This document shows, piece by piece, positions 1-64,000 of a DNA stretch of 64,000 bases. How positions within the stretch are numbered: the stretch's first letter is position 1; every line of letters starts with the position of its first letter. Source of the stretch: a virus; IMG/VR virus record IMGVR_UViG_3300037483_000453, positions 96,001-160,000 of that record; one strand, written 5' to 3'. The position numbers were made by a program, and so were the translations under genes. The notes below the pieces were generated by a model. It saw only the letters and a program-made list of their open reading frames with translations. It made no database searches and was not told the DNA's origin.

Positions 1-2
1 GC

Positions 3-266
3 TTGGCGGCACTCCAGGGGTACCGCCAAAGTCAGGGAGTCGAAGGGGCTCAACAGAACGTGGATCAGCTTGAGCGGGAACAGACGGGTAGCTTTGGTAA
101 GGCCCTAGATCTGGCCAAAGCCAAGAAGATCCTTGTCGAAAATGAGTTGGCGCAGGCTCACCCGGTGGCGTCCAACATCAAAAACCTGGTGGGTGGCGCC
201 CTAGGTGGTGCTGCTGTTGGTACAGCTGTCAAGCGGCTCTATGACACCACACAGAGGGTGCTCTAA
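3..266 (+). CDS. 3' end of a gene running in from the left edge; Gly/Ala-rich C-terminus (probable virion/internal protein)
   Basis: Open frame from the window edge to TAA at 264-266; GGALGGAAVG glycine-zipper-like segment like those of the neighbouring K-x-A proteins. Confidence 0.6.
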   Translation: MAALQGYRQSQGVEGAQQNVDQLEREQTGSFGKALDLAKAKKILVENELAQAHPVASNIKNLVGGALGGAAVGTAVKRLYDTTQRVL

Positions 267-284
267 AACTCGCAGGAGACGGTT

Positions 285-1184
285 ATGCTGGACTCATTTT
301 TGAAGGTTGCCTGTACAAACGAAGAGAAGACTGCCGAGCAGGCACGCCTCGTCGAAAAGATGAGGCAGCTACCTGAGGAGTATCTCCAGAAGCTTGCGTC
401 AGGTGAGGAGAAGTTGGCCTTTGGCTTCGACAAATGCGACGGTGATTGGCTGAGCCGCTTTAAGGGCACACCGCTTTTTGAGCAGGCCATCGAGCTTGAG
501 AAACAAGACCTGCAAGAGCAGATGGCCGAGCAGGCCCGATGGCGAGAAGACGACCTACTCCGGTCTCAGCGCAACGCTTCTCGCGATGAACTCAGTGTTC
601 AGAGGAAGATGCTCGAGCTTCAACTGGCTGAAGCTGAGGTTGGCGGCGGTGGGGAAGAGGAACTGCAGCCAGAGGCAAGCGAGCCACTGCCTCAAGAACC
701 AAGTGTGCAGGAGCCACCCGTATCGATACCTGTGGAAGAACCTGCAGAAGAAGCCGCAGGGCAGCCTCAGCCTGTGCAACAGCCTGCGCAGAACAACAAA
801 CCCACGGTTGATGTAAAGGTGGCCGCAGCTCATATGCGCTCGTCACTGGCTCTGCAGAACCTAGTAGGGAAGGAAGACCCGATGAAGACGGCCGAGGAGC
901 GCTTTTTAAAGCACGCCATAGGCCTCGGTATGCTGGCCAAGGGTGTCGGTGCCGCTGGTAAGAGTATCCTCGGAGCTGGTACCCAGGCTGCCAAGGCCAC
1001 CAAGGGCTTTGGTGGTTCGGGTGCACAGGCTGCCAAGATGGGCTTGGGTGCTGCCAAGGGTCAAGCAGGCAAGGTTCTACCTACAGTGGGCCGGGCAGCC
1101 AAGAGCTATGTGAAGTCCAATCCTATGCAGGCAGCTGGCATCGCAGGGGCGGCTGGCTTGGGAACGGGCTACGCATTGGGCTGA
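285..1184 (+). CDS. K-x-A repeat protein: acidic Pro/Glu linker and cationic Gly/Ala-rich C-terminal segment
   Basis: AGGAG at 274-278; motifs KVA, KTA, KLA, KLA, KVA, KTA, KHA; ends GIAGAAGLGTGYALG. Confidence 0.8.
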   Translation: MLDSFLKVACTNEEKTAEQARLVEKMRQLPEEYLQKLASGEEKLAFGFDKCDGDWLSRFKGTPLFEQAIELEKQDLQEQMAEQARWREDDLLRSQRNASRDELSVQRKMLELQLAEAEVGGGGEEELQPEASEPLPQEPSVQEPPVSIPVEEPAEEAAGQPQPVQQPAQNNKPTVDVKVAAAHMRSSLALQNLVGKEDPMKTAEERFLKHAIGLGMLAKGVGAAGKSILGAGTQAAKATKGFGGSGAQAAKMGLGAAKGQAGKVLPTVGRAAKSYVKSNPMQAAGIAGAAGLGTGYALG

Positions 1185-1185
1185 C

Positions 1186-2094
1186 ATGCCAGTTAACATC
1201 GATGTTCAACGACTGCGGGTGAGATCTCTCGATGTGGACTTTCATGAGATTTCTTGGGAACTCGCGTCAACGACAGAAGATGTTTTTGACTACACCTTTC
1301 AACTAACTCGGTCTGAAGGTCCCGAGGGCCCATATGAGCCCGTTACCCCAGAGCTCGAGGACAGCTACCTGTTCATCGACAACTTCATTCGACGTGACCA
1401 TGCGTATCGGAAGTTGTTCTATCGCATCCTTGTCAAGCACAAGGCGAGTGGTGACACCAAAGAATGGGGCCCTGTCACGCAGGAGGCAGAGGCAGACCTC
1501 ATAGCTACTGAGATCCGGAAGCACATGAACATCTTGTTCCGGGAGTTCGCTGGCCGTAGGTGCTGGGCGCTCCCTGCGCGTACCTTTGGGCAACGCTGTG
1601 CTGCTTGCTGGAATCCGACGCTACAAAAACGGAGGCACAGTGGTTGTGTCACATGCTATGACACAGGCTATACGCGGGGGTTCCACAGCCCCATAGAAGC
1701 GTGGGTGCAGTTCGATACGAATGCGAAGGCCGAACAGAACATGTCGGTAGGCCCCACCCAGCAGTCAAACACAACTGCGCGCCTTGGGTACTACCCACCT
1801 CTTAAGCCACGTGACATCATCATTGAAGGTGAGAACCGACGCTGGCGTGTGGTGCAAGTGAACATGACCGAGCAGCTACGGTCTACAATCCATCAAGAAG
1901 TTCAGCTGCATGAAATCCCCAAGTCTGACATCGAGTACAAGGTTAGCCTGGACTTGGGTACTGCCCTGAAGGATATGTGGCTGTCTCCTGCACGTAACTT
2001 CACCAACCCTCACAATCTGGGCAACTTCAAGAATGAAGAGATCCCAGACACCTTTGCAATCTACCCAACGTCTTACCCACCACGCAGAACATGA
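1186..2094 (+). CDS. putative neck/head-closure protein with a Zn-binding insert
   Basis: CAAC...CVTCYDTG Cys cluster; C-terminal PLKPRDIIIEGENRRWRVVQV resembles head-closure beta-barrel proteins; lies upstream of terminator and sheath genes. Confidence 0.45.
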   Translation: MPVNIDVQRLRVRSLDVDFHEISWELASTTEDVFDYTFQLTRSEGPEGPYEPVTPELEDSYLFIDNFIRRDHAYRKLFYRILVKHKASGDTKEWGPVTQEAEADLIATEIRKHMNILFREFAGRRCWALPARTFGQRCAACWNPTLQKRRHSGCVTCYDTGYTRGFHSPIEAWVQFDTNAKAEQNMSVGPTQQSNTTARLGYYPPLKPRDIIIEGENRRWRVVQVNMTEQLRSTIHQEVQLHEIPKSDIEYKVSLDLGTALKDMWLSPARNFTNPHNLGNFKNEEIPDTFAIYPTSYPPRRT

Positions 2095-2543
2095 AACTCA
2101 GTATCGAAATAGCGTGTGTTGGGCACATTGCCGACATGATAAAGCGGGCTCAACCAGGGTCTGCTGAGGTACCTACCGGTCCGAAAGAGCCGGACTACGC
2201 TCAGGTGCTGAAGAACATCGCCAAGCGTAAGGCCCTTGTGACGGCTAAGGAGGTTGGCGCCATCACACTGCCTATGGCTGCTGGCCTGGGGGCAGGTATG
2301 GGTTATGAGAAGTTCATGAAGAGCCGGGGGCGTAGCCCAGGTCCAGGTGCTCGCAAGATTATGGCTTTTGGGGCTCTCCCAATGGTTGGTTTTACTGCCG
2401 CAGCCGCCTACCGGGGTGCCAAAGACCTCAAGGAGAACGAGTTTACCAGGATTCGCGATGAAGAGATGGGTAAGTATGACCAGGCTATGCGCGACTACAA
2501 AGCCCAGTTGCAGCGCCGTCCTGATCCCGAGGGCCTGCCGTGA
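2091..2543 (+). CDS. small protein with KRA motif and two hydrophobic Gly-rich helices
   Basis: ATGA overlap with the upstream gene; AAGLGAGMG and AFGALPMVGFTAAAAY segments. Confidence 0.7.
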   Translation: MKLSIEIACVGHIADMIKRAQPGSAEVPTGPKEPDYAQVLKNIAKRKALVTAKEVGAITLPMAAGLGAGMGYEKFMKSRGRSPGPGARKIMAFGALPMVGFTAAAAYRGAKDLKENEFTRIRDEEMGKYDQAMRDYKAQLQRRPDPEGLP

Positions 2544-3451
2544 GCTCAAGCATCAATGAGACAAGTAGCCGGGGGTTTGAGGGCAGTAGCTTTCGCCATA
2601 CGCCACTCGAGCAGGTTCGCACACTTGTCATTAGCTTTGTGCAGGGACTCTTCAATGGGTCACCAGTGGGTAGCTACCACTTTGAGTTCGATGAGGAGAA
2701 CACAGAGATCATCATTCGTGATGAGAACCCCATCAACGTGGAACAAATCGGGCAACGGCCAGCCGTTAACTTCACGATGGGACAAGTCAGCTTCTACAAC
2801 GTCGGCATGGACGACCTGATTGACTACGACTTTTCTATCGCCAAGAAGACCAAGGGAGTTTTGGTTCCCGGAACCATCAGTGTCAACGTAAGTTCTCGTT
2901 CGGATATCGAGGCCCATAACTTGGCCTGGGTTATTGGAGAACACATCTGGCTGCTACGTGAACTTCTGCTTAGGCAGGGATTCTTTGAGATTGGTCGTGG
3001 CATCAATATTACCCCCCCTACAGCTGCGGGTAGTATTGTGTCAGGAGACCAATCCGATGAGTGGGTTGTCTCCACCATCAGTGTGCCGTGGCAGTTTGCT
3101 CGCAAGTCCGCATTTACTCCGCTAGGCCAGAAGATTGTTGACAATATTGTGGCCTTTGTAGACGTGAACCCTGCGAAGCGAGTCGAGTCAGCAGGCTGGC
3201 CATACCACCCAAGCGGGATGCCCTATAGCATCCAAGAGTGCTTTCCACCGTCATTTGCACCCTTGGCTTCTGATGTGGGCAGTAGGGATAGATCACTGCC
3301 ACTTGTGCCACACCCACTGAACCCATCGAAAACAGTAACCATCAGAACTGTTCGTCCATACCGCGCAGGTTTGCGAATGTCTTCGGCTGGAAGAGCACCG
3401 GCGCTTCCCATAGATGGCCGCTGCGTGGAAGAATCTGAAGTCGCTACGTGA
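2540..3451 (+). CDS. putative tail terminator/completion protein
   Basis: GTG start overlapping the upstream stop; immediately precedes the sheath; alternating beta/alpha pattern (RPAVNFTMG...TISVNVSSRSDIEAHNLAWVI). Confidence 0.45.
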   Translation: MSSSINETSSRGFEGSSFRHTPLEQVRTLVISFVQGLFNGSPVGSYHFEFDEENTEIIIRDENPINVEQIGQRPAVNFTMGQVSFYNVGMDDLIDYDFSIAKKTKGVLVPGTISVNVSSRSDIEAHNLAWVIGEHIWLLRELLLRQGFFEIGRGINITPPTAAGSIVSGDQSDEWVVSTISVPWQFARKSAFTPLGQKIVDNIVAFVDVNPAKRVESAGWPYHPSGMPYSIQECFPPSFAPLASDVGSRDRSLPLVPHPLNPSKTVTIRTVRPYRAGLRMSSAGRAPALPIDGRCVEESEVAT

Positions 3452-3466
3452 TGAAAGGGGCCCGAG

Positions 3467-6400
3467 ATGGCTGCTGAGCTTCCACAACCCGGGGTTGAGA
3501 TTATCCAGGAGTTTCGTTCGGTTACCCCGACGATTCTCACTCCTACTCTTGTCCCCTGCACCATCGGCGTCGCAAAGCAGATCGTGGACCTTCTGGTCGA
3601 CGACGGTTCTGGCTCATCGTCGCTGAATACTGACGCAATTGTCTCGATGCCCGGCTCTATCGTGTCTCTGCCAGGCGCTGGGGACCCGGTCGTCTATGGC
3701 GGCCTAGATGGGCTAACCCTTGCGGTGTCCATCAATAATGGGCCAGCGGTGAGCACGGTGTTTGCAGATCCTACTGCATCTGGACTCACGCCAGCTACTA
3801 TCGTCTCTCAAATCTCGGCTGCATTCACTGCTGCAGGAGTGACCGCGGCACTCGTTGAAGTGGTCGGTGACACCACCTGGCAGATGCGCACCGTGGGTGT
3901 AGGAGAGTTCCAGTTCATCGACGTTGCCTCTACCACAGGTGCTGCAGTTGCCAGCGCCTTTGGTATCGGCATTGGCAGGCGCTACCAGGGCATCAGCAAC
4001 TACAACAACCTCATCGTAGTAGTTCCTCAGGCTGCTTTTCCTGACCCGCGAGGTAACCTCGACGAGCTAGCCATTGAGAATAGTACTATCCAGGTTTTCG
4101 TTGGCGTGGGTAACGGTGGCTTCCGTGAGGCACTTAGGGATTCAGCATTCCTTAGCAACGGCTCAGCGCAAGTCCCTGCAGTGACCACCGAAGGCACCGT
4201 CGATTTGGTGCTAGCTTTTCCGGCTATTACAACGGAGACACTCGAGGTCAAAGTTAACGGTGGCGCCACCCAGACTGTGACGTTCTCTACTCCTGCGAAC
4301 GCAGCAGCGGTGCTTTCTCAGATTACCGGCCAGGTCACCGGCCTAGTCCCAACGCTCGGCACGGGTACCCCTGATGGGTTGGTACTGACAAGCGTTGTTT
4401 TGGGTGCTGCTGCGAGCATTGAGATTGTGGGTGGTACCGCCTTGACTCCGCTTGGCCTGATCGCAGAGACCGTGGTGGGTACATCTCTTGAAGCTATCGA
4501 TGATGGCAATGGTGACGCGGTTACCAGCCTGGTGCGCTTCGAGGGAGCAGACTTCACCGCTGCCCCAACGGCAGCGGTGGTTACCGGTTCTGGCGGCACC
4601 TTTGTGTTGGTCACCGGTGGTACGCTGATTGTGAGCGATGGTAACCAGATTCAAACCATCACACTTGTGGCCGGGGACGCACTGGCGGCTGTTGTTACCA
4701 AGATCAATGCTGTCATGGGGGCTGGTGCTGGCGGCCGATTGGTTGCAGCAGATGCTGGCGGTGAGCTTGAGCTGACTCACACCATCTTGGGTACCGACTC
4801 CTACATCGACATTCGTGGTGGCACGGCTGTGACCGAGCTTGGGCTGACCGTGGGTGTTACCTACGGCCCTACCCCTTCACTACCCAAGCCCGGCGACGAG
4901 CTGTGGATAGACGGTATCTTCCTTGGAGAGGTTTCCGAGGTGGCACCGGGTGGCGACGTGGACGTGCTGAGAGTCTCTGTTCAGAGCACCATTACGGCCA
5001 ACCTGGGAACCTACTATCACTTGGTTGCCAAGCGCTTGGATGGGCTTGATCCTTTGCGCCCGGCAGCCGACCTCATCGTGGACGGTAATGGTAACGCAGT
5101 TCTCAAGCACGAGCAGCTGCGCAACACGCCCCAGGGCGACGCTATTACGGCAACTGGTCCGATCTACCTCTCGTATGTTGCTGTCCGTAAAGACGTCACT
5201 TCAAGTGCGAAGCAGCCAGGTCTACTTCGTTTTGATGATACGACGCAGCTTGAGGCAGCCTTGTCGCCCATCAATGCCGAGAACCCCTTGGCTCTAGGCT
5301 TGTTTTTCTCGTTGCTCGGTGCTCCGGGTATCCAGTGTACCGGGCTTGGTGTTGATGCGGTGAGTGCCGACTCTCCCTTTGGTACGGTGGAGGCATTCAC
5401 GCGGGCTGCCGAGTATCTCGAGGGTTACGAGGTCTACGCGCTAGCGCCGCTGTCTCATGAAGAGACTGTTCACCAGGTCTTTGCGTCACACGTCTCTGCC
5501 CTCAGTTCTCCTGAACTCAAGGGCGAGCGTGTGGTTCTCGTCAACCCGTCGGTCCCCACCTACCGTGTGGATACCTTGGTCGCTTCGGGGACCGACGGGG
5601 CTACCGTGGGCCCAACAGGGCTGTCTTTTGATACCAAGGTGGCCAACCTCAGCGCGCTTATTCAAGCACAAGGGATTAGCCCTGTTGGCACCATCCCAGC
5701 TAGCAAGAACCTGTTCCTTGATATTGGTAGTGACGCAAAGCACTACTCCATAGCGACGGTGACAGGCTCTATCGTGGGCCTCCGGGTCACTTTCGCCTCG
5801 GGCGAGAATGACGATGCATATTTCTCCACCACAGATCTCAATGACCCACCATTGGGTGCAGCTCTTGTAGATGAGGCGTTCTCGATCAAGGTGCGTGGGT
5901 TGCCTCTGCAGACGGCGGCAGGCAAAGACTTTACGGGTATCGCGGAAACTGTGGCGGCCGTCGGTAGGAGTTATAGCAACCGCCGTCTATGGATGACTTT
6001 TCCAGATCAGTGTGCTGCGTCCATTGGGGGCATTGAGCAGATCATCGATGGGTTCTACATCAACGCGGCTGTAGCCGGGATGATCGGCCAGAACCCGCCC
6101 CAGCAGTCATTCACCAACTTTCCAATCCCAGGCTTCACCCGGGTTTTGGGATCGAATGATACCTTCAATGCAAGCCAGCTGAATATCATGGCTGGTGGTG
6201 GTAGCTGGATCTATGTACAGGAGGCTCAAGGAGCCCCCTTGCTTTCACGGATGGCACTAACTACCGACCTGACATCCATTGAGACTCGAACTGACTCCAT
6301 TACCAAGGTGGTGGACTACGCGGCGAAGTTCATGCGTGCGTCGCTACGTAACTTCATCGGTCGATTCAACATTACCCAGGGCTTCTTGGACTCGCTTGGG

Positions 6401-6568
6401 GCAGTCATCCAAGGCGTGCTCGGGCTGCTCGTTGAAACAGGTGTGCTTATTGGCGGCACCCTCAACAACATCATCCAGGACGAAGACGCACCAGACACGG
6501 TGCTTATCGACGTTACTCTGGATGTTCCGTTCCCCGCAAACTACATTAGGCTCACGTTGGTTATCTGA
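3467..6568 (+). CDS. contractile tail sheath protein, 1033 aa with inserted domains
   Basis: Sheath-type N-terminus (PGVEIIQEF) and C-terminus (ITKVVDYAAKFMRASLRNFIGRFN...APDTVLIDVTLDVPFPANYIRLTLVI). Confidence 0.9.
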   Translation: MAAELPQPGVEIIQEFRSVTPTILTPTLVPCTIGVAKQIVDLLVDDGSGSSSLNTDAIVSMPGSIVSLPGAGDPVVYGGLDGLTLAVSINNGPAVSTVFADPTASGLTPATIVSQISAAFTAAGVTAALVEVVGDTTWQMRTVGVGEFQFIDVASTTGAAVASAFGIGIGRRYQGISNYNNLIVVVPQAAFPDPRGNLDELAIENSTIQVFVGVGNGGFREALRDSAFLSNGSAQVPAVTTEGTVDLVLAFPAITTETLEVKVNGGATQTVTFSTPANAAAVLSQITGQVTGLVPTLGTGTPDGLVLTSVVLGAAASIEIVGGTALTPLGLIAETVVGTSLEAIDDGNGDAVTSLVRFEGADFTAAPTAAVVTGSGGTFVLVTGGTLIVSDGNQIQTITLVAGDALAAVVTKINAVMGAGAGGRLVAADAGGELELTHTILGTDSYIDIRGGTAVTELGLTVGVTYGPTPSLPKPGDELWIDGIFLGEVSEVAPGGDVDVLRVSVQSTITANLGTYYHLVAKRLDGLDPLRPAADLIVDGNGNAVLKHEQLRNTPQGDAITATGPIYLSYVAVRKDVTSSAKQPGLLRFDDTTQLEAALSPINAENPLALGLFFSLLGAPGIQCTGLGVDAVSADSPFGTVEAFTRAAEYLEGYEVYALAPLSHEETVHQVFASHVSALSSPELKGERVVLVNPSVPTYRVDTLVASGTDGATVGPTGLSFDTKVANLSALIQAQGISPVGTIPASKNLFLDIGSDAKHYSIATVTGSIVGLRVTFASGENDDAYFSTTDLNDPPLGAALVDEAFSIKVRGLPLQTAAGKDFTGIAETVAAVGRSYSNRRLWMTFPDQCAASIGGIEQIIDGFYINAAVAGMIGQNPPQQSFTNFPIPGFTRVLGSNDTFNASQLNIMAGGGSWIYVQEAQGAPLLSRMALTTDLTSIETRTDSITKVVDYAAKFMRASLRNFIGRFNITQGFLDSLGAVIQGVLGLLVETGVLIGGTLNNIIQDEDAPDTVLIDVTLDVPFPANYIRLTLVI

Positions 6569-6632
6569 AATGATACTTCGTATGTAAAGTGAAAATGAGG
6601 GCCTACTCAACGTTGTTGGAACGGCTTAAGCC

Positions 6633-7073
6633 ATGAACATAGGATACATACGGAAGGTAGCTGAGCTAGAACGAGGCAGGAGTGCGCTTGATGAGCTCAC
6701 TGCTGGGCCGACTACCCCTCTCGATGACGTGTTTTTGCACAAGGCTGCCAGTGCCGAAGACCCTGAGTTGCTTCGTATCGCTGAGCACATGGGTGGGGAC
6801 CCCCTTGCCAACTATGAAAACCTAGGTGGCACGTTCAAAAAGCAAGCGTTCGGTACGCCGATGTTCCAGGCATCTGCTGCACCAGATCCGGTTGTTCAAG
6901 CTGCCGGTGTAACAGCAGGGCTAAAGAGCCCCACATCTGCGCCGTCAGGGCCCAGACCACCTTCATCTAGGGGCTCTGCCATGGGTGGTGGTTCAAGCGT
7001 GCCGAGTTCGGTGCCGCAGCCAAGTGCACCCAGTATTTCAGGTGCGGCTGGCCAGGGTGCAGGGAGCCAGTAG
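6633..7073 (+). CDS. K-x-A motif protein with Pro/Ser/Gly-rich tail
   Basis: KVA, KAA and KQAFG motifs; lies between sheath and tube. Confidence 0.7.
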   Translation: MNIGYIRKVAELERGRSALDELTAGPTTPLDDVFLHKAASAEDPELLRIAEHMGGDPLANYENLGGTFKKQAFGTPMFQASAAPDPVVQAAGVTAGLKSPTSAPSGPRPPSSRGSAMGGGSSVPSSVPQPSAPSISGAAGQGAGSQ

Positions 7074-7101
7074 GGTATACTTACCCTGAGGAGATCGGAT
7101 C

Positions 7102-7887
7102 ATGGCAGGCAACTTCAGCGAATGGGCGCCCTATACCAACTATGTGCAGTCGGGCATGGTGGATGGAGCGTACGCCAATGCGGGCTTCACGATGTTGGCA
7201 GCGGGCCCCCCTCGCATTGCGAATATCGGGGGAGCAGCTAACCTGGCTTCTGCCACGAGTGGGGCTGGCACGGGGGCCGATCAAATCGTGCATCCCATCG
7301 GTATTGTGCAGAACTTCAATCTGTCACATACGCGCCAGTTCAGCCGAATCTTTGAGATTGGCTCAGAGCGTAGTTACTTCATCTCTGGTAGGGCTGTGGG
7401 CCAGCTTGGCCTAGCACGTATCTACTATCATGGTGCGTCGCTGTTGCGCGTCTTGTATGCGTATTACCAAGACTTGATCCCACCTACGCTGGTGCCAGCT
7501 ATGTGGCCCAACAGTGGTGCTGCAACGCAGAGCAATCCACACGATGTCATCATTCCACCGGGCTATGAGAACATCTACCTCAACTTGGCATCCGACCTGT
7601 TTGCACAGCCCATTGGCATCATGATGTACATCCGTGACATCAACCAGGACACCCTGGGTGCGATGTACTTTGAGGCGTGCTACCTGCCCAACCATTCGTG
7701 GCAGACCGATAGTCAAGGTGTGCTGATCCAGGAATCGGTGGCCGTACAGTTCGAGCGGGGGGTGCCTGTAGGTGTAAGCGCCCTGAGCCTTATTGGTGCT
7801 GCGGACCCCAACGCAGGTGGTGCGAATATCGCCGACACCTTCTTGCCATCAGGCGAGCAGAAGTTCGCTCTACCGAATGCAGGCTAG
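7102..7887 (+). CDS. tail tube protein
   Basis: GAGGAG RBS; PIGIVQNFNLSHTRQFSRIFEIGSERSYFISG and the C-terminal QESVAVQFER fit myovirus tube proteins; downstream of sheath. Confidence 0.75.
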   Translation: MAGNFSEWAPYTNYVQSGMVDGAYANAGFTMLAAGPPRIANIGGAANLASATSGAGTGADQIVHPIGIVQNFNLSHTRQFSRIFEIGSERSYFISGRAVGQLGLARIYYHGASLLRVLYAYYQDLIPPTLVPAMWPNSGAATQSNPHDVIIPPGYENIYLNLASDLFAQPIGIMMYIRDINQDTLGAMYFEACYLPNHSWQTDSQGVLIQESVAVQFERGVPVGVSALSLIGAADPNAGGANIADTFLPSGEQKFALPNAG

Positions 7888-7890
7888 TAG

Positions 7891-8259
7891 ATGGCTACTG
7901 CATTCTCATTGCAAGGCTCTTTCGATTACCCGCCTGATGATGGGGAGCCAGTTGCTAAGCGTCCCTACAGCCAGTCGGGTAGCTTCGACTCGAAGTCTGA
8001 GCAGGACCTCGATCTAACCGGCAGTGGTACCGTGGCAGTTGGTTTTGGTACCGTGGCTGCTGCCAAGGCTATGGTTGTTGAAGTGGCTACGACATCACTG
8101 GGGCCAGTCAATCTTCGCGTCAACGGTGGCTCGGATGACATCGAGGTGGCCCCGGGTGGCTTTTGGGCCTACTCAAATCCAGCACCAAGCGCCGGTGTTA
8201 CCTCTATGAGTATCGTCCACACGACGGATGCAAGGGTACAGGTTCGACTTCTAGGGTAG
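7891..8259 (+). CDS. small beta-rich hypothetical (possibly virion) protein
   Basis: Contiguous with the tube gene; Gly/Val/Thr-rich. Confidence 0.65.
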   Translation: MATAFSLQGSFDYPPDDGEPVAKRPYSQSGSFDSKSEQDLDLTGSGTVAVGFGTVAAAKAMVVEVATTSLGPVNLRVNGGSDDIEVAPGGFWAYSNPAPSAGVTSMSIVHTTDARVQVRLLG

Positions 8260-8266
8260 GTGCAGT

Positions 8267-8647
8267 ATGCCGTTGCTGTTGGATGGAGGAGCGGCAGGGA
8301 CCGCACTAAGCGTCGTCCAACCGGCACTGTCTATGTTGGAGAAGTCTGTCATTGGCTCGGTCTTACTGCTTGCATTGGCAGCTGCTGTTGCTTCCATCAC
8401 GCTAGCTTTGCGCGTCCAAAATGCACGTGTGGCTGACCAGAAGGAAGCGTCTGAGCGCCTCGAGAAGACGCATACCAAGATGGTGGAAGCGTTTGGCAAG
8501 TTCAAGGGTACGCTTGAGTCTCTAGAGAAGTCAGAGGCGACGAGTCAGCAGGTACTGACATCGTTGGGCCGGGAGGTCTCCGGCTTGTCTGGCAGGGTGG
8601 ACCTGATGATTGCGATTAACGGTCAACAGCGGGGAGGTGGCACATGA
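8267..8647 (+). CDS. membrane protein, TM helix plus coiled coil (holin-like)
   Basis: VIGSVLLLALAAAVASITLAL followed by a heptad-like helix. Confidence 0.5.
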   Translation: MPLLLDGGAAGTALSVVQPALSMLEKSVIGSVLLLALAAAVASITLALRVQNARVADQKEASERLEKTHTKMVEAFGKFKGTLESLEKSEATSQQVLTSLGREVSGLSGRVDLMIAINGQQRGGGT

Positions 8648-8889
8648 TCGACGTAGTCCCCTCGTTCATTCTACGGTTGATGGGGAAAGCCCCTGAGCAG
8701 AAGGAGGCAGAGCGGCAGTTTCGCCGAAGTCTCGAGCAGCATGAGCAGTCCGAAAAAGACTTGGATGACATTCTAGGTAGGCTGCACAGCCTCAATATAT
8801 GGGCTAAGAAGAGTGTTGAGCACAACAGGTCCCTTGTGCCGCCAAGGTCCGACCACACCCCTATCCCTGGGTCCGTTACGGGTGGATGA
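8644..8889 (+). CDS. hypothetical protein
   Basis: ATGA overlap; GGGAGG RBS; helical composition. Confidence 0.6.
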   Translation: MIDVVPSFILRLMGKAPEQKEAERQFRRSLEQHEQSEKDLDDILGRLHSLNIWAKKSVEHNRSLVPPRSDHTPIPGSVTGG

Positions 8890-8925
8890 CTGGGCATGTG
8901 CTGAGTATTAAGGCACACTATTGCT

Positions 8926-9597
8926 ATGCCCTCTGACAGCAAACGGCCACCGCCTACTCCACTGCGGCCCAGCCAGCTGCAGCTAGCTAACAAGACCATG
9001 TCTCAGACGTTGGAGGACCTAACCGATCCCCACGGTCCCCTCTACCTGCTAGTTGCTGAAGTTAGGGCAGGCAACCAGCTCACAGTTGAGAGCAACAGGT
9101 TGGCTCTCTCCAATCAACGCCGGCTAAGCTTTGCCCAGGTTGGTCTGTTGCTATGCCTATGCGGTATTGGGTTGAGTGCTTGGTATGTGGACGAGACAGT
9201 GGTGAAGCTCAAGGAGCTGCAGGAGCTACAGGACCAGCAGGCCGAGGTGACCATGTCCTTTGTGAACCTGATTCAAGAAACTGAGGCTAAAGTTGAGGCT
9301 ACCCAGAAGTTGATCAACAGTGCCCCAAAGGTTATTTCAGATAACAAGGGCGGTCTCGTTGTGGTGGCCACTATTGCAGACTCTACCTCTATCGAGGTGG
9401 TAGATGTGCCCAAGGCTCCTAGGGGCCCAGTCAAGCGTACTACTGCTGGTGCTGCCAGGGCAGCTAACGGGTGGGATGAGGTACAGGATATGATTGACAA
9501 CACCGCCAGGGCGAAGAGCATCAGTGCGGGTAAGCCTCAGCTTGAGCAGCAGCTTCTTGAGATCCCGCTGCAGGTGAAAAAGGCTCAGATGAGATGA
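8926..9597 (+). CDS. membrane-anchored coiled-coil protein
   Basis: TM segment VGLLLCLCGIGLSAWYV followed by a Q/E/L coiled coil. Confidence 0.6.
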   Translation: MPSDSKRPPPTPLRPSQLQLANKTMSQTLEDLTDPHGPLYLLVAEVRAGNQLTVESNRLALSNQRRLSFAQVGLLLCLCGIGLSAWYVDETVVKLKELQELQDQQAEVTMSFVNLIQETEAKVEATQKLINSAPKVISDNKGGLVVVATIADSTSIEVVDVPKAPRGPVKRTTAGAARAANGWDEVQDMIDNTARAKSISAGKPQLEQQLLEIPLQVKKAQMR

Positions 9598-10118
9598 GAG
9601 CGCCTGATGCCGAACTCTTGGAGATCTACGGTACGGTCAAGGAGGCTGATGCCACAGTTTTGGCCGCCCGTATTGCTGCGGCTGTGCTGGGTCTTGGCCT
9701 CATGGAGGCTGACCGCGAGCATGTAGAAGAGCAGCGTGAAGAGGCAGCGATGCTGAATGACCTAGCGCGATACCAGGAAGCCAAGAAGATGAGGGCTATG
9801 GTCAGCGCTATGGAGATGGCTAAGTCTGCTGGTGTCACCATGGCGAGTATGCACAAGGAGGCTTTTGGAGCCTTCGTCGGTAAGGGCCTACAGAACGTGG
9901 CCAAAGCAAACAAGTCAGGGCCGTCTCTCGGCTCAGCGGCCGTCGGGGTAGTGAAGAAGGTGGCGCCAACGGTCGCTGTCCTAGGTGCCGGCTTGGCCGG
10001 GTACAAGGGGTTGTCTGCTCTACGCGACTATGCCAACACCCCGAAGAGCTCGGGCACGTGGGGCACCAAGCGCAGCTTGCGCCATAATGTCAATGAGTAT
10101 GGGCAACCTGCTTTGTAA
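9594..10118 (+). CDS. K-x-A motif protein with cationic amphipathic C-terminal segment
   Basis: KEA, KSA, KEAFG then FVGKGLQNVAK...VAVLGAGLAGYKG. Confidence 0.75.
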   Translation: MRAPDAELLEIYGTVKEADATVLAARIAAAVLGLGLMEADREHVEEQREEAAMLNDLARYQEAKKMRAMVSAMEMAKSAGVTMASMHKEAFGAFVGKGLQNVAKANKSGPSLGSAAVGVVKKVAPTVAVLGAGLAGYKGLSALRDYANTPKSSGTWGTKRSLRHNVNEYGQPAL

Positions 10119-10130
10119 CCTCGCTGTGGG

Positions 10131-10625
10131 TTACTTCAGCCACCAATAGGGCTCCATCCCATTCAGGGAAGGAGCTGCTGTGTCCGTGTCACGTTCTACC
10201 TTGGGTGCCTCTGCCCTCTGCACGGAAGGTGGAACTACCTCCCTACGACGTGCCACTTGACTGAAATCCAAAGTGGCACGGTCTAGTAACTCCATCTCAT
10301 TAGAGTTCAGGTCGTCCAGGCCGCGATTACTTGACACCAGTTCCTGGACTAGGCTTGCTACGCCGTCTTCGTACTTTTCTGGGTTTACCAGCAGGTCTTG
10401 CAGCAGTATTTTTGGATCTCGTAACAACGCGCTGAAGAGTCCGTCTCGCTTTGTCTCGTTCGGCGGCTGACTGACCCTTGCTACCAATGCGGAAAACGTC
10501 GGGAATGTCGGAGCGAGAAGCGCTAGAGATGGCGGCAAGTTGTTCGGAGGTGCAGAAGTTGGAGAGTGCACCCTTGACGGCAGCAAGCCGAACTTCCTCT
10601 GTAGCTCTTCGTATTTCATGGGCAT
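10131..10625 (-). CDS. hypothetical protein (overlaps 10327-10797 in another frame)
   Basis: Protein-like C-terminal half (FSALLRDPKILLQDLLVNPEKY); weak RBS. Confidence 0.5.
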   Translation of the reverse strand: MPMKYEELQRKFGLLPSRVHSPTSAPPNNLPPSLALLAPTFPTFSALVARVSQPPNETKRDGLFSALLRDPKILLQDLLVNPEKYEDGVASLVQELVSSNRGLDDLNSNEMELLDRATLDFSQVARRREVVPPSVQRAEAPKVERDTDTAAPSLNGMEPYWWLK

Positions 10626-10797
10626 GTTCTATCAAAAATCTGGCTAATACAGCACTTGCAACCTGGGTGCAGCTTACCCTGCTTTGACCCCTGGTGTCTC
10701 GGTCATAGTCTATAACAACGAGATACTCACCCAGTAGCCGCCATGCTACGAGAGGCATGGTCAGTCGCTGGCGCCTTGTGACTGTATTCTCACTCAT
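10327..10797 (-). CDS. hypothetical protein
   Basis: GGAGG RBS before ATG at 10797; protein-like N-terminal half, basic low-complexity tail. Confidence 0.5.
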   Translation of the reverse strand: MSENTVTRRQRLTMPLVAWRLLGEYLVVIDYDRDTRGQSRVSCTQVASAVLARFLIEHAHEIRRATEEVRLAAVKGALSNFCTSEQLAAISSASRSDIPDVFRIGSKGQSAAERDKARRTLQRVVTRSKNTAARPAGKPRKVRRRRSKPSPGTGVK

Positions 10798-10915
10798 CGG
10801 GCCTCCAAAAAAAAATACAACTACATGCAGAGAGAAGAACACCGGGTCTTGATCTACGTATGACAGTGTCCTATAGGGTGTAGTTCACTACAACTCCCTT
10901 CGAAAGGAAACCAGG

Positions 10916-11596
10916 ATGGCATATACCAAGATGACGGTTACTGAGTTCAAGAAGAGGCTCAACAGTGGCCTCTATGAGGCCCCGGGCGGTGCCCGCCGTG
11001 CAATCGGCAAGGCTGACTTCGACGATGACACGAAAACCAAGTGTCACAAGGCAATCCTCAAGCACTTCGGTGAGGGGGCAGTCAAGCCAAAGGCGGCTAA
11101 GAAAGAGACCAAGAAGACCGCGGCAAAGGCGGTCAAGTCGGTAAAAAAGGCAGCCGCCAAACCAGTTGAGGCTGAAGCCCCAGCGTCCAAAAAGAAAGCT
11201 GCCAAGGGGACGCCCCGCGTGAAGAGGGCTGCAGCTTCTGTGCTGACGGTAGATGCAGCAGCTCTCGCAGACCTGCACCTGGCCAACGAGCGCATTGGCA
11301 CCATCATGCAGGCCATCGAAACCATGAAGGCCGCCAAAGAGGCTTACCCGGAACTTGATACCAGTGAGGGTGCTGCCGTTGCTGGTGCTGCTCTGACAGA
11401 TATCATGCAGAGTGTGCATAAGACCGTGAGGGGTGAGCAGCTGGAGCTGCCAGACCCTACCGTGCTGGAGAACCTGGCAAAGACTGCCCCGGCAGCACAG
11501 GGCCTGCCTGGGCATGAAAGCCCTGTGCGGGTGCCGGACAACTCAACGCCTGTTGTCCTACCTGCGGTCCGGCCCAGTCTCACGGGAGCTAGCTAG
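10916..11596 (+). CDS. Lys/Ala-rich histone-H1-like putative DNA-binding protein
   Basis: AAAGGA RBS; KPKAAKKETKKTAAKAVKSVKKAAAKP tract. Confidence 0.65.
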   Translation: MAYTKMTVTEFKKRLNSGLYEAPGGARRAIGKADFDDDTKTKCHKAILKHFGEGAVKPKAAKKETKKTAAKAVKSVKKAAAKPVEAEAPASKKKAAKGTPRVKRAAASVLTVDAAALADLHLANERIGTIMQAIETMKAAKEAYPELDTSEGAAVAGAALTDIMQSVHKTVRGEQLELPDPTVLENLAKTAPAAQGLPGHESPVRVPDNSTPVVLPAVRPSLTGAS

Positions 11597-12044
11597 CTCG
11601 AGCACCCGGGCGCCACAGTAGTCCCACGTGTTCCTCGTCAACTGAAATCTTGGGTTTACCCAGCACGTAGACATCACCACTTCTGGTGATTGGCAGTGTC
11701 CAACAACGTGCTCCGTGCTGGGATTCCAAGATAATCCGCACATAGTCTTCGCCCTGCTGTGCCCGCAGTAGGGCGTAAGCATTTGTGAGTTTGACCGCCT
11801 CAATGGTTGCCTGTTCCCAGGTGCCTGGGTCGACATCGAGCTCCCGTAAGACTGGGCCGGACACGTCAGTACCTCGGCTGTCTTGTACAGTGTCTGCAGG
11901 CCAGACGATAATGAAGGGATCGATGCGCTTCGTGCGCTTCCACGTCTCAGTTAGGCCCCGTACGCCCTTCTCAGCTTGTCGTATTAGGGCATCCCATATG
12001 AAGCGCTCTGATGTGTAGTACTCTTTGTCGTGCATGCGAGTCAC
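11589..12044 (-). CDS. hypothetical protein
   Basis: 151-aa ORF with globular composition, convergent with 10916-11596. Confidence 0.65.
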   Translation of the reverse strand: MTRMHDKEYYTSERFIWDALIRQAEKGVRGLTETWKRTKRIDPFIIVWPADTVQDSRGTDVSGPVLRELDVDPGTWEQATIEAVKLTNAYALLRAQQGEDYVRIILESQHGARCWTLPITRSGDVYVLGKPKISVDEEHVGLLWRPGARAS

Positions 12045-12287
12045 TATGCTTCAGATGGCTATACCTTTTCAAGGGTTGCAAGAGGCCATACTATGCCGTG
12101 CTGACAGGATACGGCGTGGATGCATGTCTAACTCAGCCGTGGTCGGGCCAATAAATGGAGACCGCTTTGTTGTCACGGTCCGATGGACGAATCGCGACAA
12201 GAGTGAGGGCATGCACAGTGTAACACTGGCAGCAGCATCAGTGTTTATTCTCAATGGCCCCTTGGGGGCTAAACTGAAGAGGCCACC

Positions 12288-12524
12288 ATGTCGGATCGTA
12301 GACAGCATCATCCAAGAGGTCCTCAAGAAGCGCGGACTCTCGAGGAGTTCATAGACGACTTTGCGTCATTCATACGAGGCCAGCGTAGCGAGTATAGGTA
12401 TGACTCAGTAGCTGTAGATGACCCCATGCTAAGGGCAAGACTTCAAGGTCAGATTGCCACATGCAGAATTATGATGGCGTATCTGAACGACGCCAGAAAA
12501 CAGATCAAGGAGGGTACATGCTGA
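12288..12524 (+). CDS. hypothetical protein
   Basis: GAAGAGG RBS; overlaps the kinase start. Confidence 0.5.
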   Translation: MSDRRQHHPRGPQEARTLEEFIDDFASFIRGQRSEYRYDSVAVDDPMLRARLQGQIATCRIMMAYLNDARKQIKEGTC

Positions 12525-13252
12525 TTGGCATCTCAGGGCCTTCGGGCTCAGGCAAAGATACGGCCGCCCAGTTTCTTGTCAAAAACCTCAACTTCGGGCG
12601 TATAGGCCTAGCTGACAGACTCAAGCGCGTTTGTAGAGATGTTTTTGAGTTCACGGATGAGCAGCTGTGGGGACCTAGCTCTTGTCGTAACGCGACCGAT
12701 GCACGTTACCCCCGTGACCACACCTACAGGAACTCCACAGTGTGCAGTTGCTGCGGGCTAAGTAGTAGCTGTCCTAAGCAGTGCTATCTCACACCCAGGT
12801 ACGCACTGCAGCAGCTAGGTACGGGATGGGGACGAGACTGCTATAGCACCTTATGGATAGAGGATGCTATGCGTGTTGCAAACACCCTCCTACAACATGG
12901 CGAATACACCTACTCTGCCCAGCAAGGACTGCAGGTCATGGGTGACACCTGTGGCAGTGACAGCCCCTGTTACCACGGAGTTAGTGGTGTAGCCTTTTCA
13001 GACATACGCTTTGACAATGAGATGAAGTCGATAAAGGCCGCAGGTGGTATGCTAATCCGACTGAAGAGGGCCACATCTTTGGCCGCCGATGCCGCCTTAC
13101 ATCAAAGCGAGATTGAGATGGCTAGCATACCTGATGCATACTTTGACGCGGTCATAGATAACCGCTCAAGTTCCACACTTGAGTATCTAGAGGCCACGGT
13201 GACTGAGGCTGTGGCAGCCTGGGCCGCACTGCAGTCTGGGGCATTCTTGTAG
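12518..13252 (+). CDS. deoxynucleoside monophosphate kinase (T4 gp1-like)
   Basis: AGGAGG RBS; IGISGPSGSGKDT P-loop, PRYALQQLGTGWGR, SDIRFDNE and HQSE motifs. Confidence 0.9.
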   Translation: MLIGISGPSGSGKDTAAQFLVKNLNFGRIGLADRLKRVCRDVFEFTDEQLWGPSSCRNATDARYPRDHTYRNSTVCSCCGLSSSCPKQCYLTPRYALQQLGTGWGRDCYSTLWIEDAMRVANTLLQHGEYTYSAQQGLQVMGDTCGSDSPCYHGVSGVAFSDIRFDNEMKSIKAAGGMLIRLKRATSLAADAALHQSEIEMASIPDAYFDAVIDNRSSSTLEYLEATVTEAVAAWAALQSGAFL

Positions 13253-13292
13253 CTCTGGTAGTATCTTTCTGTAATCAACCCCGGCCTACACG

Positions 13293-13670
13293 ATGAACTT
13301 CACACTTACTCAAGAACAGTACGAGGCTCTCATTTTCCTGGCTCGCAAGGGCGCAGGCAGCAATGGGGCCAAGCAGTTGGAACTTGATTTCTTTCTGAAG
13401 GATATCGAGAAAACCAACGGCATTACACGCAGCTTCCTCTGGGTGCAGTGGCAAGAGTTGTCTGCTCCAGTACCAGCAGGTACAAGCTTTCCTACAAAGT
13501 GGCCCCCAGAGCTGCGAAGGGCTATCGAGTTCATTGCCCGGCCTGTTGCCAAGGTAGATGTAGAGCAGGTTCTAGAGAAATACGCGCAGCAGCCCACCAT
13601 TGTGCTGGTTACCAAGGACCCAGCAGCGCTCGTGGGGTGGACGCCCATTGATGACTTCTTCATCACATGA
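13293..13670 (+). CDS. hypothetical protein
   Basis: 125-aa ORF with globular composition. Confidence 0.65.
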   Translation: MNFTLTQEQYEALIFLARKGAGSNGAKQLELDFFLKDIEKTNGITRSFLWVQWQELSAPVPAGTSFPTKWPPELRRAIEFIARPVAKVDVEQVLEKYAQQPTIVLVTKDPAALVGWTPIDDFFIT

Positions 13671-13683
13671 CTTGGAGCTCCCT

Positions 13684-14034
13684 ATGAAGTGCACAAACGT
13701 AGGTTGTGATACACAGGTGCAGCAGGATGACATGCGATTGGTGGTCAAAGCGATGCTCTGCCTTGGGTGCGCCAAAAGAGTGTTGGCATTTAGAGACCGG
13801 GTTCGCAGCGAGCTAGAGGTGACTCTTGCTACACTTGATGACACACTCAGGTACATCCTGACATCAGACATGCAGTTCCCATCTGACGCCGGTGCAACTC
13901 CGCTCGAGTTCATCGCTAAGGCACAAAGATGCCGCAGTACCCCCAAGACGACAACCTCTTCAAAGAACACGAGGCCAGGTGCACCCACTGTGGTTGGGAG
14001 CGTAGGTTCACCCAAGCCATCAGTGCCGGCTTGA
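13684..14034 (+). CDS. Cys-motif hypothetical protein
   Basis: GGAG RBS; CTNVGC...CLGC. Confidence 0.5.
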   Translation: MKCTNVGCDTQVQQDDMRLVVKAMLCLGCAKRVLAFRDRVRSELEVTLATLDDTLRYILTSDMQFPSDAGATPLEFIAKAQRCRSTPKTTTSSKNTRPGAPTVVGSVGSPKPSVPA

Positions 14035-14183
14035 GGGTGGGAGATCTACTGGGCTCGGTTGCAGAGGACCCTAACTTCAACAGGTGCAACCGATGCAAGA
14101 GACAAAAGATGCTCGTGACCAAGGTACCCGAGTACCTCACGGAGTCGAGGACCCAGGGTTTTTGGAAGGTACCCGAGAAGTAG
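13929..14183 (+). CDS. zinc-ribbon protein
   Basis: CTHCG...CNRCK. Confidence 0.6.
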   Translation: MPQYPQDDNLFKEHEARCTHCGWERRFTQAISAGLRVGDLLGSVAEDPNFNRCNRCKRQKMLVTKVPEYLTESRTQGFWKVPEK

Positions 14184-14551
14184 GCCCTCGCCATCCAATT
14201 AAGAATCAGGGGATTGTGGTGGCTTATCTGTATGAGCTGGGTCGCCAAGTTGGCAGCGTTGCTACGACAGACAGCAAGTGTCTCCATATCTCCGCACCAA
14301 CTGGGCTCATGGTGCAAGTCTACGCAGCGCGCTGGATGTGCTGGTCCCATGCAGGAGCTATGCGGCTCCTGCATGGTGTGCATCCGAGGGATATCCTGGG
14401 CCCGGAATGGCTGCTCATCAGGGGCTCGCATAGGGTAACTGGGCATCCCAGTCCCGGTGTGGATGCGCCTGTTCTGGCAAAAGTGTTACAGAACCCCTCT
14501 GACCTCCCACCCGAGGAAGTTTTCAAAGTGGTCTGGCAGGCTATTGCCTGA
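14084..14551 (+). CDS. hypothetical protein (true start probably ~14216)
   Basis: C-terminal 110 aa look protein-like; the N-terminus overlaps the previous gene. Confidence 0.45.
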   Translation: MQPMQETKDARDQGTRVPHGVEDPGFLEGTREVGPRHPIKNQGIVVAYLYELGRQVGSVATTDSKCLHISAPTGLMVQVYAARWMCWSHAGAMRLLHGVHPRDILGPEWLLIRGSHRVTGHPSPGVDAPVLAKVLQNPSDLPPEEVFKVVWQAIA

Positions 14552-14651
14552 CCAGGCTACTTGACCCCTCTTGCTTCTAGCATCAGGTTGGGTGTACAAC
14601 GTGTGTACAGCTGGCTAAGAGGGACACACGTCTAGAGTTCCTAGGAGGGCT

Positions 14652-15869
14652 ATGTCCGATAATGAGAAGCGAGAGGTGCGCCTGCCACCTTATGTGCACC
14701 CCGATGCTACACAAGGGGCTGTAGACCAGGCTGCGGTGTTCCGGGCTACCCGGAACGCGAAGAGGGCTGCCAACCCCCTTCCCAAGACAACGGCACCGGT
14801 GGCCGGTGGCCCGGGTCCCCAGATACCCCATCTTGCTGGTGGGCCCCAGGGAGCTGGAACCATGGCTCAGCAGGCGGCAGCTGAGCGTACGCCACATCAA
14901 CAGTATGGGGTGCCACAGCAGCCACAGGGCTTTGTGGAGCCGCCTACGCCTGGCTCTATGGGCATGGGGTCTAACCAAGCCCCTCCTAGCCCCGCACAGC
15001 TAGGTATTTTGCCCATGGATGAGCTGCCCAAGGAGGCACAGCAAGATCTCAACTTCATTCAGGGCCAAGGCAGCATGTTTGCTGCTAACCAGCCTCAGCT
15101 GGCTTTGAAGTATGGGATTATCCGGCGAGGCAAACATATTCCTCCACAGCAGCTGTTGGAGGGCTCTCCGACAGCTACAGGGCAGCGTAGGTTGAGCGAA
15201 AAGACTGTGCATGACCTGGAGGAACTTGCCGCGCTGCAGAAACGGCAAGAGAGATCGGTAGCTCCACAAGAGACCGTACCATCTGAAATGGGTGTCGCAG
15301 CCGGCAACGTCGGTGTCCCAGCCTTGACTGATGAGGATAAAAGGGACATCGAGAAGACCGTCCAGAATCTCGATGAGTTCGACTTTGATCGTTGGCGCCA
15401 GTCAATGATGAAGGACCTCCTCAACAACGAGAGTCAGAAGAAGATCGTTGAGTCACGCTTGTCTGCACTGGATATTGGTGACTTGGTCACCCAGGGCTAT
15501 CTCATCCAGCGCGTAGACATCATTCCTGGGAAGTTCTGGGTTCATTTCAAAATGCTGGATGGCGAAACTGACCTGGCACTCAAGCGCTTGATCATGGAGG
15601 ACTCGCAGAGTATCGAGGTAAGCGATCGATATTTCCTCGACAAGTTTGGTTTGATGTCCATCGCCGCTGTCCTCCACAAGGTCAATGACAAACCTTATGA
15701 AGACTTCATGGATGGCAACGGTGACTTCGATGACGAAAAGTTCAAAAGAAAGTTTCGTCGGGTGTTGAAGCTTCCTATGCCAATGTTGGCTAGCCTAGGT
15801 GCTAATGCACTTTGGTTTGATATTCGGGTACGAAAGCTCTTCGTAGCGGAGAGCTTGGGAAATGGCTAA
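14652..15869 (+). CDS. putative tail assembly chaperone (G-like), short product
   Basis: AGGAGG RBS; Pro/Gln-rich N-terminus and helical C-terminus; ends TTG GGA AAT GGC TAA with a slippery heptamer. Confidence 0.6.
   Translation: MSDNEKREVRLPPYVHPDATQGAVDQAAVFRATRNAKRAANPLPKTTAPVAGGPGPQIPHLAGGPQGAGTMAQQAAAERTPHQQYGVPQQPQGFVEPPTPGSMGMGSNQAPPSPAQLGILPMDELPKEAQQDLNFIQGQGSMFAANQPQLALKYGIIRRGKHIPPQQLLEGSPTATGQRRLSEKTVHDLEELAALQKRQERSVAPQETVPSEMGVAAGNVGVPALTDEDKRDIEKTVQNLDEFDFDRWRQSMMKDLLNNESQKKIVESRLSALDIGDLVTQGYLIQRVDIIPGKFWVHFKMLDGETDLALKRLIMEDSQSIEVSDRYFLDKFGLMSIAAVLHKVNDKPYEDFMDGNGDFDDEKFKRKFRRVLKLPMPMLASLGANALWFDIRVRKLFVAESLGNG
15857..15863 (+). other. programmed -1 ribosomal frameshift slippery site G GGA AAT
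   Basis: X XXY YYZ heptamer in the correct phase, just before the stop; lambda G-T uses GGGAAAG. Confidence 0.7.
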
Positions 15870-16285
15870 GGACTTCCGAAGGATGGGCTCGAGCGAATCT
15901 GCTGCTCAGAACCCTGCGTGTGCCGCCCTTGAAGGGCAGCCTTCGGGAGTCCGCCCTAATCCTGCTTCTAATGAGGCTGGAGAACATCGAACACGCGAAG
16001 TTCAGGGCACAGGCACAGATTCATTTGGATCCCGAGAAGGGTGTAGAGGTTTTCGAGGAGTACATGAAGGTAGCCTTTCCATACCTGGAGTCGGCCAAGA
16101 AGCAGGAGAAGGCAGACCACATCAAGGCACTTGAAGCGTGGACGAAGCAAGGGCCCATGGTGGTTACACCAATGCTTTCGCCCAAGCTACAAAGTAGGAT
16201 GAAGCACAGAATCATCGACAGAGATGTGAAGCCAAATCCTGAGAGGGCAGATCGACTCTACAAGAAGATGGGCAGCACAATATGA
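15857..16285 (+). CDS. -1 frameshift extension (GT-like) of the 14652 gene
   Basis: The -1 frame is open from GGGAAAT (15857-15863) to TGA at 16283-16285: WLRTSEGWARANLLLRTLRVPPLKGSLRESALILLL... Confidence 0.65.
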   Translation, partial: GKWLRTSEGWARANLLLRTLRVPPLKGSLRESALILLLMRLENIEHAKFRAQAQIHLDPEKGVEVFEEYMKVAFPYLESAKKQEKADHIKALEAWTKQGPMVVTPMLSPKLQSRMKHRIIDRDVKPNPERADRLYKKMGSTI

Positions 16286-16695
16286 ACGACAGTATCTACA
16301 CAGGGCAGGAGACAGAGGCGGCGGTATACCTTTGTCCTGAGTGTGGCAGCCCGGCCATTATTGAGGCCGCGGGGGTTGCCTTACTTATTTTGAGCAAGGA
16401 AGGGGTGTACTGCCGGGCTTGTGGTTGGGGGGGTGAGAGAGCCGATTTGCTTACTCAAAAGTTCAAGCATGAGATGGGCAGTGATGAGAAACTCGTACAA
16501 ACCATGGTGGAGGACCTGCGTAATGTGCTGGCCGGCAACTTCGCTAAATCGTTTGGAGGTTTCCTTATGAAGTGGGGCTTCATAGGTTCAAACGTCACGC
16601 CCAAAGAGCTCAGTCAGTACGTAGTTGCGATCGCACAAGCTACCATGCAGGCAATCCTGGATACACGTAGGAAGATCGTACAGGAGAGACAATGA
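16282..16695 (+). CDS. zinc-ribbon protein
   Basis: CPECG...CRACG; ATGA overlap. Confidence 0.7.
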   Translation: MNDSIYTGQETEAAVYLCPECGSPAIIEAAGVALLILSKEGVYCRACGWGGERADLLTQKFKHEMGSDEKLVQTMVEDLRNVLAGNFAKSFGGFLMKWGFIGSNVTPKELSQYVVAIAQATMQAILDTRRKIVQERQ

Positions 16696-17000
16696 GCGAA
16701 CTAGACGATGAGGTCCCTCATATTGAGGTGCCAGATGAGCTGGATGATGACCATGAACGTAACGGTTTGGTCTGCTTTATGAACATGGACAGGCAGTGTG
16801 GTGCAGACTGCATGGCGTACACAACGCACCCGTCCGAGTCGAAGTATCTGAACGATCAGCAGGGCCACTGTGTAGCCATCGTAGGTGTCGAGCGCCTCGG
16901 TCGCTATGTTGGCGGGGTCTTGTCATTGCTCAGCAAAAAGAATGCTGACGATGCCAGGTCCCGCGTACAGCCTCCACCCAGCCCTACGGGGGGTGCATGA
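16692..17000 (+). CDS. hypothetical protein
   Basis: AGGAG RBS; ATGA overlap; C...CGADC. Confidence 0.65.
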   Translation: MSELDDEVPHIEVPDELDDDHERNGLVCFMNMDRQCGADCMAYTTHPSESKYLNDQQGHCVAIVGVERLGRYVGGVLSLLSKKNADDARSRVQPPPSPTGGA

Positions 17001-17593
17001 TGTATGTTGAGGTTGAGTCTATCGATCAGAAGATGCTGCTCGAGACTGGAGCCCTTACAACATTCCTCACACTGAAGCTGCCAGATGGTAGCCGTGTGAG
17101 CACTCAGATCGAATCTGAGGTAGCCCAGGCACTTATCAACATCGCAGCTCAAAAGGAGTACAAGGATACGCCCCGAGAGGAGCCCTCACTGAATCTGAAT
17201 GATCTTGACATGGATGACAGCGTGTCAGAGATCTTTAGTGCATCTGAGGCCACACCCGAGCCTGATGATAATGTCTCCTGGGCCGACCTACCTGAGGAGC
17301 ACCTGTCTACAAGGATGAAGGGCATCCTGACAAACATGGGCACGGCCCCCGTTCTACCTATGTCGTCTCTTGTGACACTGGTAGACCAGCTGACTGAGGA
17401 TATGCTTAATGCCAAGGCTGCCCAACAGGCTCAGGTGGGCGTTGTCCAACGTCCCAGTCAGCTACGTGTGACTAGAGCCAAGACAGTTCCTAAGGACGCC
17501 TATGGCTACCCGGTTGTGCCTGGGTCTAACGACAGAGACCCGGGTGAGGTGGCTCAGGCGGATACTGATGAGGATGGGGTACCTCAGTTGTGA
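16997..17593 (+). CDS. acidic hypothetical protein
   Basis: ATGA overlap; 198 aa. Confidence 0.7.
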   Translation: MMYVEVESIDQKMLLETGALTTFLTLKLPDGSRVSTQIESEVAQALINIAAQKEYKDTPREEPSLNLNDLDMDDSVSEIFSASEATPEPDDNVSWADLPEEHLSTRMKGILTNMGTAPVLPMSSLVTLVDQLTEDMLNAKAAQQAQVGVVQRPSQLRVTRAKTVPKDAYGYPVVPGSNDRDPGEVAQADTDEDGVPQL

Positions 17594-18063
17594 TCATCAT
17601 CGCTTGCCAAGACTGTGCAACTGCTGTGCGTGTGACGGGGGAGCATGAGGAGCTCAACCACCTCTTGGGTGAAATGAACACTGAGTGGTACCCCAATAAA
17701 TACCCGTGCCCCACCTCAGGGTGCAAAGGCAAAGCAGAGTTTGTGGAGGGTGTAGAGCCAGTGGCTCTGCGGGCTATGACCCTGTACGACTTGACGCCTC
17801 ACGAGGCCTTCGGGGCCTTCCATGGTCTAGGCTTCCCGGAAGAGCGTGACTGTGGTCGTACTGCCGTAGAGAAGGCTTTGCTGGAAAACCGTGTGGTAGG
17901 CGTTGGCTGCGCCCTTGTACGCGGGGCCAACCGCTCCGTGGTTTATCACCTTAAGCTGGACAATGGGATGACTGTTTACTTTGGCTCAAGTCCCTTTGGT
18001 GCTGTCGTGTACCGCATTGGCAAAACAGAGTCTGCTGTGGATAGGATTGATGATGCCCGGTAG
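17590..18063 (+). CDS. Cys-motif hypothetical protein
   Basis: GTGA overlap; CQDC...CPTSGC. Confidence 0.65.
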   Translation: MIIIACQDCATAVRVTGEHEELNHLLGEMNTEWYPNKYPCPTSGCKGKAEFVEGVEPVALRAMTLYDLTPHEAFGAFHGLGFPEERDCGRTAVEKALLENRVVGVGCALVRGANRSVVYHLKLDNGMTVYFGSSPFGAVVYRIGKTESAVDRIDDAR

Positions 18064-18754
18064 TCCTACCATCAAGCTTGCGTACGCTTTAGCAGGCGAT
18101 CTGTACTATGGGTCATTTTCCTTCTGTATTGATGGCGAAGACACAAAGGTGGAGTTTGACCAGCACACCTTTCCCAGGATGATGTCCCGTTTAGCCCAAC
18201 ACCTACGAGAACAAAGTGAAGTCACAGGGGTTGTTCTCACCCGCTTGGAGTTAGGTCAATCTGAGTACACATTAGACTTGGATACGGTAGAGCTGCTGCG
18301 CAAAGATCCTGCGGCAGCCATCAGCTCTATGATGCACGAAAGCCGAACGGTACACATTGGAAGGCATAGAAGTGCGTCTAGCCCTCCTAACCTTCTTCGT
18401 GCAGGCCACGACACTGTGGCAGCTGCTTTTGGTGATGAGGTTTACCTAGCCATAGATAACCAGGGCAGGCATGAGTGCCCCGGTTGTGGTCGCTGGAGTC
18501 CCCGCAGAACACACGGGACGGTCTGCTGCGACAAGCTAGAGTGTCAGCTAGCGCTTTCGGGTGTGACACATGGTGGGCGTTGGTTTTCAGCTGCAACGCA
18601 GCAGCTGTTAGATGCCCACAGGCCCCGGTATTACCTGCCACGGGCTTGGAACCCCAGTGGTGGCTGGATTAGTTACGAGGACCTAAATGTGTTGTTTAGG
18701 GACTACAGCAAGGAGAGAGATACATGCAACCAGGTGAACGACCACACGGGGTAA
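18050..18754 (+). CDS. hypothetical protein with C-terminal Zn-finger-like motif
   Basis: AGGA RBS before ATGATG; CPGCG...CCDKLEC. Confidence 0.6.
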   Translation: MMPGSPTIKLAYALAGDLYYGSFSFCIDGEDTKVEFDQHTFPRMMSRLAQHLREQSEVTGVVLTRLELGQSEYTLDLDTVELLRKDPAAAISSMMHESRTVHIGRHRSASSPPNLLRAGHDTVAAAFGDEVYLAIDNQGRHECPGCGRWSPRRTHGTVCCDKLECQLALSGVTHGGRWFSAATQQLLDAHRPRYYLPRAWNPSGGWISYEDLNVLFRDYSKERDTCNQVNDHTG

Positions 18755-19080
18755 CGCTTCCTCAGCAACAGAGGCAGAGTGGTGAGACCGGCACACCCAA
18801 TACGATTCAGCACGTTGTGCCGATGCATCCGTATGCGGTGCAGTACTATGATGAGAACGGTCGTGAGTGCAACACCATCGTCTACAAGATGGGCGATACG
18901 GTGTACTTCGACCGTAACGCAGAGCGCTGGGCAGCTGGCCTTGCTCGAGCGGCGGCCTACATCAAGGACGCAGTGAATGCTGAGCACGCAGCCTTCTTGG
19001 CGCCTACCACTCCAGGTGATGATGGTGTTGATATCCTCGCTCAGGAGGAAGCCGATGCGCAGGATCCAACGACTCCGTAG
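18724..19080 (+). CDS. hypothetical protein
   Basis: AGGAG RBS; 118 aa. Confidence 0.6.
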   Translation: MQPGERPHGVTLPQQQRQSGETGTPNTIQHVVPMHPYAVQYYDENGRECNTIVYKMGDTVYFDRNAERWAAGLARAAAYIKDAVNAEHAAFLAPTTPGDDGVDILAQEEADAQDPTTP

Positions 19081-19402
19081 CGACTACATGCTGGTCGAGC
19101 TCGATGCCATCCCTGAGAGAACAGCAGGTGGGATCATTCGAGTTGGTTCACTGGACCGGGGCAAAGAGCCAATCCGTACTGGCGTGGTTCTTATGGCGGG
19201 CCCTGGTCGACGCTACACCGACAAGTTCGTGCCTATGCCTAACGACGTCATCGGTATGCGTGTGGCATTCATGATCGCTGCGGCACAGACAAAGGGTGGG
19301 AGGGTCCTTCGAGATACCCTTGCGCTTGATAACGACCATGAAATCATTCGTTTGGGTGATGTCCTTTTTGACGTCGATGAGGATGTTGAGGTGTCAAGGT
19401 GA
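19055..19402 (+). CDS. groES: GroES/Cpn10-like co-chaperonin
   Basis: AGGAGG RBS; IQRLRSDYMLVE...TAGGII (mobile loop)...GVVLMAGPG; ends IIRLGDVLF. Confidence 0.8.
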   Translation: MRRIQRLRSDYMLVELDAIPERTAGGIIRVGSLDRGKEPIRTGVVLMAGPGRRYTDKFVPMPNDVIGMRVAFMIAAAQTKGGRVLRDTLALDNDHEIIRLGDVLFDVDEDVEVSR

Positions 19403-19659
19403 GGTTGATCACAGTAAATAGCGGCACGGTGGAACTGAACTACATGTGGCTTCCTACGTTCATCGGGCAGAATGCCACGTTCAAGAAAAAGCTTGAAGAG
19501 GACTTGCGTGACAAGATTGAGGGGCGTGAGGTCACCCCAGCTAACTTAGATGACATCAACAGTCTGGTACTCAGCTACATCTGTGAAACTTTCAAGTTTA
19601 CGGGGCTCAACGACTACCTGGATGGGTTGAAGTTTGTACTGGAAGGGACCAATGGCTAG
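19399..19659 (+). CDS. hypothetical protein
   Basis: GTGA overlap; 86 aa. Confidence 0.65.
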   Translation: MRLITVNSGTVELNYMWLPTFIGQNATFKKKLEEDLRDKIEGREVTPANLDDINSLVLSYICETFKFTGLNDYLDGLKFVLEGTNG

Positions 19660-19822
19660 TCGAGATGCACGCGTGTCGATCAGGGTGCCTGACACGCTCA
19701 AGCAGTGGGCAGTGGGTTATGCCAAGGAGCACAACACCACTGTCACTGCCTTGGTTACAAGGTTTCTCACACGGCTGCACCAAGAGGACGCCAAGCGCCA
19801 AGCTGACGCGGAGCAAGTCTAG
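19652..19822 (+). CDS. ribbon-helix-helix DNA-binding protein
   Basis: RVSIRVPDTLKQWAVGYAKEHNTTVTALVTRFL matches the Arc/CopG-type pattern. Confidence 0.7.
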   Translation: MASRDARVSIRVPDTLKQWAVGYAKEHNTTVTALVTRFLTRLHQEDAKRQADAEQV

Positions 19823-20394
19823 TGTCAGAGCTGCATCTAGTCACCCATTCCATCGATGTGCCCAAGAACACTGGTATCGAAGGGTTCATGCTCACTATAC
19901 GCGAGCTTCTCAAGCTTGCTAGGCTGCAGTCCATCAGCATTGATGCCAAGGGCAAGGTTACCTACAAGAGGTATGTGGAGGAGGGTGAGAAGCAGAAAAT
20001 CGGTGTGGACTATGAAGGCGTTGAGCCATGGCACATCACACGTAATGCCCCCGATGGTGTGGAGGAGTTGATGCTCAACACTCCTAACGCCGCTGTTACC
20101 CTAGCTGGGGTTCTGGACCGGTCGTCCCAGGAGAAGCTGCACCCAACGGCATTTGTGGTTAGCCCCAATACCACCCTGTGGTGGTGGTACCAGCACACAA
20201 CTGGTTTTTCCCTGGGCTCTCATAAGCACCTGTGTGGCCTACCTATCTACTTTGATAGGCACATCCCAGACACGGCACTCATCTTGTGCTCATCGTTTGT
20301 GAGAGACGGGGCCCTTGTAGATACACAAAAGGCGTTCAAGATAGAGATGGGTTACTCCGTGGCACCAGCAATAGATATGGAGATACAAGTATGA
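19822..20394 (+). CDS. hypothetical protein
   Basis: GTG start overlapping the upstream stop; 190 aa. Confidence 0.65.
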   Translation: MSELHLVTHSIDVPKNTGIEGFMLTIRELLKLARLQSISIDAKGKVTYKRYVEEGEKQKIGVDYEGVEPWHITRNAPDGVEELMLNTPNAAVTLAGVLDRSSQEKLHPTAFVVSPNTTLWWWYQHTTGFSLGSHKHLCGLPIYFDRHIPDTALILCSSFVRDGALVDTQKAFKIEMGYSVAPAIDMEIQV

Positions 20395-20885
20395 CTAAGC
20401 CAGTAACCAAGGCAGTTGTGAGTGCGGGAATCGTGGATGGTGATGCTCTGGCCCAGATCCAACGATGGATTCAGCCGGGCTTAACCATGGATAACTGGGT
20501 CGAAGATGGGGAGGCTGTCGTGTCAGCTGCAGCCGTGGCACAAAAGATCATGGAAGCGGTGGAGTCTGAGGAGGCTATAGAGATTCGGTCTACTGACCTG
20601 GACATCATCTCGCAGTACCTGGCATCTAGGAGGAGAGCCAAACTGCATGTGCCTAATCCTGATAATCCTGAGAAGACTGTGGGCATCCCGGTTGAGTACT
20701 GTAAGACCCGCTTGGGTGAGATTGTGATCCCATGGACCTCAGAATCTATCAACGATACTATTCTTGACGATCGCACGTACCTCAAGCCCGTAGGTGAAGA
20801 TCGGATCTACTTTGCAGATGTACGTGAGTTGTTTCATGGAGGGCACAAGGCATTCATGGTCTGCGAGCCGGCGAAGGGGAAGTAA
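20391..20885 (+). CDS. hypothetical protein
   Basis: GGAG RBS; ATGA overlap. Confidence 0.7.
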   Translation: MTKPVTKAVVSAGIVDGDALAQIQRWIQPGLTMDNWVEDGEAVVSAAAVAQKIMEAVESEEAIEIRSTDLDIISQYLASRRRAKLHVPNPDNPEKTVGIPVEYCKTRLGEIVIPWTSESINDTILDDRTYLKPVGEDRIYFADVRELFHGGHKAFMVCEPAKGK

Positions 20886-20887
20886 GC

Positions 20888-21325
20888 GTGACTCACGATA
20901 CACTGAAAAGGGTGCTCGCATCCAAAGCCGGTTTCGAGCCCATCGAGGAACAGGTAGGTGACAACCGTATTCGATATTTTGGCCGGGTGCGCCCGCACAA
21001 CATGGGTACTTGGTTGGAGACTATGCGAAGTTTGCTAGTTGCCTCTGGCCAGTCCCAGTGGACAGCAGACTTGTCAAAGCAGTACTTCCTGCGGGGAGAT
21101 AAAGTTTTCTTCGGGTGGCGTATTATCATCCAAGGTCCTGACGTAGCCCAGCACCTGGCCCACATCGTGCAAGTGGTCAACGCAGCCAAGATTGTGGAGC
21201 ACCAGCTCGATGAGGTATCCCTGCATGCGCCTCCTAACCGTAATGCTTTGCATAACGGTAAAGGTGCTCAGGGCATGCTCAATGCAGTGGTTGGTCCAAG
21301 GGCCAAAGCGCAAATGGGGCTGTAA
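20888..21325 (+). CDS. hypothetical protein
   Basis: Contiguous in the operon; 145 aa. Confidence 0.65.
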   Translation: MTHDTLKRVLASKAGFEPIEEQVGDNRIRYFGRVRPHNMGTWLETMRSLLVASGQSQWTADLSKQYFLRGDKVFFGWRIIIQGPDVAQHLAHIVQVVNAAKIVEHQLDEVSLHAPPNRNALHNGKGAQGMLNAVVGPRAKAQMGL

Positions 21326-21981
21326 TGGCCACTGTAACCCCACTGGCTGATCCATTAGGACTTGCACCATCCAATCCTTTTATGGATGCGGAGGAGAAAG
21401 AGGTCCTTGAGAAGCGGAAGTCTGCGCTCGACAAGTTGCTCGAGGAGCAGAACATTGCGAAGTACAAGATCGAGATCTTGTTCGCCAAAAACTACTCCCC
21501 TAGCAAACCATCAGCTGGCATTATGTCGTTCTGGGAGAGTGGTACCAAACTTCATGGAGGGGGGGATACCATCCTTCACATGTGCCCAGGCAAGGACCTA
21601 GGGAAGAACAACTGTGATGCCTTCATACCTGACGCTTCCCACGGTTACGAGTTCCTGGTCTGCCCGGTATGTCATGTAGTCTGGGAAGGGGCACAGGTTT
21701 CTGGTCAGATAGCCTATAGGCTCACAGCCCAGGATTGGGCTAAGGTTGTGCTAAAGTACTATCAGAAGTTGGAGATGAGAGCGGACATCTACATGAAGTA
21801 CCACCCACAAGATATCCGTACTGCTGCCGCGCTAGAGCAATCGAAGCAGCATATGGGTGATATGCTCCTTGGTGCTCGCCGCAGTCGTCGTCCACGCATA
21901 TATCCTCTGTCCAATATCCTCAAAGACACAAGCGCAGGGGCCGACCTTGAAGCTCGCTTCCTTGCATTCCTGAGGGCATGA
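21325..21981 (+). CDS. hypothetical protein with Cys cluster
   Basis: TAATG overlap; HMCPG...C...CPVCH. Confidence 0.7.
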   Translation: MATVTPLADPLGLAPSNPFMDAEEKEVLEKRKSALDKLLEEQNIAKYKIEILFAKNYSPSKPSAGIMSFWESGTKLHGGGDTILHMCPGKDLGKNNCDAFIPDASHGYEFLVCPVCHVVWEGAQVSGQIAYRLTAQDWAKVVLKYYQKLEMRADIYMKYHPQDIRTAAALEQSKQHMGDMLLGARRSRRPRIYPLSNILKDTSAGADLEARFLAFLRA

Positions 21982-22301
21982 TGAGCTCAGTGAGAACAAA
22001 CCCTGCATACGCATCTTTGGCCTACCGCAGAACCATCATCCACCAGGCCATCACGTACCTGAAGCGTGAGTTTGTGGGGGTAGACGAGGACCCTAAGCAG
22101 AGAATGGTCTGCGAGGAGGTTCTTGCAGTTGATGCAGAAGTGCCCATCGAGGAGGTAGCCAGCTACCTACAGGAGCTCGAGCGGGAAAAACACGAACTAA
22201 CACTGGAACTCGGTAAGTTCGAGTTCACTAGGCGGAATCAGAATGATGACCAAAAGCAGCCAAAAGCGAAGAGTCAAGCGCGGCATAAAAACCGCAAGTA
22301 A
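21978..22301 (+). CDS. hypothetical protein
   Basis: ATGA overlap; helical, basic tail. Confidence 0.65.
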   Translation: MMSSVRTNPAYASLAYRRTIIHQAITYLKREFVGVDEDPKQRMVCEEVLAVDAEVPIEEVASYLQELEREKHELTLELGKFEFTRRNQNDDQKQPKAKSQARHKNRK

Positions 22302-22749
22302 AAAGACCGCTCAAGCCATTGCCAAGAATAACGGTTTGGATATCTCCATGGAGGTTTCGGCCGATCCACTGGTGCAGGGAGCTAAAATTTCAGCTCTTGA
22401 GAAGGCTCTGGAGCGTGTCGTTCACATGTCACAGGTTAACCAGGCCGAGCTCATCAGAGCTTTCCAACTCACCGATGCCCATCTCTGGGTACTTCGTCAA
22501 CTTTGCAAAGACATCGTCACTGACACCGTTATGCTTGTGGACTCGGAAACCCCTGCGGTGAACATGGATGCCTACTACAGCCTTTTCAACGCGAAGCAGC
22601 GGCAGGAGGCTGAGGCCGAGGCCGCTGCGAAGGCGCTCAAAGATGCTGGTGTGACACCTTTGGAGTCTGATAGTCCGGAGGTCTTCGGGGGTACCCCTGC
22701 GGGTCACACCGCAGTACCAACGGAGGAGACCAATGGCGCGCATCCGTAA
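22243..22749 (+). CDS. hypothetical protein
   Basis: 168 aa; basic N-terminus. Confidence 0.6.
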   Translation: MMTKSSQKRRVKRGIKTASKKTAQAIAKNNGLDISMEVSADPLVQGAKISALEKALERVVHMSQVNQAELIRAFQLTDAHLWVLRQLCKDIVTDTVMLVDSETPAVNMDAYYSLFNAKQRQEAEAEAAAKALKDAGVTPLESDSPEVFGGTPAGHTAVPTEETNGAHP

Positions 22750-22924
22750 AGGCACTCAGTCCCTGGGCAATGGCAAGGTCATGATCAAAACCAACTCAGC
22801 CAAGGGCGTTAGGAAGATCCGGTGTATGAGGTGTAAGAATCTCGTTGCGCCTTCCCAGGGTAACGACGGTAAGCCGGTCTATCGTTGCATCTGTGGTAGG
22901 TCGTTCCGCAGCACTACAATGTAG
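22733..22924 (+). CDS. small basic zinc-ribbon protein
   Basis: GGAGGAG RBS; CMRCK...CICG. Confidence 0.7.
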   Translation: MARIRKGTQSLGNGKVMIKTNSAKGVRKIRCMRCKNLVAPSQGNDGKPVYRCICGRSFRSTTM

Positions 22925-23306
22925 AGCGGTGCATCAACCAACTCTTCTTCAGCTGCCCTATGATCCTGAAGTGATGCCCGAGATACATCCGGACGGCCCG
23001 ACTGTTCGTCTTCTCCACGCACAGGATGGTGTCCAGCTTGGTGCTTCCGAGCACATCAAGCAGCATTCGGTTCCCCAGGCCTCTGCCTTGGTGAGATGGC
23101 CTCACTCCGAAACGGGTGATGTCCATGATTTCCCAGTCCCAGCGGGCCAGCAGGTAGCTTACGAGCTCGCCTTTTTCATAGATGACAATGCCACCACCGG
23201 CATCGACTTCTCGAGCTAGTGTGCGTTCATTGAAGCTATTGTTGGGGAATAGCTCCATGTCCAGTGCGGCAATGGCCTGGACGTCTGCACTGGTAACGCT
23301 TTGCAT
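22914..23306 (-). CDS. GNAT acetyltransferase, RimI-like
   Basis: DITRFGVRPSHQGRGLG (acetyl-CoA motif A), VEKTNSRAVRMY...F. Confidence 0.85.
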   Translation of the reverse strand: MQSVTSADVQAIAALDMELFPNNSFNERTLAREVDAGGGIVIYEKGELVSYLLARWDWEIMDITRFGVRPSHQGRGLGNRMLLDVLGSTKLDTILCVEKTNSRAVRMYLGHHFRIIGQLKKSWLMHRSTL

Positions 23307-23344
23307 GACTGGATAGTAACAAAAGATTGTGTTAGGAGGAGCCC

Positions 23345-23596
23345 ATGGAGAGACTCAGCAAAGTTCAGGTGCTCATCAATGGTAAAGGGACTCTCGAGAA
23401 GGAGGTTGATGAGGACATCGCCGCCTTCGCACAGTATTTCTGTGGAGAACTGAAGAATGCTTCACTCTCGAGGCCAGAGCGGGCGATACTGAAGACATAT
23501 CTGTTTTACAAGACACGGGTGTGTGTCTGTGGAGAAGATGATAACAGGGACCCGAGTAAGTCCCTTCCTCATAAGACCTGGTGCCCGCTGGGCTAG
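23345..23596 (+). CDS. hypothetical protein
   Basis: AGGAGGAG RBS; CVCG...HKTWC. Confidence 0.65.
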   Translation: MERLSKVQVLINGKGTLEKEVDEDIAAFAQYFCGELKNASLSRPERAILKTYLFYKTRVCVCGEDDNRDPSKSLPHKTWCPLG

Positions 23597-23658
23597 GCAT
23601 CAGTGTGTTTAAGCTAACTAGGCCCACCTTTGGTGGAAGGCTCATTAGGAGGATCCCA

Positions 23659-24021
23659 GTGGCAAAGAAGAACGTAGTTGAGATCACTTGTGACCGTTGT
23701 GACCGAACTGAATACGTGGATCCCAGCACGTACAACGTACATGCGGACCTGGAGCTGTACTTTGGACCTAGAAAGGGGGAGCACGAGGCGGATGACATCG
23801 CCGGTCATTCAACATGCGAGATTCTGGCTCATTTCAATGACCTGTGCTCGAGCTGCCGAAAAACGGTAAAGAACCTGTCCGAGCAGATCGCCAAGAAAAT
23901 CTCCTGGAAGCGCAACAAAGGCGGCGAGGAGGAACTCGATGATAAAAAAGGAGGACCAGCGGTCCCCCCTTCTACCCCTACGCTGCGTCTCGAGACTGAC
24001 GGTCAGGTGCCCTCAGTTTGA
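23659..24021 (+). CDS. Cys-motif hypothetical protein
   Basis: AGGAGG RBS before GTG; CDRCD...CSSCR. Confidence 0.65.
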   Translation: MAKKNVVEITCDRCDRTEYVDPSTYNVHADLELYFGPRKGEHEADDIAGHSTCEILAHFNDLCSSCRKTVKNLSEQIAKKISWKRNKGGEEELDDKKGGPAVPPSTPTLRLETDGQVPSV

Positions 24022-24628
24022 TGAGGTTTGGCCTCATCCCCGAGGGTGTCAGCCGGTACATTACAAAGGGTGGCTCGGAGCCCCTGGGTAAAGCCACCCG
24101 GAAGGCGGCCCCTGGGTGCATGATGAACAGAGCACCGCCTGCGACCTCCGCTACCATCTCGATACCCACCACTTCATCTAGTGGGGGGTAGTTGCGGATT
24201 ACCTTGAGACCGTCCGTGCCCCTGGCACTTACGCTCTCCACTTTGTAGCACCCCGTAGCCCGGTAGCCCTGGGGCTGTGGTCGCATCAGGTGCACCAGGG
24301 CACGCCGGTCCAGGTCATTGCCTGGGCGACTGACAAGGCAGCATTTTGCCAAGTCCTTCAAGTGTCCCGTTGGCTGGGTTACCAGCCCTTCTTCAGTGAA
24401 CTCAGTATTCATGAGGGTTGGCAAAGCCAACTGCTTGCCCTTTAGGGCTGGCAGTTCCAATGCTTTTTGGTCCAGATTGATCATCTGGTCAAACCAGTCC
24501 TGGGACACAGCCAGAAACGTCTCAGTGTCACCAACGCTAACCCCTGGACAGCTGGCTGGTACCGAGGAGTTCTTGATGCGGATGCCCCGCTCGACTTCGC
24601 TACCCGCGACTAATGTGAAGCAGTACAT
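23978..24628 (-). CDS. hypothetical protein
   Basis: GGGAG RBS; GTGATAAG motif upstream. Confidence 0.6.
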   Translation of the reverse strand: MYCFTLVAGSEVERGIRIKNSSVPASCPGVSVGDTETFLAVSQDWFDQMINLDQKALELPALKGKQLALPTLMNTEFTEEGLVTQPTGHLKDLAKCCLVSRPGNDLDRRALVHLMRPQPQGYRATGCYKVESVSARGTDGLKVIRNYPPLDEVVGIEMVAEVAGGALFIMHPGAAFRVALPRGSEPPFVMYRLTPSGMRPNLIKLRAPDRQSRDAA

Positions 24629-24680
24629 ACATCTCCCGTCTGTGCGATGTTGAACCGTAGGATGCTTGTCCTACAGCTTT

Positions 24681-24688
24681 CTTATCAC
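24681..24688 (-). promoter_or_regulatory. candidate phage promoter -10 element GTGATAAG
   Basis: Intergenic, ~50 nt upstream of the 24628 start; CAAAG 15 nt upstream. Confidence 0.5.
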
Positions 24689-24711
24689 CGCACAGACGGG
24701 AGGCTTTGCGT

Positions 24712-24984
24712 TCAGCCAGCGCAGGCCAGTGGTGCCTCTAGCGTCAAGGACTCTAGAAGAGCGGTGGTATGTCGAACTGCACTGTCGATGACCTCGGTAC
24801 CCGTAGGCTCTACATGGTGGAGGGTCGTGAGGGCACACAGGGCGTCAGTCACAGAGAAGACTTCCAGCCCGCGGAGCTGGGCAGCCTCATCCTCGAAGCC
24901 GCCCCGTATCATCTCCGTGCAACACATTTCGATCATGACTGTCGCGTCACCAAAGCTTGTAGGTTCTAGGAATGTAGTCCGCAT
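24712..24984 (-). CDS. hypothetical protein
   Basis: GGAG RBS; 90 aa. Confidence 0.55.
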   Translation of the reverse strand: MRTTFLEPTSFGDATVMIEMCCTEMIRGGFEDEAAQLRGLEVFSVTDALCALTTLHHVEPTGTEVIDSAVRHTTALLESLTLEAPLACAG

Positions 24985-25068
24985 GGTATTACTCCTTTTT
25001 GCGGGAGCTATTGACAGAACACTAATGCACTGAGAGTAGAAAGTCCAATGGTCAATAAATGCGGAGGT

Positions 25069-25278
25069 CTAGTCTGGGATGATGGCGTCACAAGTGTACC
25101 CACAGTTAGTACATTTGCAGTTGTACCATTGTCCCACAACTTCTGATGGTCCAGCCTGCCGCGCATCGAGCTTACGCTCGAGCGTTCCTTTGCAGTTAGG
25201 GCATATACCAGATCGAATAAGGGCGTTTTCGGCCTTGATAGCCTTCAGGTGCTGTAGATACCCGAGTTGTTCCTTCAT
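25069..25278 (-). CDS. small zinc-ribbon protein
   Basis: GGAG RBS; CPNCK...CTNCG. Confidence 0.65.
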   Translation of the reverse strand: MKEQLGYLQHLKAIKAENALIRSGICPNCKGTLERKLDARQAGPSEVVGQWYNCKCTNCGYTCDAIIPD

Positions 25279-25361
25279 AGTTTCTCCGTGGGGCTGGGGC
25301 GCACAAGGGCAGTCACCATTGGAAGCTAAAAGAGAGGGCAAAAGCCCTCCCTCTACACTCT

Positions 25362-25538
25362 TCACCCGATCCAGCGCTTCAACCCGATCCAGCTCAGCTG
25401 GCTCGCGATCATGACGACGAGGCCAGTTGTTCCGACCTTCGCGCACTTCATGTTGAAGGTCTCATCCACCTGGTTGTTGGTGCGGCCCACCCCTGGCTTC
25501 GCGCTTGCATGGGTCTGGTTTTGTGTCTGCTCGGTCAT
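25362..25538 (-). CDS. small protein with hydrophobic C-terminus
   Basis: GGAG RBS before ATG at 25538; motif promoter upstream. Confidence 0.45.
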   Translation of the reverse strand: MTEQTQNQTHASAKPGVGRTNNQVDETFNMKCAKVGTTGLVVMIASQLSWIGLKRWIG

Positions 25539-25583
25539 CCTGCTCTCCGTTTTGTTTGAGGCGAATCGCCTCGGGACATTTTT

Positions 25584-25591
25584 CTTATCAC
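25584..25591 (-). promoter_or_regulatory. candidate phage promoter -10 element GTGATAAG
   Basis: CAAAA 13 nt upstream; 46 nt before ATG at 25538. Confidence 0.5.
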
Positions 25592-25764
25592 TGTGTTTCT
25601 GCGATTTTGCTAGCTCTGGGCGCATCAACCCACTTTTGTAGTAGGCATTCATGAGCGCCTCCGCGCTCATGTGGTGCACCAGGGGCCTTGGTGGTTTTCG
25701 TGACCTCTTGGACCCCTCTTTTACTGCCACTTCCTTTGCTGTGCCATCCTCCATGGGGTCTCCT

Positions 25765-26004
25765 TCACTCGGCCCTATGTGACTGCTTGCGCTGCAACCC
25801 CCGCCTGAAGGCGGACACTTTGTCTTCGTTGGTCATGGTGTCCCACAACCGAAGGTCATCCTCGGTCACTACGACTTTGATGTCCTTCTCCACAAATGAC
25901 CGCCCAGGTCTTTTGTGGAGTATGTCCTTCAAGTAGCAGTGCTGGACCAGTACTTCATCGATGGCCAGGAGGCACGCTGCAACTCCTATAAGTGCTGTAA
26001 CCAT
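25765..26004 (-). CDS. small protein with hydrophobic N-terminus
   Basis: AAGGAG RBS; motif promoter upstream. Confidence 0.6.
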   Translation of the reverse strand: MVTALIGVAACLLAIDEVLVQHCYLKDILHKRPGRSFVEKDIKVVVTEDDLRLWDTMTNEDKVSAFRRGLQRKQSHRAE

Positions 26005-26024
26005 ATTCGTCTCCTTCCATGTGT

Positions 26025-26032
26025 CTTATCCC
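26025..26032 (-). promoter_or_regulatory. candidate phage promoter -10 element GGGATAAG
   Basis: A-tract 13 nt upstream; 21 nt before ATG at 26004. Confidence 0.55.
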
Positions 26033-26054
26033 TGGCTGTTACACGTTTTTTCAT

Positions 26055-26079
26055 AGGTAAAAAGGCGCCGGGCGGCGCC
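26055..26079 (-). terminator. intrinsic terminator
   Basis: GGCGCC-GCCC-GGCGCC stem followed by TTTTTACCT on the minus strand. Confidence 0.6.
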
Positions 26080-26227
26080 AAGAACCCGGTGCCTACTAAG
26101 ACACCGGGTCCTCTCGGAGAGAGATGTTGAAGGAGACCCCTCGACAAGGTGCCCCACCCGGCGACTCGAACCCACTGGGGCTCTTAACAACAGCAGCTGC
26201 CACCCAGAGCTTGCTACTCCTGTCCAT
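26058..26227 (-). ncRNA. candidate structured RNA (or leaderless 43-aa ORF 26096-26227)
   Basis: Own motif promoter (26232-26239) and terminator; GGTTCGAGTC T-loop-like motif; several stems. Confidence 0.35.
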
Positions 26228-26231
26228 GGTT

Positions 26232-26239
26232 CTTATCCC
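26232..26239 (-). promoter_or_regulatory. candidate phage promoter -10 element GGGATAAG
   Basis: CAAAA 14 nt upstream; intergenic. Confidence 0.55.
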
Positions 26240-26313
26240 TGCAAACACCATAGTTTTGTATGCCCGTGATAAAGTAGAAGGGCACAGCAGGGTAAACAGT
26301 AATAGGTCAAATC

Positions 26314-29300
26314 ATGGTTATGACGAGCGCGCAGATTGCCCAAATGAATGGAGCCTTTCAGGGGCAATCCATGAATCAGATGGCATACTCGGGCATGATC
26401 GCCCAGCAGTCTCCCTACTCGGGAGAACGCATGGCCGGCAGCACTATGAATACACTGGGTGCCCTCGCTTCCCCAGTTGCCATGGGGGGCATGGCACTCG
26501 CTGGCCTTGACCCGATTTCCATGGGTATACGGGGCGGCATGGCCGGAGCGGGCATGGGTACCGCTGGTATGGCTGCTGGAGCGATTGGGGGAGCAGCCAT
26601 GGTTGCAGCCCCGTTGATGGCTGCCCAGTATATGGGTGGGCAGTTTATGCAGGGCGCTCAGCAACACCAACAGCTGGGTGGACAGCTTCGCTCGAGTTTC
26701 GGTTTTCAGAATCAGTTTGGTGGCAATGGCTTTACCGGTGGCCAGGTGGGTCAGATTGGTTCCGCGATGCGCGGGATGGTTGGAGAGCAAGGCCCCGGCG
26801 GTGAGATGGTCAGTTTTGATGAACTCGGACGACTAGCGTCAAACATGGGGCGCATGGGGATGGGCCAAGGCGTCCGCAATGCCAAGGATTTCACTGATAA
26901 GTTCAAGACGATGGTGAAGTCTCTAAAGGAGATTGCCTCTGAGATGGGCACGTCACTTGAGGAAGCTCAGAAGATGATGGCCGGCATGAAGCAATCCGGT
27001 GTCTTCGGTAATGCGAACCAGGTCGCGATGTCTCGTCAAATCCGTATTGGTGCCCAGGCTGGTGGATTAGCCACCTCTGAGCTCACGGGCATGGCTTCTG
27101 TGGGTTCACAGATTTCTCGTATGGTGGGCGGACGTGGTGCCGCCGGCGCCGCTGGTGGCGTAGAGACCATTACCAATATAGGGGTGGCCCAACAGATGGG
27201 CATTCTCAGCGAGGAGGACATCTACAACCAAACCGGAGAGGTTGGGGCCATGGGCCGGCGATCAATGGCCGTGGGCGGTATGGAACGCGCGGCCCGTTTC
27301 TACAAGAGTGGTATGGGCCGTAGGATGCTTGCTGCAATGGCCGGTAAGAACGGGCAGCTTGATGAGTCTGACGCTGAAGAGATCGCTGAGGGTGGTGTGA
27401 GCGTAAACAGAACGCGCCAGATGTGGAAAGAAAACCTAGCGGGAGTAGGGCAGGCTAACTTTATCCGAAACGAGGGCAAGTTACGGGGCGAAGCGCTGAA
27501 GCGCTTTGGGGCCCTGGGGCCAGCTATGTGGATGAAGTCACTGATGGAACAAAAGGGCATCGATGTAAATGAGGACAACGACCGTGCCATGCTGTTCCTG
27601 CAGCGCCGGATGAAGATGGGGGTTGATGAGGCTAGTAATGAACTGAAAATGATCCAGAACCTTCCAGCTATCCTCAAGGAACGTAAGGTCGTTGGCCAAG
27701 AGGAGAGCATGGCTCAGCGTATGAAGGCGCGTCAGCAGACGACAGGTATTGAAGGGTTGAAGCGCAAGCTTGACCGGGCTGTTACCGAAGTGAATGGTGA
27801 TATCCAGCAGGCTGGAGCAGGCTTCATGCAAAACCTTGAGAACGAGTTTGAAGGCATGGTCAACTGGTTGACCGAAACACGTGTGAAAGAGTTTCGACGT
27901 GATGTTGTGCGTGCCCTAGACCGGGGGCGAGGTGGGGGTAGCTCAGGTAATGCGGCCATGGCCCAGACATTCGGTGTTGGAGGGGGTGTTGCATCCAACC
28001 TACGTCAAGTGGCCGGTAAGGTAGGTGGAGGGGATGTTGCATTCAACCTGTCAGAGTTGCAGGAGAACAGTAGGGTCGGCCGTGGCATTGTGAGTAAGGC
28101 CATGGGTATGGGAGGTGGCTTTGTAAATGAGTTCAACCGCGTAGACCGTGAACGACTGTCAAAGTCAGGTTACTCAGTCGGTGAGAACTTGGACAAGGCT
28201 GGCATACAGGCACGTCTGAAGGAAATACAGTCATTCGCTGGTGCAGCCACTGGTCGTGGCATTGACGTCAGTCTCACCAAAGACGCGCGGTCGAGTATGC
28301 GTGAGGCATTTGCCAACCAGGTAACAGGTACCGGTGAGGCCCGGGCGCGGAGTGTGCAAAAGATGCTTTTGTCTTCAGGTGACCCAGAAATGAAGAAGCT
28401 GGGCGAACAGATGGGAAATGCGACACCCAGCGAGAAGGGCAACATTATTGCTGGTGTGAACCGTGCCCTGGGGATCTCTGATGAGAGTAAGCTCTACGCA
28501 ACTGGTGACTCCCTCGGAGTCTACAATACATCCGAATACCTAACTGTTAGAGACCAGTCAGAGGCAATCGGCGGGAGCTTACTAGGGTCCAGGGACGAGG
28601 GTCTGATTACCTCTGCAGCTCGGGCTGGGCTTTCGGGGTTCAAAAAGGGGGGAAGCGTATGGGGCGCCTCGGCTATGGTGGGTGATATTGGCAAGCGCTT
28701 GTTTGGGCTTGATGAGGCCACCAACCTCCGGGCAGATGTCGGAAGATTTGCGAGAACAGAAGAGGCACGGGGACTGGCAGCCAGGGCTATCGGGACTGAT
28801 GCAGGAGCGAGGGAGGCTGCACGTGGCGAAGTCACCAGCAAGATGATCGCTCTCAAGCAGAAGCAAGCAGAAGCTGAACGCTCAGGCGGTGAGTTCAGTA
28901 GTAAGGGGGAGCTCGAGTACCTTCGAAGTGTCCAGGCAGCCCAAAAAATGCAGAGTATTGGTGGTGCCGGCGCTTCTAAGAAGGCAGTGGCAGCAGCCGC
29001 CAAGTCAATGGGCATGACCCCTGACGAGTTTAGTAATCGAGTGGGCGGTGTCGTAGGCGTTGTCATGAACGACCAGCGTGAAGCTGTGATGGCGCTTGAT
29101 GGTGTTCAGTCGAAGGCCCGCATGACAAGCATGACCGATAGTGGGCTGGTTGTAATTGGCAAGGATGGTAAGGCCGAACTTAGGGGTGAGGTGGCTGATG
29201 CCCTAGGCGATATACCAGGCGGTAAGTTTCTAAAAGCGATGATTGAGGAGGAGAGCAAGCTTGCCGGCCTTGAGGAGGGTAACCTAGCTGGTAATCAGGC

Positions 29301-29883
29301 TATTCTTGAAGACGTGGGGGGCAGGGGCGGTGCCATTGAGCGCAGGAACGAGGCTCTTGGGCAAATGTCGGTGTCTGGCATGCGCAGTGCGGCTGATACC
29401 CTGCGTGGGAAGGGTGCGCCTGAGATTCGCCAGATGCTCCTACATAAAGCAGGCCTGCGTGATCGCCTCGCCAAGGGTGGCAAGTCTCACATACTTCGTA
29501 ACCTGTCCGGTGCACTGGGTGCAGGGCTGGATAAGGATGAACTGTTGGCAGCTCTTAAGGGCGGTGGTGAGGCTGGTGTCGTAGAGGCTCTTGTGGGTGG
29601 TACTGGTATTGAGTCAGAAGCCGGTAAGACAGCCATCAAGGAAGCAACCGCAGCGATGCAGAAGGGTGATATTGCCACTGCCGAGGAGAAGATTTCTGGC
29701 CTGGGTGGAGAGCTGCAGGAGGCTAGGAAAAAGAAGACCCTGGCAGCACAGAAGGACTCTAACCCGCTGCAGGTGGAGGCCAATCAGTTCCTGAAGGGCA
29801 TTGAGGAAGTGCTGAAGGAGCAGAAGACCACAATGACGAGGATTGCGTCAAATACGGAGCCAATCTTTGGCTCATCTGAATAG
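26314..29883 (+). CDS. tail tape measure protein
   Basis: 1189 aa, Gly/Ala/Met-rich and helical; followed by tube-initiator-like and hub-like genes. Confidence 0.75.
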   Translation: MVMTSAQIAQMNGAFQGQSMNQMAYSGMIAQQSPYSGERMAGSTMNTLGALASPVAMGGMALAGLDPISMGIRGGMAGAGMGTAGMAAGAIGGAAMVAAPLMAAQYMGGQFMQGAQQHQQLGGQLRSSFGFQNQFGGNGFTGGQVGQIGSAMRGMVGEQGPGGEMVSFDELGRLASNMGRMGMGQGVRNAKDFTDKFKTMVKSLKEIASEMGTSLEEAQKMMAGMKQSGVFGNANQVAMSRQIRIGAQAGGLATSELTGMASVGSQISRMVGGRGAAGAAGGVETITNIGVAQQMGILSEEDIYNQTGEVGAMGRRSMAVGGMERAARFYKSGMGRRMLAAMAGKNGQLDESDAEEIAEGGVSVNRTRQMWKENLAGVGQANFIRNEGKLRGEALKRFGALGPAMWMKSLMEQKGIDVNEDNDRAMLFLQRRMKMGVDEASNELKMIQNLPAILKERKVVGQEESMAQRMKARQQTTGIEGLKRKLDRAVTEVNGDIQQAGAGFMQNLENEFEGMVNWLTETRVKEFRRDVVRALDRGRGGGSSGNAAMAQTFGVGGGVASNLRQVAGKVGGGDVAFNLSELQENSRVGRGIVSKAMGMGGGFVNEFNRVDRERLSKSGYSVGENLDKAGIQARLKEIQSFAGAATGRGIDVSLTKDARSSMREAFANQVTGTGEARARSVQKMLLSSGDPEMKKLGEQMGNATPSEKGNIIAGVNRALGISDESKLYATGDSLGVYNTSEYLTVRDQSEAIGGSLLGSRDEGLITSAARAGLSGFKKGGSVWGASAMVGDIGKRLFGLDEATNLRADVGRFARTEEARGLAARAIGTDAGAREAARGEVTSKMIALKQKQAEAERSGGEFSSKGELEYLRSVQAAQKMQSIGGAGASKKAVAAAAKSMGMTPDEFSNRVGGVVGVVMNDQREAVMALDGVQSKARMTSMTDSGLVVIGKDGKAELRGEVADALGDIPGGKFLKAMIEEESKLAGLEEGNLAGNQAILEDVGGRGGAIERRNEALGQMSVSGMRSAADTLRGKGAPEIRQMLLHKAGLRDRLAKGGKSHILRNLSGALGAGLDKDELLAALKGGGEAGVVEALVGGTGIESEAGKTAIKEATAAMQKGDIATAEEKISGLGGELQEARKKKTLAAQKDSNPLQVEANQFLKGIEEVLKEQKTTMTRIASNTEPIFGSSE

Positions 29884-29899
29884 CATTGAGGACAAGTCG

Positions 29900-30169
29900 A
29901 TGAAATCTTTGTTGTTCCAGGAAGGTGCGTCTTTTAGTGAGCCGCCGGGATGCTCTGCCCTGCCCTGCAGGCAGGAGGCTACGGTCAATCTGAAGAAGAA
30001 CGGGCGTATCTATCGATTTGTGGTTCGAGATCGGATTGTGCCCGAGGACCCCCTGCTCATGTTAACAAAGGCCATTGCTTTCTCTATCCAGACGGGTGAG
30101 GCGTACAATGGAACTTCTCCTAGCCGTGCGCTAAAGGACTTTCTCATCAAGGACAGCGTGGTTATCTAA
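29900..30169 (+). CDS. hypothetical protein
   Basis: GAGG RBS; between the tape measure and the next structural gene. Confidence 0.55.
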   Translation: MKSLLFQEGASFSEPPGCSALPCRQEATVNLKKNGRIYRFVVRDRIVPEDPLLMLTKAIAFSIQTGEAYNGTSPSRALKDFLIKDSVVI

Positions 30170-31905
30170 TGGCCGTGTTCATAGAAGTGGTAACCGACCC
30201 ATTTGAGGAGAACCGTAGCCAGGAGGTCAGTATCCAACGTGGTGGTGACGATTCTCGTACTGTGGGTGGTCGTCGTATTGCTCGTCGCCCCCTACGAGGT
30301 CTCGAGATAAAGGAAGACCGGGTAGCTGCCATAAAGGTAGTTCAGTCTGATGGCACAGAGATCCCACTAGTGGATGCGGGCAGCCCTTATGGTGACGGCC
30401 AAACACAGGCAGGTTACACCAACTTCATCATCCAGAGTGTGACAGAGGCACGGATGGAGAAGCACCAGATTGTCGAGACGTTTGGTGAGTCCTACATCTT
30501 CTTTTTCGGCGAGGCTCCACGTTTTTTAGATGTGCAGATGGTCGTCATTAACTCTCACGACTTCAACTGGGAGGCCGAATGGTGGGAGAACTACGAGCGT
30601 CATTTCCGTGGCACGCGCCTGGTGGAGATGGGGGCACGGTTGTACATGTTCTATGACGATAACATCGTCGAGGGTTACATGCTCAACTCGCAAGCGTCAA
30701 AGATGTCTGACCAACCGCTTATGGTTCAGATGAACTTCCGGCTGTTCCTCACTGGATATCGGAACATCACTTTTGTGGGCAACCCTCAGTACCCTATTCG
30801 AGCGAGTGTGGTTTTGCCGGATGGCGTCAACCTTAGAGATCCCAGCGCCACCGACAGTATCGTTTCAAACTTGCGAGACTTGGCACGTAATGACGCCTTG
30901 GCCGTGGGGGCAGCAGATGCAGAAAGTGTACTAGCTTCACAGTCTAGTGGTTTCTCTGACAGAACACGCTTGCGAAACTACCTTCGGTCAGCACCTGCTA
31001 CAGGGGCAGTGTCTCCTAGCACCGTACAGTTGATTGAGCGCTTAGGCGGTGTAGATGAGATTACCATCACAAACCGAGGGGGAGCCCTGAGAGGAAAGAT
31101 CTCTGAGAACTTGGATGAGTACCTGGGTGTGTCCAGTGAGGGCGTAGGTTCTACGAGCTTTGAGCATGGCACTTTGGGCATACCTCCTCTCCAGGCGCAG
31201 ACAGTGCGTTCCCAGCAAGAGGTGGATGACTTGTGGCAAGAATCCATTAGACGCATAGGGCTGCTTGGGGCAGACATCAACAACCCACAGGCCCTGAATG
31301 ACCTTGGGCTTATGCCAATCGTCGCAGGTGGTATTGGGCCAGGTGTGGGAGGAGCCAGTGGGTTTGGTAGGGGTTTCTCCTTCACTCCTAGTGCAGGGGC
31401 ATCTTATGGGGACAGCCTAACCAGTTCATTGGTGCCAGCCAACGCTGCCTATGATCAACAGAGTAGAGATCCTTTGGGCGCGGTGTTTGGTGGTGGTGCA
31501 AGTGCCCAGATTAGCTCGAGGTTCACTATCCAGGGCGGTGGAGACCGGGAATATGGATACGAGAGTTCCTTTGCGTCGGGACCTGGCTATGGCAAACCGG
31601 GTTACGGGGACTACGGAGGTAACGGTTACGGCAGCGGCCAGGGCGCAGGTGGAGACCCGGGCTTTAGAAGCCCAGACCTCTTCAGCTACGAGGGGGTATC
31701 TGACAATGTGGCGGCATTCAACCGATTCAATAAGCCAAAGAGGAACAATACGGTGTTTGGGTCAGCTAGTGCCAGGATAGGTCTAGGAGCGAGCAGTACC
31801 GGCTCTGCTGGTGGTGCCAGCTCGAATATCTCAGGACGTCCATCAGCCTTTGCCATCATCTCCACCGATGGCGAGGCTGTTTGGGCTGAGAGCATCGACT
31901 TCTAG
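30169..31905 (+). CDS. putative tail tube initiator/baseplate protein with Gly/Ser-rich C-terminus
   Basis: NFIIQSVTEARMEKHQIVETFGESYIFFFGEAPR tube-fold-like segment; position after the tape measure. Confidence 0.55.
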   Translation: MAVFIEVVTDPFEENRSQEVSIQRGGDDSRTVGGRRIARRPLRGLEIKEDRVAAIKVVQSDGTEIPLVDAGSPYGDGQTQAGYTNFIIQSVTEARMEKHQIVETFGESYIFFFGEAPRFLDVQMVVINSHDFNWEAEWWENYERHFRGTRLVEMGARLYMFYDDNIVEGYMLNSQASKMSDQPLMVQMNFRLFLTGYRNITFVGNPQYPIRASVVLPDGVNLRDPSATDSIVSNLRDLARNDALAVGAADAESVLASQSSGFSDRTRLRNYLRSAPATGAVSPSTVQLIERLGGVDEITITNRGGALRGKISENLDEYLGVSSEGVGSTSFEHGTLGIPPLQAQTVRSQQEVDDLWQESIRRIGLLGADINNPQALNDLGLMPIVAGGIGPGVGGASGFGRGFSFTPSAGASYGDSLTSSLVPANAAYDQQSRDPLGAVFGGGASAQISSRFTIQGGGDREYGYESSFASGPGYGKPGYGDYGGNGYGSGQGAGGDPGFRSPDLFSYEGVSDNVAAFNRFNKPKRNNTVFGSASARIGLGASSTGSAGGASSNISGRPSAFAIISTDGEAVWAESIDF

Positions 31906-31907
31906 TC

Positions 31908-34900
31908 ATGCCGGGGTTTGGGCAGCGCTTACGCCTTAGGCTTTTCTTGGAGGGCATAGAGATTCCCGTCATCTCGGCGAACGTGCAGGCGGCGCCAAAC
32001 AGCCCAACTGCATGCTCAATACAGATCCCGCCCCTAGCAGAGGGAACACGGCTGCTGCCCAGGACACTAGTGCACGTGTTCTTCCTGGATGACTATGAGT
32101 CCAAACTTCCCTACATGACAATGGGGAACAAGCGCACTGGTACCCAGCGACGCACACCTACCGAATACCAACGAGATGAGGATAGTCTTAATGGTTTCAT
32201 TTCTAATCTGGCTGACTCAGGTGACGTAGCACAAGCAAATGCCGGCGCAGAAAACCAACCGCTGGGATCATCCATCACTCAGTACAAGCTCTTATTTGGT
32301 GGTGAGATAGTTGGCTTCGTTTGGAACAAGAATCAAGCAAACCGGGCGCTGGTGCTCCAATGCATGGACTGGTCCAACTACTGGGATTACGCCTATCAAT
32401 ATTCCAACACAGGTATCTTTGGCCCCGGTCGCAAAGCCATGTTCTCCGGTGGGGCCACCAACCTCTTTACCGACTTCTTGGAGGGCAAGGGTAGCGTCAT
32501 CACAAGGATCGTTGCCTCTGGACGTTGTAACAGCTTTCCAAAGCTGAAGGGGTTAGCCGCGGGCATCATACGGCTCATGGAGGCCATTGGTGGCACCTAC
32601 TACCCAAACCCGGGTGCGGCTAGTCAGAAGCGCTTGGCAGGGCAAAACCTGTTCTTCTCAACAGCAGAGTTGCGGCTGCATATCACACATATGGTGGCGG
32701 CGATTGAGAATGACAAAACGTCACAGACATTACTGAGACGTCACGGCTGGCACCGGCTCTTTAGCAGGCAGCTGGGTGGCCTGGGCGGCCAGGTGAGCAT
32801 ACGTAAGGCCATCAACGCGTTGCAAGGGATCATCTTCCACGAGACGTATGGGCAGCCCTGCCCATATTACCGGCCAGGCTTGGATAATACAGTCTCAGGC
32901 CAGAAGCGCATGAGGCTAGTTGACTCTCCTCAGTTTAGCAACGTAGCGACAATAGCAGAGCAGGTAAGAAGCTCGGTTGAAGCCATCTCAGTTTTACTGC
33001 AGTCGGTCACATCAGAGCAGATTGCGTCAGTGGGCGGGTCTTCCACGTTTAGGGCAAGTATCAGCCAGCGGCTGGGGGCACAGCGCAAGCTGCTCAACAG
33101 GTTGCAGGCAACTGTCACAACCCAGAGAGCCCCATCATCAGCCAAGTCTCTCATCAGCCATTCTACCAGGAAGATCACAACGGCCTCCACCCGCTTTAGG
33201 CGGTGGAGACTTAGCGCACCCGAAGCGGTGCGCACAGGGGTGACTAAACAGTTGGATGAGGTGGTTTCTGATCTCAGCCGTCTCAGCAGGCTGACCATCA
33301 ATCTCACGCCCAGGGGAATGCAGCAGCCCGCTCGATTGAACCAGCATATCCTGCGTCCAGACATCTGGTTTGGGGCACCACCACGATGCAACGTGCTGTT
33401 TCCCGAGGACTATGACTCGATCAGCTACCAGCGCATGTTCATGCAGGAGCCGACTCGCCTGTTACTGAAGACCAACGATGAGTTTTTTGGCGAGGACTTT
33501 TTGTTTGACAAGCTTTACTTTGCTCCACAAACAAGCTCGGTGAAAAAGAACAAGGCTCAGATGCGCAGTATGATGAACGGCGATTTGCTCGACCATGAGC
33601 TATTCACCGGTATTCTGCCTGTGTTTGAGAAGAGCGGCGAGTTCAACGTATTTGCCAGCAAGAGCGGCACACAGAAGCAGATGAACAAGGTAGGGTTCGC
33701 TCAACGCTCTGCCAACTTCTTGTACTTCAAGTACCGCTTCAACGCTCGACGTATGCGTGTGAGCGGTAGATTCAACCCCTTCATAGCCTGTGGGTTTCCG
33801 GGGCTCATTATTGACAAGCCTGTGGATGGTCCAACGGCGGCTCTGCATAATGAGCTACGTGCCAAGCAAAACCTACCAAGGTCTGAGATCTCCCAAACAC
33901 TGGGCACCAACTTTCTGGGCAACTTCACCGAGGTAAGTCACTCTATATCCCAGTCTGAGAGCCATGGCAGGACGGAGATCAGCTGCAGCTACCCTCGTCA
34001 GGTGGAGGAGTCTGTTGAGTTCCTGGGCGCAGCTGAGGTGGTGCAGACTGTGCGGCGTAAAGTGGGTGAGACCATGAGGTCTACAGATGTGGCTGCTATC
34101 AATGCTCCCAAAATCTTGTCGTTTGGTCCTAACGGTGGGCGCATCAAGAACGTCACTGACGTCACTGCGTCCTACAACTCCGGTAGTGTAGAGAACCGCG
34201 TAGCCCTCTACCAAGCAAAGGGCAGAAAGGGAGGTCGGGTACAGCGCGTAGATGTCCCGGTAGGCGTGCCCACTAGCGGCCATGCCTTAGGTTCAGAGGA
34301 TGTGACTGAGCTGACAGGAGGTCCTACCAGGTCCGTTGTTTTCAGGGCGTACCGTGTCGAAGAGGAGGTACCACGCTTCCGACGTGAAGCTGCGGATATC
34401 CCAGCTGAAGTTTTGATGACTCCAGGTTGGTATGACAACACGGTATGGAACACGGCAAATATTGGTAAGGCGTATCAAGAACTCTTTGGCACCGGCTCCA
34501 TCACAGACCCACAGACCGTCAATGACAATCTAGGTGGCTCGAGTGTGCCATCTGAGTCTTCGGTAGAGGCCACCGAGAGATCTGAGGAGGCCAGTAGCAT
34601 CGAAGACCCTCGCAATGATGCACTTGCATACCTCAGTCTTGATGAGGGCTCTAGCATCCAGGATGCAGTGGATTTCTTGACCCTCACCTACAGCTTCATT
34701 AGACAAAATGGGTACAATGTTGACGAGTTCAAGCGTGCGTATGCCTGGCGTCCCATTGCCACAATGGTGGACATTTTTGGCACTACCAACCTCGAGTTCT
34801 CATCTGACGGTCAGGATGTCATTAGTGGGATCGAAGGGTTTCACTCCCGTGCTTTTGGTCCGTATGATGACCTGTTTGGTTTGGTGAGCCCCGAAATAGA

Positions 34901-35024
34901 AAACATCCTAGGTATCAAGCGGGGCAGTGCGAGTGCACAAAAAGCAGACACTCGAAAGCGAAAGCAGGAGGCTGTGCAGCACCTCTCTGCCTCTCTAACA
35001 CACTCACGAGGTATACTCGGGTAG
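31908..35024 (+). CDS. putative baseplate hub protein (gp27/VgrG-like)
   Basis: LRLFLEGIEIPVISANV..., LLFGGEIVGF..., LVLQCMDW, GRFNPFIACGFPGLII hub-like pattern; synteny. Confidence 0.6.
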   Translation: MPGFGQRLRLRLFLEGIEIPVISANVQAAPNSPTACSIQIPPLAEGTRLLPRTLVHVFFLDDYESKLPYMTMGNKRTGTQRRTPTEYQRDEDSLNGFISNLADSGDVAQANAGAENQPLGSSITQYKLLFGGEIVGFVWNKNQANRALVLQCMDWSNYWDYAYQYSNTGIFGPGRKAMFSGGATNLFTDFLEGKGSVITRIVASGRCNSFPKLKGLAAGIIRLMEAIGGTYYPNPGAASQKRLAGQNLFFSTAELRLHITHMVAAIENDKTSQTLLRRHGWHRLFSRQLGGLGGQVSIRKAINALQGIIFHETYGQPCPYYRPGLDNTVSGQKRMRLVDSPQFSNVATIAEQVRSSVEAISVLLQSVTSEQIASVGGSSTFRASISQRLGAQRKLLNRLQATVTTQRAPSSAKSLISHSTRKITTASTRFRRWRLSAPEAVRTGVTKQLDEVVSDLSRLSRLTINLTPRGMQQPARLNQHILRPDIWFGAPPRCNVLFPEDYDSISYQRMFMQEPTRLLLKTNDEFFGEDFLFDKLYFAPQTSSVKKNKAQMRSMMNGDLLDHELFTGILPVFEKSGEFNVFASKSGTQKQMNKVGFAQRSANFLYFKYRFNARRMRVSGRFNPFIACGFPGLIIDKPVDGPTAALHNELRAKQNLPRSEISQTLGTNFLGNFTEVSHSISQSESHGRTEISCSYPRQVEESVEFLGAAEVVQTVRRKVGETMRSTDVAAINAPKILSFGPNGGRIKNVTDVTASYNSGSVENRVALYQAKGRKGGRVQRVDVPVGVPTSGHALGSEDVTELTGGPTRSVVFRAYRVEEEVPRFRREAADIPAEVLMTPGWYDNTVWNTANIGKAYQELFGTGSITDPQTVNDNLGGSSVPSESSVEATERSEEASSIEDPRNDALAYLSLDEGSSIQDAVDFLTLTYSFIRQNGYNVDEFKRAYAWRPIATMVDIFGTTNLEFSSDGQDVISGIEGFHSRAFGPYDDLFGLVSPEIENILGIKRGSASAQKADTRKRKQEAVQHLSASLTHSRGILG

Positions 35025-35026
35025 CC

Positions 35027-37171
35027 ATGTCGTCGCGTAAGAGTTTCAGTATTGCCCAGTCCCGAAAGGGTAGAAGGCCAATGTCAGTGGCGACCATGCT
35101 GAAAAAGGAGAAAGAGGGTACCCTCTACAAGCGCACCAAGCTTGGTGCTGACCTCGAGGCCGCACGAGATAAAACTGTTCACGCGCTCGAGGCCCTCAGA
35201 GAAGGGAACAAATACAGCAAGGCTTTGGAGGATGTCAAAGAGGTATCTTCTGCCGTGGGCCAGAAGTTGGGTTTGCCCGAGCACAGACCGTTCGACAAGT
35301 TCAAGGAGTGGGGCAAGGCCCTCCAGACCAAAACGGCTGGGAAGTATGGCAAGAACAGCGCCGGCTTCGACCTGCAGGGAAAGACAGAGGTACAGGGCCT
35401 CCCCATCGCTATTGAGAACCGGGTGGGTTCTGTACGCGAGGGAAAGAACGACGATGGTTCAAAGTGGAGAACCAAGTTCCGCGCGCCCTATGGCTATATC
35501 GAGGGTACCAAGGGTGCCGACGGTGACGAGATCGACGCGTACGTGGGCCCGGACAAAAGTGCACCCAAGGCGTTCGTGGTGCATCAAAAGAAGAGTAACG
35601 GCAGCCACGACGAGGACACGGTGATGCTGGGCTTCAGGTCCAAGGGCGACGCCAAGAAATGCATCCTCAAGCACTACGAAGACAAGAGCCAGGTTGGTTC
35701 TGTCGATGACATGTCTGTGGAAACGCTGCAGGCGCATCTTGCTCGAGCGGATGGTAAGAAGATCTCCAAACTGGCATTCATGGATGAGTCAAACAGGTTC
35801 CTCAGGAAAATGATCATTGGTGGGGTGGCGGGTGCCGCTGGGGGCCTAGGACATGAGCTCATCTTCCCAACTAGGGCCATCCCAGCAACACAGTGGTCAC
35901 AGGCGCTCAACAACAAAGATCCCGACGCCATACTCGTGGGGGGTAAGGTACTGACGCCTAGTGATATTTCCGCTCGGCAACAGGCCTTTAGTAGGGTCTC
36001 TGCTACCGCAAAGAAGGGCAAACAGCTGACTGTCAGCAAAGCACAGCCCGGGGAACGCGTGGTTGCTTCTGGCAGGAACTACATTGTAGAGGTTCCCCGA
36101 CCACATAAAGATGTAGCTGGCCGCGTGGCACCACTAGTTCAGCACGTAGATCGTAGGGAGGGTTCTCCCGAGGAGCTGCTGAGTAAGCTACGGCTTGTTG
36201 CCGCCAAAGAAGTTGATGGTGTGCCTAAGCATGCTGCTCAGGTGGCTGCACTGCGTGGAGTGGGGCGTCGTCTGGCTAAGAAGCCCGTTAAAGATGAGGT
36301 GTATGAGAAGACGGCGGCAGCGCTGGAAAATACCCTACGGACGGCATTCCTGGACGAGCTCCAGAAGATATCCCAAGCTGGCGGGGCGCCTGCCTGGGAT
36401 GAGGAGTTCGCCTCGGGTAGCCTGGTTGATGGTCTGATCAAAGAGGCGGTATTTCGCCAGATGGCCGGGAGCCTGAAGCGCCTAGCCGTAGGAGGTACCA
36501 CCCCCGCAGGAGTTCCTGTCAAAGGTGCTCTGTCTGGCCTTGTTGGCGCTGGTAAGCGCCTGGAGGCCGTGGGAGCAGGCATGAAGACCAGCCCGGCACA
36601 ACGTATCAGGGCAGCCGGCGCCGCACCTCAAGAGGCACGGCAGCTTGCGCAGCAGGCTCAGCAGTTTGGTGTTAGAGCACCTGGCACTGTGAAACGTGTT
36701 GCTGGGGAAGCTGTTCAGGGCGCTGGTGGCCATGTGACCCACGCAAGCCCCCTAAAGATGGCACTCAATCCACTGGGTACCGTGATTGGTGGGGGTATCG
36801 AGGGTGGAACTAAAGGGGTAGGCAAGGAGCTGGTGCGGTCCACGGGTTTGGCAGGCAGAGTGGGAGCCGGTGGCTTCCGTGGCTCTCTGGGCCGCGGTTT
36901 GCAGAAGGCAGCTCCGACAGCGGGCCTGTTAGGCGAGGTGGGTACCCTAGGCGCCATCGGTGGTATGGCTCATCTACCCCTGTCACACACCGGAGCAATC
37001 GGAGCTGGCTTGATAAAAGCATCGCCTGTCATTGGCAAGGGCTTAGCTACTCTAGGTCAAGTTGGGGGCCATATTGGTGCTGACGCGCTTGGTACCGCGG
37101 TACAACGTTCAGCTGCACATGCTCCACGGCTTTTTAACAGGCTCGGAAATGCCGCGGGGTATTTGGGATGA
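35027..37171 (+). CDS. multidomain protein with an inorganic-pyrophosphatase-like (polyvalent-protein InPase) domain and K-x-A-delimited Gly-rich segments
   Basis: GLPIAIENRVGSVREG...YGYIEGTKGADGDEIDAYVGP...HDEDTVMLGF; KLAF, KHAA, KTAA, AFLDELQKIS, KEAVF. Confidence 0.8.
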   Translation: MSSRKSFSIAQSRKGRRPMSVATMLKKEKEGTLYKRTKLGADLEAARDKTVHALEALREGNKYSKALEDVKEVSSAVGQKLGLPEHRPFDKFKEWGKALQTKTAGKYGKNSAGFDLQGKTEVQGLPIAIENRVGSVREGKNDDGSKWRTKFRAPYGYIEGTKGADGDEIDAYVGPDKSAPKAFVVHQKKSNGSHDEDTVMLGFRSKGDAKKCILKHYEDKSQVGSVDDMSVETLQAHLARADGKKISKLAFMDESNRFLRKMIIGGVAGAAGGLGHELIFPTRAIPATQWSQALNNKDPDAILVGGKVLTPSDISARQQAFSRVSATAKKGKQLTVSKAQPGERVVASGRNYIVEVPRPHKDVAGRVAPLVQHVDRREGSPEELLSKLRLVAAKEVDGVPKHAAQVAALRGVGRRLAKKPVKDEVYEKTAAALENTLRTAFLDELQKISQAGGAPAWDEEFASGSLVDGLIKEAVFRQMAGSLKRLAVGGTTPAGVPVKGALSGLVGAGKRLEAVGAGMKTSPAQRIRAAGAAPQEARQLAQQAQQFGVRAPGTVKRVAGEAVQGAGGHVTHASPLKMALNPLGTVIGGGIEGGTKGVGKELVRSTGLAGRVGAGGFRGSLGRGLQKAAPTAGLLGEVGTLGAIGGMAHLPLSHTGAIGAGLIKASPVIGKGLATLGQVGGHIGADALGTAVQRSAAHAPRLFNRLGNAAGYLG

Positions 37172-37632
37172 TCGATTTTGGGTACACCAAGTTGTCCATG
37201 GTGCAAGAGCTTGAAGCACTGTGTGCGATAACTGAGGGTCAGCTAGCGAAGCTGGCGGCCGAGGTCACCAAGGACGACGCTAAGAGGTCTTTGAAGCGCT
37301 TGAAGGGCCTGGACGCCAGTGCTCCTACATTGGGGGAACTCGGGCGCGGTGCTGCTGTGGGCTCCGTTGTTATGCCCCTATCCAGCTTAGCCTGGCGTGC
37401 GATCGCTGGTCCAAAAGGGCGCGTGGCCGGTCCAAAGGGCCCAGGGCAGCTGTGGCCGGGCATGCGTCCAACAGCGGCTACTGCAGCTCAAGGAGCGGTG
37501 CTCGGAAGTTTCTTGCCGGCCGGGCGACACAAGCTCGAGCAGGAAGCTGAAAAGCAGAAGCTCAGGGAGTACGTTGGACATACTCGACGGGGAACCCTCC
37601 GAGGCAGGGTTAGAAAGTACACAGGGATCTAA
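37168..37632 (+). CDS. K-x-A motif protein, basic and Gly-rich
   Basis: ATGA overlap; AKLAA; GRGAAVG. Confidence 0.7.
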   Translation: MIDFGYTKLSMVQELEALCAITEGQLAKLAAEVTKDDAKRSLKRLKGLDASAPTLGELGRGAAVGSVVMPLSSLAWRAIAGPKGRVAGPKGPGQLWPGMRPTAATAAQGAVLGSFLPAGRHKLEQEAEKQKLREYVGHTRRGTLRGRVRKYTGI

Positions 37633-38618
37633 TGCCAGCTGCAATCCATAACCGGGCCGAGCACCTGTTGGCCAAGAACCCAAAGATGGGCAAGTCGAAG
37701 GCATTTGCCATTGCTACCCAGCAGATGCATGCCATTGGCAAGACCCCCAAGGGATATGGCACGTCTAAGGGTAAGTCCGTAGCAAGGGCCAAGTACCCAA
37801 ACAAGAAGGGTTACGTGAAGACTCCCAACCCGGGCAACTTGGAGTCAACTAAGATGGCTGCTTTTGTAGCAGAAATACAGACCATGGGATTCTACCCCGG
37901 CAAAAAGAAAGAGGCTTACAGTGTCTCCGAGTACAGTGGCCCACTTAGCTATGGCAAGTTCAAGATGGAGAGCCAGATTCCCCCATACAGACACCCACCA
38001 GTGAAGACAGCTGGACCGCCCTCAAGTGGTAAGGAGAAACGTGCATTCATAGGCCTAACTGGTGTGGCAGCCGGCTTCTACCCTGGCAAGAACATCGCTG
38101 GTGAGACTGCTGCAGCGACGGCACCTGAAGGGCGGGTGACACGGTCAGAGAACATCGCTCGGAATCTAGCCATCGTTGGGGGCCCGTTGGGTGGACTTGC
38201 AGGATTGGCAGCAGCTAAGAAGTACAACCTTGCTGGTCATCTGGGTCGTGCTGTTGGTGGCCACTTGGGGTGGGAGGAAATGAAAGCTCTGCAACAGTAC
38301 GGTGTACCTTTTGGTGCTGGCGCAATGGGTAGCATGGCCGGTGGCGCTGTGGTGGGAGGAGGCGTAGGCTTGGCCCAGAGATTACGTGGTCCTCTGCATT
38401 CAAAGAAGGAGGGTGGCAAAGAAAAGAAAGCGTACGACCCCTCCCCGTTGAAAGGGCCCGGCACCTTGGGCAATGTGGACATACCAGGGATGCGTAAGAT
38501 GCAGACCCCGGCTCGTCAGCTGCAGGACTCCAAGAATGTGGCGTATTCGAAGCCGACCAAGCCTGATGCCAGCAAGGCGCTGAATATCAAGCTGCCTACC
38601 ATCGGCTCTGCCCTCTGA
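37632..38618 (+). CDS. K-x-A repeat protein with basic N-terminus and glycine-zipper segment
   Basis: KMAAF, KEAY, KRAF, KKAY; GGPLGGLAGLAAA, GAMGSMAGGAVVGGGVG. Confidence 0.75.
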   Translation: MPAAIHNRAEHLLAKNPKMGKSKAFAIATQQMHAIGKTPKGYGTSKGKSVARAKYPNKKGYVKTPNPGNLESTKMAAFVAEIQTMGFYPGKKKEAYSVSEYSGPLSYGKFKMESQIPPYRHPPVKTAGPPSSGKEKRAFIGLTGVAAGFYPGKNIAGETAAATAPEGRVTRSENIARNLAIVGGPLGGLAGLAAAKKYNLAGHLGRAVGGHLGWEEMKALQQYGVPFGAGAMGSMAGGAVVGGGVGLAQRLRGPLHSKKEGGKEKKAYDPSPLKGPGTLGNVDIPGMRKMQTPARQLQDSKNVAYSKPTKPDASKALNIKLPTIGSAL

Positions 38619-39022
38619 TGGATCCACGGATTTTCAGTGCATTTGCAGATGAGATGGAGAAGCAAGCCTTGATTGAGAGGCTTGTTCGCTTGGGTGCCAC
38701 TGACATCCCAAAGACCCCGCGGCTCTTCATGAAAAAGCGCAGTCCTGCTGAGCTACAGGCGCTGCAGGGATCAGTAACCCAACTGGGTCAGAAGCATGTG
38801 GCAGACCCAATTATGCGGGTAGCCGAGAGAGGGTTGCAGAAACTACCGGCAGGAAGGACACAGGATACTGCACGGTCAGTCGCCAAGACCGTGGCAAAGG
38901 ACCCTGTTGGCGCTGTGGCTACTATACCGATTCCAATACCAGGGGCACAACCTGCTTACTTCGCTGGTAAGAGGCTGCTCGAGCGTGGCATCGATAAGGC
39001 GTTCCCCATCAAGGGCAAGTAA
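38618..39022 (+). CDS. K-x-A motif protein
   Basis: Starts MDPRIFSAFADEMEKQALIERL. Confidence 0.75.
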   Translation: MDPRIFSAFADEMEKQALIERLVRLGATDIPKTPRLFMKKRSPAELQALQGSVTQLGQKHVADPIMRVAERGLQKLPAGRTQDTARSVAKTVAKDPVGAVATIPIPIPGAQPAYFAGKRLLERGIDKAFPIKGK

Positions 39023-39027
39023 CCTCC

Positions 39028-39050
39028 CCAACATGTGATAAGCATGTTGG
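39028..39050 (+). promoter_or_regulatory. hairpin CCAACATG-TGATAAG-CATGTTGG containing the promoter motif and covering part of the RBS
   Basis: Perfect 8-bp stem; GTGATAAG at 39035-39042; GGAGG at 39049-39053; ATG at 39058. Confidence 0.6.
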
Positions 39051-39057
39051 AGGATAC

Positions 39058-39642
39058 ATGCCTGATGAAGCACCTTGCCCAGTGGTGGCATCGTTTGTAC
39101 GCCACGCTCAGCATCGACTGAACTCAGACGCTATCTGCGCTCTGTATGGTGATGTCAGTGACGACCTAGACAAAGTATTCGAGTATTCGAAGACGCAGCC
39201 CAAAGATGAAGTCACACAGCGTCTGCGCGCCTTCTTCTGCCTGAATGAGCTTTTCGCTTGCCTTAGCGTCAGCCTTGGTGGTCACAGGCGTAGCATATCG
39301 CTTGATCGAGAAGGCATCAGTGGTCTCATTGAGTTTTGTTCCGAGGTACGTCGTGCTGAGGAAGTGAAACTTTACGTAATGGACCTGTCCAGGCGTAAGC
39401 GTGGTTTTGACCCCTTAATCAAAGTTGAGGGAGGCAATCGAGCAGATTTGGCACACATTATTGTGAATGCTGCAGAGTACATGCGCCCAAGGCTCCGTAA
39501 CAAACGAAGTATGGCTGGCATGGGTATGTACTTTGCCAAAGGCCTGGCTCGTGAAAAAGTGTCACTCGAAACTTTTGTTACGCAGGCAACTAGGTTAGCG
39601 AGTGTAACAAGTGAGGATAGAGGAGACGCAGTATGGGGCTGA
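39058..39642 (+). CDS. hypothetical protein
   Basis: GGAGG RBS; 194 aa. Confidence 0.7.
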   Translation: MPDEAPCPVVASFVRHAQHRLNSDAICALYGDVSDDLDKVFEYSKTQPKDEVTQRLRAFFCLNELFACLSVSLGGHRRSISLDREGISGLIEFCSEVRRAEEVKLYVMDLSRRKRGFDPLIKVEGGNRADLAHIIVNAAEYMRPRLRNKRSMAGMGMYFAKGLAREKVSLETFVTQATRLASVTSEDRGDAVWG

Positions 39643-40103
39643 CAGAAGCAGGGAAAGCCGTTGGTATCCGGTTCTTTGTGAAGAGCTCATTGAAGGAGCG
39701 CTCTAGCACCTCCCAGGCACGATTTATGGGTACCGTAGAGATGATAGCCCATTTTGATCGGGAGGACTTATGGTACTCCGTCCTGAAGAGGCTCGATGGA
39801 ATACAGTTGTATAAGGGCGGAGATCTCCAAACTACGCTCATTGAGATTTTACAGGGCCAGGTAGACATACTCGAGAAGCAGGTGGCCGCACAAAGTACGG
39901 TGGACAGGGAGAGGGCTCAGGTGGCTGAACAATCTGCGTCTATAGCCGTGTCCGACTGTGTACGGGCTCAGCAGCATTCGGGGTTACTACAGGCTCAGTT
40001 AGACATGCGAACCCGAGAACGGGATACGGCCTTGGCGGAAAACAAGAGGTGGGTCAACTGGTACTGCCAGCATAAGTCAACTTGTCCCTTGGAGCCCGGC
40101 TGA
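39633..40103 (+). CDS. hypothetical coiled-coil protein
   Basis: AGGAG RBS; Q/E/R heptads. Confidence 0.65.
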   Translation: MGLTEAGKAVGIRFFVKSSLKERSSTSQARFMGTVEMIAHFDREDLWYSVLKRLDGIQLYKGGDLQTTLIEILQGQVDILEKQVAAQSTVDRERAQVAEQSASIAVSDCVRAQQHSGLLQAQLDMRTRERDTALAENKRWVNWYCQHKSTCPLEPG

Positions 40104-40117
40104 GGTACCATGTGAGC

Positions 40118-40513
40118 ATGGCACACCATGAAGACAGTCTTTTCGAGCTTCTACAGTCCAAGCGGGCTGAAGCAGTGGATACCAATGAGGACGACTCTAC
40201 GGTGGGCACGACCCACCTGTATGAGGACGAGCCTGAACAGCCTAAGCCTCTACAAGAAGTAAATCACCAGAGTACCGGCGTATGGGAGGGCCATAAGAAA
40301 ACACGGCAGGGTGTCTTGGATACTGTGTTTGATGGGCGTTCAAAGGCTGACAGTGCAGACCAGAAGCTCATCGCTCAAAACTTCGCCCATGGCAAGAGTG
40401 GCGACTTCACATCGCACTCGGTGCATCTGCAGGGCAAGTCTGAGGAAAAGGTTTCTCATCCACGCACACCAACTTTGATGGCCCAGGTCTTGAAGGTGGC
40501 CGGCCGGCTGTAG
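40118..40513 (+). CDS. hypothetical protein
   Basis: Acidic N-terminus; start chosen at ATG 40118. Confidence 0.6.
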   Translation: MAHHEDSLFELLQSKRAEAVDTNEDDSTVGTTHLYEDEPEQPKPLQEVNHQSTGVWEGHKKTRQGVLDTVFDGRSKADSADQKLIAQNFAHGKSGDFTSHSVHLQGKSEEKVSHPRTPTLMAQVLKVAGRL

Positions 40514-40633
40514 CTACTTTAGAACTCTGAGGTGCTGCCATCGCAGTTCCAATGGAGGATGATACGCGGCAGGCCATGACCGCTGGAAGTACCGTAGTGG
40601 GGGCTAACTGAGAGTCCCGACCGAGGAGTCAGC

Positions 40634-41422
40634 ATGAGTGACAACCCCATCGATAGCTACCTCCGCGACAAGAAGAAAGTAGCCAGTGTACGCAACACTG
40701 CGGATATGGGTGCCTATGAAACATGGAGACAGGACCCCAATCAGAAGAATACTGGCACACTACTCAAGCGCTTCAACTCTGAGCTAGGTAAGCGTGTGAA
40801 TGTATGGAAAGCGCCTGGTGTAAATGAGGCTGCTTTCAGGGCGGACTTGAAGAAGAACGCCATCAATGCGTTTGAGACGTTTGATCCCAACAAAGGGACA
40901 CAGCTACGAACACATGTGAGTAACATGCTACGGCGTAGCCAACGGTTCAATGCCAAGTACCAGAACGTCGCTTTCATCCCCGAGGAGAAGCGAGCATTGA
41001 TCACACCAGTGAAGCAGGCCATTGATTTCCTGCATCAGGAGAGTGGTGTGAAGCCCTCCAATGCGCAGGTGGCCACCTACCTCAAGCAGAATGAGGACAT
41101 GTTGCCCAAGCGTGTTCGAGGCAGGATGGACGCTAGACTGGTGGGCATCGTTCAGGATTACCAAATCAAAGACATCCCGGGTTCTGCCTTTGAGTCTGAC
41201 CCTAGCCCCAAGGTTATGTCTTTCCATCGGGAGACATTGGACCTACTGCGACCAGCGTTGGTTGGCGACGAACAGGTTGTGTTTGACTATATGTTTGGCA
41301 AGAACGGAAAGCCAAAGATTGAAGGCACTGGTCGGATTGCTTCGGCTATGGGTAAGAGCCCCTCACAGATCTCACGCTTGAAGAAGCGAATCGAAGCTAC
41401 GTACATCAAGTACGCGGGGTAG
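40634..41422 (+). CDS. sigma-70 family RNA polymerase sigma factor (group 3-like)
   Basis: GAGGAG RBS; region 2 AFETFDPNKGTQLRTHV, region 3 ESGVKPSNAQVATYL, region 4 HTH IASAMGKSPSQISRLKKRI. Confidence 0.85.
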   Translation: MSDNPIDSYLRDKKKVASVRNTADMGAYETWRQDPNQKNTGTLLKRFNSELGKRVNVWKAPGVNEAAFRADLKKNAINAFETFDPNKGTQLRTHVSNMLRRSQRFNAKYQNVAFIPEEKRALITPVKQAIDFLHQESGVKPSNAQVATYLKQNEDMLPKRVRGRMDARLVGIVQDYQIKDIPGSAFESDPSPKVMSFHRETLDLLRPALVGDEQVVFDYMFGKNGKPKIEGTGRIASAMGKSPSQISRLKKRIEATYIKYAG

Positions 41423-41445
41423 TCCCCTAGGTACAGGAGGCCACA

Positions 41446-42618
41446 ATGGTCGATATCCAGGATCTCACGGCACGAGAATCTGACGCCAGCATCGCTGCGC
41501 GTCACAGGCTAGCGCAGTGCATTAGTAAGAATGAGGAGGAGCAAAACAGGATCCTCCAAAGGGTAGTGAGCCACGTCATCGTGGATAGGCTAGTGCACCC
41601 TCTGTCCATGGAGTTTGTCTGGCCAAGCACCTGGTCTGAGATTGGTGTGCAGATCGATGCAGGTGGTGCCGTCGGTGTTGGAGAGCCCCAAGGTATCCAC
41701 AGGCACGCACTTGGACAGATGGCTGATACCTCTGGTTTGACACGTACGTATCTGAACAGGTTGCGTGAGAGTGGCAAGGAGTGGATGCACGACCTGTTGG
41801 TTTACAACCTGGGTGAGCTGTTTGGCCGAGGAGATTTTGTAGATCGCAAAGGGAACCCCAAACGGTTTTTGGTTCGCACTGCAAACAACCAAATCAGAGG
41901 GTTCTTGTCCCAGAACTACAACCGCAAGCTGACGACCGCACCGCTGCTTCGGGCATTCATAGAGAAATGTCGTGAACTTGGTGCGGGGCCCATAGAGACC
42001 ACAGCAACCGATGTTCGTGTGCGTGTGAAATATGCGCTGCCCTACGTTTTCGAGCCCGTGGGTGGCGAGTTTGTGGCGTTCGGTGTTGCCTTTGGTAACT
42101 CGGATTACGGTGCGGGCCGACTGTCAGTGTCAGGGTCAATCCAAAGGATTAGCTCGGGTACCACGACAGTACTGAGTGACAAGTATAGCCGTACACACCT
42201 GGGCTCAGTGATCCAAGACAGTGACATTGAGATGAGCCCAGAGACTGCGGACAAGGAGCTCGATGCAGTGAAGAGCGCTATACGTGACGCAGTAGTTGCT
42301 CTGCTTGGTAAGAAAGCCATCGAGAGCAACCTTAGGGCTATCCAGGTAGCGCACCAGAAGGAGATCCCTTGGTACCGCCTGAAGACCAAGCTTGGCACTG
42401 TACTTGGCAAAGATGACATTGATATGTTGGATCATATCGTCCATGGAGGTGCGGCAGTGATTGACCTTCCGAGGATTGACCTGGCATCGTCCGATGATGG
42501 TGACTCACCCACTGCGTGGTGGGCAGCGAATGCCGTTGGCATGTTCGCCGACAAAGAAAACGACCCGGACAGGAAATCTGCACTGCAGAACATGGCCGGC
42601 CAACTCATGACGGGCTGA
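41446..42618 (+). CDS. DUF932-like phage protein
   Basis: AGGAGG RBS; HALGQMA...YLNRL...FLVRT...IRGFLSQNY...NSDYG pattern. Confidence 0.6.
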   Translation: MVDIQDLTARESDASIAARHRLAQCISKNEEEQNRILQRVVSHVIVDRLVHPLSMEFVWPSTWSEIGVQIDAGGAVGVGEPQGIHRHALGQMADTSGLTRTYLNRLRESGKEWMHDLLVYNLGELFGRGDFVDRKGNPKRFLVRTANNQIRGFLSQNYNRKLTTAPLLRAFIEKCRELGAGPIETTATDVRVRVKYALPYVFEPVGGEFVAFGVAFGNSDYGAGRLSVSGSIQRISSGTTTVLSDKYSRTHLGSVIQDSDIEMSPETADKELDAVKSAIRDAVVALLGKKAIESNLRAIQVAHQKEIPWYRLKTKLGTVLGKDDIDMLDHIVHGGAAVIDLPRIDLASSDDGDSPTAWWAANAVGMFADKENDPDRKSALQNMAGQLMTG

Positions 42619-42812
42619 TGTTTCATTTTCACTACTGTGGCAACCCAGCACACGATGTTGTTCACAACACATTTGTTCTTCTCACCCTGATGCCAGAATG
42701 GCTGCCGGGTATCATGGCCGCCAAAGACGACCTCAAGCGTCGCCTGCTGAAGGTACAGCACACTGAAGAAGGGTGCTCAGACATACTGTGTGACCACACA
42801 GAAGAAGGCTAG
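42618..42812 (+). CDS. small hypothetical protein
   Basis: TGATG overlap with the upstream stop. Confidence 0.4.
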   Translation: MFHFHYCGNPAHDVVHNTFVLLTLMPEWLPGIMAAKDDLKRRLLKVQHTEEGCSDILCDHTEEG

Positions 42813-42881
42813 CGGTAGCCTGGGGGTGGCGCGTGTGCGCTATCTCTTAGCCTCCAGGTTGAGGTATGCACAGGAAGCCCT

Positions 42882-43565
42882 ATGAAGGAAGATAAACAGC
42901 GCGTAGAGAATCTACTACGCTCTCGCAGCCGGTGGGTTATTGGCATCGACGAGGTAGGTATGGGGGCCCTTGCAGGGCCCATTGCCGTGGGCGCGGTGGT
43001 AACCGAGGTGGGGTGGAGTCACGGCCTTGTGAAAGACTCTAAGAAGTATGTGGATAGTAAGACGTTCAAAGCCCATGAAAAGCGAGTGAAGGTTTTGGAC
43101 GGCATAATCAAACCCCAAGTGCTGTTTTCCTCCCTCTCCCTGGTGGAGTCTCAGTTGATTGATAGCCTCGGGATCCAAGATGCGTGGCATCAGTGCTTGT
43201 GGCAGGTGGCAAAAAAGTGTCTCGAGCGTTACCCGGACGCTGTCGTGGTGGTAGATGGAAATACCTGCGGCTCTGTTCCCACAACTAACGCCGTGGCCAT
43301 ACCCAGAGGTGATTGCCTGGTCCCTGCAGTTAGCGCGGCCAGCGTAATGGCTAAGGTGAGTCGAGACCGAGTTATGGAAATGCTGGGGAGGGCCTACCCA
43401 GAGTATGCATTCGAACAGAACAAGGGCTATGGAACGAGGCGACACATGGTAGCCTTAGCGGTACACGGGCCGTGCCCCGTCCATCGCAGGTCCTACGACC
43501 CCGTAAGAAGGGCAGAAGTTGCATGGCAGAACAAACAACAACACAAGAGCGCAACGCTCGGTTAG
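42882..43565 (+). CDS. rnhB: ribonuclease HII
   Basis: IGIDEVGMGALAGP, DSKK, VVDG, GD...SAASVMAKVSRD, NKGYGT..H..AL..HGPCPVHRRSY. Confidence 0.95.
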   Translation: MKEDKQRVENLLRSRSRWVIGIDEVGMGALAGPIAVGAVVTEVGWSHGLVKDSKKYVDSKTFKAHEKRVKVLDGIIKPQVLFSSLSLVESQLIDSLGIQDAWHQCLWQVAKKCLERYPDAVVVVDGNTCGSVPTTNAVAIPRGDCLVPAVSAASVMAKVSRDRVMEMLGRAYPEYAFEQNKGYGTRRHMVALAVHGPCPVHRRSYDPVRRAEVAWQNKQQHKSATLG

Positions 43566-43750
43566 ACGCGTTGCTTACTGCCACAGAAGAGTGGGCAGCA
43601 CGGCACACGCAGACCTTGAAAGACCAGGTCGCATTGAGTAAGAGGGTCCTAAAAGGCCGAACGGGCTCTGAGCGCTTAGCACAAGCATCAGTACAGTCGG
43701 TCAGTGACCTTGCTGTCAGCCAAATCAACGACTTTCTAACAGGTGAGTGA
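43523..43750 (+). CDS. small helical hypothetical protein
   Basis: MAEQTTTQERNARLDALL...; amphipathic helices. Confidence 0.6.
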   Translation: MAEQTTTQERNARLDALLTATEEWAARHTQTLKDQVALSKRVLKGRTGSERLAQASVQSVSDLAVSQINDFLTGE

Positions 43751-43751
43751 C

Positions 43752-44150
43752 ATGAGTGAGCCAGATGACAACTACAAGAAGCTCAGGAGCAAAGAGGGCT
43801 TTGAAGAGATAACCGAAGACAGCAAGCAGCGTGATTTCCTGGAGGAGCCCATACAAGTTGAAGAGGTCGATCGTCTCAAAGCCGAGAATCTCAACCTCAA
43901 GCTCCTAGCTTGTGTGAACCGGGAGACCATCTTGCAGCAGCAGCTCAACGAGCTTGGTAAGGAACGCCAGCTGTATAACGAGCACATGCAGGCCATGCAG
44001 GCCACAATCGAAGAGAAGTACGGCATCAACCTGCGCACGCACCATATACTGCCTGATAGCGGCATGGTGGTATCTCGCATCCCAGCGTCGGCCATGGGTT
44101 CTCAGAGTTGGGTCCCGCTCAAACGGCACGAACAACAGAACAAGGAGTAG
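43752..44150 (+). CDS. coiled-coil hypothetical protein
   Basis: AGGTGAG upstream; Q/E/L-rich. Confidence 0.7.
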   Translation: MSEPDDNYKKLRSKEGFEEITEDSKQRDFLEEPIQVEEVDRLKAENLNLKLLACVNRETILQQQLNELGKERQLYNEHMQAMQATIEEKYGINLRTHHILPDSGMVVSRIPASAMGSQSWVPLKRHEQQNKE

Positions 44151-44151
44151 C

Positions 44152-45177
44152 ATGACCACCACCATCGTCGTCAGCCCACTGGGACGTCAAGAAGAGAGCA
44201 CAGGCGAGGTCATCAGCCTTGATATAGTCGTCAAAGACTCAGCCCTCTTCAGCACTTATGACAAAATCGAAGTGTGGCGTGCCACCGGACAAGGTGGACC
44301 TTACAGTGAGTTGACGGCGGCGGCTGTGTCTCGGGCCCGTTTGCCCATCGGTGCAGATGATGCACCAGCAACACCAGCAGTAGGTCCGCTAGCCATACTA
44401 GACACACTCGAGTTGGACCTACTGGTCAACGAGGCCACAGAGATTTCTGTGGTCTTCGCTGGGCCTGACCCAGTCAGCTATGCGGATGCTGCAGCCCAGG
44501 TCGTGGTCCAGGGCCAGGGCCTTGTGGAAGCCTATGTGACACCCTCGGGTACCTTTGTAGTGGAGACCACAGATGTTGGCACAGGGGTCACTCTTCGCGT
44601 TCTATCAAGCGATGGGGCCGCCCAGCTGGAGCTGCCGGTTGATGAGCTTGCCAACGGTAGGGCTGCCAGGCTCAACTTGTCCGACAGTATGGAGCGCTAC
44701 GTCTTCGAGGACTCGTTTGGGGCTGGCACATACTTCTACAAGATTCGCTTTCGTAACGCATCCAATGGTGCCGTGAGTGAGTTTTCTCTGCCGCACTCTA
44801 TTGGCACTCGAATAGGCACGTCACCTGCGAACCTCATTTGTGGCACAGCACAGTTGCTGCAAGCGGATGGTAAGCCACTCGTCAATCAGCTGGTAGAACT
44901 CAGAGCTGAGTTCACAGGAATGCTGGTGGACGGGGCAGTGATGGCTGGTACTACGACCACTAAAAGAACTGATGCCTACGGCCGTGTGGAGTTTCGGTTG
45001 CTGCGTGGGCAGAAGTTCGGGGTCTCAGTGCCCGGCACGAGCTTGTTCAGGGATATTACGGTGCCATCAGACCCGCTTCAGGAGGTCTTCAACCTCTTCG
45101 ATCCCAGCGTTGGTGGTGATGACATCTTCAAGGTTCAGGTGCCCAATCTGATCTCAGCAGAGCGCCGGACATTGTGA
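44152..45177 (+). CDS. putative virion structural protein sharing the sheath-insert domain
   Basis: AAGGAG RBS; LDTLELDLLVNEATEISVVFAG...AAAQVV; C-terminal QLLQADGKPL...TDAYGRVEF prealbumin-like motif. Confidence 0.65.
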   Translation: MTTTIVVSPLGRQEESTGEVISLDIVVKDSALFSTYDKIEVWRATGQGGPYSELTAAAVSRARLPIGADDAPATPAVGPLAILDTLELDLLVNEATEISVVFAGPDPVSYADAAAQVVVQGQGLVEAYVTPSGTFVVETTDVGTGVTLRVLSSDGAAQLELPVDELANGRAARLNLSDSMERYVFEDSFGAGTYFYKIRFRNASNGAVSEFSLPHSIGTRIGTSPANLICGTAQLLQADGKPLVNQLVELRAEFTGMLVDGAVMAGTTTTKRTDAYGRVEFRLLRGQKFGVSVPGTSLFRDITVPSDPLQEVFNLFDPSVGGDDIFKVQVPNLISAERRTL

Positions 45178-45419
45178 CTCTGGTCACAATCGTTTTTCCC
45201 GACATAGACGGGAGCCAAGCATACATTCACTTACCCTGGCTTGAGGGAAGACGCTTGAGACATTACTTGCGTGAACCGGCACTAAGGAGGTACAACCTCA
45301 TCAATCGGGCGGTGCATTCGCGCTTATTGACTCAAGCAAGGGTCAAGTTGCGGCTCACATCAGTGCTGTCACCTGGTGACACAGTACACATAGTTCCAAC
45401 CAAGAGGATAGCAGGGTGA
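45174..45419 (+). CDS. small beta-grasp/ubiquitin-like candidate
   Basis: Ends TSVLSPGDTVHIVPTKRIAG-stop, like ThiS/MoaD LxxGDxVxIxPxxxGG. Confidence 0.45.
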   Translation: MTLVTIVFPDIDGSQAYIHLPWLEGRRLRHYLREPALRRYNLINRAVHSRLLTQARVKLRLTSVLSPGDTVHIVPTKRIAG

Positions 45420-46318
45420 GTTTCGAGCCTGTTGACGTCCACATAGTAGACCAGCTGAGTAGCCCTATTGAGGGCGTGCTTGTAAAGGTCTACGACCCAA
45501 CTGGTGCGACATTCTATACCCAGGCCACCACGAACGCTGAAGGGGTGGCCAGTATGCTGTTGGAGACGCTTGGTTACACCATGCGTCTTTACAAGTTCCA
45601 GAGTGGGTTTGCGCAGCCACAGCACTTTGTAGTGAATGCCCCCCCTGCGGTGAATAGCTTTAACGTACAGGGCGAATCCTTTGTGCTGCCTCTGGCTACG
45701 GACCCTCGGTTGTGCCGCTGTTCAGGCTATTTTAGGGACCTTGATGGTTCCCCCAAGCGCTACCTTGATATTCACGCCATTGGGCAGTTTGCTCCTATCC
45801 TACTAGATGATGCAGCAGTCATCAGTGAGGAGCGGCATCTACGTACGGATGAAAATGGCTATGCGCAGGTCGATCTCATCCGTGGTGCTAAGTACTGGGG
45901 GCGTGTTGAGTCACTGGGGAGCGCCATGGCAGCTGCTGGGACAAGCACAGACCTCCGATGCATCAGTGTCCCGGATGCTGCAAGCGCGAGTCTCCCCAAC
46001 CTCCTGCTGCCCATCGTGGACAAGATAGTGGTGTCACCCGTGGGCCCCTACTCTTTGACTGTTGGGTCAGAGGTCACCGTAACGCCTGAGATTTATGACA
46101 GCGCGGGTGCGCTGCTTGAGGGCACCGCGACTGGTGACGTGCAGTGGAAGTCAAGCGACGAGGCTGTCTTGAGGGTCACCGCGGCTCAAAACACCTTGGT
46201 CCTCCGGGGTAATGCACCCGGAACCGCCCAGCTTCTTGCTACACGAAAAGATTCATCTATCATCAAAATACCCAATGTACCCATCATGGGACAACCTCTC
46301 GATGTGACAGTTACGTGA
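45416..46318 (+). CDS. putative virion protein with prealbumin-like and C-terminal Ig-like (Big_2-type) domains
   Basis: IEGVLVKVYD...TTNAEGVA; VQWKSSDEAVLRV...GNAPGTAQLLAT. Confidence 0.7.
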   Translation: MSFEPVDVHIVDQLSSPIEGVLVKVYDPTGATFYTQATTNAEGVASMLLETLGYTMRLYKFQSGFAQPQHFVVNAPPAVNSFNVQGESFVLPLATDPRLCRCSGYFRDLDGSPKRYLDIHAIGQFAPILLDDAAVISEERHLRTDENGYAQVDLIRGAKYWGRVESLGSAMAAAGTSTDLRCISVPDAASASLPNLLLPIVDKIVVSPVGPYSLTVGSEVTVTPEIYDSAGALLEGTATGDVQWKSSDEAVLRVTAAQNTLVLRGNAPGTAQLLATRKDSSIIKIPNVPIMGQPLDVTVT

Positions 46319-47124
46319 GGGTTGCCAGTACCACAGTTTCGTTGAAGGCCGCTCAGGTTGCCTCGATGGCTGTGGCTTCGCTGGCATCATTGCAGACCGA
46401 CTTTCCTGAGGTCAGGGGCCCTATGAGCCTCTGCGCCAAGATCCTCAACGGCATGGTGGCTGCCCTGTCTGCCAAGCCTGCAAGTGAGCACCCCAAGCGT
46501 CGCCTGAGGGGCCCCAAGACGCCAAGGCCGCCGAGACAGCGCAGCATCAGGGCCGTGCCTGCCCGAGCGCCTAGGAGGGCCCTGGTGTATGAGGAACGCA
46601 CTGCTTGGGAGCCTAGTTCACCTCAGGAGGCCAGTCGCTGCAGAGCGTTGCTACTAGAGATACTGAGGCGTGCTGCCCATGACTGGGTTCTGTATCGCCA
46701 GAGCTCAAGGCTAACGAGCAAGGAGTGTGCTCAAGATGCCTACACGTGGCTTTTTGAAGAAACCACTGAGCATCCAGCTGGAAGGCACCGTGCGACCGCT
46801 GTGTTCGAGTTTGAGGATGGTGAAGTGACGGGGGTGCGTAGCATCACATCCTTTTTGGGTATCTGTGAAGCACTGGATTTAGACCCTGACACCGTGAGAA
46901 CCAGGGTACGCCAGATGGACATACAGACCATCATTTCGGCCGGACGGCCAGCAGAGACCAGGCGAGTGAAGCGGAATGAGGTTTCTGGGGTAGAGGATGC
47001 GGGACTTTCGATTGATGTAAACGTCGACCCCAGGGATTACCGCTATGAGACACAGTATGAATCCTACGGCAGTGTTGCCACACCTGAGATGCTCAGCATC
47101 AATGACATAGCTGGGATTTACTGA
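46315..47124 (+). CDS. hypothetical protein (start uncertain)
   Basis: LLLEILRRAAHD...AYTWLF...SFLGICEALDLDPDTVR pattern typical of a widespread uncharacterised family. Confidence 0.6.
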   Translation: MRVASTTVSLKAAQVASMAVASLASLQTDFPEVRGPMSLCAKILNGMVAALSAKPASEHPKRRLRGPKTPRPPRQRSIRAVPARAPRRALVYEERTAWEPSSPQEASRCRALLLEILRRAAHDWVLYRQSSRLTSKECAQDAYTWLFEETTEHPAGRHRATAVFEFEDGEVTGVRSITSFLGICEALDLDPDTVRTRVRQMDIQTIISAGRPAETRRVKRNEVSGVEDAGLSIDVNVDPRDYRYETQYESYGSVATPEMLSINDIAGIY

Positions 47125-47176
47125 GGCTAAAAAGAGCGGCACAGTGAGCGCCCCACCCGAAGGCAGGGCGCTCACT
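47123..47176 (-). terminator. hairpin between convergent genes with the conserved tail GAGGCTAAAAAG
   Basis: AGTGAGCGCCC/GGGCGCTCACT 11-bp stem at 47143-47176; the T-run lies ~9 nt from the stem. Confidence 0.5.
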
Positions 47177-47181
47177 TGTCA

Positions 47182-47556
47182 CTAGGTGCCCTGGTTGGTG
47201 TAACGTGGGTGGCACATGGGGTGGTAGAGCTCACCCGTTGTATCACCTACTACTCCACGACGGGCATCGAGCGCTCGACCACACTCTGCACGCGAGCACC
47301 GTGTGGCTGGTACAGCGGGTGGCAAATAGCCGTAGCTGCGCAGCCAATCACCTACAATCGCAGCGTGCGCCTGGGGACTCTGTGGTGGTAGCAGTGGCTT
47401 AAACGCTGTACATGTGATGACGAAGCGCTCGAGTTCACTTGCACTCCCCAGTCTTTCGAGGAAATGGGGCACATCCTTTACAGGCATCCCCCGATGAATC
47501 AGGTTTTCGTAGGTACCGATCCGGTACTCGTGGGTTTCACGTCGCGGTCTGCTCAT
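47182..47556 (-). CDS. hypothetical protein
   Basis: GGGAGG RBS; CSRAEC...HPMC. Confidence 0.6.
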   Translation of the reverse strand: MSRPRRETHEYRIGTYENLIHRGMPVKDVPHFLERLGSASELERFVITCTAFKPLLPPQSPQAHAAIVGDWLRSYGYLPPAVPATRCSRAECGRALDARRGVVGDTTGELYHPMCHPRYTNQGT

Positions 47557-47685
47557 CAGTCAGTCCTCCCATGGAGACCCACCCTTCGGGGTGTGCCGGT
47601 TATTGATTTCAATGAAGGCCGCAGATATCGCGCTGCGGCGCCGCGCTTGTCACGCAGGGGGAGTTGCGTAACCAAGTCTGTGTGA

Positions 47686-48360
47686 CTAGGGCAAATCTAG
47701 GCAACGTACGACGGCAGATCCGTACCACACGCTGCCTACTCCGTGCCACCACGCACAAACCCATGCTTCAGGCTCATCCGGGTTGTATGCGTCCATCCCC
47801 ATGCTGTACAGCCTGGCCCAGGCATAGGCAGATGTACATCTGCCAGTCAGCACAATGTCGCCAGGGTCACACTCAACCCGGATCTCTGCGTACTCAGAGG
47901 GACCATTACCTTTTTCCACAAATCTGGTGTAAAACGAGCCTGGGTTGAACAGGCCATCACTTCCATTGTCACCCTTTGGCCCTTGTGGACCCGCTGGACC
48001 TGTCTGGCCTTGCGGACCGGGTTGGCCTGTCAGTCCCATTGCACCTCGTAGCCCTTGCGGGCCGGTGGGCCCCTGTAGTCCTTGCGGTCCTTGCGGTCCT
48101 TGAGGTCCCTGGGCTCCAGTGGGCCCGATATCCCCTTGCGGTCCTTGGGGGCCTATGGGCCCAGCATCCCCCTGGGGACACACGAGCTGTTGCTCTTCAC
48201 AGAGCGCGGAAGCGGTGGCCTGCACGGAATCGCTTGAGCCACTGGAACTCGAGGTATCGGAACTCTCAGGCATCCACGTAGGTTCCGAGGGTTCGCTGCT
48301 GCAGGCGAACAGGGCGCACACAGACAGCAACAGGACGCTGAGTAGGTTGTGGTTTTTCAT
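47686..48360 (-). CDS. collagen triple-helix repeat lipoprotein
   Basis: AAGGAG RBS; signal peptide [20 protein letters not shown]; 24 G-X-Y triplets; C-terminal [12 protein letters not shown] domain. Confidence 0.85.
47956..48171 (-). repeat. collagen G-X-Y repeat tract (24 triplets)
   Basis: [12 protein letters not shown] ... GPK GDN GSD counted from the translation. Confidence 0.9.
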
Positions 48361-48417
48361 ACTGTCTCCTTGGTTGTTTGTGTCTGTGGTACTGCGTTGT
48401 TGTACCTCTTCATTGTT

Positions 48418-48425
48418 CTTATCAC
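48418..48425 (-). promoter_or_regulatory. candidate phage promoter -10 element GTGATAAG
   Basis: CAAAA 14 nt upstream; 58 nt before the lipoprotein ATG. Confidence 0.55.
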
Positions 48426-48452
48426 CGATTTCACCCATATTTTGGAGTAGGC

Positions 48453-48791
48453 ATGGCTAACAACGACAAACAGGTTATCAACTTCGCAAAAGAAGTTAAG
48501 AAACGCACCGGGGTCGAGCTCGACGAGGAGAAGATCGCACGTGGGACCCCAGCTCGTGTACCGGTGGATGTTGAGCACGATCACATCGTTCGCTTGGCTA
48601 TGAGCCTGCTGAGCGTGATACGCAATGAGGGTAACTCCGTCGTTATCGTTGCTGCACTGCAACTAGTGGGCAACACAATGAGTGAAGAACTCATACGAGC
48701 CGTAGGCAGTAAGCAAGCAGCCAAGATAGCGGCAGCCGCCACAGTTCTCAGCAGCCAGTACAAACCGGAGTTCCCCAATGAAACAGCTTAG
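48453..48791 (+). CDS. hypothetical protein
   Basis: GGAG RBS; divergent from the lipoprotein gene. Confidence 0.7.
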
Positions 48792-49140
48792 CCGGTGGCA
48801 GCTGCTGCTGAAGACGTCACCCAGTGGCAAGGCGTTGTTCGTCTGTCAGGCATGCGGGGTGGTAAGTCCTGCACCAACCATAGAATGTACAACCATGGTG
48901 GATGTGATGAGCGAGGGTAACTGTTACAAGGTGCCCTGCAGCTCATGGCCCCTTGATCCACAGGAGTACATACGCATGTCCAAAGCAACCAAGGGGCTAA
49001 GCGCGTATATCAGTGGTATTGTGGTTCTTTCTGATGGAACTACCGTTGATGTGTCTACGGTAGTTCCAGAAGCAATGGGACGCGAGATTGTTGTACTCAG
49101 TGTGTGCGGTACCTTCACAGGCAGCGCCTATGTGGTGTAG
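48778..49140 (+). CDS. Cys-motif hypothetical protein
   Basis: GGAG upstream; FVCQACG. Confidence 0.55.
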   Translation: MKQLSRWQLLLKTSPSGKALFVCQACGVVSPAPTIECTTMVDVMSEGNCYKVPCSSWPLDPQEYIRMSKATKGLSAYISGIVVLSDGTTVDVSTVVPEAMGREIVVLSVCGTFTGSAYVV

Positions 49141-49158
49141 TGGGTCACTTCAGTCTGA

Positions 49159-49404
49159 CTAGGCTGTGGGCTCCGCAGCCAAAACATCGAGGAGTACGGT
49201 GCGACGGTCCTCGGGCGAGAGGTGCTCCACGCCTGGCTCACGGAACATGGACCAGCAACAGCAGGGGTCATTAGAGCCGCTCTCGGATGGACCCAGTACG
49301 ATATAAACCGAGCCCTTGCGGTATGCGTGGCCCGCGACCGCATCACTGCCGAGACCCTGTACCAGGCGGTTGAGGAGGAGTGAGCATGTCCACCGTCCGG
49401 ACAC
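49159..49404 (-). CDS. small hypothetical protein
   Basis: 81 aa; start uncertain. Confidence 0.35.
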   Translation of the reverse strand: MSGRWTCSLLLNRLVQGLGSDAVAGHAYRKGSVYIVLGPSESGSNDPCCCWSMFREPGVEHLSPEDRRTVLLDVLAAEPTA

Positions 49405-49513
49405 TGGTGCCCATTCCCCTTGGTACAGAGTAAGTAGGCTGTATGCAGGAAAGCTGAGTCGTGAACCAGGTTGTAGATGCTCCGCATCTTCTTCCCGGCT
49501 TCGGCCTTCGTGC

Positions 49514-50017
49514 CTATTTTACGAAGGTGCTTGGGCCCATGTACAGCAGTCGGTCAGCGAATACAAACACGGGTAGTTCGGGACCGTAGTCGATCCCCTT
49601 CTCGGTGAGGGTAGGTTGCGGAATGATCAGGTTTGGGTAACTCAACCCAGCGCCCTGCGGTACTGCGACCAGCCACGGGTACTGGTTCTTTTTGAACCAG
49701 AGCATAGGTACGCCCCCCTCCTCGGCGGCCAGGCGTTGTGACTGTATCCACCAGTCCCATACAGGCTGCCGCTTACCAGCCACCAGATCGTCCATGCTCC
49801 AGTCCTTGCAGTGATTTACCTTGACCGTGAAAGGGAACTCGTCGGCCGTCGTCATCAAATCGCCTGATGCCCTGAAGAGGTAGTCACGACCTCTCCATTT
49901 ACCGCCCAGCGGCGTCGGTTTGAACTCGCACATTGGCTCTAAGATCTGCCACCACGAGGCCAGCAACATGGCTACCTCGCGCTCGGCTCGGCGTTCCTTG
50001 GCTTTGCTTTGTGTCAT
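49514..50017 (-). CDS. Holliday-junction-resolvase-like PD-(D/E)xK protein with altered catalytic motif
   Basis: SKAKERRAEREVA, ASGDL, FPFTVKVNH, WDWWIQS, VPMLWFKKN layout; GGAGGAG RBS. Confidence 0.65.
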   Translation of the reverse strand: MTQSKAKERRAEREVAMLLASWWQILEPMCEFKPTPLGGKWRGRDYLFRASGDLMTTADEFPFTVKVNHCKDWSMDDLVAGKRQPVWDWWIQSQRLAAEEGGVPMLWFKKNQYPWLVAVPQGAGLSYPNLIIPQPTLTEKGIDYGPELPVFVFADRLLYMGPSTFVK

Positions 50018-50703
50018 GCCGGCTCCTCCTCGGTCAGTAACTCAGCCAGCCTAGCTACGGCCGCCTGGGCATAGAAGACCCGCGGCGCGACGACCATCCC
50101 CAGGTTGAACAGGTCTTCAGCTTCAAAACAAGTGTCGGGGTAGTCGTACAGGAAGTGAGTCAGACGGTCGGGCCCCTCGTCACAATGTGAGTGGTGTGCC
50201 TCCACCAGTGCACACACGTGAGCGTCGTGGTGAGGGGTGACATGGGTGAATCTCGGGTGCCGCAGGAGCTCGGCCAGTTCTATATCGACGTTACTATCCT
50301 TCGCGTCGTGGCGCAGGTGGTCCTCGATCATTGAAGCCATGTCGCTCTGTGCCACACACACATCATAGACTTCACAAATCCTCCCTCCATCAGACATGCC
50401 GATACGCGCCTTCTCGGCGATGTAGTCTATGTCCGTGCAGCCGCCCATCCAGAAGACGCGGCTCTGATGGTCGCCGAGATTGCCGCCCTTGAATACAACC
50501 ACATCATTATCACCACCAACGACAAGCGCTTGGTGACCCAAGCCCACGATCTCCGCGCCCATATTCCATGTCCAACCAGCATTGTCGATGGTTCGCTGGA
50601 GTACCCACCGGCCGTCACCGCGTGACGAAATGGTATGGTGCTTGAATGCCTTGCGTGATTGTGCCCACAGCATTTTGACGTAATCCTCTCGTGTACTAGT
50701 CAT
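50014..50703 (-). CDS. hypothetical protein
   Basis: GGGAG RBS; motif promoter upstream; 229 aa. Confidence 0.7.
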   Translation of the reverse strand: MTSTREDYVKMLWAQSRKAFKHHTISSRGDGRWVLQRTIDNAGWTWNMGAEIVGLGHQALVVGGDNDVVVFKGGNLGDHQSRVFWMGGCTDIDYIAEKARIGMSDGGRICEVYDVCVAQSDMASMIEDHLRHDAKDSNVDIELAELLRHPRFTHVTPHHDAHVCALVEAHHSHCDEGPDRLTHFLYDYPDTCFEAEDLFNLGMVVAPRVFYAQAAVARLAELLTEEEPA

Positions 50704-50741
50704 CCGGTTCTCCCATTATGGTTTCGTAGTTTCACACAGCT

Positions 50742-50749
50742 CTTATCCC
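50742..50749 (-). promoter_or_regulatory. candidate phage promoter -10 element GGGATAAG
   Basis: Intergenic, 39 nt before ATG at 50703; upstream A-rich box absent. Confidence 0.45.
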
Positions 50750-50791
50750 CTAAGGTCAGATGGAATACACTAGAGAGGAGGTGATCAATCG

Positions 50792-50980
50792 ATGGCCGAA
50801 AAAGCAATGTGTCCCATTTGTGCAACAAGGCTTTCGTTGACACCCTTTGGGTTGTTACCTGGGCATCCTCAGGAACCAAAGACTGTGAAGAGGCAGGTAC
50901 CCTGCACTGGTTCGGGATACACTGTGAAAGAGGCTATGCAGATCTTCGGTAGGGGTAGAACACCTGAGTACAAGAAATGA
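50792..50980 (+). CDS. small Cys-motif protein
   Basis: GAGGAGGTG RBS; CPIC...H...C. Confidence 0.65.
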   Translation: MAEKAMCPICATRLSLTPFGLLPGHPQEPKTVKRQVPCTGSGYTVKEAMQIFGRGRTPEYKK

Positions 50981-51240
50981 CAGCACACGTTTACATAGTC
51001 GAATGCTCCGATGGCACGCTGTACACAGGGTGGTCCAGCCACTGGGAGAAACGGATTGAGCGGCACAACAAAGGCCGTGGGTCTAAATACACACGGTCGA
51101 GGTTACCTGTTAGGTTGGTCTACCTGGAACTGGCGGATGGAAAGAGTGAGGCTCTGCGACGAGAAGTTGAGATCAAAAACTTGTCCCGCACGCAGAAGCT
51201 GAAGATGGCCGAAGGGTATCGGAGAGTGTTGAATGGCTGA
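50977..51240 (+). CDS. GIY-YIG nuclease (UPF0213-like)
   Basis: HVYIVECSDGTLYTG...RIERHNKGRGSKYTRSRLPVRLVY...ALRREVEIK. Confidence 0.9.
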   Translation: MTAHVYIVECSDGTLYTGWSSHWEKRIERHNKGRGSKYTRSRLPVRLVYLELADGKSEALRREVEIKNLSRTQKLKMAEGYRRVLNG

Positions 51241-54200
51241 CTACACAAACGCTGAGATCCAAACCTCGGTAGAAAAGATTGTTCGGTCTACAATACGTAA
51301 ACCATACGGCGTACTTGGTAATCGGGATACGCAAACGACGTTCAATGACCTCCAGGACGCTGCTTCCGGTGTCTATATTCTGAAACCAAACGCCCCTTTC
51401 TACACTGTCTTTCTGGGTACCAAACGGCTAACACAACGGGTGTCTGAAGAGCAGAATATTATCAGTGCACTCATCGAAGCTATCGAGAATACAAACCGCC
51501 GTGTGGCTGAGATAGACAACCTTGCTCCGCTCAATAATGCACGTGCTGCATTGGACGCATTGAGTGGTGCGGCAGGGTCCAGGAACAGTGTTTTTCAGAC
51601 CATTGAAAGCGTGCCTGCGTACCAACGATATGATGTGAATGTGCAACGGTTTTTGGATGAGTCATCCAAGCACTCCCGTAAGAATGGGCGCATTGTTTCT
51701 ACACCCCAGGAGAGTAGATCCAAGCTGGCTGGGCTGGTGCGAGATCTTATTTCTCAGCATGCCAGCCTGGTATCCAAAGCAGGCAGTCTTGGTGGTGCCA
51801 TTGATGACTTTGACAGCTTGTCTTTACCGAGCCTTGTGGCTCAGGGTGTCATCACCAATGCACGGGCTGTCTTGGAAAGTAGAATCTCAGAACTAGCGGG
51901 ATTGAGCCCTATAAATCGCCTCAATATTATCAGAGAAGTGACGCTAGACCTGCTCACAGGAAGAGCCGCTGTGGCTGGCCTGGGTTCACTCAGAGCTACT
52001 ACAACCTTCGCTCAGGTGGAGGGAGTTGGGGTGGTTTATGCAGACATAGATCACCCAGCCATAGCGGCCCAACTACCTGCTGAAATACTGGGTCCGTACC
52101 CCATCTATACAGGGCAGGCTAGCATCGATATTCGGGTGGATGATTCCTTCACTTTCCAGGCGCCTTTACCAGGTTCGTTTGTGGCCCAAATCAGTAGTGC
52201 TATGACGGAGCCTTATGCGGTAGTGGTTGGGCAAAATGATGAGCTCACTATCCAAACCCGTAACCCAGGTCTCACCCAAACTACGACTGTCATTTTGACG
52301 CCTGGGTCGACACAAAGTGCTGATGATGTGGCCTCTGATATCAATACCGCACTGCCCGCAAACTCCTTTGTTCTGGCTGAGTCGGTGTTTCAGACATTCA
52401 GGTTCATTGGAGTCGTAGATTTAGACCAAACAGGCTCCCTGAGTGACATGGACTTTGTATTACCCTCACCCGGTACTTGGTCTGCTCTCGGTACTCGCGA
52501 AGGGGACTATGTCAGAGTTACCGATGTCCTGAGTGCCAACTTTGGGTCTGAATACCAGGTAGACACAGGAGGTATTGCTGGTGGGACTCTCACGTGTACC
52601 CAGCTGAGTGGTCCAGCCCCCACAGATGAGGTTCTACAGAGAATAGAAGTGGGGTTTGGGCGTACTGTACGCCTTCGTATCAAGGACGCTGATGTAGCCG
52701 CTTCATTGTCCAACAGAACAACCATCACGTTTCCTTTGGGTGAGCCCCAAAGTGCTCTCGAAGGGAACCTGAGCTTGGTTACCCCAGTCCCAATGGCTCT
52801 GGGTTTTGGTATTGGTGCCCAGATACGTTCTCGGGCCACCTTGGCCACCCAGATTTCTCAGGATCTCCCTCAAGTGGCTACTACACAGACGGGTGGTGTA
52901 GCTCGTCTGGATGTCGATACTGAGTTCGTGGGTACCCTGTGGGATGGTCCAGGAAGGTCTGACCCAGACAATCCCAGCATCTTGCATGCCTACCGTTTGT
53001 GGGTACGAGCTGATGTCCCAGCGGGGCAGCTCAACCTTGTTATTCCCCTCTTGGTAGACCCAGCGGCTGGCGGTGTGGTGCCCGGTGATATTGTGAGGAT
53101 ACGAGAGACTCCGGTTGCAGCAGACCTAGCTGCCCTCGGCACAGTCATCACTGTAACCCCAACGTCTATCGTGGTCACATTCTCGGTGCCCCAAGCAGGC
53201 GGCACTGATTTGCAGCTAGAGGTTCAGCCACAGATCAGTAACAGCAGCGAATATCTTGAGGCCAGGGTCACTGGCAGTCCATCACAGGATGGGGAGTACT
53301 TCATGGACGCTGGGGGTCAGGTTGGGTCTATACCGGATTTTGTTATGGAGGGTCAGGTTTCTGCTCATCGTGGTCCAGGAGGCCAGCCAGTATTCTTTAA
53401 CCTCGAGTTGGGTTTCAACAGGGTCATTTTCAAGAGCACAACCACAGACCTAAGCACCAAAGTTGAGGTGTTTGATGGTGGGGGTGCCTCTGCGGCATCC
53501 AGGTTCTTTTCTAGCCTCCCTTCGAATGCCGTTGGCACCACCCCATACTTTCAACTGCCACACGATCCCAGGTCCATACAGCTCGGGGACACCCTTGAGT
53601 TTACTGAGAGCATCTACAACGTAGTCTCACAGTCTTTCTATATTGTGGGACTTGAGCTTAGCCAGCTTCTACTCGAGGTAGAGCCGGGTATGGCCACTGA
53701 TTTTGGTTCTGTGGCCATGACACAGGGAGCACCGCCCCCTTTTGGTAGGGTCAGGCTGGGTAAGAAGAATAACTACGTGGTGTTCGAAGAGGCATTGAGC
53801 ACCTGGTTGAACCTTCCGCAGAATGACGCAGCCTATTTTGTTGAGCTTCAGCGGCTACTCAACCCCTTGATCGTCAACAGCAACCCTACTGCTGCCCAAG
53901 TCAACACTGCCAAGCTTCACGTGCAACAGTTGCTAGCTACTCTTACCCGCCAAGGGGCTATTGTATCGGGAGCTGACCCTTCCGAATCGCTTGAGGCCAT
54001 CCTGATGAGCTACGTGGTGAGCCCAGTGGAAGAGGTAGATGTGCTCGTGGACACATACCTTGAGCGAGGGGCTACAAGAGGTGTGGATTTGCTGCTCGAA
54101 GGGAGATTCAGCAGCTTCTTTGGGTTGACCCCTGAAGCCATGAGCTATGATGGAGCTGCACGTGTTGCACTGCAGTTAGTACAGCGGTTGGATATGCCTG

Positions 54201-54355
54201 TGCGTAAAATCAACAGGCTGCAAGATTTGGCTCAGTCTCAGACTGTTGCAGAGTGGGAAGACCCGGACTTCGATTTTGACCAATCGGATGTGGACGACCC
54301 TGAGGATATTGAGATCCCAGCCGACTTTGCCGAGGTTTCTTCGCTTGGCAGGTGA
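51233..54355 (+). CDS. large putative virion structural protein (baseplate/fibre-associated)
   Basis: 1040 aa; helical ends and a beta-rich Thr/Gly/Val centre containing a sheath-insert-like segment. Confidence 0.6.
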   Translation: MADYTNAEIQTSVEKIVRSTIRKPYGVLGNRDTQTTFNDLQDAASGVYILKPNAPFYTVFLGTKRLTQRVSEEQNIISALIEAIENTNRRVAEIDNLAPLNNARAALDALSGAAGSRNSVFQTIESVPAYQRYDVNVQRFLDESSKHSRKNGRIVSTPQESRSKLAGLVRDLISQHASLVSKAGSLGGAIDDFDSLSLPSLVAQGVITNARAVLESRISELAGLSPINRLNIIREVTLDLLTGRAAVAGLGSLRATTTFAQVEGVGVVYADIDHPAIAAQLPAEILGPYPIYTGQASIDIRVDDSFTFQAPLPGSFVAQISSAMTEPYAVVVGQNDELTIQTRNPGLTQTTTVILTPGSTQSADDVASDINTALPANSFVLAESVFQTFRFIGVVDLDQTGSLSDMDFVLPSPGTWSALGTREGDYVRVTDVLSANFGSEYQVDTGGIAGGTLTCTQLSGPAPTDEVLQRIEVGFGRTVRLRIKDADVAASLSNRTTITFPLGEPQSALEGNLSLVTPVPMALGFGIGAQIRSRATLATQISQDLPQVATTQTGGVARLDVDTEFVGTLWDGPGRSDPDNPSILHAYRLWVRADVPAGQLNLVIPLLVDPAAGGVVPGDIVRIRETPVAADLAALGTVITVTPTSIVVTFSVPQAGGTDLQLEVQPQISNSSEYLEARVTGSPSQDGEYFMDAGGQVGSIPDFVMEGQVSAHRGPGGQPVFFNLELGFNRVIFKSTTTDLSTKVEVFDGGGASAASRFFSSLPSNAVGTTPYFQLPHDPRSIQLGDTLEFTESIYNVVSQSFYIVGLELSQLLLEVEPGMATDFGSVAMTQGAPPPFGRVRLGKKNNYVVFEEALSTWLNLPQNDAAYFVELQRLLNPLIVNSNPTAAQVNTAKLHVQQLLATLTRQGAIVSGADPSESLEAILMSYVVSPVEEVDVLVDTYLERGATRGVDLLLEGRFSSFFGLTPEAMSYDGAARVALQLVQRLDMPVRKINRLQDLAQSQTVAEWEDPDFDFDQSDVDDPEDIEIPADFAEVSSLGR

Positions 54356-54358
54356 CCC

Positions 54359-54390
54359 GAGGCTAAAAAGCTGACCCTGTTGGTCAGCTT
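54359..54390 (-). terminator. intrinsic terminator with the conserved tail GAGGCTAAAAAG
   Basis: AAGCTGACC-CTGTT-GGTCAGCTT perfect 9-bp stem with adjoining T-run on the minus strand; between convergent genes. Confidence 0.7.
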
Positions 54391-54407
54391 CACCTTGTAC
54401 TGTGGTC

Positions 54408-54701
54408 TCAGCACCATCTAACCTTGCCGTCATCGATCCAGTAGTGGGACTTGCATGGAAGCTGCCAGCTCCCGATCGATGGACTGAGCGACGGTCCTTC
54501 CTCCGACTCACGGAAGGCCCACCTGGTCGGACCCAGAGGTGTCACCACCTCGTTTTCGCAGCCACACGCGCAGAGGTGCACAGCGACGTCGAACTCCTCC
54601 GAGACGTACAAGATGCCAGGCTCCAGCTCCTTCGGCATGTGGTGGACGCGCTGGAGCTTGAGCCTCGTCATCAGCGCCGGGTCGGTCTCACCCTTGTTCA
54701 T
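54408..54701 (-). CDS. DUF6527-like protein
   Basis: LEPGILYVS...HLCACGC...VVTPL..TRW...PSLSPSIGSWQLPCKSHYWIDDGKVRWC. Confidence 0.7.
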   Translation of the reverse strand: MNKGETDPALMTRLKLQRVHHMPKELEPGILYVSEEFDVAVHLCACGCENEVVTPLGPTRWAFRESEEGPSLSPSIGSWQLPCKSHYWIDDGKVRWC

Positions 54702-54960
54702 TTCCGTTAGCCTTTCTAGAGCTTGAGGTAGAGACCGGTGTGGGCTGTGCTTTGCTGCATGCGGCCCCTTCCCGAACCCGTGTCACCAGGATACCGAGTT
54801 GGTCGTCGTTGATCTTGAAGCAGCGCATGGCACTAGTAGGTGCGATGAGCCAGCTCTCTACGGGGAATAGGCTCGCCATGTGCCGATCACCACCCATTGC
54901 GGCCTGAAGAAGAGCGCAGGCCGGGCGGCATAACTCGGTGTCGAATACTATCTTCGCCAT
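54688..54960 (-). CDS. hypothetical protein
   Basis: 90 aa; overlaps the next gene. Confidence 0.6.
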   Translation of the reverse strand: MAKIVFDTELCRPACALLQAAMGGDRHMASLFPVESWLIAPTSAMRCFKINDDQLGILVTRVREGAACSKAQPTPVSTSSSRKANGNEQG

Positions 54961-54993
54961 TTTTCAACCGACCCTTCAGTTTTCGGTGGTCGT

Positions 54994-55224
54994 TCACCTT
55001 CGGAGTACTAGCCAGCCATACAGCTGGTCACAAAGGTAGCAGTAGCGAAGCGTAGAGGTTCCTTTTAGGACTCCTTTGCTCCCGCATGATAGGCAGATCG
55101 GGGAGTGGGCGCGCCTTCGTCTTTCCTGGTTTTCTTCTGTTGTTGGGTCGCAGATGGAGCAGTCTGGCAGTCCAATACCTTTGTGATCGCAGCGTCTTTC
55201 CGGTGTGATGTGGTCTGCTGTCAT
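54994..55224 (-). CDS. small Cys-rich protein
   Basis: ATGA overlap; CSIC, CLSC, CYLC. Confidence 0.55.
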   Translation of the reverse strand: MTADHITPERRCDHKGIGLPDCSICDPTTEENQERRRRAHSPICLSCGSKGVLKGTSTLRYCYLCDQLYGWLVLRR

Positions 55225-55430
55225 GGCTGCACCGGCACCAACCACAACCCGCGAGGGGCCTGGTTCATCAGGAAAACCGTGCGGATCGACTCCAGACTCT
55301 CTGTATCCAAGACGATGTGCTGGGCCTGCGCTGCTTCCGCGAAGCTCATCACCAACCAGGGTTCCCCTACTCCTCTCATATACAATATAGGACGACGTTT
55401 GTTCGGAATCGGCCCCGTGTGGGTCATCAT
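55221..55430 (-). CDS. hypothetical protein
   Basis: AGGAG RBS. Confidence 0.55.
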   Translation of the reverse strand: MMTHTGPIPNKRRPILYMRGVGEPWLVMSFAEAAQAQHIVLDTESLESIRTVFLMNQAPRGLWLVPVQP

Positions 55431-55432
55431 CT

Positions 55433-55615
55433 CTAGTCTCCCTGCGCGCCCTTCAGGCGGTCACGTGCGTAGTTGTTTTCGAAATCCGGAGGCCCTGCGT
55501 CGGCCATGACGATTGCTCGGCATCGCTCGTACTCCTCGATGTCTCCGGGTTGGGCCGGTCGCGCTCCGAGGCGAAGGATCCGTCCGAGTGCAAGGCTTTT
55601 GATGTCAGTGGTCAT
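55433..55615 (-). CDS. hypothetical protein
   Basis: ATGA overlap chain. Confidence 0.55.
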   Translation of the reverse strand: MTTDIKSLALGRILRLGARPAQPGDIEEYERCRAIVMADAGPPDFENNYARDRLKGAQGD

Positions 55616-56277
55616 TGGGGTGATACCCCGTCTTGGTTTTCTGTACGACAGGCTGTGCGAAGGAGTCGGGCCGTCGCTTCGTGCAGTAGTTCGGTGTGGG
55701 ATGTGGTGTTGATTTCGTCCCCCTCCCAGGAGAGGACGGGCGGGATGTAGGATGGTGCGAGAATGAGGGCGGGTTCCTCTTTCTCAGAGAGGCGTTCTGA
55801 GAGGCAGATGGTGATATCGGTAAGGGAGCTGACCGAGTAGAGGGCTCCGCGACACGGTAGGTAGTTGGATCCCTCCAAGAATCTGTAGGATAGTTGCTTG
55901 GTGGCAAACTCTCCTGGGAGGCGTACTAGCAGGTGTTCGGTCCCTTCTACTCGGTCATTGGCGTATGGGAACGAGTACTTCTCCCATTCTTTCCCTTTGC
56001 CGGGGATGTGCTCGACGTACTCCAGGGCTCCATAGAGGACTGTTGAGCGCACGTCGAATCGCTGATTACGAATGTTGCCGGACTTTTTGATGCCTGGTTG
56101 GATGAGTGACGGAGAGTAGATCTGTATCGAGACCTCGTAGCCACCCTCCAGGATAGGGGCGTGTAGTACGCCGATGCCGTAGTAGCGCCAGTGAAGGCGG
56201 GATAGAAGGCGCGCAGTTACGACCTGCGTAGCGCGTATGTTTGTGACTTCTTTGGGTATTGTCATATTAGGCTCCAT
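55612..56277 (-). CDS. hypothetical protein
   Basis: 221 aa in the leftward array. Confidence 0.6.
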   Translation of the reverse strand: MEPNMTIPKEVTNIRATQVVTARLLSRLHWRYYGIGVLHAPILEGGYEVSIQIYSPSLIQPGIKKSGNIRNQRFDVRSTVLYGALEYVEHIPGKGKEWEKYSFPYANDRVEGTEHLLVRLPGEFATKQLSYRFLEGSNYLPCRGALYSVSSLTDITICLSERLSEKEEPALILAPSYIPPVLSWEGDEINTTSHTELLHEATARLLRTACRTENQDGVSPQ

Positions 56278-56516
56278 GCACCGAATCGCTCAATCTCGAA
56301 TAGCCGCTTGCACTCTTTCTCTCGTTCGACATCGTCATGGATGCCTATTGCCTTTTCGAGAGCGGCAGCAATCGCAGGGGTTTCATATGGGCGATGCTTC
56401 TTGTAGAGGCGTACATTAGTGTTCTTTTTCCGTGGGTTGGCCTGGAGATATGCCTCACGACAGTAGCGGGCCATGAGGCTGTGAGCCTTCTTTTCCCATG
56501 GGGTGTTAATTGTCAT
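56262..56516 (-). CDS. hypothetical protein
   Basis: GGAG RBS; 84 aa. Confidence 0.6.
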   Translation of the reverse strand: MTINTPWEKKAHSLMARYCREAYLQANPRKKNTNVRLYKKHRPYETPAIAAALEKAIGIHDDVEREKECKRLFEIERFGAWSLI

Positions 56517-57228
56517 TGCTACGCTCTTTCTTGGTTGAGCTACGGACGCCCATCACCACGTCCTCACCACACTCGACGCATGGCTTTGAGTCCCCAAGTT
56601 TCAGCAAGAGCACCTCAAGGACGCGGTCGAGGTGCTCCTGCGGCCACCAGCCGTCAGCCCCGCAGTCCACCATCTTCTCTCCGTCGGACCGGACGATACG
56701 ACGGCCTGGGACGTGGGAGGCGCAGAAGGCTGCATCTTGGATGGTGGCGTGTGTGTAGCCGCAGGGCCCCACCAGGTGGTCATAACATGCGTACGTCAGG
56801 TCTACGGAAACCTTGTCACGCAGCTCGCCCGCGAACTGGTCAACATCAATCCCGAGAGACTCGGCCGCCTCACCAGGCTCCTCCGCGACAACCTCCTCAT
56901 CCAAGGCGTCGAACAGGGCGTCGTCGAAGTTCTTCTTGTCGGAGGATGCCGTCATTTCGTCCACTCCTTCATCTGAATTATGGTTGCTCATGTCTCTCAG
57001 TACGTCCACTAGCTTGCGCAACGCTTCGGTCACCGCACCGCGTTCGGTATCCGCCCACGAGTACATTTTGTAGCCGTATGCCTGGGCATAGCAGTAGTAC
57101 TCGTCGCCTCCGTATTCGACTCCTAGTGTTAGAGGGACCGATTTGGGGATTACCATCGTGGCGCGCTCTTTCCAGTAGTCACGCTCTACGCGCATTTCAT
57201 TCAACTCAACTTCCGTGTAGTCCTTCAT
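56506..57228 (-). CDS. hypothetical protein, possibly a fusion of two or three small ORFs
   Basis: GGAAAGG RBS before MKDYTEV; internal GGAG...ATG at MTASSDKK. Confidence 0.55.
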   Translation of the reverse strand: MKDYTEVELNEMRVERDYWKERATMVIPKSVPLTLGVEYGGDEYYCYAQAYGYKMYSWADTERGAVTEALRKLVDVLRDMSNHNSDEGVDEMTASSDKKNFDDALFDALDEEVVAEEPGEAAESLGIDVDQFAGELRDKVSVDLTYACYDHLVGPCGYTHATIQDAAFCASHVPGRRIVRSDGEKMVDCGADGWWPQEHLDRVLEVLLLKLGDSKPCVECGEDVVMGVRSSTKKERSNDN

Positions 57229-57259
57229 CACTTCACCTTTCCTTGGCCATCCATAGCGT

Positions 57260-57454
57260 TCACCGATCGTGCTCCAAGTGCGACGGCTCACACGCTTGCG
57301 AGGTATTGCCGTGACAGTGGTTGAACTTGACGAACACGTACTTCTCGTTGGTGCTCGTCACTCGGCCGTATTCAGCAAGAGCCGTGTATCGATCGCGGTA
57401 AATGACCTTGTCGCCTGGGTGGAAATCTCTGGTACCTGGTGGGGAGTCATTCAT
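57260..57454 (-). CDS. small SH3/KOW-like hypothetical protein
   Basis: FHPGDKVIYR...GRVTSTNEKYVFVKF; ATGA overlap. Confidence 0.6.
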   Translation of the reverse strand: MNDSPPGTRDFHPGDKVIYRDRYTALAEYGRVTSTNEKYVFVKFNHCHGNTSQACEPSHLEHDR

Positions 57455-57914
57455 CACTCTGGCCTCTCTCCGTGTGGAGCATCCCAGACCCGTGACATAG
57501 CCGGCAGCGAAATGGATCTGCGCCACACGCGACGCGAACGGCCTCGCCGGATGTGAGGTCGCGCCACTTACCGACATAGTCGACCTCGGTCTCCTCGGGA
57601 TGTTCCCAGTTCCCCCGGGACTCCACGATGCGCCCCTCCCACACACGTAGTCCTCCGTTGCGACCCCGCTCTGGGCCGAGGAAGGCGCCCTCCAGTTCTC
57701 CGGAGGTCCAGACATCCCCCGCGTCAATACCTCCCTCCTCCATGCCGAGGCGTAGGCCACAACTCGCCGTGACGACCACTGCGCCATTGCCGACAGCAGA
57801 CATTGCGATGACCGCGCGCTGTGGTCCGCCCACGCCGGGGCAAAGATCGGCGGGGCGTGCAGGATCCCGAAACAGGCCTTCCAGGCCGCAGGATGTCTCA
57901 GCTGTGTTGCTCAT
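57447..57914 (-). CDS. hypothetical protein
   Basis: ATGA overlap; GAGG RBS. Confidence 0.55.
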   Translation of the reverse strand: MSNTAETSCGLEGLFRDPARPADLCPGVGGPQRAVIAMSAVGNGAVVVTASCGLRLGMEEGGIDAGDVWTSGELEGAFLGPERGRNGGLRVWEGRIVESRGNWEHPEETEVDYVGKWRDLTSGEAVRVACGADPFRCRLCHGSGMLHTERGQSDE

Positions 57915-58225
57915 AAGACCTCGCTTTCAACTTCCGCATTTGCTCTGCCTAGCTGCGCCCAATCTAATGCGTCTTGCCCCGCCAGGCGCCTCCCGCCCAC
58001 AAACTGGACATAGGCCTCGTCGATATGACCGTGGCCACAACAGGCGTTCACGACGCCATCTAGAACACCCAAGCAAGGGTCGTGCCCCTCCGCGGTCCGA
58101 GGCTCATGGCACTTGCCGCACGGGCGGTCGTTTCCGGCAGTGGGCTCATCGTTGTCCGCGTACCGCCAGATCCATCCACCAGCAGCATCAAGCCAAATGG
58201 TGTGGCCTCGAAGGTGGTGGATCAC
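57911..58225 (-). CDS. Cys/His-rich phage hypothetical protein
   Basis: GTGA overlap; RPCGKCH...GHDPCLG...NACCGHG. Confidence 0.65.
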   Translation of the reverse strand: MIHHLRGHTIWLDAAGGWIWRYADNDEPTAGNDRPCGKCHEPRTAEGHDPCLGVLDGVVNACCGHGHIDEAYVQFVGGRRLAGQDALDWAQLGRANAEVESEVL

Positions 58226-58851
58226 CTCCGCCTCTCGACAACGCGCTTGGCCATCCACTCCCAGTACTGGTTCAGGAGCTTCCATTGGCAGACCTGCCAA
58301 CCACGCTCCGGGTCGTGCTCCAGGAGGAGGAGTGCCGCCTTGTTCTGGTCCTCGCCCTGCTCGAGGACGGCGGACGGCGGGCCCTTGCCGTGCCCGCAGC
58401 ACGAGGAGGCCGTCCAGATCTTGTGCTTCCAGAGCATCTCGATCTGTTCGGCGATGCAGGCGTCGACTGCAACTTGACGCGCCGGAGCGTCCCACGCGAA
58501 GTACTCGTTCGGATCCATGATGACCTGCGGCACCGTTCCGAACTGCCCGTTGTAGGAGAAGCAGTCGCACTTCCTCGGCGGCTTGGGCGCGGGGACCGGA
58601 AGATGGGTGTGGATGTCGCACACCTCGCAACCCGGCAATCCGCTCCCTTCGTGAGTGCGTTCCCCGAGATTCATCATGGCGTTCGCCTCGTCCAGCAGAG
58701 CCATCATCCGGCCTTGCAACTTCGGCTGACGAACGTCGAAGAACACACAACCGTGGTCCGTCTCGTGCCGATCGCGTGGCTCATGATCAGCACGCAGGAT
58801 GCACGGCGAGTCATGGTCGCATTTCTTCCCGCAGCCGGTGTCTGGATTCAT
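58222..58851 (-). CDS. Cys/His-rich phage hypothetical protein
   Basis: AGGAGG RBS; CDCFSYN...VDACIA...TASSCCGHG. Confidence 0.7.
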   Translation of the reverse strand: MNPDTGCGKKCDHDSPCILRADHEPRDRHETDHGCVFFDVRQPKLQGRMMALLDEANAMMNLGERTHEGSGLPGCEVCDIHTHLPVPAPKPPRKCDCFSYNGQFGTVPQVIMDPNEYFAWDAPARQVAVDACIAEQIEMLWKHKIWTASSCCGHGKGPPSAVLEQGEDQNKAALLLLEHDPERGWQVCQWKLLNQYWEWMAKRVVERRR

Positions 58852-58863
58852 TCTGGCTACCTC

Positions 58864-58998
58864 CTAGTAGTTGGTGACGACGACTTCGGTGACGCGGCCG
58901 CGCTTGCTCGCCAGGCAGTGCTCGACCATCGCGATAGTCAGGACTACCGCAAAGCTGAACGCCACTATTGCGACGCGTACTGTTCGTGCTCCAGTCAC
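58864..58998 (-). CDS. 44-aa membrane peptide (below the ORF-track cutoff)
   Basis: GTG ACT GGA...; MTGARTVRVAIVAFSFAVVLTIAMVEHCLASKRGRVTEVVVTNY; fills the gap between flanking genes. Confidence 0.5.
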   Translation of the reverse strand: MTGARTVRVAIVAFSFAVVLTIAMVEHCLASKRGRVTEVVVTNY

Positions 58999-59001
58999 GG
59001 C

Positions 59002-59163
59002 TCAATGGTCCCCTGGAGCGTCAGGATGGATTGGACAGAGGCTGTCGGGATGCACATGTGGCCGGCCTGAGAGGGAGCAAGCCGTGTCCGGATCTTCTGC
59101 GCAGTCGATAATACAACGACAGTCAAGCTCATCGTAGTATTTCATATACTCATATTCAAACAT
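59002..59163 (-). CDS. small Cys/His-rich protein
   Basis: AGGAG RBS; CRCIIDC...C...HVH...CPIH. Confidence 0.55.
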   Translation of the reverse strand: MFEYEYMKYYDELDCRCIIDCAEDPDTACSLSGRPHVHPDSLCPIHPDAPGDH

Positions 59164-59371
59164 CAGGTTTCTCCTGGATCCTTGCAACGGCACCGCCCAA
59201 TATCAGTACCTTCATATCGTTGTGGGAGAATCCGTACAGTGGCCGGCCACCATCTGCCGCTGCACCCACGAGCTCGTAGCCATCGCGTATTCGGGAGTAG
59301 CCGGCTCGAACTTCCCACCCACACGCTCGTAAAGTGCGCTCCGCACTCTCCGCTCGATCTTTTGTCATCAT
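59156..59371 (-). CDS. hypothetical protein
   Basis: ATGA overlap chain. Confidence 0.55.
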   Translation of the reverse strand: MMTKDRAESAERTLRACGWEVRAGYSRIRDGYELVGAAADGGRPLYGFSHNDMKVLILGGAVARIQEKPDV

Positions 59372-59607
59372 TGTTCAGCTATCCTTTGTACGCCGTTAGC
59401 GCGAGACATACCGAGCCCATAGACCGCCTTAGTCAGACAGGTAGTCCCCCAGCCATCGTTGCCCCTCCAGGCGGGGTCCGGGCAGCCGACCAGGCCGGCT
59501 AGCCCGCGTCGCACTATGAGGCTATCCACAGCCTGCGTGAGTGTCTGTTTGTGATCCTTCATCTCGCCCGGTGGCTGCCGACTCTCTACTTCGATGTAGT
59601 TTGGCAT
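59368..59607 (-). CDS. hypothetical protein
   Basis: Start chosen at ATG 59607 (MPNYIEV). Confidence 0.5.
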   Translation of the reverse strand: MPNYIEVESRQPPGEMKDHKQTLTQAVDSLIVRRGLAGLVGCPDPAWRGNDGWGTTCLTKAVYGLGMSRANGVQRIAEQ

Positions 59608-59691
59608 TTTATCTTTGTTACTTATACCCACGGTATGTCCTCCAGATCGTAGCGAACAAAATCAACCACCCTAGCAGTGACCACCAAAACA

Positions 59692-60270
59692 CTACTCGAA
59701 CTCCCGGTCGAGATAGTCAGCTAGTTCTTTCCTTTTTCTATCCATCTTATCTCCGATTCTTCGCGCCCGTAGCTGGTACGCACGCCATGCGCGTGTGTCA
59801 ACACACATCTTGCGTGGGCGAAGGCACCCACGCTTTGTCAGCCAGTTCTTTCGTATGGCCAGTTGAACAGACTCGCGCCAATAATCCCTACGCAGGAATG
59901 CATCACTGATCCCAATGTCCCCTTGCTCTCCATACAGTGAGTAGCCTGCAAAGGTCGCCCTACACAGTTCATACTCTGAAGGAACTAAACGCTGCATCAG
60001 CCTCCACTGCACAGGCATCAATATCTTCTCGCTGTGGAGGGAATTGGGGCCTACTAACGCGTGACACAGTTCGTGGAGCACAGCATCATGGTAGCTAAAC
60101 CCCTGCAGGTATCCAATGCTCAGGTCCCCGGTTACCGCATGTTGTAGTAAGTGGGCTCCACCGGGTATATCATCCCCAACAAGCTTCCACTGCATGCCGC
60201 GTCGTGGCCGTACAGGTAGATACTGCCTAGCCAGTTTCAGAACGGTAGTCAGCCGGTTTTGTTGTGTCAT
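59692..60270 (-). CDS. hypothetical protein with HELCH (HExxH-like) motif
   Basis: AVLHELCHALVG; GGAG RBS. Confidence 0.6.
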   Translation of the reverse strand: MTQQNRLTTVLKLARQYLPVRPRRGMQWKLVGDDIPGGAHLLQHAVTGDLSIGYLQGFSYHDAVLHELCHALVGPNSLHSEKILMPVQWRLMQRLVPSEYELCRATFAGYSLYGEQGDIGISDAFLRRDYWRESVQLAIRKNWLTKRGCLRPRKMCVDTRAWRAYQLRARRIGDKMDRKRKELADYLDREFE

Positions 60271-60643
60271 CTTTTCTCCGCTTCTCGTCGCCCTGACCAG
60301 AGTTGCCTAGGAGTTCGGAGGCTTCTTCATTTGAGATCAGGGGCAATCGGGCAATCTCTTCAGGGGGTTTTTCACCCCACTCTTCCACATACTCGAGGCC
60401 ACAATCCAACTTCTCCTCCGGCCACATATCCCCTGGGGATAGCCCGCGCAGGTGCTCGTGGGTTTTTTGGCAGGCACCGCAGCGTTTTACGGTCTTGGCC
60501 GTAGAGTCCCACACCATGCTCACCCGCATGTAGAGCTGCCCAGGCGCGATAGTCCGCTTGCAGGCGTCACAATGGTGGTGTTTACGCGCTTTGGTGACGT
60601 GCTCTGAGTACACGCTGTATCGTTCGTCAGTATAGTAACTCAT
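60227..60643 (-). CDS. Zn-binding phage hypothetical protein
   Basis: KARKHHHCDACKRTIAPGQLY...CGAC. Confidence 0.7.
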   Translation of the reverse strand: MSYYTDERYSVYSEHVTKARKHHHCDACKRTIAPGQLYMRVSMVWDSTAKTVKRCGACQKTHEHLRGLSPGDMWPEEKLDCGLEYVEEWGEKPPEEIARLPLISNEEASELLGNSGQGDEKRRKDDTTKPADYRSETG

Positions 60644-60655
60644 TGGTCTAGTTGC

Positions 60656-61138
60656 TTATACGCTCGTTGGTCCGCCGCATATCCTCTTCTTCCAGTCTTC
60701 TACTAAATGCCGTGACTCCAGTGCGGCGGTTACCCAGTCAACATCATGTTCGTGGCACCTTACGCGGTGTATCCTATTGGTAGTGTCAATCACCCACACA
60801 TATTTGCTGTTTCGACGCATTCGCTGAGTGTAAAACCTATCGCCAGCCATACCGTGGTCTCCTATGAGGTTTTCGCGAACAACCACATCTGTGTCCTTTT
60901 TGGCTCTGGCTAGCAGGATGCCTCGTGCCCACACCGTATCGCGTTCACCAGCGCACCTTGCTGCCCGGGCGATGTCATCCCGTTCGGATTTGGTAAGGCG
61001 CAGCGCGAACACCACATCTCTGTCCTTGCTTTTTGATTTCATGATGATGTCCTTAGGGGCCACGGCTTCGTTCCAGGCTTGGAAAGCTTGCGAGCGTGTA
61101 CCACCAACGAGAGGAGGTTCTATCTTTGTTTTGGCCAT
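60656..61138 (-). CDS. hypothetical protein with an RHH/MobC-like segment
   Basis: GGGAGAG RBS; VVFALRLTKSERDDIARAA. Confidence 0.6.
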   Translation of the reverse strand: MAKTKIEPPLVGGTRSQAFQAWNEAVAPKDIIMKSKSKDRDVVFALRLTKSERDDIARAARCAGERDTVWARGILLARAKKDTDVVVRENLIGDHGMAGDRFYTQRMRRNSKYVWVIDTTNRIHRVRCHEHDVDWVTAALESRHLVEDWKKRICGGPTSV

Positions 61139-61177
61139 GTGTAGCTCTCCCTGTGCTCACTTTGACTCTGGGTAAGC

Positions 61178-61601
61178 TCAGTGTCTTTCAACCAACCCGC
61201 CTTCGGCAGCGATCCTTAGTGCCAGGTGCAGTGGCTCACCTTCGTCCGAAACCGCTGCTGCTGATATCCCGGACATGTAGTCACTCGGCTCCGAAGACTG
61301 ACGCGCGATGACCGTGGGGTGCCCACTTTGACCACAGTAGTACAGGTCGCAACCAAGTCCGTGGGGCCAAGAAACGACAGCAATCCGAGTCATGCTTGAA
61401 GCGCGGCGTGCGAACGCTCTCCAAGCCGTCCTGGAGATAGAGCCGCAGTAGCCATGGGAGCTGGACGTCGATGGTCCTCGGGTCGATCTCATCGGGCACG
61501 ATTTGTGTGTCATCGACGTTCACGTCATCTGGAATGTCGCCTCTCTCTTGGAGTTTCCGCAGAAAGTCCACCGTAGCCGCGCGCATGTGCGTGTGCGTCA
61601 C
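61178..61601 (-). pseudogene. frameshifted phage hypothetical gene
   Basis: PRFKHDSDCCRFL in one frame continues as PHGLGCDLYYC...PTVIAR..S.PSDYMSG in another frame, with the break at ~61367. Confidence 0.55.
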
Positions 61602-61699
61602 AACGGTTGTTTTGACGCCTGGGGAAAGGCATGCGAGAGATGTGTTTCAATCGCTCGATGTACCCTGTCACCACTCTTGTTTTTAGTCATTGTTCCCTC

Positions 61700-62005
61700 C
61701 TACAGCATGTCTTTTGGCTGTATGGTCTCTGGACCAGACTCGTCCCAACCTCGTCGTGTCATCTCTGCGCCATCGCATATTCCGCACCGCATCTCAGCTA
61801 TCGGCCGTACGATGGCTTGACCATCCGATCGCGCGATGAAGACACGCCCGCAGAGTGATATGTAGCGAGCCGTCTTGCCGCTGCGGAGCTTGAAGCGGTC
61901 TGGCTCAGCCAGGTTCTTGAAACAATGCCACAGCGCACATGGATCCCCATCAGCGAGTAGCCCTGGTCGACGCCAGTAGAGCTTGTCTCTGAATCCGCTA
62001 CTCAT
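61700..62005 (-). CDS. hypothetical protein
   Basis: ATGA overlap; WHCF...LCG...CGIC. Confidence 0.6.
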   Translation of the reverse strand: MSSGFRDKLYWRRPGLLADGDPCALWHCFKNLAEPDRFKLRSGKTARYISLCGRVFIARSDGQAIVRPIAEMRCGICDGAEMTRRGWDESGPETIQPKDML

Positions 62006-62439
62006 TTCAGGCAGCGCGGTAGGTAACGCTTAGCCCACCCTGGCGGCGCATCCGATGTCTCGCTCTGTGCTCCCAGGGAACTCTTGATTGAGTCGAGCAA
62101 CTCGCCCCGGCGCTCGGCCGTCTGCCGGAACGAGTCGGCCGCCTGGCGCGCCTTGTGGAGGCGGTACACCAGCATGTCTACCGGATTATGGTCCGGGTCT
62201 ACCGGCTCAACCCCAATAGCGTCCGCTGCAACACCGCAGCCGACACACAGCGCGATGTGCTTCTCGGCCGCCTCCAAGTTGTAGACGCCCGCCTTTGTGA
62301 TGTCATGGGTGGGGCCGCTCCAATCCCAACCGTACCAGTACCAGATCTCCTGGATGCCCCTGTGGTTGGGTTTCCAACAGACACGGACTTTGTACGGGGT
62401 CCACTCCTCGATCAATCGATCGATATCGCTGGTTATCAT
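62002..62439 (-). CDS. hypothetical protein
   Basis: GGGAGG RBS before MITSDID; ATGA overlap. Confidence 0.6.
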   Translation of the reverse strand: MITSDIDRLIEEWTPYKVRVCWKPNHRGIQEIWYWYGWDWSGPTHDITKAGVYNLEAAEKHIALCVGCGVAADAIGVEPVDPDHNPVDMLVYRLHKARQAADSFRQTAERRGELLDSIKSSLGAQSETSDAPPGWAKRYLPRCLK

Positions 62440-62834
62440 GGCACCTCCCTGAAGATCTCTTGCAACGAGATCATGTCGTTCTCCGCTCCCGCGCGACGCA
62501 GCCGGTGGGCAACCGCCCAACCCTTGTTGGTCATCCTGACATTCTGGGGGAGTGAGGGTTTGGACGGCCATTCCAGCAGACCAGCTGCCTTGAGGTCATA
62601 GAGGCAGTCCCAGTCGTCGTGATCGTATAGCTCGGACCCGTCCGCCAGACGCGTCGGGTATGCCCCGCCGCTTAGGGCAGCCGGGTGCGACCGTGTGGGA
62701 TGCGAACGCATGTGCTGGGGTGCGACGGCCCCCTTGTAGTCCACACACCGGGTTTCGATGTAGAGCAGCGTGATGATGTGGTCCTTACCCCACAACTCCA
62801 CCGGGACCGGGTTGCCGTCGTGTTTTACAACCAT
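62436..62834 (-). CDS. phage hypothetical protein
   Basis: GAGGAGGAG RBS; WGKDH...YIETRCVD...YPTRL...HDDWDCL. Confidence 0.7.
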   Translation of the reverse strand: MVVKHDGNPVPVELWGKDHIITLLYIETRCVDYKGAVAPQHMRSHPTRSHPAALSGGAYPTRLADGSELYDHDDWDCLYDLKAAGLLEWPSKPSLPQNVRMTNKGWAVAHRLRRAGAENDMISLQEIFREVP

Positions 62835-62891
62835 GTTCTCCTCCTCTTGCATGATGCGCTTGGTGTGCCCCGTTGATCTCCAGCCACATCT

Positions 62892-63584
62892 CTACTCGGC
62901 GGACGCTAGTAGCAGCCTGTGGAGCGCTATCGACAACGCTTCGTCCCCAATATCACAACCCCAGAACCGGCGATCGAGGTTCATCGCGGCCACGCCCGTG
63001 CTACCCGAACCACAGAACGGGTCGATGACGAGCTCGCCGACTGCGCTACTCTGTCGGATAAGGATCTCACTGACCTCGACCGGCTTCTCCGTCGGGTAGC
63101 CCTTGTGGACGCGCGGCGCCTCAATGATGTCTGGCACGCCAAGGTTATTGAGTTTCCGCTTGCCCTTCTCGAAAAACAGAATCATCTCGTACCGGGCGCG
63201 GTAGTGGTAGCCCATGCCGATCTTCCGCTTGTCCCAGATCAATGGCTTCCAGAAGCGGAACCCCGCCTCTTCTGCGAGCGGCTTTGCGACGAACATGGTC
63301 TCTTGGTCACAGAACATGTAGAAGTGAGTGTTCTTTTTGAGCACACGCCAAACCTCCCTGAACAGTTCGGGAAACCTATCGTTCGGAAAGATGGCGAACC
63401 AGTCGTTGCTGGACGACTTGCTGTGTTTGAGGCGCGTGGTGGTACCAATCTTCCGATGCTTCTCCAGTGACTCGTACGGGGGATCGGTGATGAGGAGATC
63501 GACCGAGGCGTCGGGCAGACTGCGAAGCATGTCGACCGCGTCGGCTTGATGGAGGCTGAAGCTGGGATTTATGATGAGTACCAT
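62892..63584 (-). CDS. N4-C/N6-A DNA methyltransferase (beta class)
   Basis: DLLITDPPY (motif IV), PTEKPVE, VIDPFCGSGSTGVAA (motif I). Confidence 0.92.
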   Translation of the reverse strand: MVLIINPSFSLHQADAVDMLRSLPDASVDLLITDPPYESLEKHRKIGTTTRLKHSKSSSNDWFAIFPNDRFPELFREVWRVLKKNTHFYMFCDQETMFVAKPLAEEAGFRFWKPLIWDKRKIGMGYHYRARYEMILFFEKGKRKLNNLGVPDIIEAPRVHKGYPTEKPVEVSEILIRQSSAVGELVIDPFCGSGSTGVAAMNLDRRFWGCDIGDEALSIALHRLLLASAE

Positions 63585-63806
63585 TTATGGCTGCTCTCCC
63601 CTGCTGAGTGTCACCAACCATTCGTCGCGCTGGTCGGCGGTGATGTCGACTCCGTAGCACGCCGCCCACGCAGCCCACTCGGGGTTCTGCGCACATAGCT
63701 CCCCGACAGTGCGCGGCTGCTCACGCAGCCACTTCAGTGCCTCGCAGCACGCGCTTATCTGCTCTGCTGCGTTGATTTGTTCAGGTGTGATGATTGTGTT
63801 TTTCAT
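63585..63806 (-). CDS. hypothetical protein
   Basis: GGGAAAAGAG upstream of MKNTII; abuts the methyltransferase start. Confidence 0.6.
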   Translation of the reverse strand: MKNTIITPEQINAAEQISACCEALKWLREQPRTVGELCAQNPEWAAWAACYGVDITADQRDEWLVTLSRGEQP

Positions 63807-64000
63807 GGTCGCTCTTTTCCCTGGATTGATTCGCTTGGACGAAGTGGCATGAGCATGCCCCCTTGCACATACACTCCGCAGGCTGCCATGCGTCACATGG
63901 ATGTGTGGTTGCCTCGTTCTCATTCTCGCGAGCACGCTCCCAGTCGCTCTTCTCCCTGATGGTCAACACCTTTGCGGTGTTGGTGTCTGGGACGTCGGTC

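Follow-up and report, generated by a model that had tools for sequence, protein, structure and literature searches.

The T4 prohead protease gp21 cuts at L/I-x-E and the phiKZ protease gp175 at S/A/G-x-E, and to our knowledge every characterised phage enzyme of the assemblin-fold head-protease type follows this rule of cutting after Glu. The sites of the herpesvirus assemblins have Ala before Ser, with release and maturation sites of the form (V/L/I)-x-A↓S. For phage SPN3US, whose gp245 recognises A-x-E, it was described that mostly N-terminal propeptides are removed, that the enzyme cleaves itself and that several copies of the motif lie inside propeptides (PMC10052503). The InPase domains of polyvalent proteins have been argued to be packaged in virions, a fusion to portal being noted, and built-in metallopeptidase domains were proposed to process these proteins (Iyer et al. 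2017, PMC5512222).

We analysed a window of 64,000 nucleotides that begins at position 96,001 of the 185-kb genome of an uncultured phage, together with the genes around it. An unbiased motif scan, in which 400 residue pairs at gaps of 0-3 (1,600 gapped pairs) were ranked, placed K-x-A first of the 1,600 in the head block (genome 73-107.6 kb), with 105 occurrences against 55.5 expected (p=2e-9). The same scan gave 139 observed versus 168 expected in the remaining genome, and the control patterns A-x-K, K-x-x-A and K-A showed no enrichment in a composition test. Homologues of five head families contained K-x-A at 2.1-4.3 times expectation, and its lysines were kept at 0.54-0.80 compared to 0.19-0.31 for other lysines in these families, i.e. 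two- to threefold more, the positions being retained although the flanks diverge. An N-terminal K-x-A was present in 13 of the 32 block genes (5.3 expected); short N-terminal leaders of block proteins end in the motif, and many sites come after a hydrophobic or acidic leader. The fuller motif reads acidic-x-E-K-[L/V/T/I]-A, followed by S, A, E or G. A 512-aa head-block gene (genome 94728-96266, + strand), the 3' end of which occupies window 1..266, has a conserved K-L-A-F-G just upstream of the window, and its K186-L-A was kept in 0.87 of 15 homologues. The K-x-A runs at genome 92738 and window 10916 stem from KKAAKK-type low complexity and are unconserved.

The original prediction had placed this motif in eight window genes and taken it for an after-Ala maturation or head-targeting signal that releases many small packaged peptides from polyprotein-like precursors. 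The signal is strong outside these eight genes, chiefly upstream of the window, and the centre of the K-x-A system is the scaffold-like head genes located there rather than the eight. Because of the head-block enrichment, the conservation of Lys, the recurrence in relatives, an assemblin-fold protease with bracketing sites and a site in the MCP, K-x-A is most likely a protease cut site. We are moderately confident that the phage's own prohead maturation protease recognises this motif, probably cutting after Ala, and that the eight genes encode at most peripheral putative substrates.

All eight ORFs exist with K-x-A tripeptides at the predicted places, and their products are mutually unrelated (best BLASTP E 0.07). 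Gene 285 has the predicted seven sites, gene 37632 has five instead of four, gene 35027 has ten, and genes 2091, 37168 and 38618 have one each. Compared with composition-shuffled controls the enrichment was marginal (31 observed, 22.8 expected, p~0.05, rank 64 of 1,600), and there was none when all + strand genes of window 1-39100 were pooled (72 versus 63). The extended pattern K-x-A-[FY] occurred 7 times in the eight genes (1.0 expected), the aromatic residue being confirmed in homologues only for the 285 family (50 versus 13.2) and the 35027 family (21 versus 8.9). Genes 285 and 2091 do lie between capsid genes and the tail sheath gene (3467), and 6633 and 9594 after the sheath gene, as expected of structural blocks; this did not extend to the block 35027-39022, where the adjoining large genes have no family match.

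These marginal figures are what one would see if K-x-A were a real protease code restricted to the head and scaffold genes upstream, its presence in the eight being mostly chance plus selection of K- and A-rich proteins that are not substrates, a possibility we regard as rather unlikely. It would fit the observation that most listed sites are kept at only 0-0.2, about two thirds of them being unconserved and scoring like background, and that sites of homologues which do not align with a reference site occur at 0.83-1.39 times expectation (median 0.89) in the eight families. On a matrix of true sites the eight score between core and background (p=0.026), with a median of -2.8 versus +2.3 for the core. 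Moreover, 6633 and 9594 belong to the tail module, normally outside the reach of a prohead protease. However, seven of the eight families keep one or two positionally conserved sites at 17-44% identity, 37168 being the exception; most of these are found near the N-terminus (residues 7-45) or where domains join, and the eight families stand above neighbouring virion genes in K-x-A (p=0.012).

Gene 285 (285..1184, + strand) encodes a Gly/Ala/Lys-rich product of 299 aa, largely disordered in the model (pLDDT 0.50), with an N-terminal K-x-A cluster at K7, K15, K36 and K43. Conservation is limited to K36-L-A (nt 390-398) and K43-L-A-F (nt 411-419): among 29 homologues, K36 was kept in 0.59 and K43 in 0.72, the latter aligning as KLA[Y/F/H/S], with K178 and K209 at 0-0.03. 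For gene 2091 (2091..2543, + strand, 150 aa), which has a single N-terminal K18-R-A (nt 2142-2150), a BLAST search gave no homologues; each of the seven genuine syntenic counterparts (99-135 aa) has one K-x-A between residues 7 and 21, which in six falls at 15-21. Gene 6633 (6633..7073, + strand, 146 aa) follows directly on the tail sheath gene and has K8-V-A (nt 6654-6662), K37-A-A-S (nt 6741-6749) and K70-Q-A-F-G (nt 6840-6848). Its five syntenic counterparts (73-176 aa) hold 17 K-x-A versus 6.0 expected (p=2e-4), in each case including one in the first 22 residues. The 174-aa product of gene 9594 (9594..10118, + strand) carries K16-E-A (nt 9639-9647) and K88-E-A-F-G (nt 9855-9863), then a Gly-rich hydrophobic tail; enrichment in this family was weak (28 versus 20.4, p=0.06), an N-terminal K-x-A was found at residues 14-25 in four of six counterparts, and several counterparts have an M-x-K-E-A-[F/G/I/L] site.

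Gene 35027 (35027..37171, + strand) encodes a polyvalent-type protein of 714 aa with a Gly-rich C-terminal half and an InPase at residues 108-237 (nt 35348-35737), identified as Pfam PF18823 (E 8e-38, 129.8 bits versus a cut-off of 26.8). K102-T-A (nt 35330-35338) precedes the domain and K248-L-A-F (nt 35768-35776) follows it; K248 aligns as K-[L/I/V]-[A/S], and the other eight sites are unconserved. Of 36 homologous proteins, 32 have a K-x-A no more than 35 aa downstream of the InPase domain (~24% expected), and in ~24 of 149 family representatives the InPase is found inside the protease C-terminal extension. The idea of cargo thus has support for this gene, in which domain searches recognised only one domain and not two or more effector domains. 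Relatives fuse neighbouring modules, as in L109 (950 aa) and in L112, which has a helicase-like GSGKT/DEAH segment.

The weakest candidate of the eight is gene 37168 (37168..37632, + strand, 154 aa), with one K28-L-A (nt 37249-37257): K-x-A was kept here in only 0.09 of 11 homologues and K alone in 0.64, the homologues together having 44 K-x-A versus 27 expected. Gene 37632 (37632..38618, + strand, 328 aa) has a conserved N-terminal module, joined to other modules in relatives, and family enrichment is 1.13. Only K74-M-A (nt 37851-37859) of its sites is partly conserved (K kept in 0.85, A in 0.38), with KEAY, KTAG, KRAF and KKAY at 0-0.08. In gene 38618 (38618..39022, + strand, 134 aa) K15-Q-A-L (nt 38660-38668) starts a conserved module K-x-A-L-[L/I]-E-R-L-V-R-L-G-A-T-D; the K-x-A is kept in 9 of 9 homologues and lies at the junction with upstream modules in the fused relatives L108 and L109, and it could equally belong to the first helix of the domain. 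Sites at segment boundaries, which had been claimed throughout, are therefore a minority: the KLA↓F after the InPase of 35027 and the N-terminal sites in 285, 2091, 6633, 9594 and 38618. The release of many small peptides from polyprotein-like precursors is not supported, since most sites are unconserved with low matrix scores and the enrichment is lost without the reference-aligned sites.

With regard to an enzyme, an intein-interrupted gene for a putative protease of 954 aa is located at genome 84521-87385 (window -11479 to -8615), 8.6 kb upstream of the window and between TerL (77051) and MCP (90455) in the head-morphogenesis module. The N-terminal ~290 residues form the protease domain, for which the AF2 model (pLDDT 89, pTM 0.83) has the assemblin/T4-gp21 fold: structure comparison gave Z 9.8 for VZV assemblin, 9.5 for T4 gp21 and 9.4 for PRV protease, and the best 30 structural matches are all assemblins or gp21. 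BFVD contained 90 matches at E<=1e-3, many labelled prohead protease. H118, S174 (in D-V-S-M-G) and H216 are invariant across 50 diverse family members and are candidate catalytic residues, as judged by this invariance rather than by superposition on gp21 or assemblin. In a Pfam profile search neither Peptidase_S78 (PF04586) nor Peptidase_S77 (PF03420) matched the genome at E<=1, and the Pfam protease models matched none of six intein-free homologues or of the 50 family members; the predicted serine protease belongs, according to its model, to the assemblin-fold class, which includes the prohead proteases of herpesviruses (S21), T4 (gp21, S77) and HK97 (gp4, S78), but lies outside the S77/S78 sequence families.

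Conserved K-x-A sites are present on both sides of the predicted catalytic domain. FEKTAA at residue 30 (K30-x-A32) was found in 47 of 49 family members and EMEKTAS just C-terminal to the domain in 39 of 49; a further conserved K-x-A lies ~55 residues before the C-terminus, and the C-extension as a whole contains 247 against 85 expected. The MCP (genome 90455), which also had been proposed as a place to look, has an invariant K24-V-A26 near its N-terminus. Its internal K299-I-A may be a mere structural residue.

Enrichment and conservation as such show selection on the motif and not cleavage, and the hydrophobic or acidic leader before many sites could be a binding helix, so that K-x-A might instead be a non-proteolytic signal, for example one for docking or targeting that attaches to scaffold, capsid interior or protease extension and is never cut. 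We consider this improbable. The sites bracket an assemblin-fold catalytic domain, as self-release sites would, and those of the protease fall in low-confidence, flexible segments of the model; others are at the MCP N-terminus and at the borders of a cargo domain. T4 L/I-x-E and phiKZ S/A/G-x-E have this P3-x-P1 format, and herpes assemblin sites likewise place Ala before Ser.

The motif recurs beyond this genome. K-x-A ranked first in the loci of each of seven divergent relatives (p 1e-7 to 5e-11); no K-x-A signal was seen in control families. It was also first in the cultured phages Arash (44 versus 19.7 expected) and Vibrio D181 (50 versus 21.0), the rank in the Arash tail block being 423. 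Residues 26-28 of both MCPs are K-E-A, and Arash shares the gene order, with the protease (gp222) followed by the MCP (gp226). A literature and database search for proteome or N-terminal sequencing data from member phages found none. Although some runs are of low complexity (genome 92738, window 10916), a composition or secondary-structure artefact of Lys-/Ala-rich helical or low-complexity proteins is effectively refuted by the pair scan, in which A-x-K, K-x-x-A and K-A do not stand out, by positional conservation while flanks diverge, and by the seven relatives and two cultured phages. The after-Ala maturation signal is in this way well supported, though indirectly, through the upstream protease, the MCP site, clade-wide enrichment, conservation and the cultured phages.

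If K-x-A is the recognition site of the prohead protease, the enzyme would free itself inside the prohead by cutting at K30-x-A32 and in the E-K-x-A-S cluster that directly follows the catalytic domain, trim 26 residues off the MCP and degrade the scaffold-like proteins rich in K-x-A (genome 82724, 87345, 88116 and 89503). In the window families, the conserved N-terminal sites (residues 7-45) might serve for removal of a short leader, like the T4 capsid-targeting propeptides, and the other conserved sites for a cut at a domain junction, gene 35027 with its InPase cargo domain between K-x-A sites being the clearest case. We infer the cleavage itself, its position after Ala and the entry of the eight proteins into the head from these patterns.

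In a wider sense, the protease branch, which comprises >2,600 clusters at 50% identity and is without a Pfam model, may be a very large branch of assemblin-fold phage head proteases with Lys-x-Ala↓ specificity that doubles as a cargo carrier, the InPase and other enzymatic domains being placed between C-extension sites or encoded as K-x-A-bordered genes like 35027; we regard the case for and against this as evenly balanced. If so, the rule would be nearer to the herpesvirus Ala↓Ser than to Glu↓, and the packaged cargo of these phages would be readable from sequence.

In common with T4 gp21 (PDB 5JBL; 130 residues aligned at Z 9.5 and rmsd 2.8 Å), the phage protease has its fold, a gene in the head module and a three-residue P3-x-P1 motif in scaffold-like proteins, the MCP N-terminus and the protease, and the short N-terminal leaders ending in K-x-A resemble the T4 capsid-targeting propeptides. 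In contrast to gp21, the motif ends in Ala instead of Glu with Lys at P3, cleavage is deduced from sequence, and the protease lacks a Peptidase_S77 match and carries an intein and a C-terminal extension of ~290 residues. Like phiKZ and SPN3US, with gp175 and gp245, these phages are large and have many proteins that are head-internal or ejected, whereas P1 is Ala instead of Glu and the clade is unrelated to phiKZ-like phages. As in polyvalent proteins, gene 35027 carries PF18823 and relatives fuse InPase to the prohead protease; unlike them, 35027 has no detected metallopeptidase domain and bears the prohead-protease motif at its borders. Finally, the UL26-type precursor of herpesviruses (HSV/VZV) differs in having a hydrophobic residue and not Lys at P3, far fewer sites, which here are spread across many proteins, and a sequence identity of only 10-13% to this bacteriophage enzyme. 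The VZV protease is nevertheless the best structural match (Z 9.8), and the two have in common a long extension after the protease domain in one polypeptide, a cut (predicted here) after Ala and commonly before Ser, and conserved sites directly behind the catalytic domain as well as ~55 residues from the C-terminus.

An unbiased scan of 400 residue pairs at gaps 0-3 (1,600 pairs in total) placed K-x-A first among the + strand genes between 73 and 107.6 kb of the genome (105 observed versus 55.5 expected, p=2e-9). These coordinates refer to the source contig, a single IMG/VR virus record of 184,901 bp graded 99% complete, of which the window represents bases 96001-160000. The portion of the block upstream of the window also gave K-x-A as rank 1 when taken alone (75 versus 37.9), while the motif was slightly depleted in the remaining genome (139 observed versus 168 expected). 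A helical or compositional artefact was ruled out because A-x-K, K-x-x-A and K-A showed no enrichment in the same counts. In orthologue alignments at 31-39% identity, the lysines of K-x-A were retained in 0.54-0.80 of the homologues compared to 0.19-0.31 for other lysines, and the motif occurred at 2.1-4.3 times expectation. It also ranked first in each of seven divergent loci examined singly (p from 1e-7 to 5e-11), with no signal in control families from the same loci. The conserved sites conform to the consensus acidic-x-E-K-[L/V/T/I]-A-[S/A/E/G]-[A/V]. Moreover, 13 of the 32 genes of the block have K-x-A within their first 30 residues (5.3 expected), which fits short cleavable leaders.

The genes richest in K-x-A are those at genome 73184, 82724, 87345, 88116, 89503 and 51523. 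Among the most enriched in the genome are three located far from the gene of the major capsid protein (MCP), at genome 50783-52473 and 73184-75442 (6, 8 and 12 K-x-A versus 2.2, 2.1 and 3.5 expected), possibly encoding portal or internal proteins. Raw counts are inflated by KKAAKK-type Lys/Ala low-complexity runs, which account for ten K-x-A at window 10916-11596 (a single homologue found) and six unconserved ones at genome 92738-93355; these are probably not sites. The N-terminus encoded at window 40634-41422, a gene absent from the original prediction, reads M-S-D-N-P-I-D-S-Y-L-R-D-K-K-K-V-A-S, with its K-x-A kept in 0.65 of homologues, and is similar to that of genome 83960 (M-G-N-P-I-D-D-Y-L-E-I-T-S-Q-K-T-A-G); the two may have a leader in common. 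In the relatives, neighbouring structural families hold K-x-A at 0.5-0.9 times expectation, and this deficit, like that outside the virion blocks, may represent avoidance of the motif.

The original prediction had proposed to look for a prohead protease in the flanking sequence, and an assemblin-fold protease is indeed encoded upstream of the window, at genome 84521-87385 (window -11479 to -8615). This 954-aa gene contains an intein with Hint and LAGLIDADG domains, inserted directly after the nucleophile motif D-V-S-M-G; homologues lacking the intein are ~578 aa. The genome gave no match to Peptidase_S78, Peptidase_S77 or ClpP, no Pfam protease domain was found in any family member scanned (including 50 members), and a profile search of PDB sequences returned only a spurious Hcp match. 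AF2 modelling of the N-terminal 290 residues from a 50-sequence alignment was successful (pLDDT 89, pTM 0.83), whereas the full-length protein with 11 sequences gave an unusable model (pLDDT 47.5). The model resembles VZV assemblin (Z 9.8) and T4 gp21 (Z 9.5, 130 residues aligned, rmsd 2.8 A) as well as other herpes proteases, and the best 30 rows of the structure search hold only assemblin/gp21-type proteases. It also matched 90 viral models, many labelled prohead protease, including phage G gp19, which has been termed a head maturation protease (PMC12484599). H118, S174 and H216 are invariant in 50 diverse members of the family, which is unnamed and counts 1,452 close members, and 2,618 representatives after clustering at 50%. 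A first reading of the 954-aa gene as the portal was dropped after the alignment and fold result, and genes 83960, 87345, 88116, 89503 and 89887 were rejected as protease candidates as they have no catalytic set. Inteins or other inserts, one to three per protein, are suggested for many representatives (P0121-P0269), as these are 900-1,700 aa long and their matches to the catalytic-domain profile are broken into 2-4 stretches. An insert is also suggested in the 941-aa large terminase (genome 77051-79876), where a PhoH-like segment separates two stretches that match the terminase profile.

The protease itself carries the motif. Of 49 members, 47 have K30-x-A32, where a low-confidence N-terminal segment ends, and 39 have E-K-x-A-S after the final strand of the protease domain; the C-terminal extension contains 247 K-x-A versus 85 expected. 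The capsid N-terminus, where the motif was also to be sought, has an invariant K24-V-A26 (MCP, genome 90455). The K-x-A code is real and conserved, and it is linked to a head protease of assemblin fold; we infer that cleavage takes place after Ala. The arrangement would be one in which the protease is released from a long extension, the capsid protein is trimmed, and scaffold-like proteins are rich in the motif.

This phage belongs to a large clade of uncultured 185-195-kb phages, represented by 293 loci with an MCP 72-91% identical to its own. Its closest cultured relatives, Salmonella phage Arash and Vibrio phages D69, D148 and D181, are all distant but have the protease and the K-x-A bias in common with it. 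K-x-A ranked first in both Arash gp218-gp225 (44 observed versus 19.7) and D181 genes 0273-0281 (50 versus 21.0), compared to rank 423 in the Arash tail block, and K-E-A occupies residues 26-28 of the MCP in both phages. Phage G gp19 retains I-L-E-K-V-A-S after the protease domain; however, the signal was weak in that phage (rank 7, 20 versus 11), and the code can therefore not be claimed for its more distant branch. Literature searches on phage Arash and for a KXA phage motif found nothing, and no cleavage data were found in the phage G paper (PMC12484599).

The original prediction was based on eight window ORFs, named by their starts (285, 2091, 6633, 9594, 35027, 37168, 37632 and 38618). 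All exist, contain the listed tripeptides and are, as stated, unrelated by BLASTP (best E 0.07). Gene 285 has the seven K-x-A reported, but 37632 has five rather than four; 35027 has ten, and 2091, 37168 and 38618 one each. Enrichment over composition shuffles was marginal (31 versus 22.8 expected, p about 0.05) and ranked only 64 in the residue-pair scan, and the pooled + strand genes of window 1-39100 showed no excess (72 versus 63). K-x-A-[F/Y], a pattern chosen post hoc, occurred 7 times versus 1.0 in the eight; as a general subclass it was ruled out, since the homologues of 285 and 35027 were alone in backing it and it scored poorly with the core matrix. With reference-aligned sites removed, the five alignable families had K-x-A at a median of 0.89 times expectation, which exceeds the 0.59 of other virion genes (p=0.012) but does not exceed composition. 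With a weight matrix trained only on the relatives' core sites, the median score was -2.8 for sites in the eight genes, +2.3 at core sites and -4.9 in the background (p=0.026). Most sites with a positive score were N-terminal, and the K-x-A-F/Y sites scored low.

Conservation in homologues held for one or two sites in seven of the eight families, but not for most sites of 285, 35027 and 37632, nor for the single site of 37168. In 285 only K36 (0.59) and K43 (0.72, as KLA[Y/F/H]) are conserved, with 1.4 times the expected K-x-A in homologues. For 2091, BLAST gave no homologues, but a single K-x-A is found near the N-terminus of all seven genuine syntenic counterparts (residues 7-21; 6/7 at 15-21). 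The syntenic counterparts of 6633 (73-176 aa) have 17 K-x-A versus 6.0 (p=2e-4), while 9594 shows two recurring positions and no significant excess (28 versus 20.4). In 35027 only K248 is positionally kept, as K-[L/I/V]-[A/S], and K177 lies inside its InPase domain. K74 alone is partly conserved in 37632 (KEAY, KRAF and KKAY are not), and K15 of 38618 is invariant but could be part of the first helix of its domain. These genes would be no more than peripheral substrates, each with one or two sites that are credible and none in 37168. The proposed polyproteins releasing many small peptides are not supported. ESM Atlas provided no usable leads for 37632 and 285, both modelled as largely disordered, and Pfam and PHROGs identified only InPase in 35027 and a sub-threshold glycine-zipper in 285.

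With regard to gene context, in window 3467-7887 the tiny K-x-A-rich 6633 ORF follows a 1033-aa gene whose weak PHROG match identifies it as tail sheath, and precedes a 261-aa gene that is highly conserved and Lys-poor, probably encoding the tail tube; an ORF so rich in the protease motif was not expected between these two. Among relatives of window 37632-39022, L109:15468-18320 (950 aa) has the 37632 N-terminal module fused in one ORF with a 38618-like module at the end, and L112:16586-18937 has it fused to a segment that carries GSGKT and DEAH motifs and is helicase-like. Window 35027-39022 therefore looks like a polyvalent protein divided into separate genes.

The proposed cargo role is best supported by InPase. 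In 35027 this domain (PF18823, E 8e-38), regarded as virion-packaged by Iyer et al. (PMC5512222), is bracketed by K102-T-A and K248-L-A-F. It is present in about 24 of 149 protease representatives; in family member P0105 a 55%-identical copy lies in the protease extension, flanked by the conserved sites E-K-V-A|Y and L-K-L-A|F. When 36 distinct proteins with InPase were compared, K-x-A followed the domain by no more than 35 residues in 32, against about 24% expected, and mostly took the form G-E-K-[V/I]-A-[S/G].

Head-maturation proteases determine which proteins occupy the capsid interior and what form these have on injection into the host. For the eight-gene claim the value is mainly corrective. 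A sequence rule for this very large, unannotated protease family could be used to predict the injected cargo (InPase, for example), the scaffolds and the mature capsid proteins of thousands of uncultured ~185-kb phages. All phage proteases with mapped sites in the literature searched cut after Glu, and a Lys-x-Ala rule, if true, would give this fold a specificity that is new among phages. Herpesvirus assemblins cut between Ala and Ser (Ala|Ser), and the rule would tighten the link to them. The layout is like that of T4 gp21, SPN3US gp245 (PMC10052503) and the herpes UL26 precursor, with a protease freed from its extension, a trimmed capsid protein and scaffold-like motif carriers, and the Ala-before-Ser cut at herpesvirus sites resembles the one we infer here.
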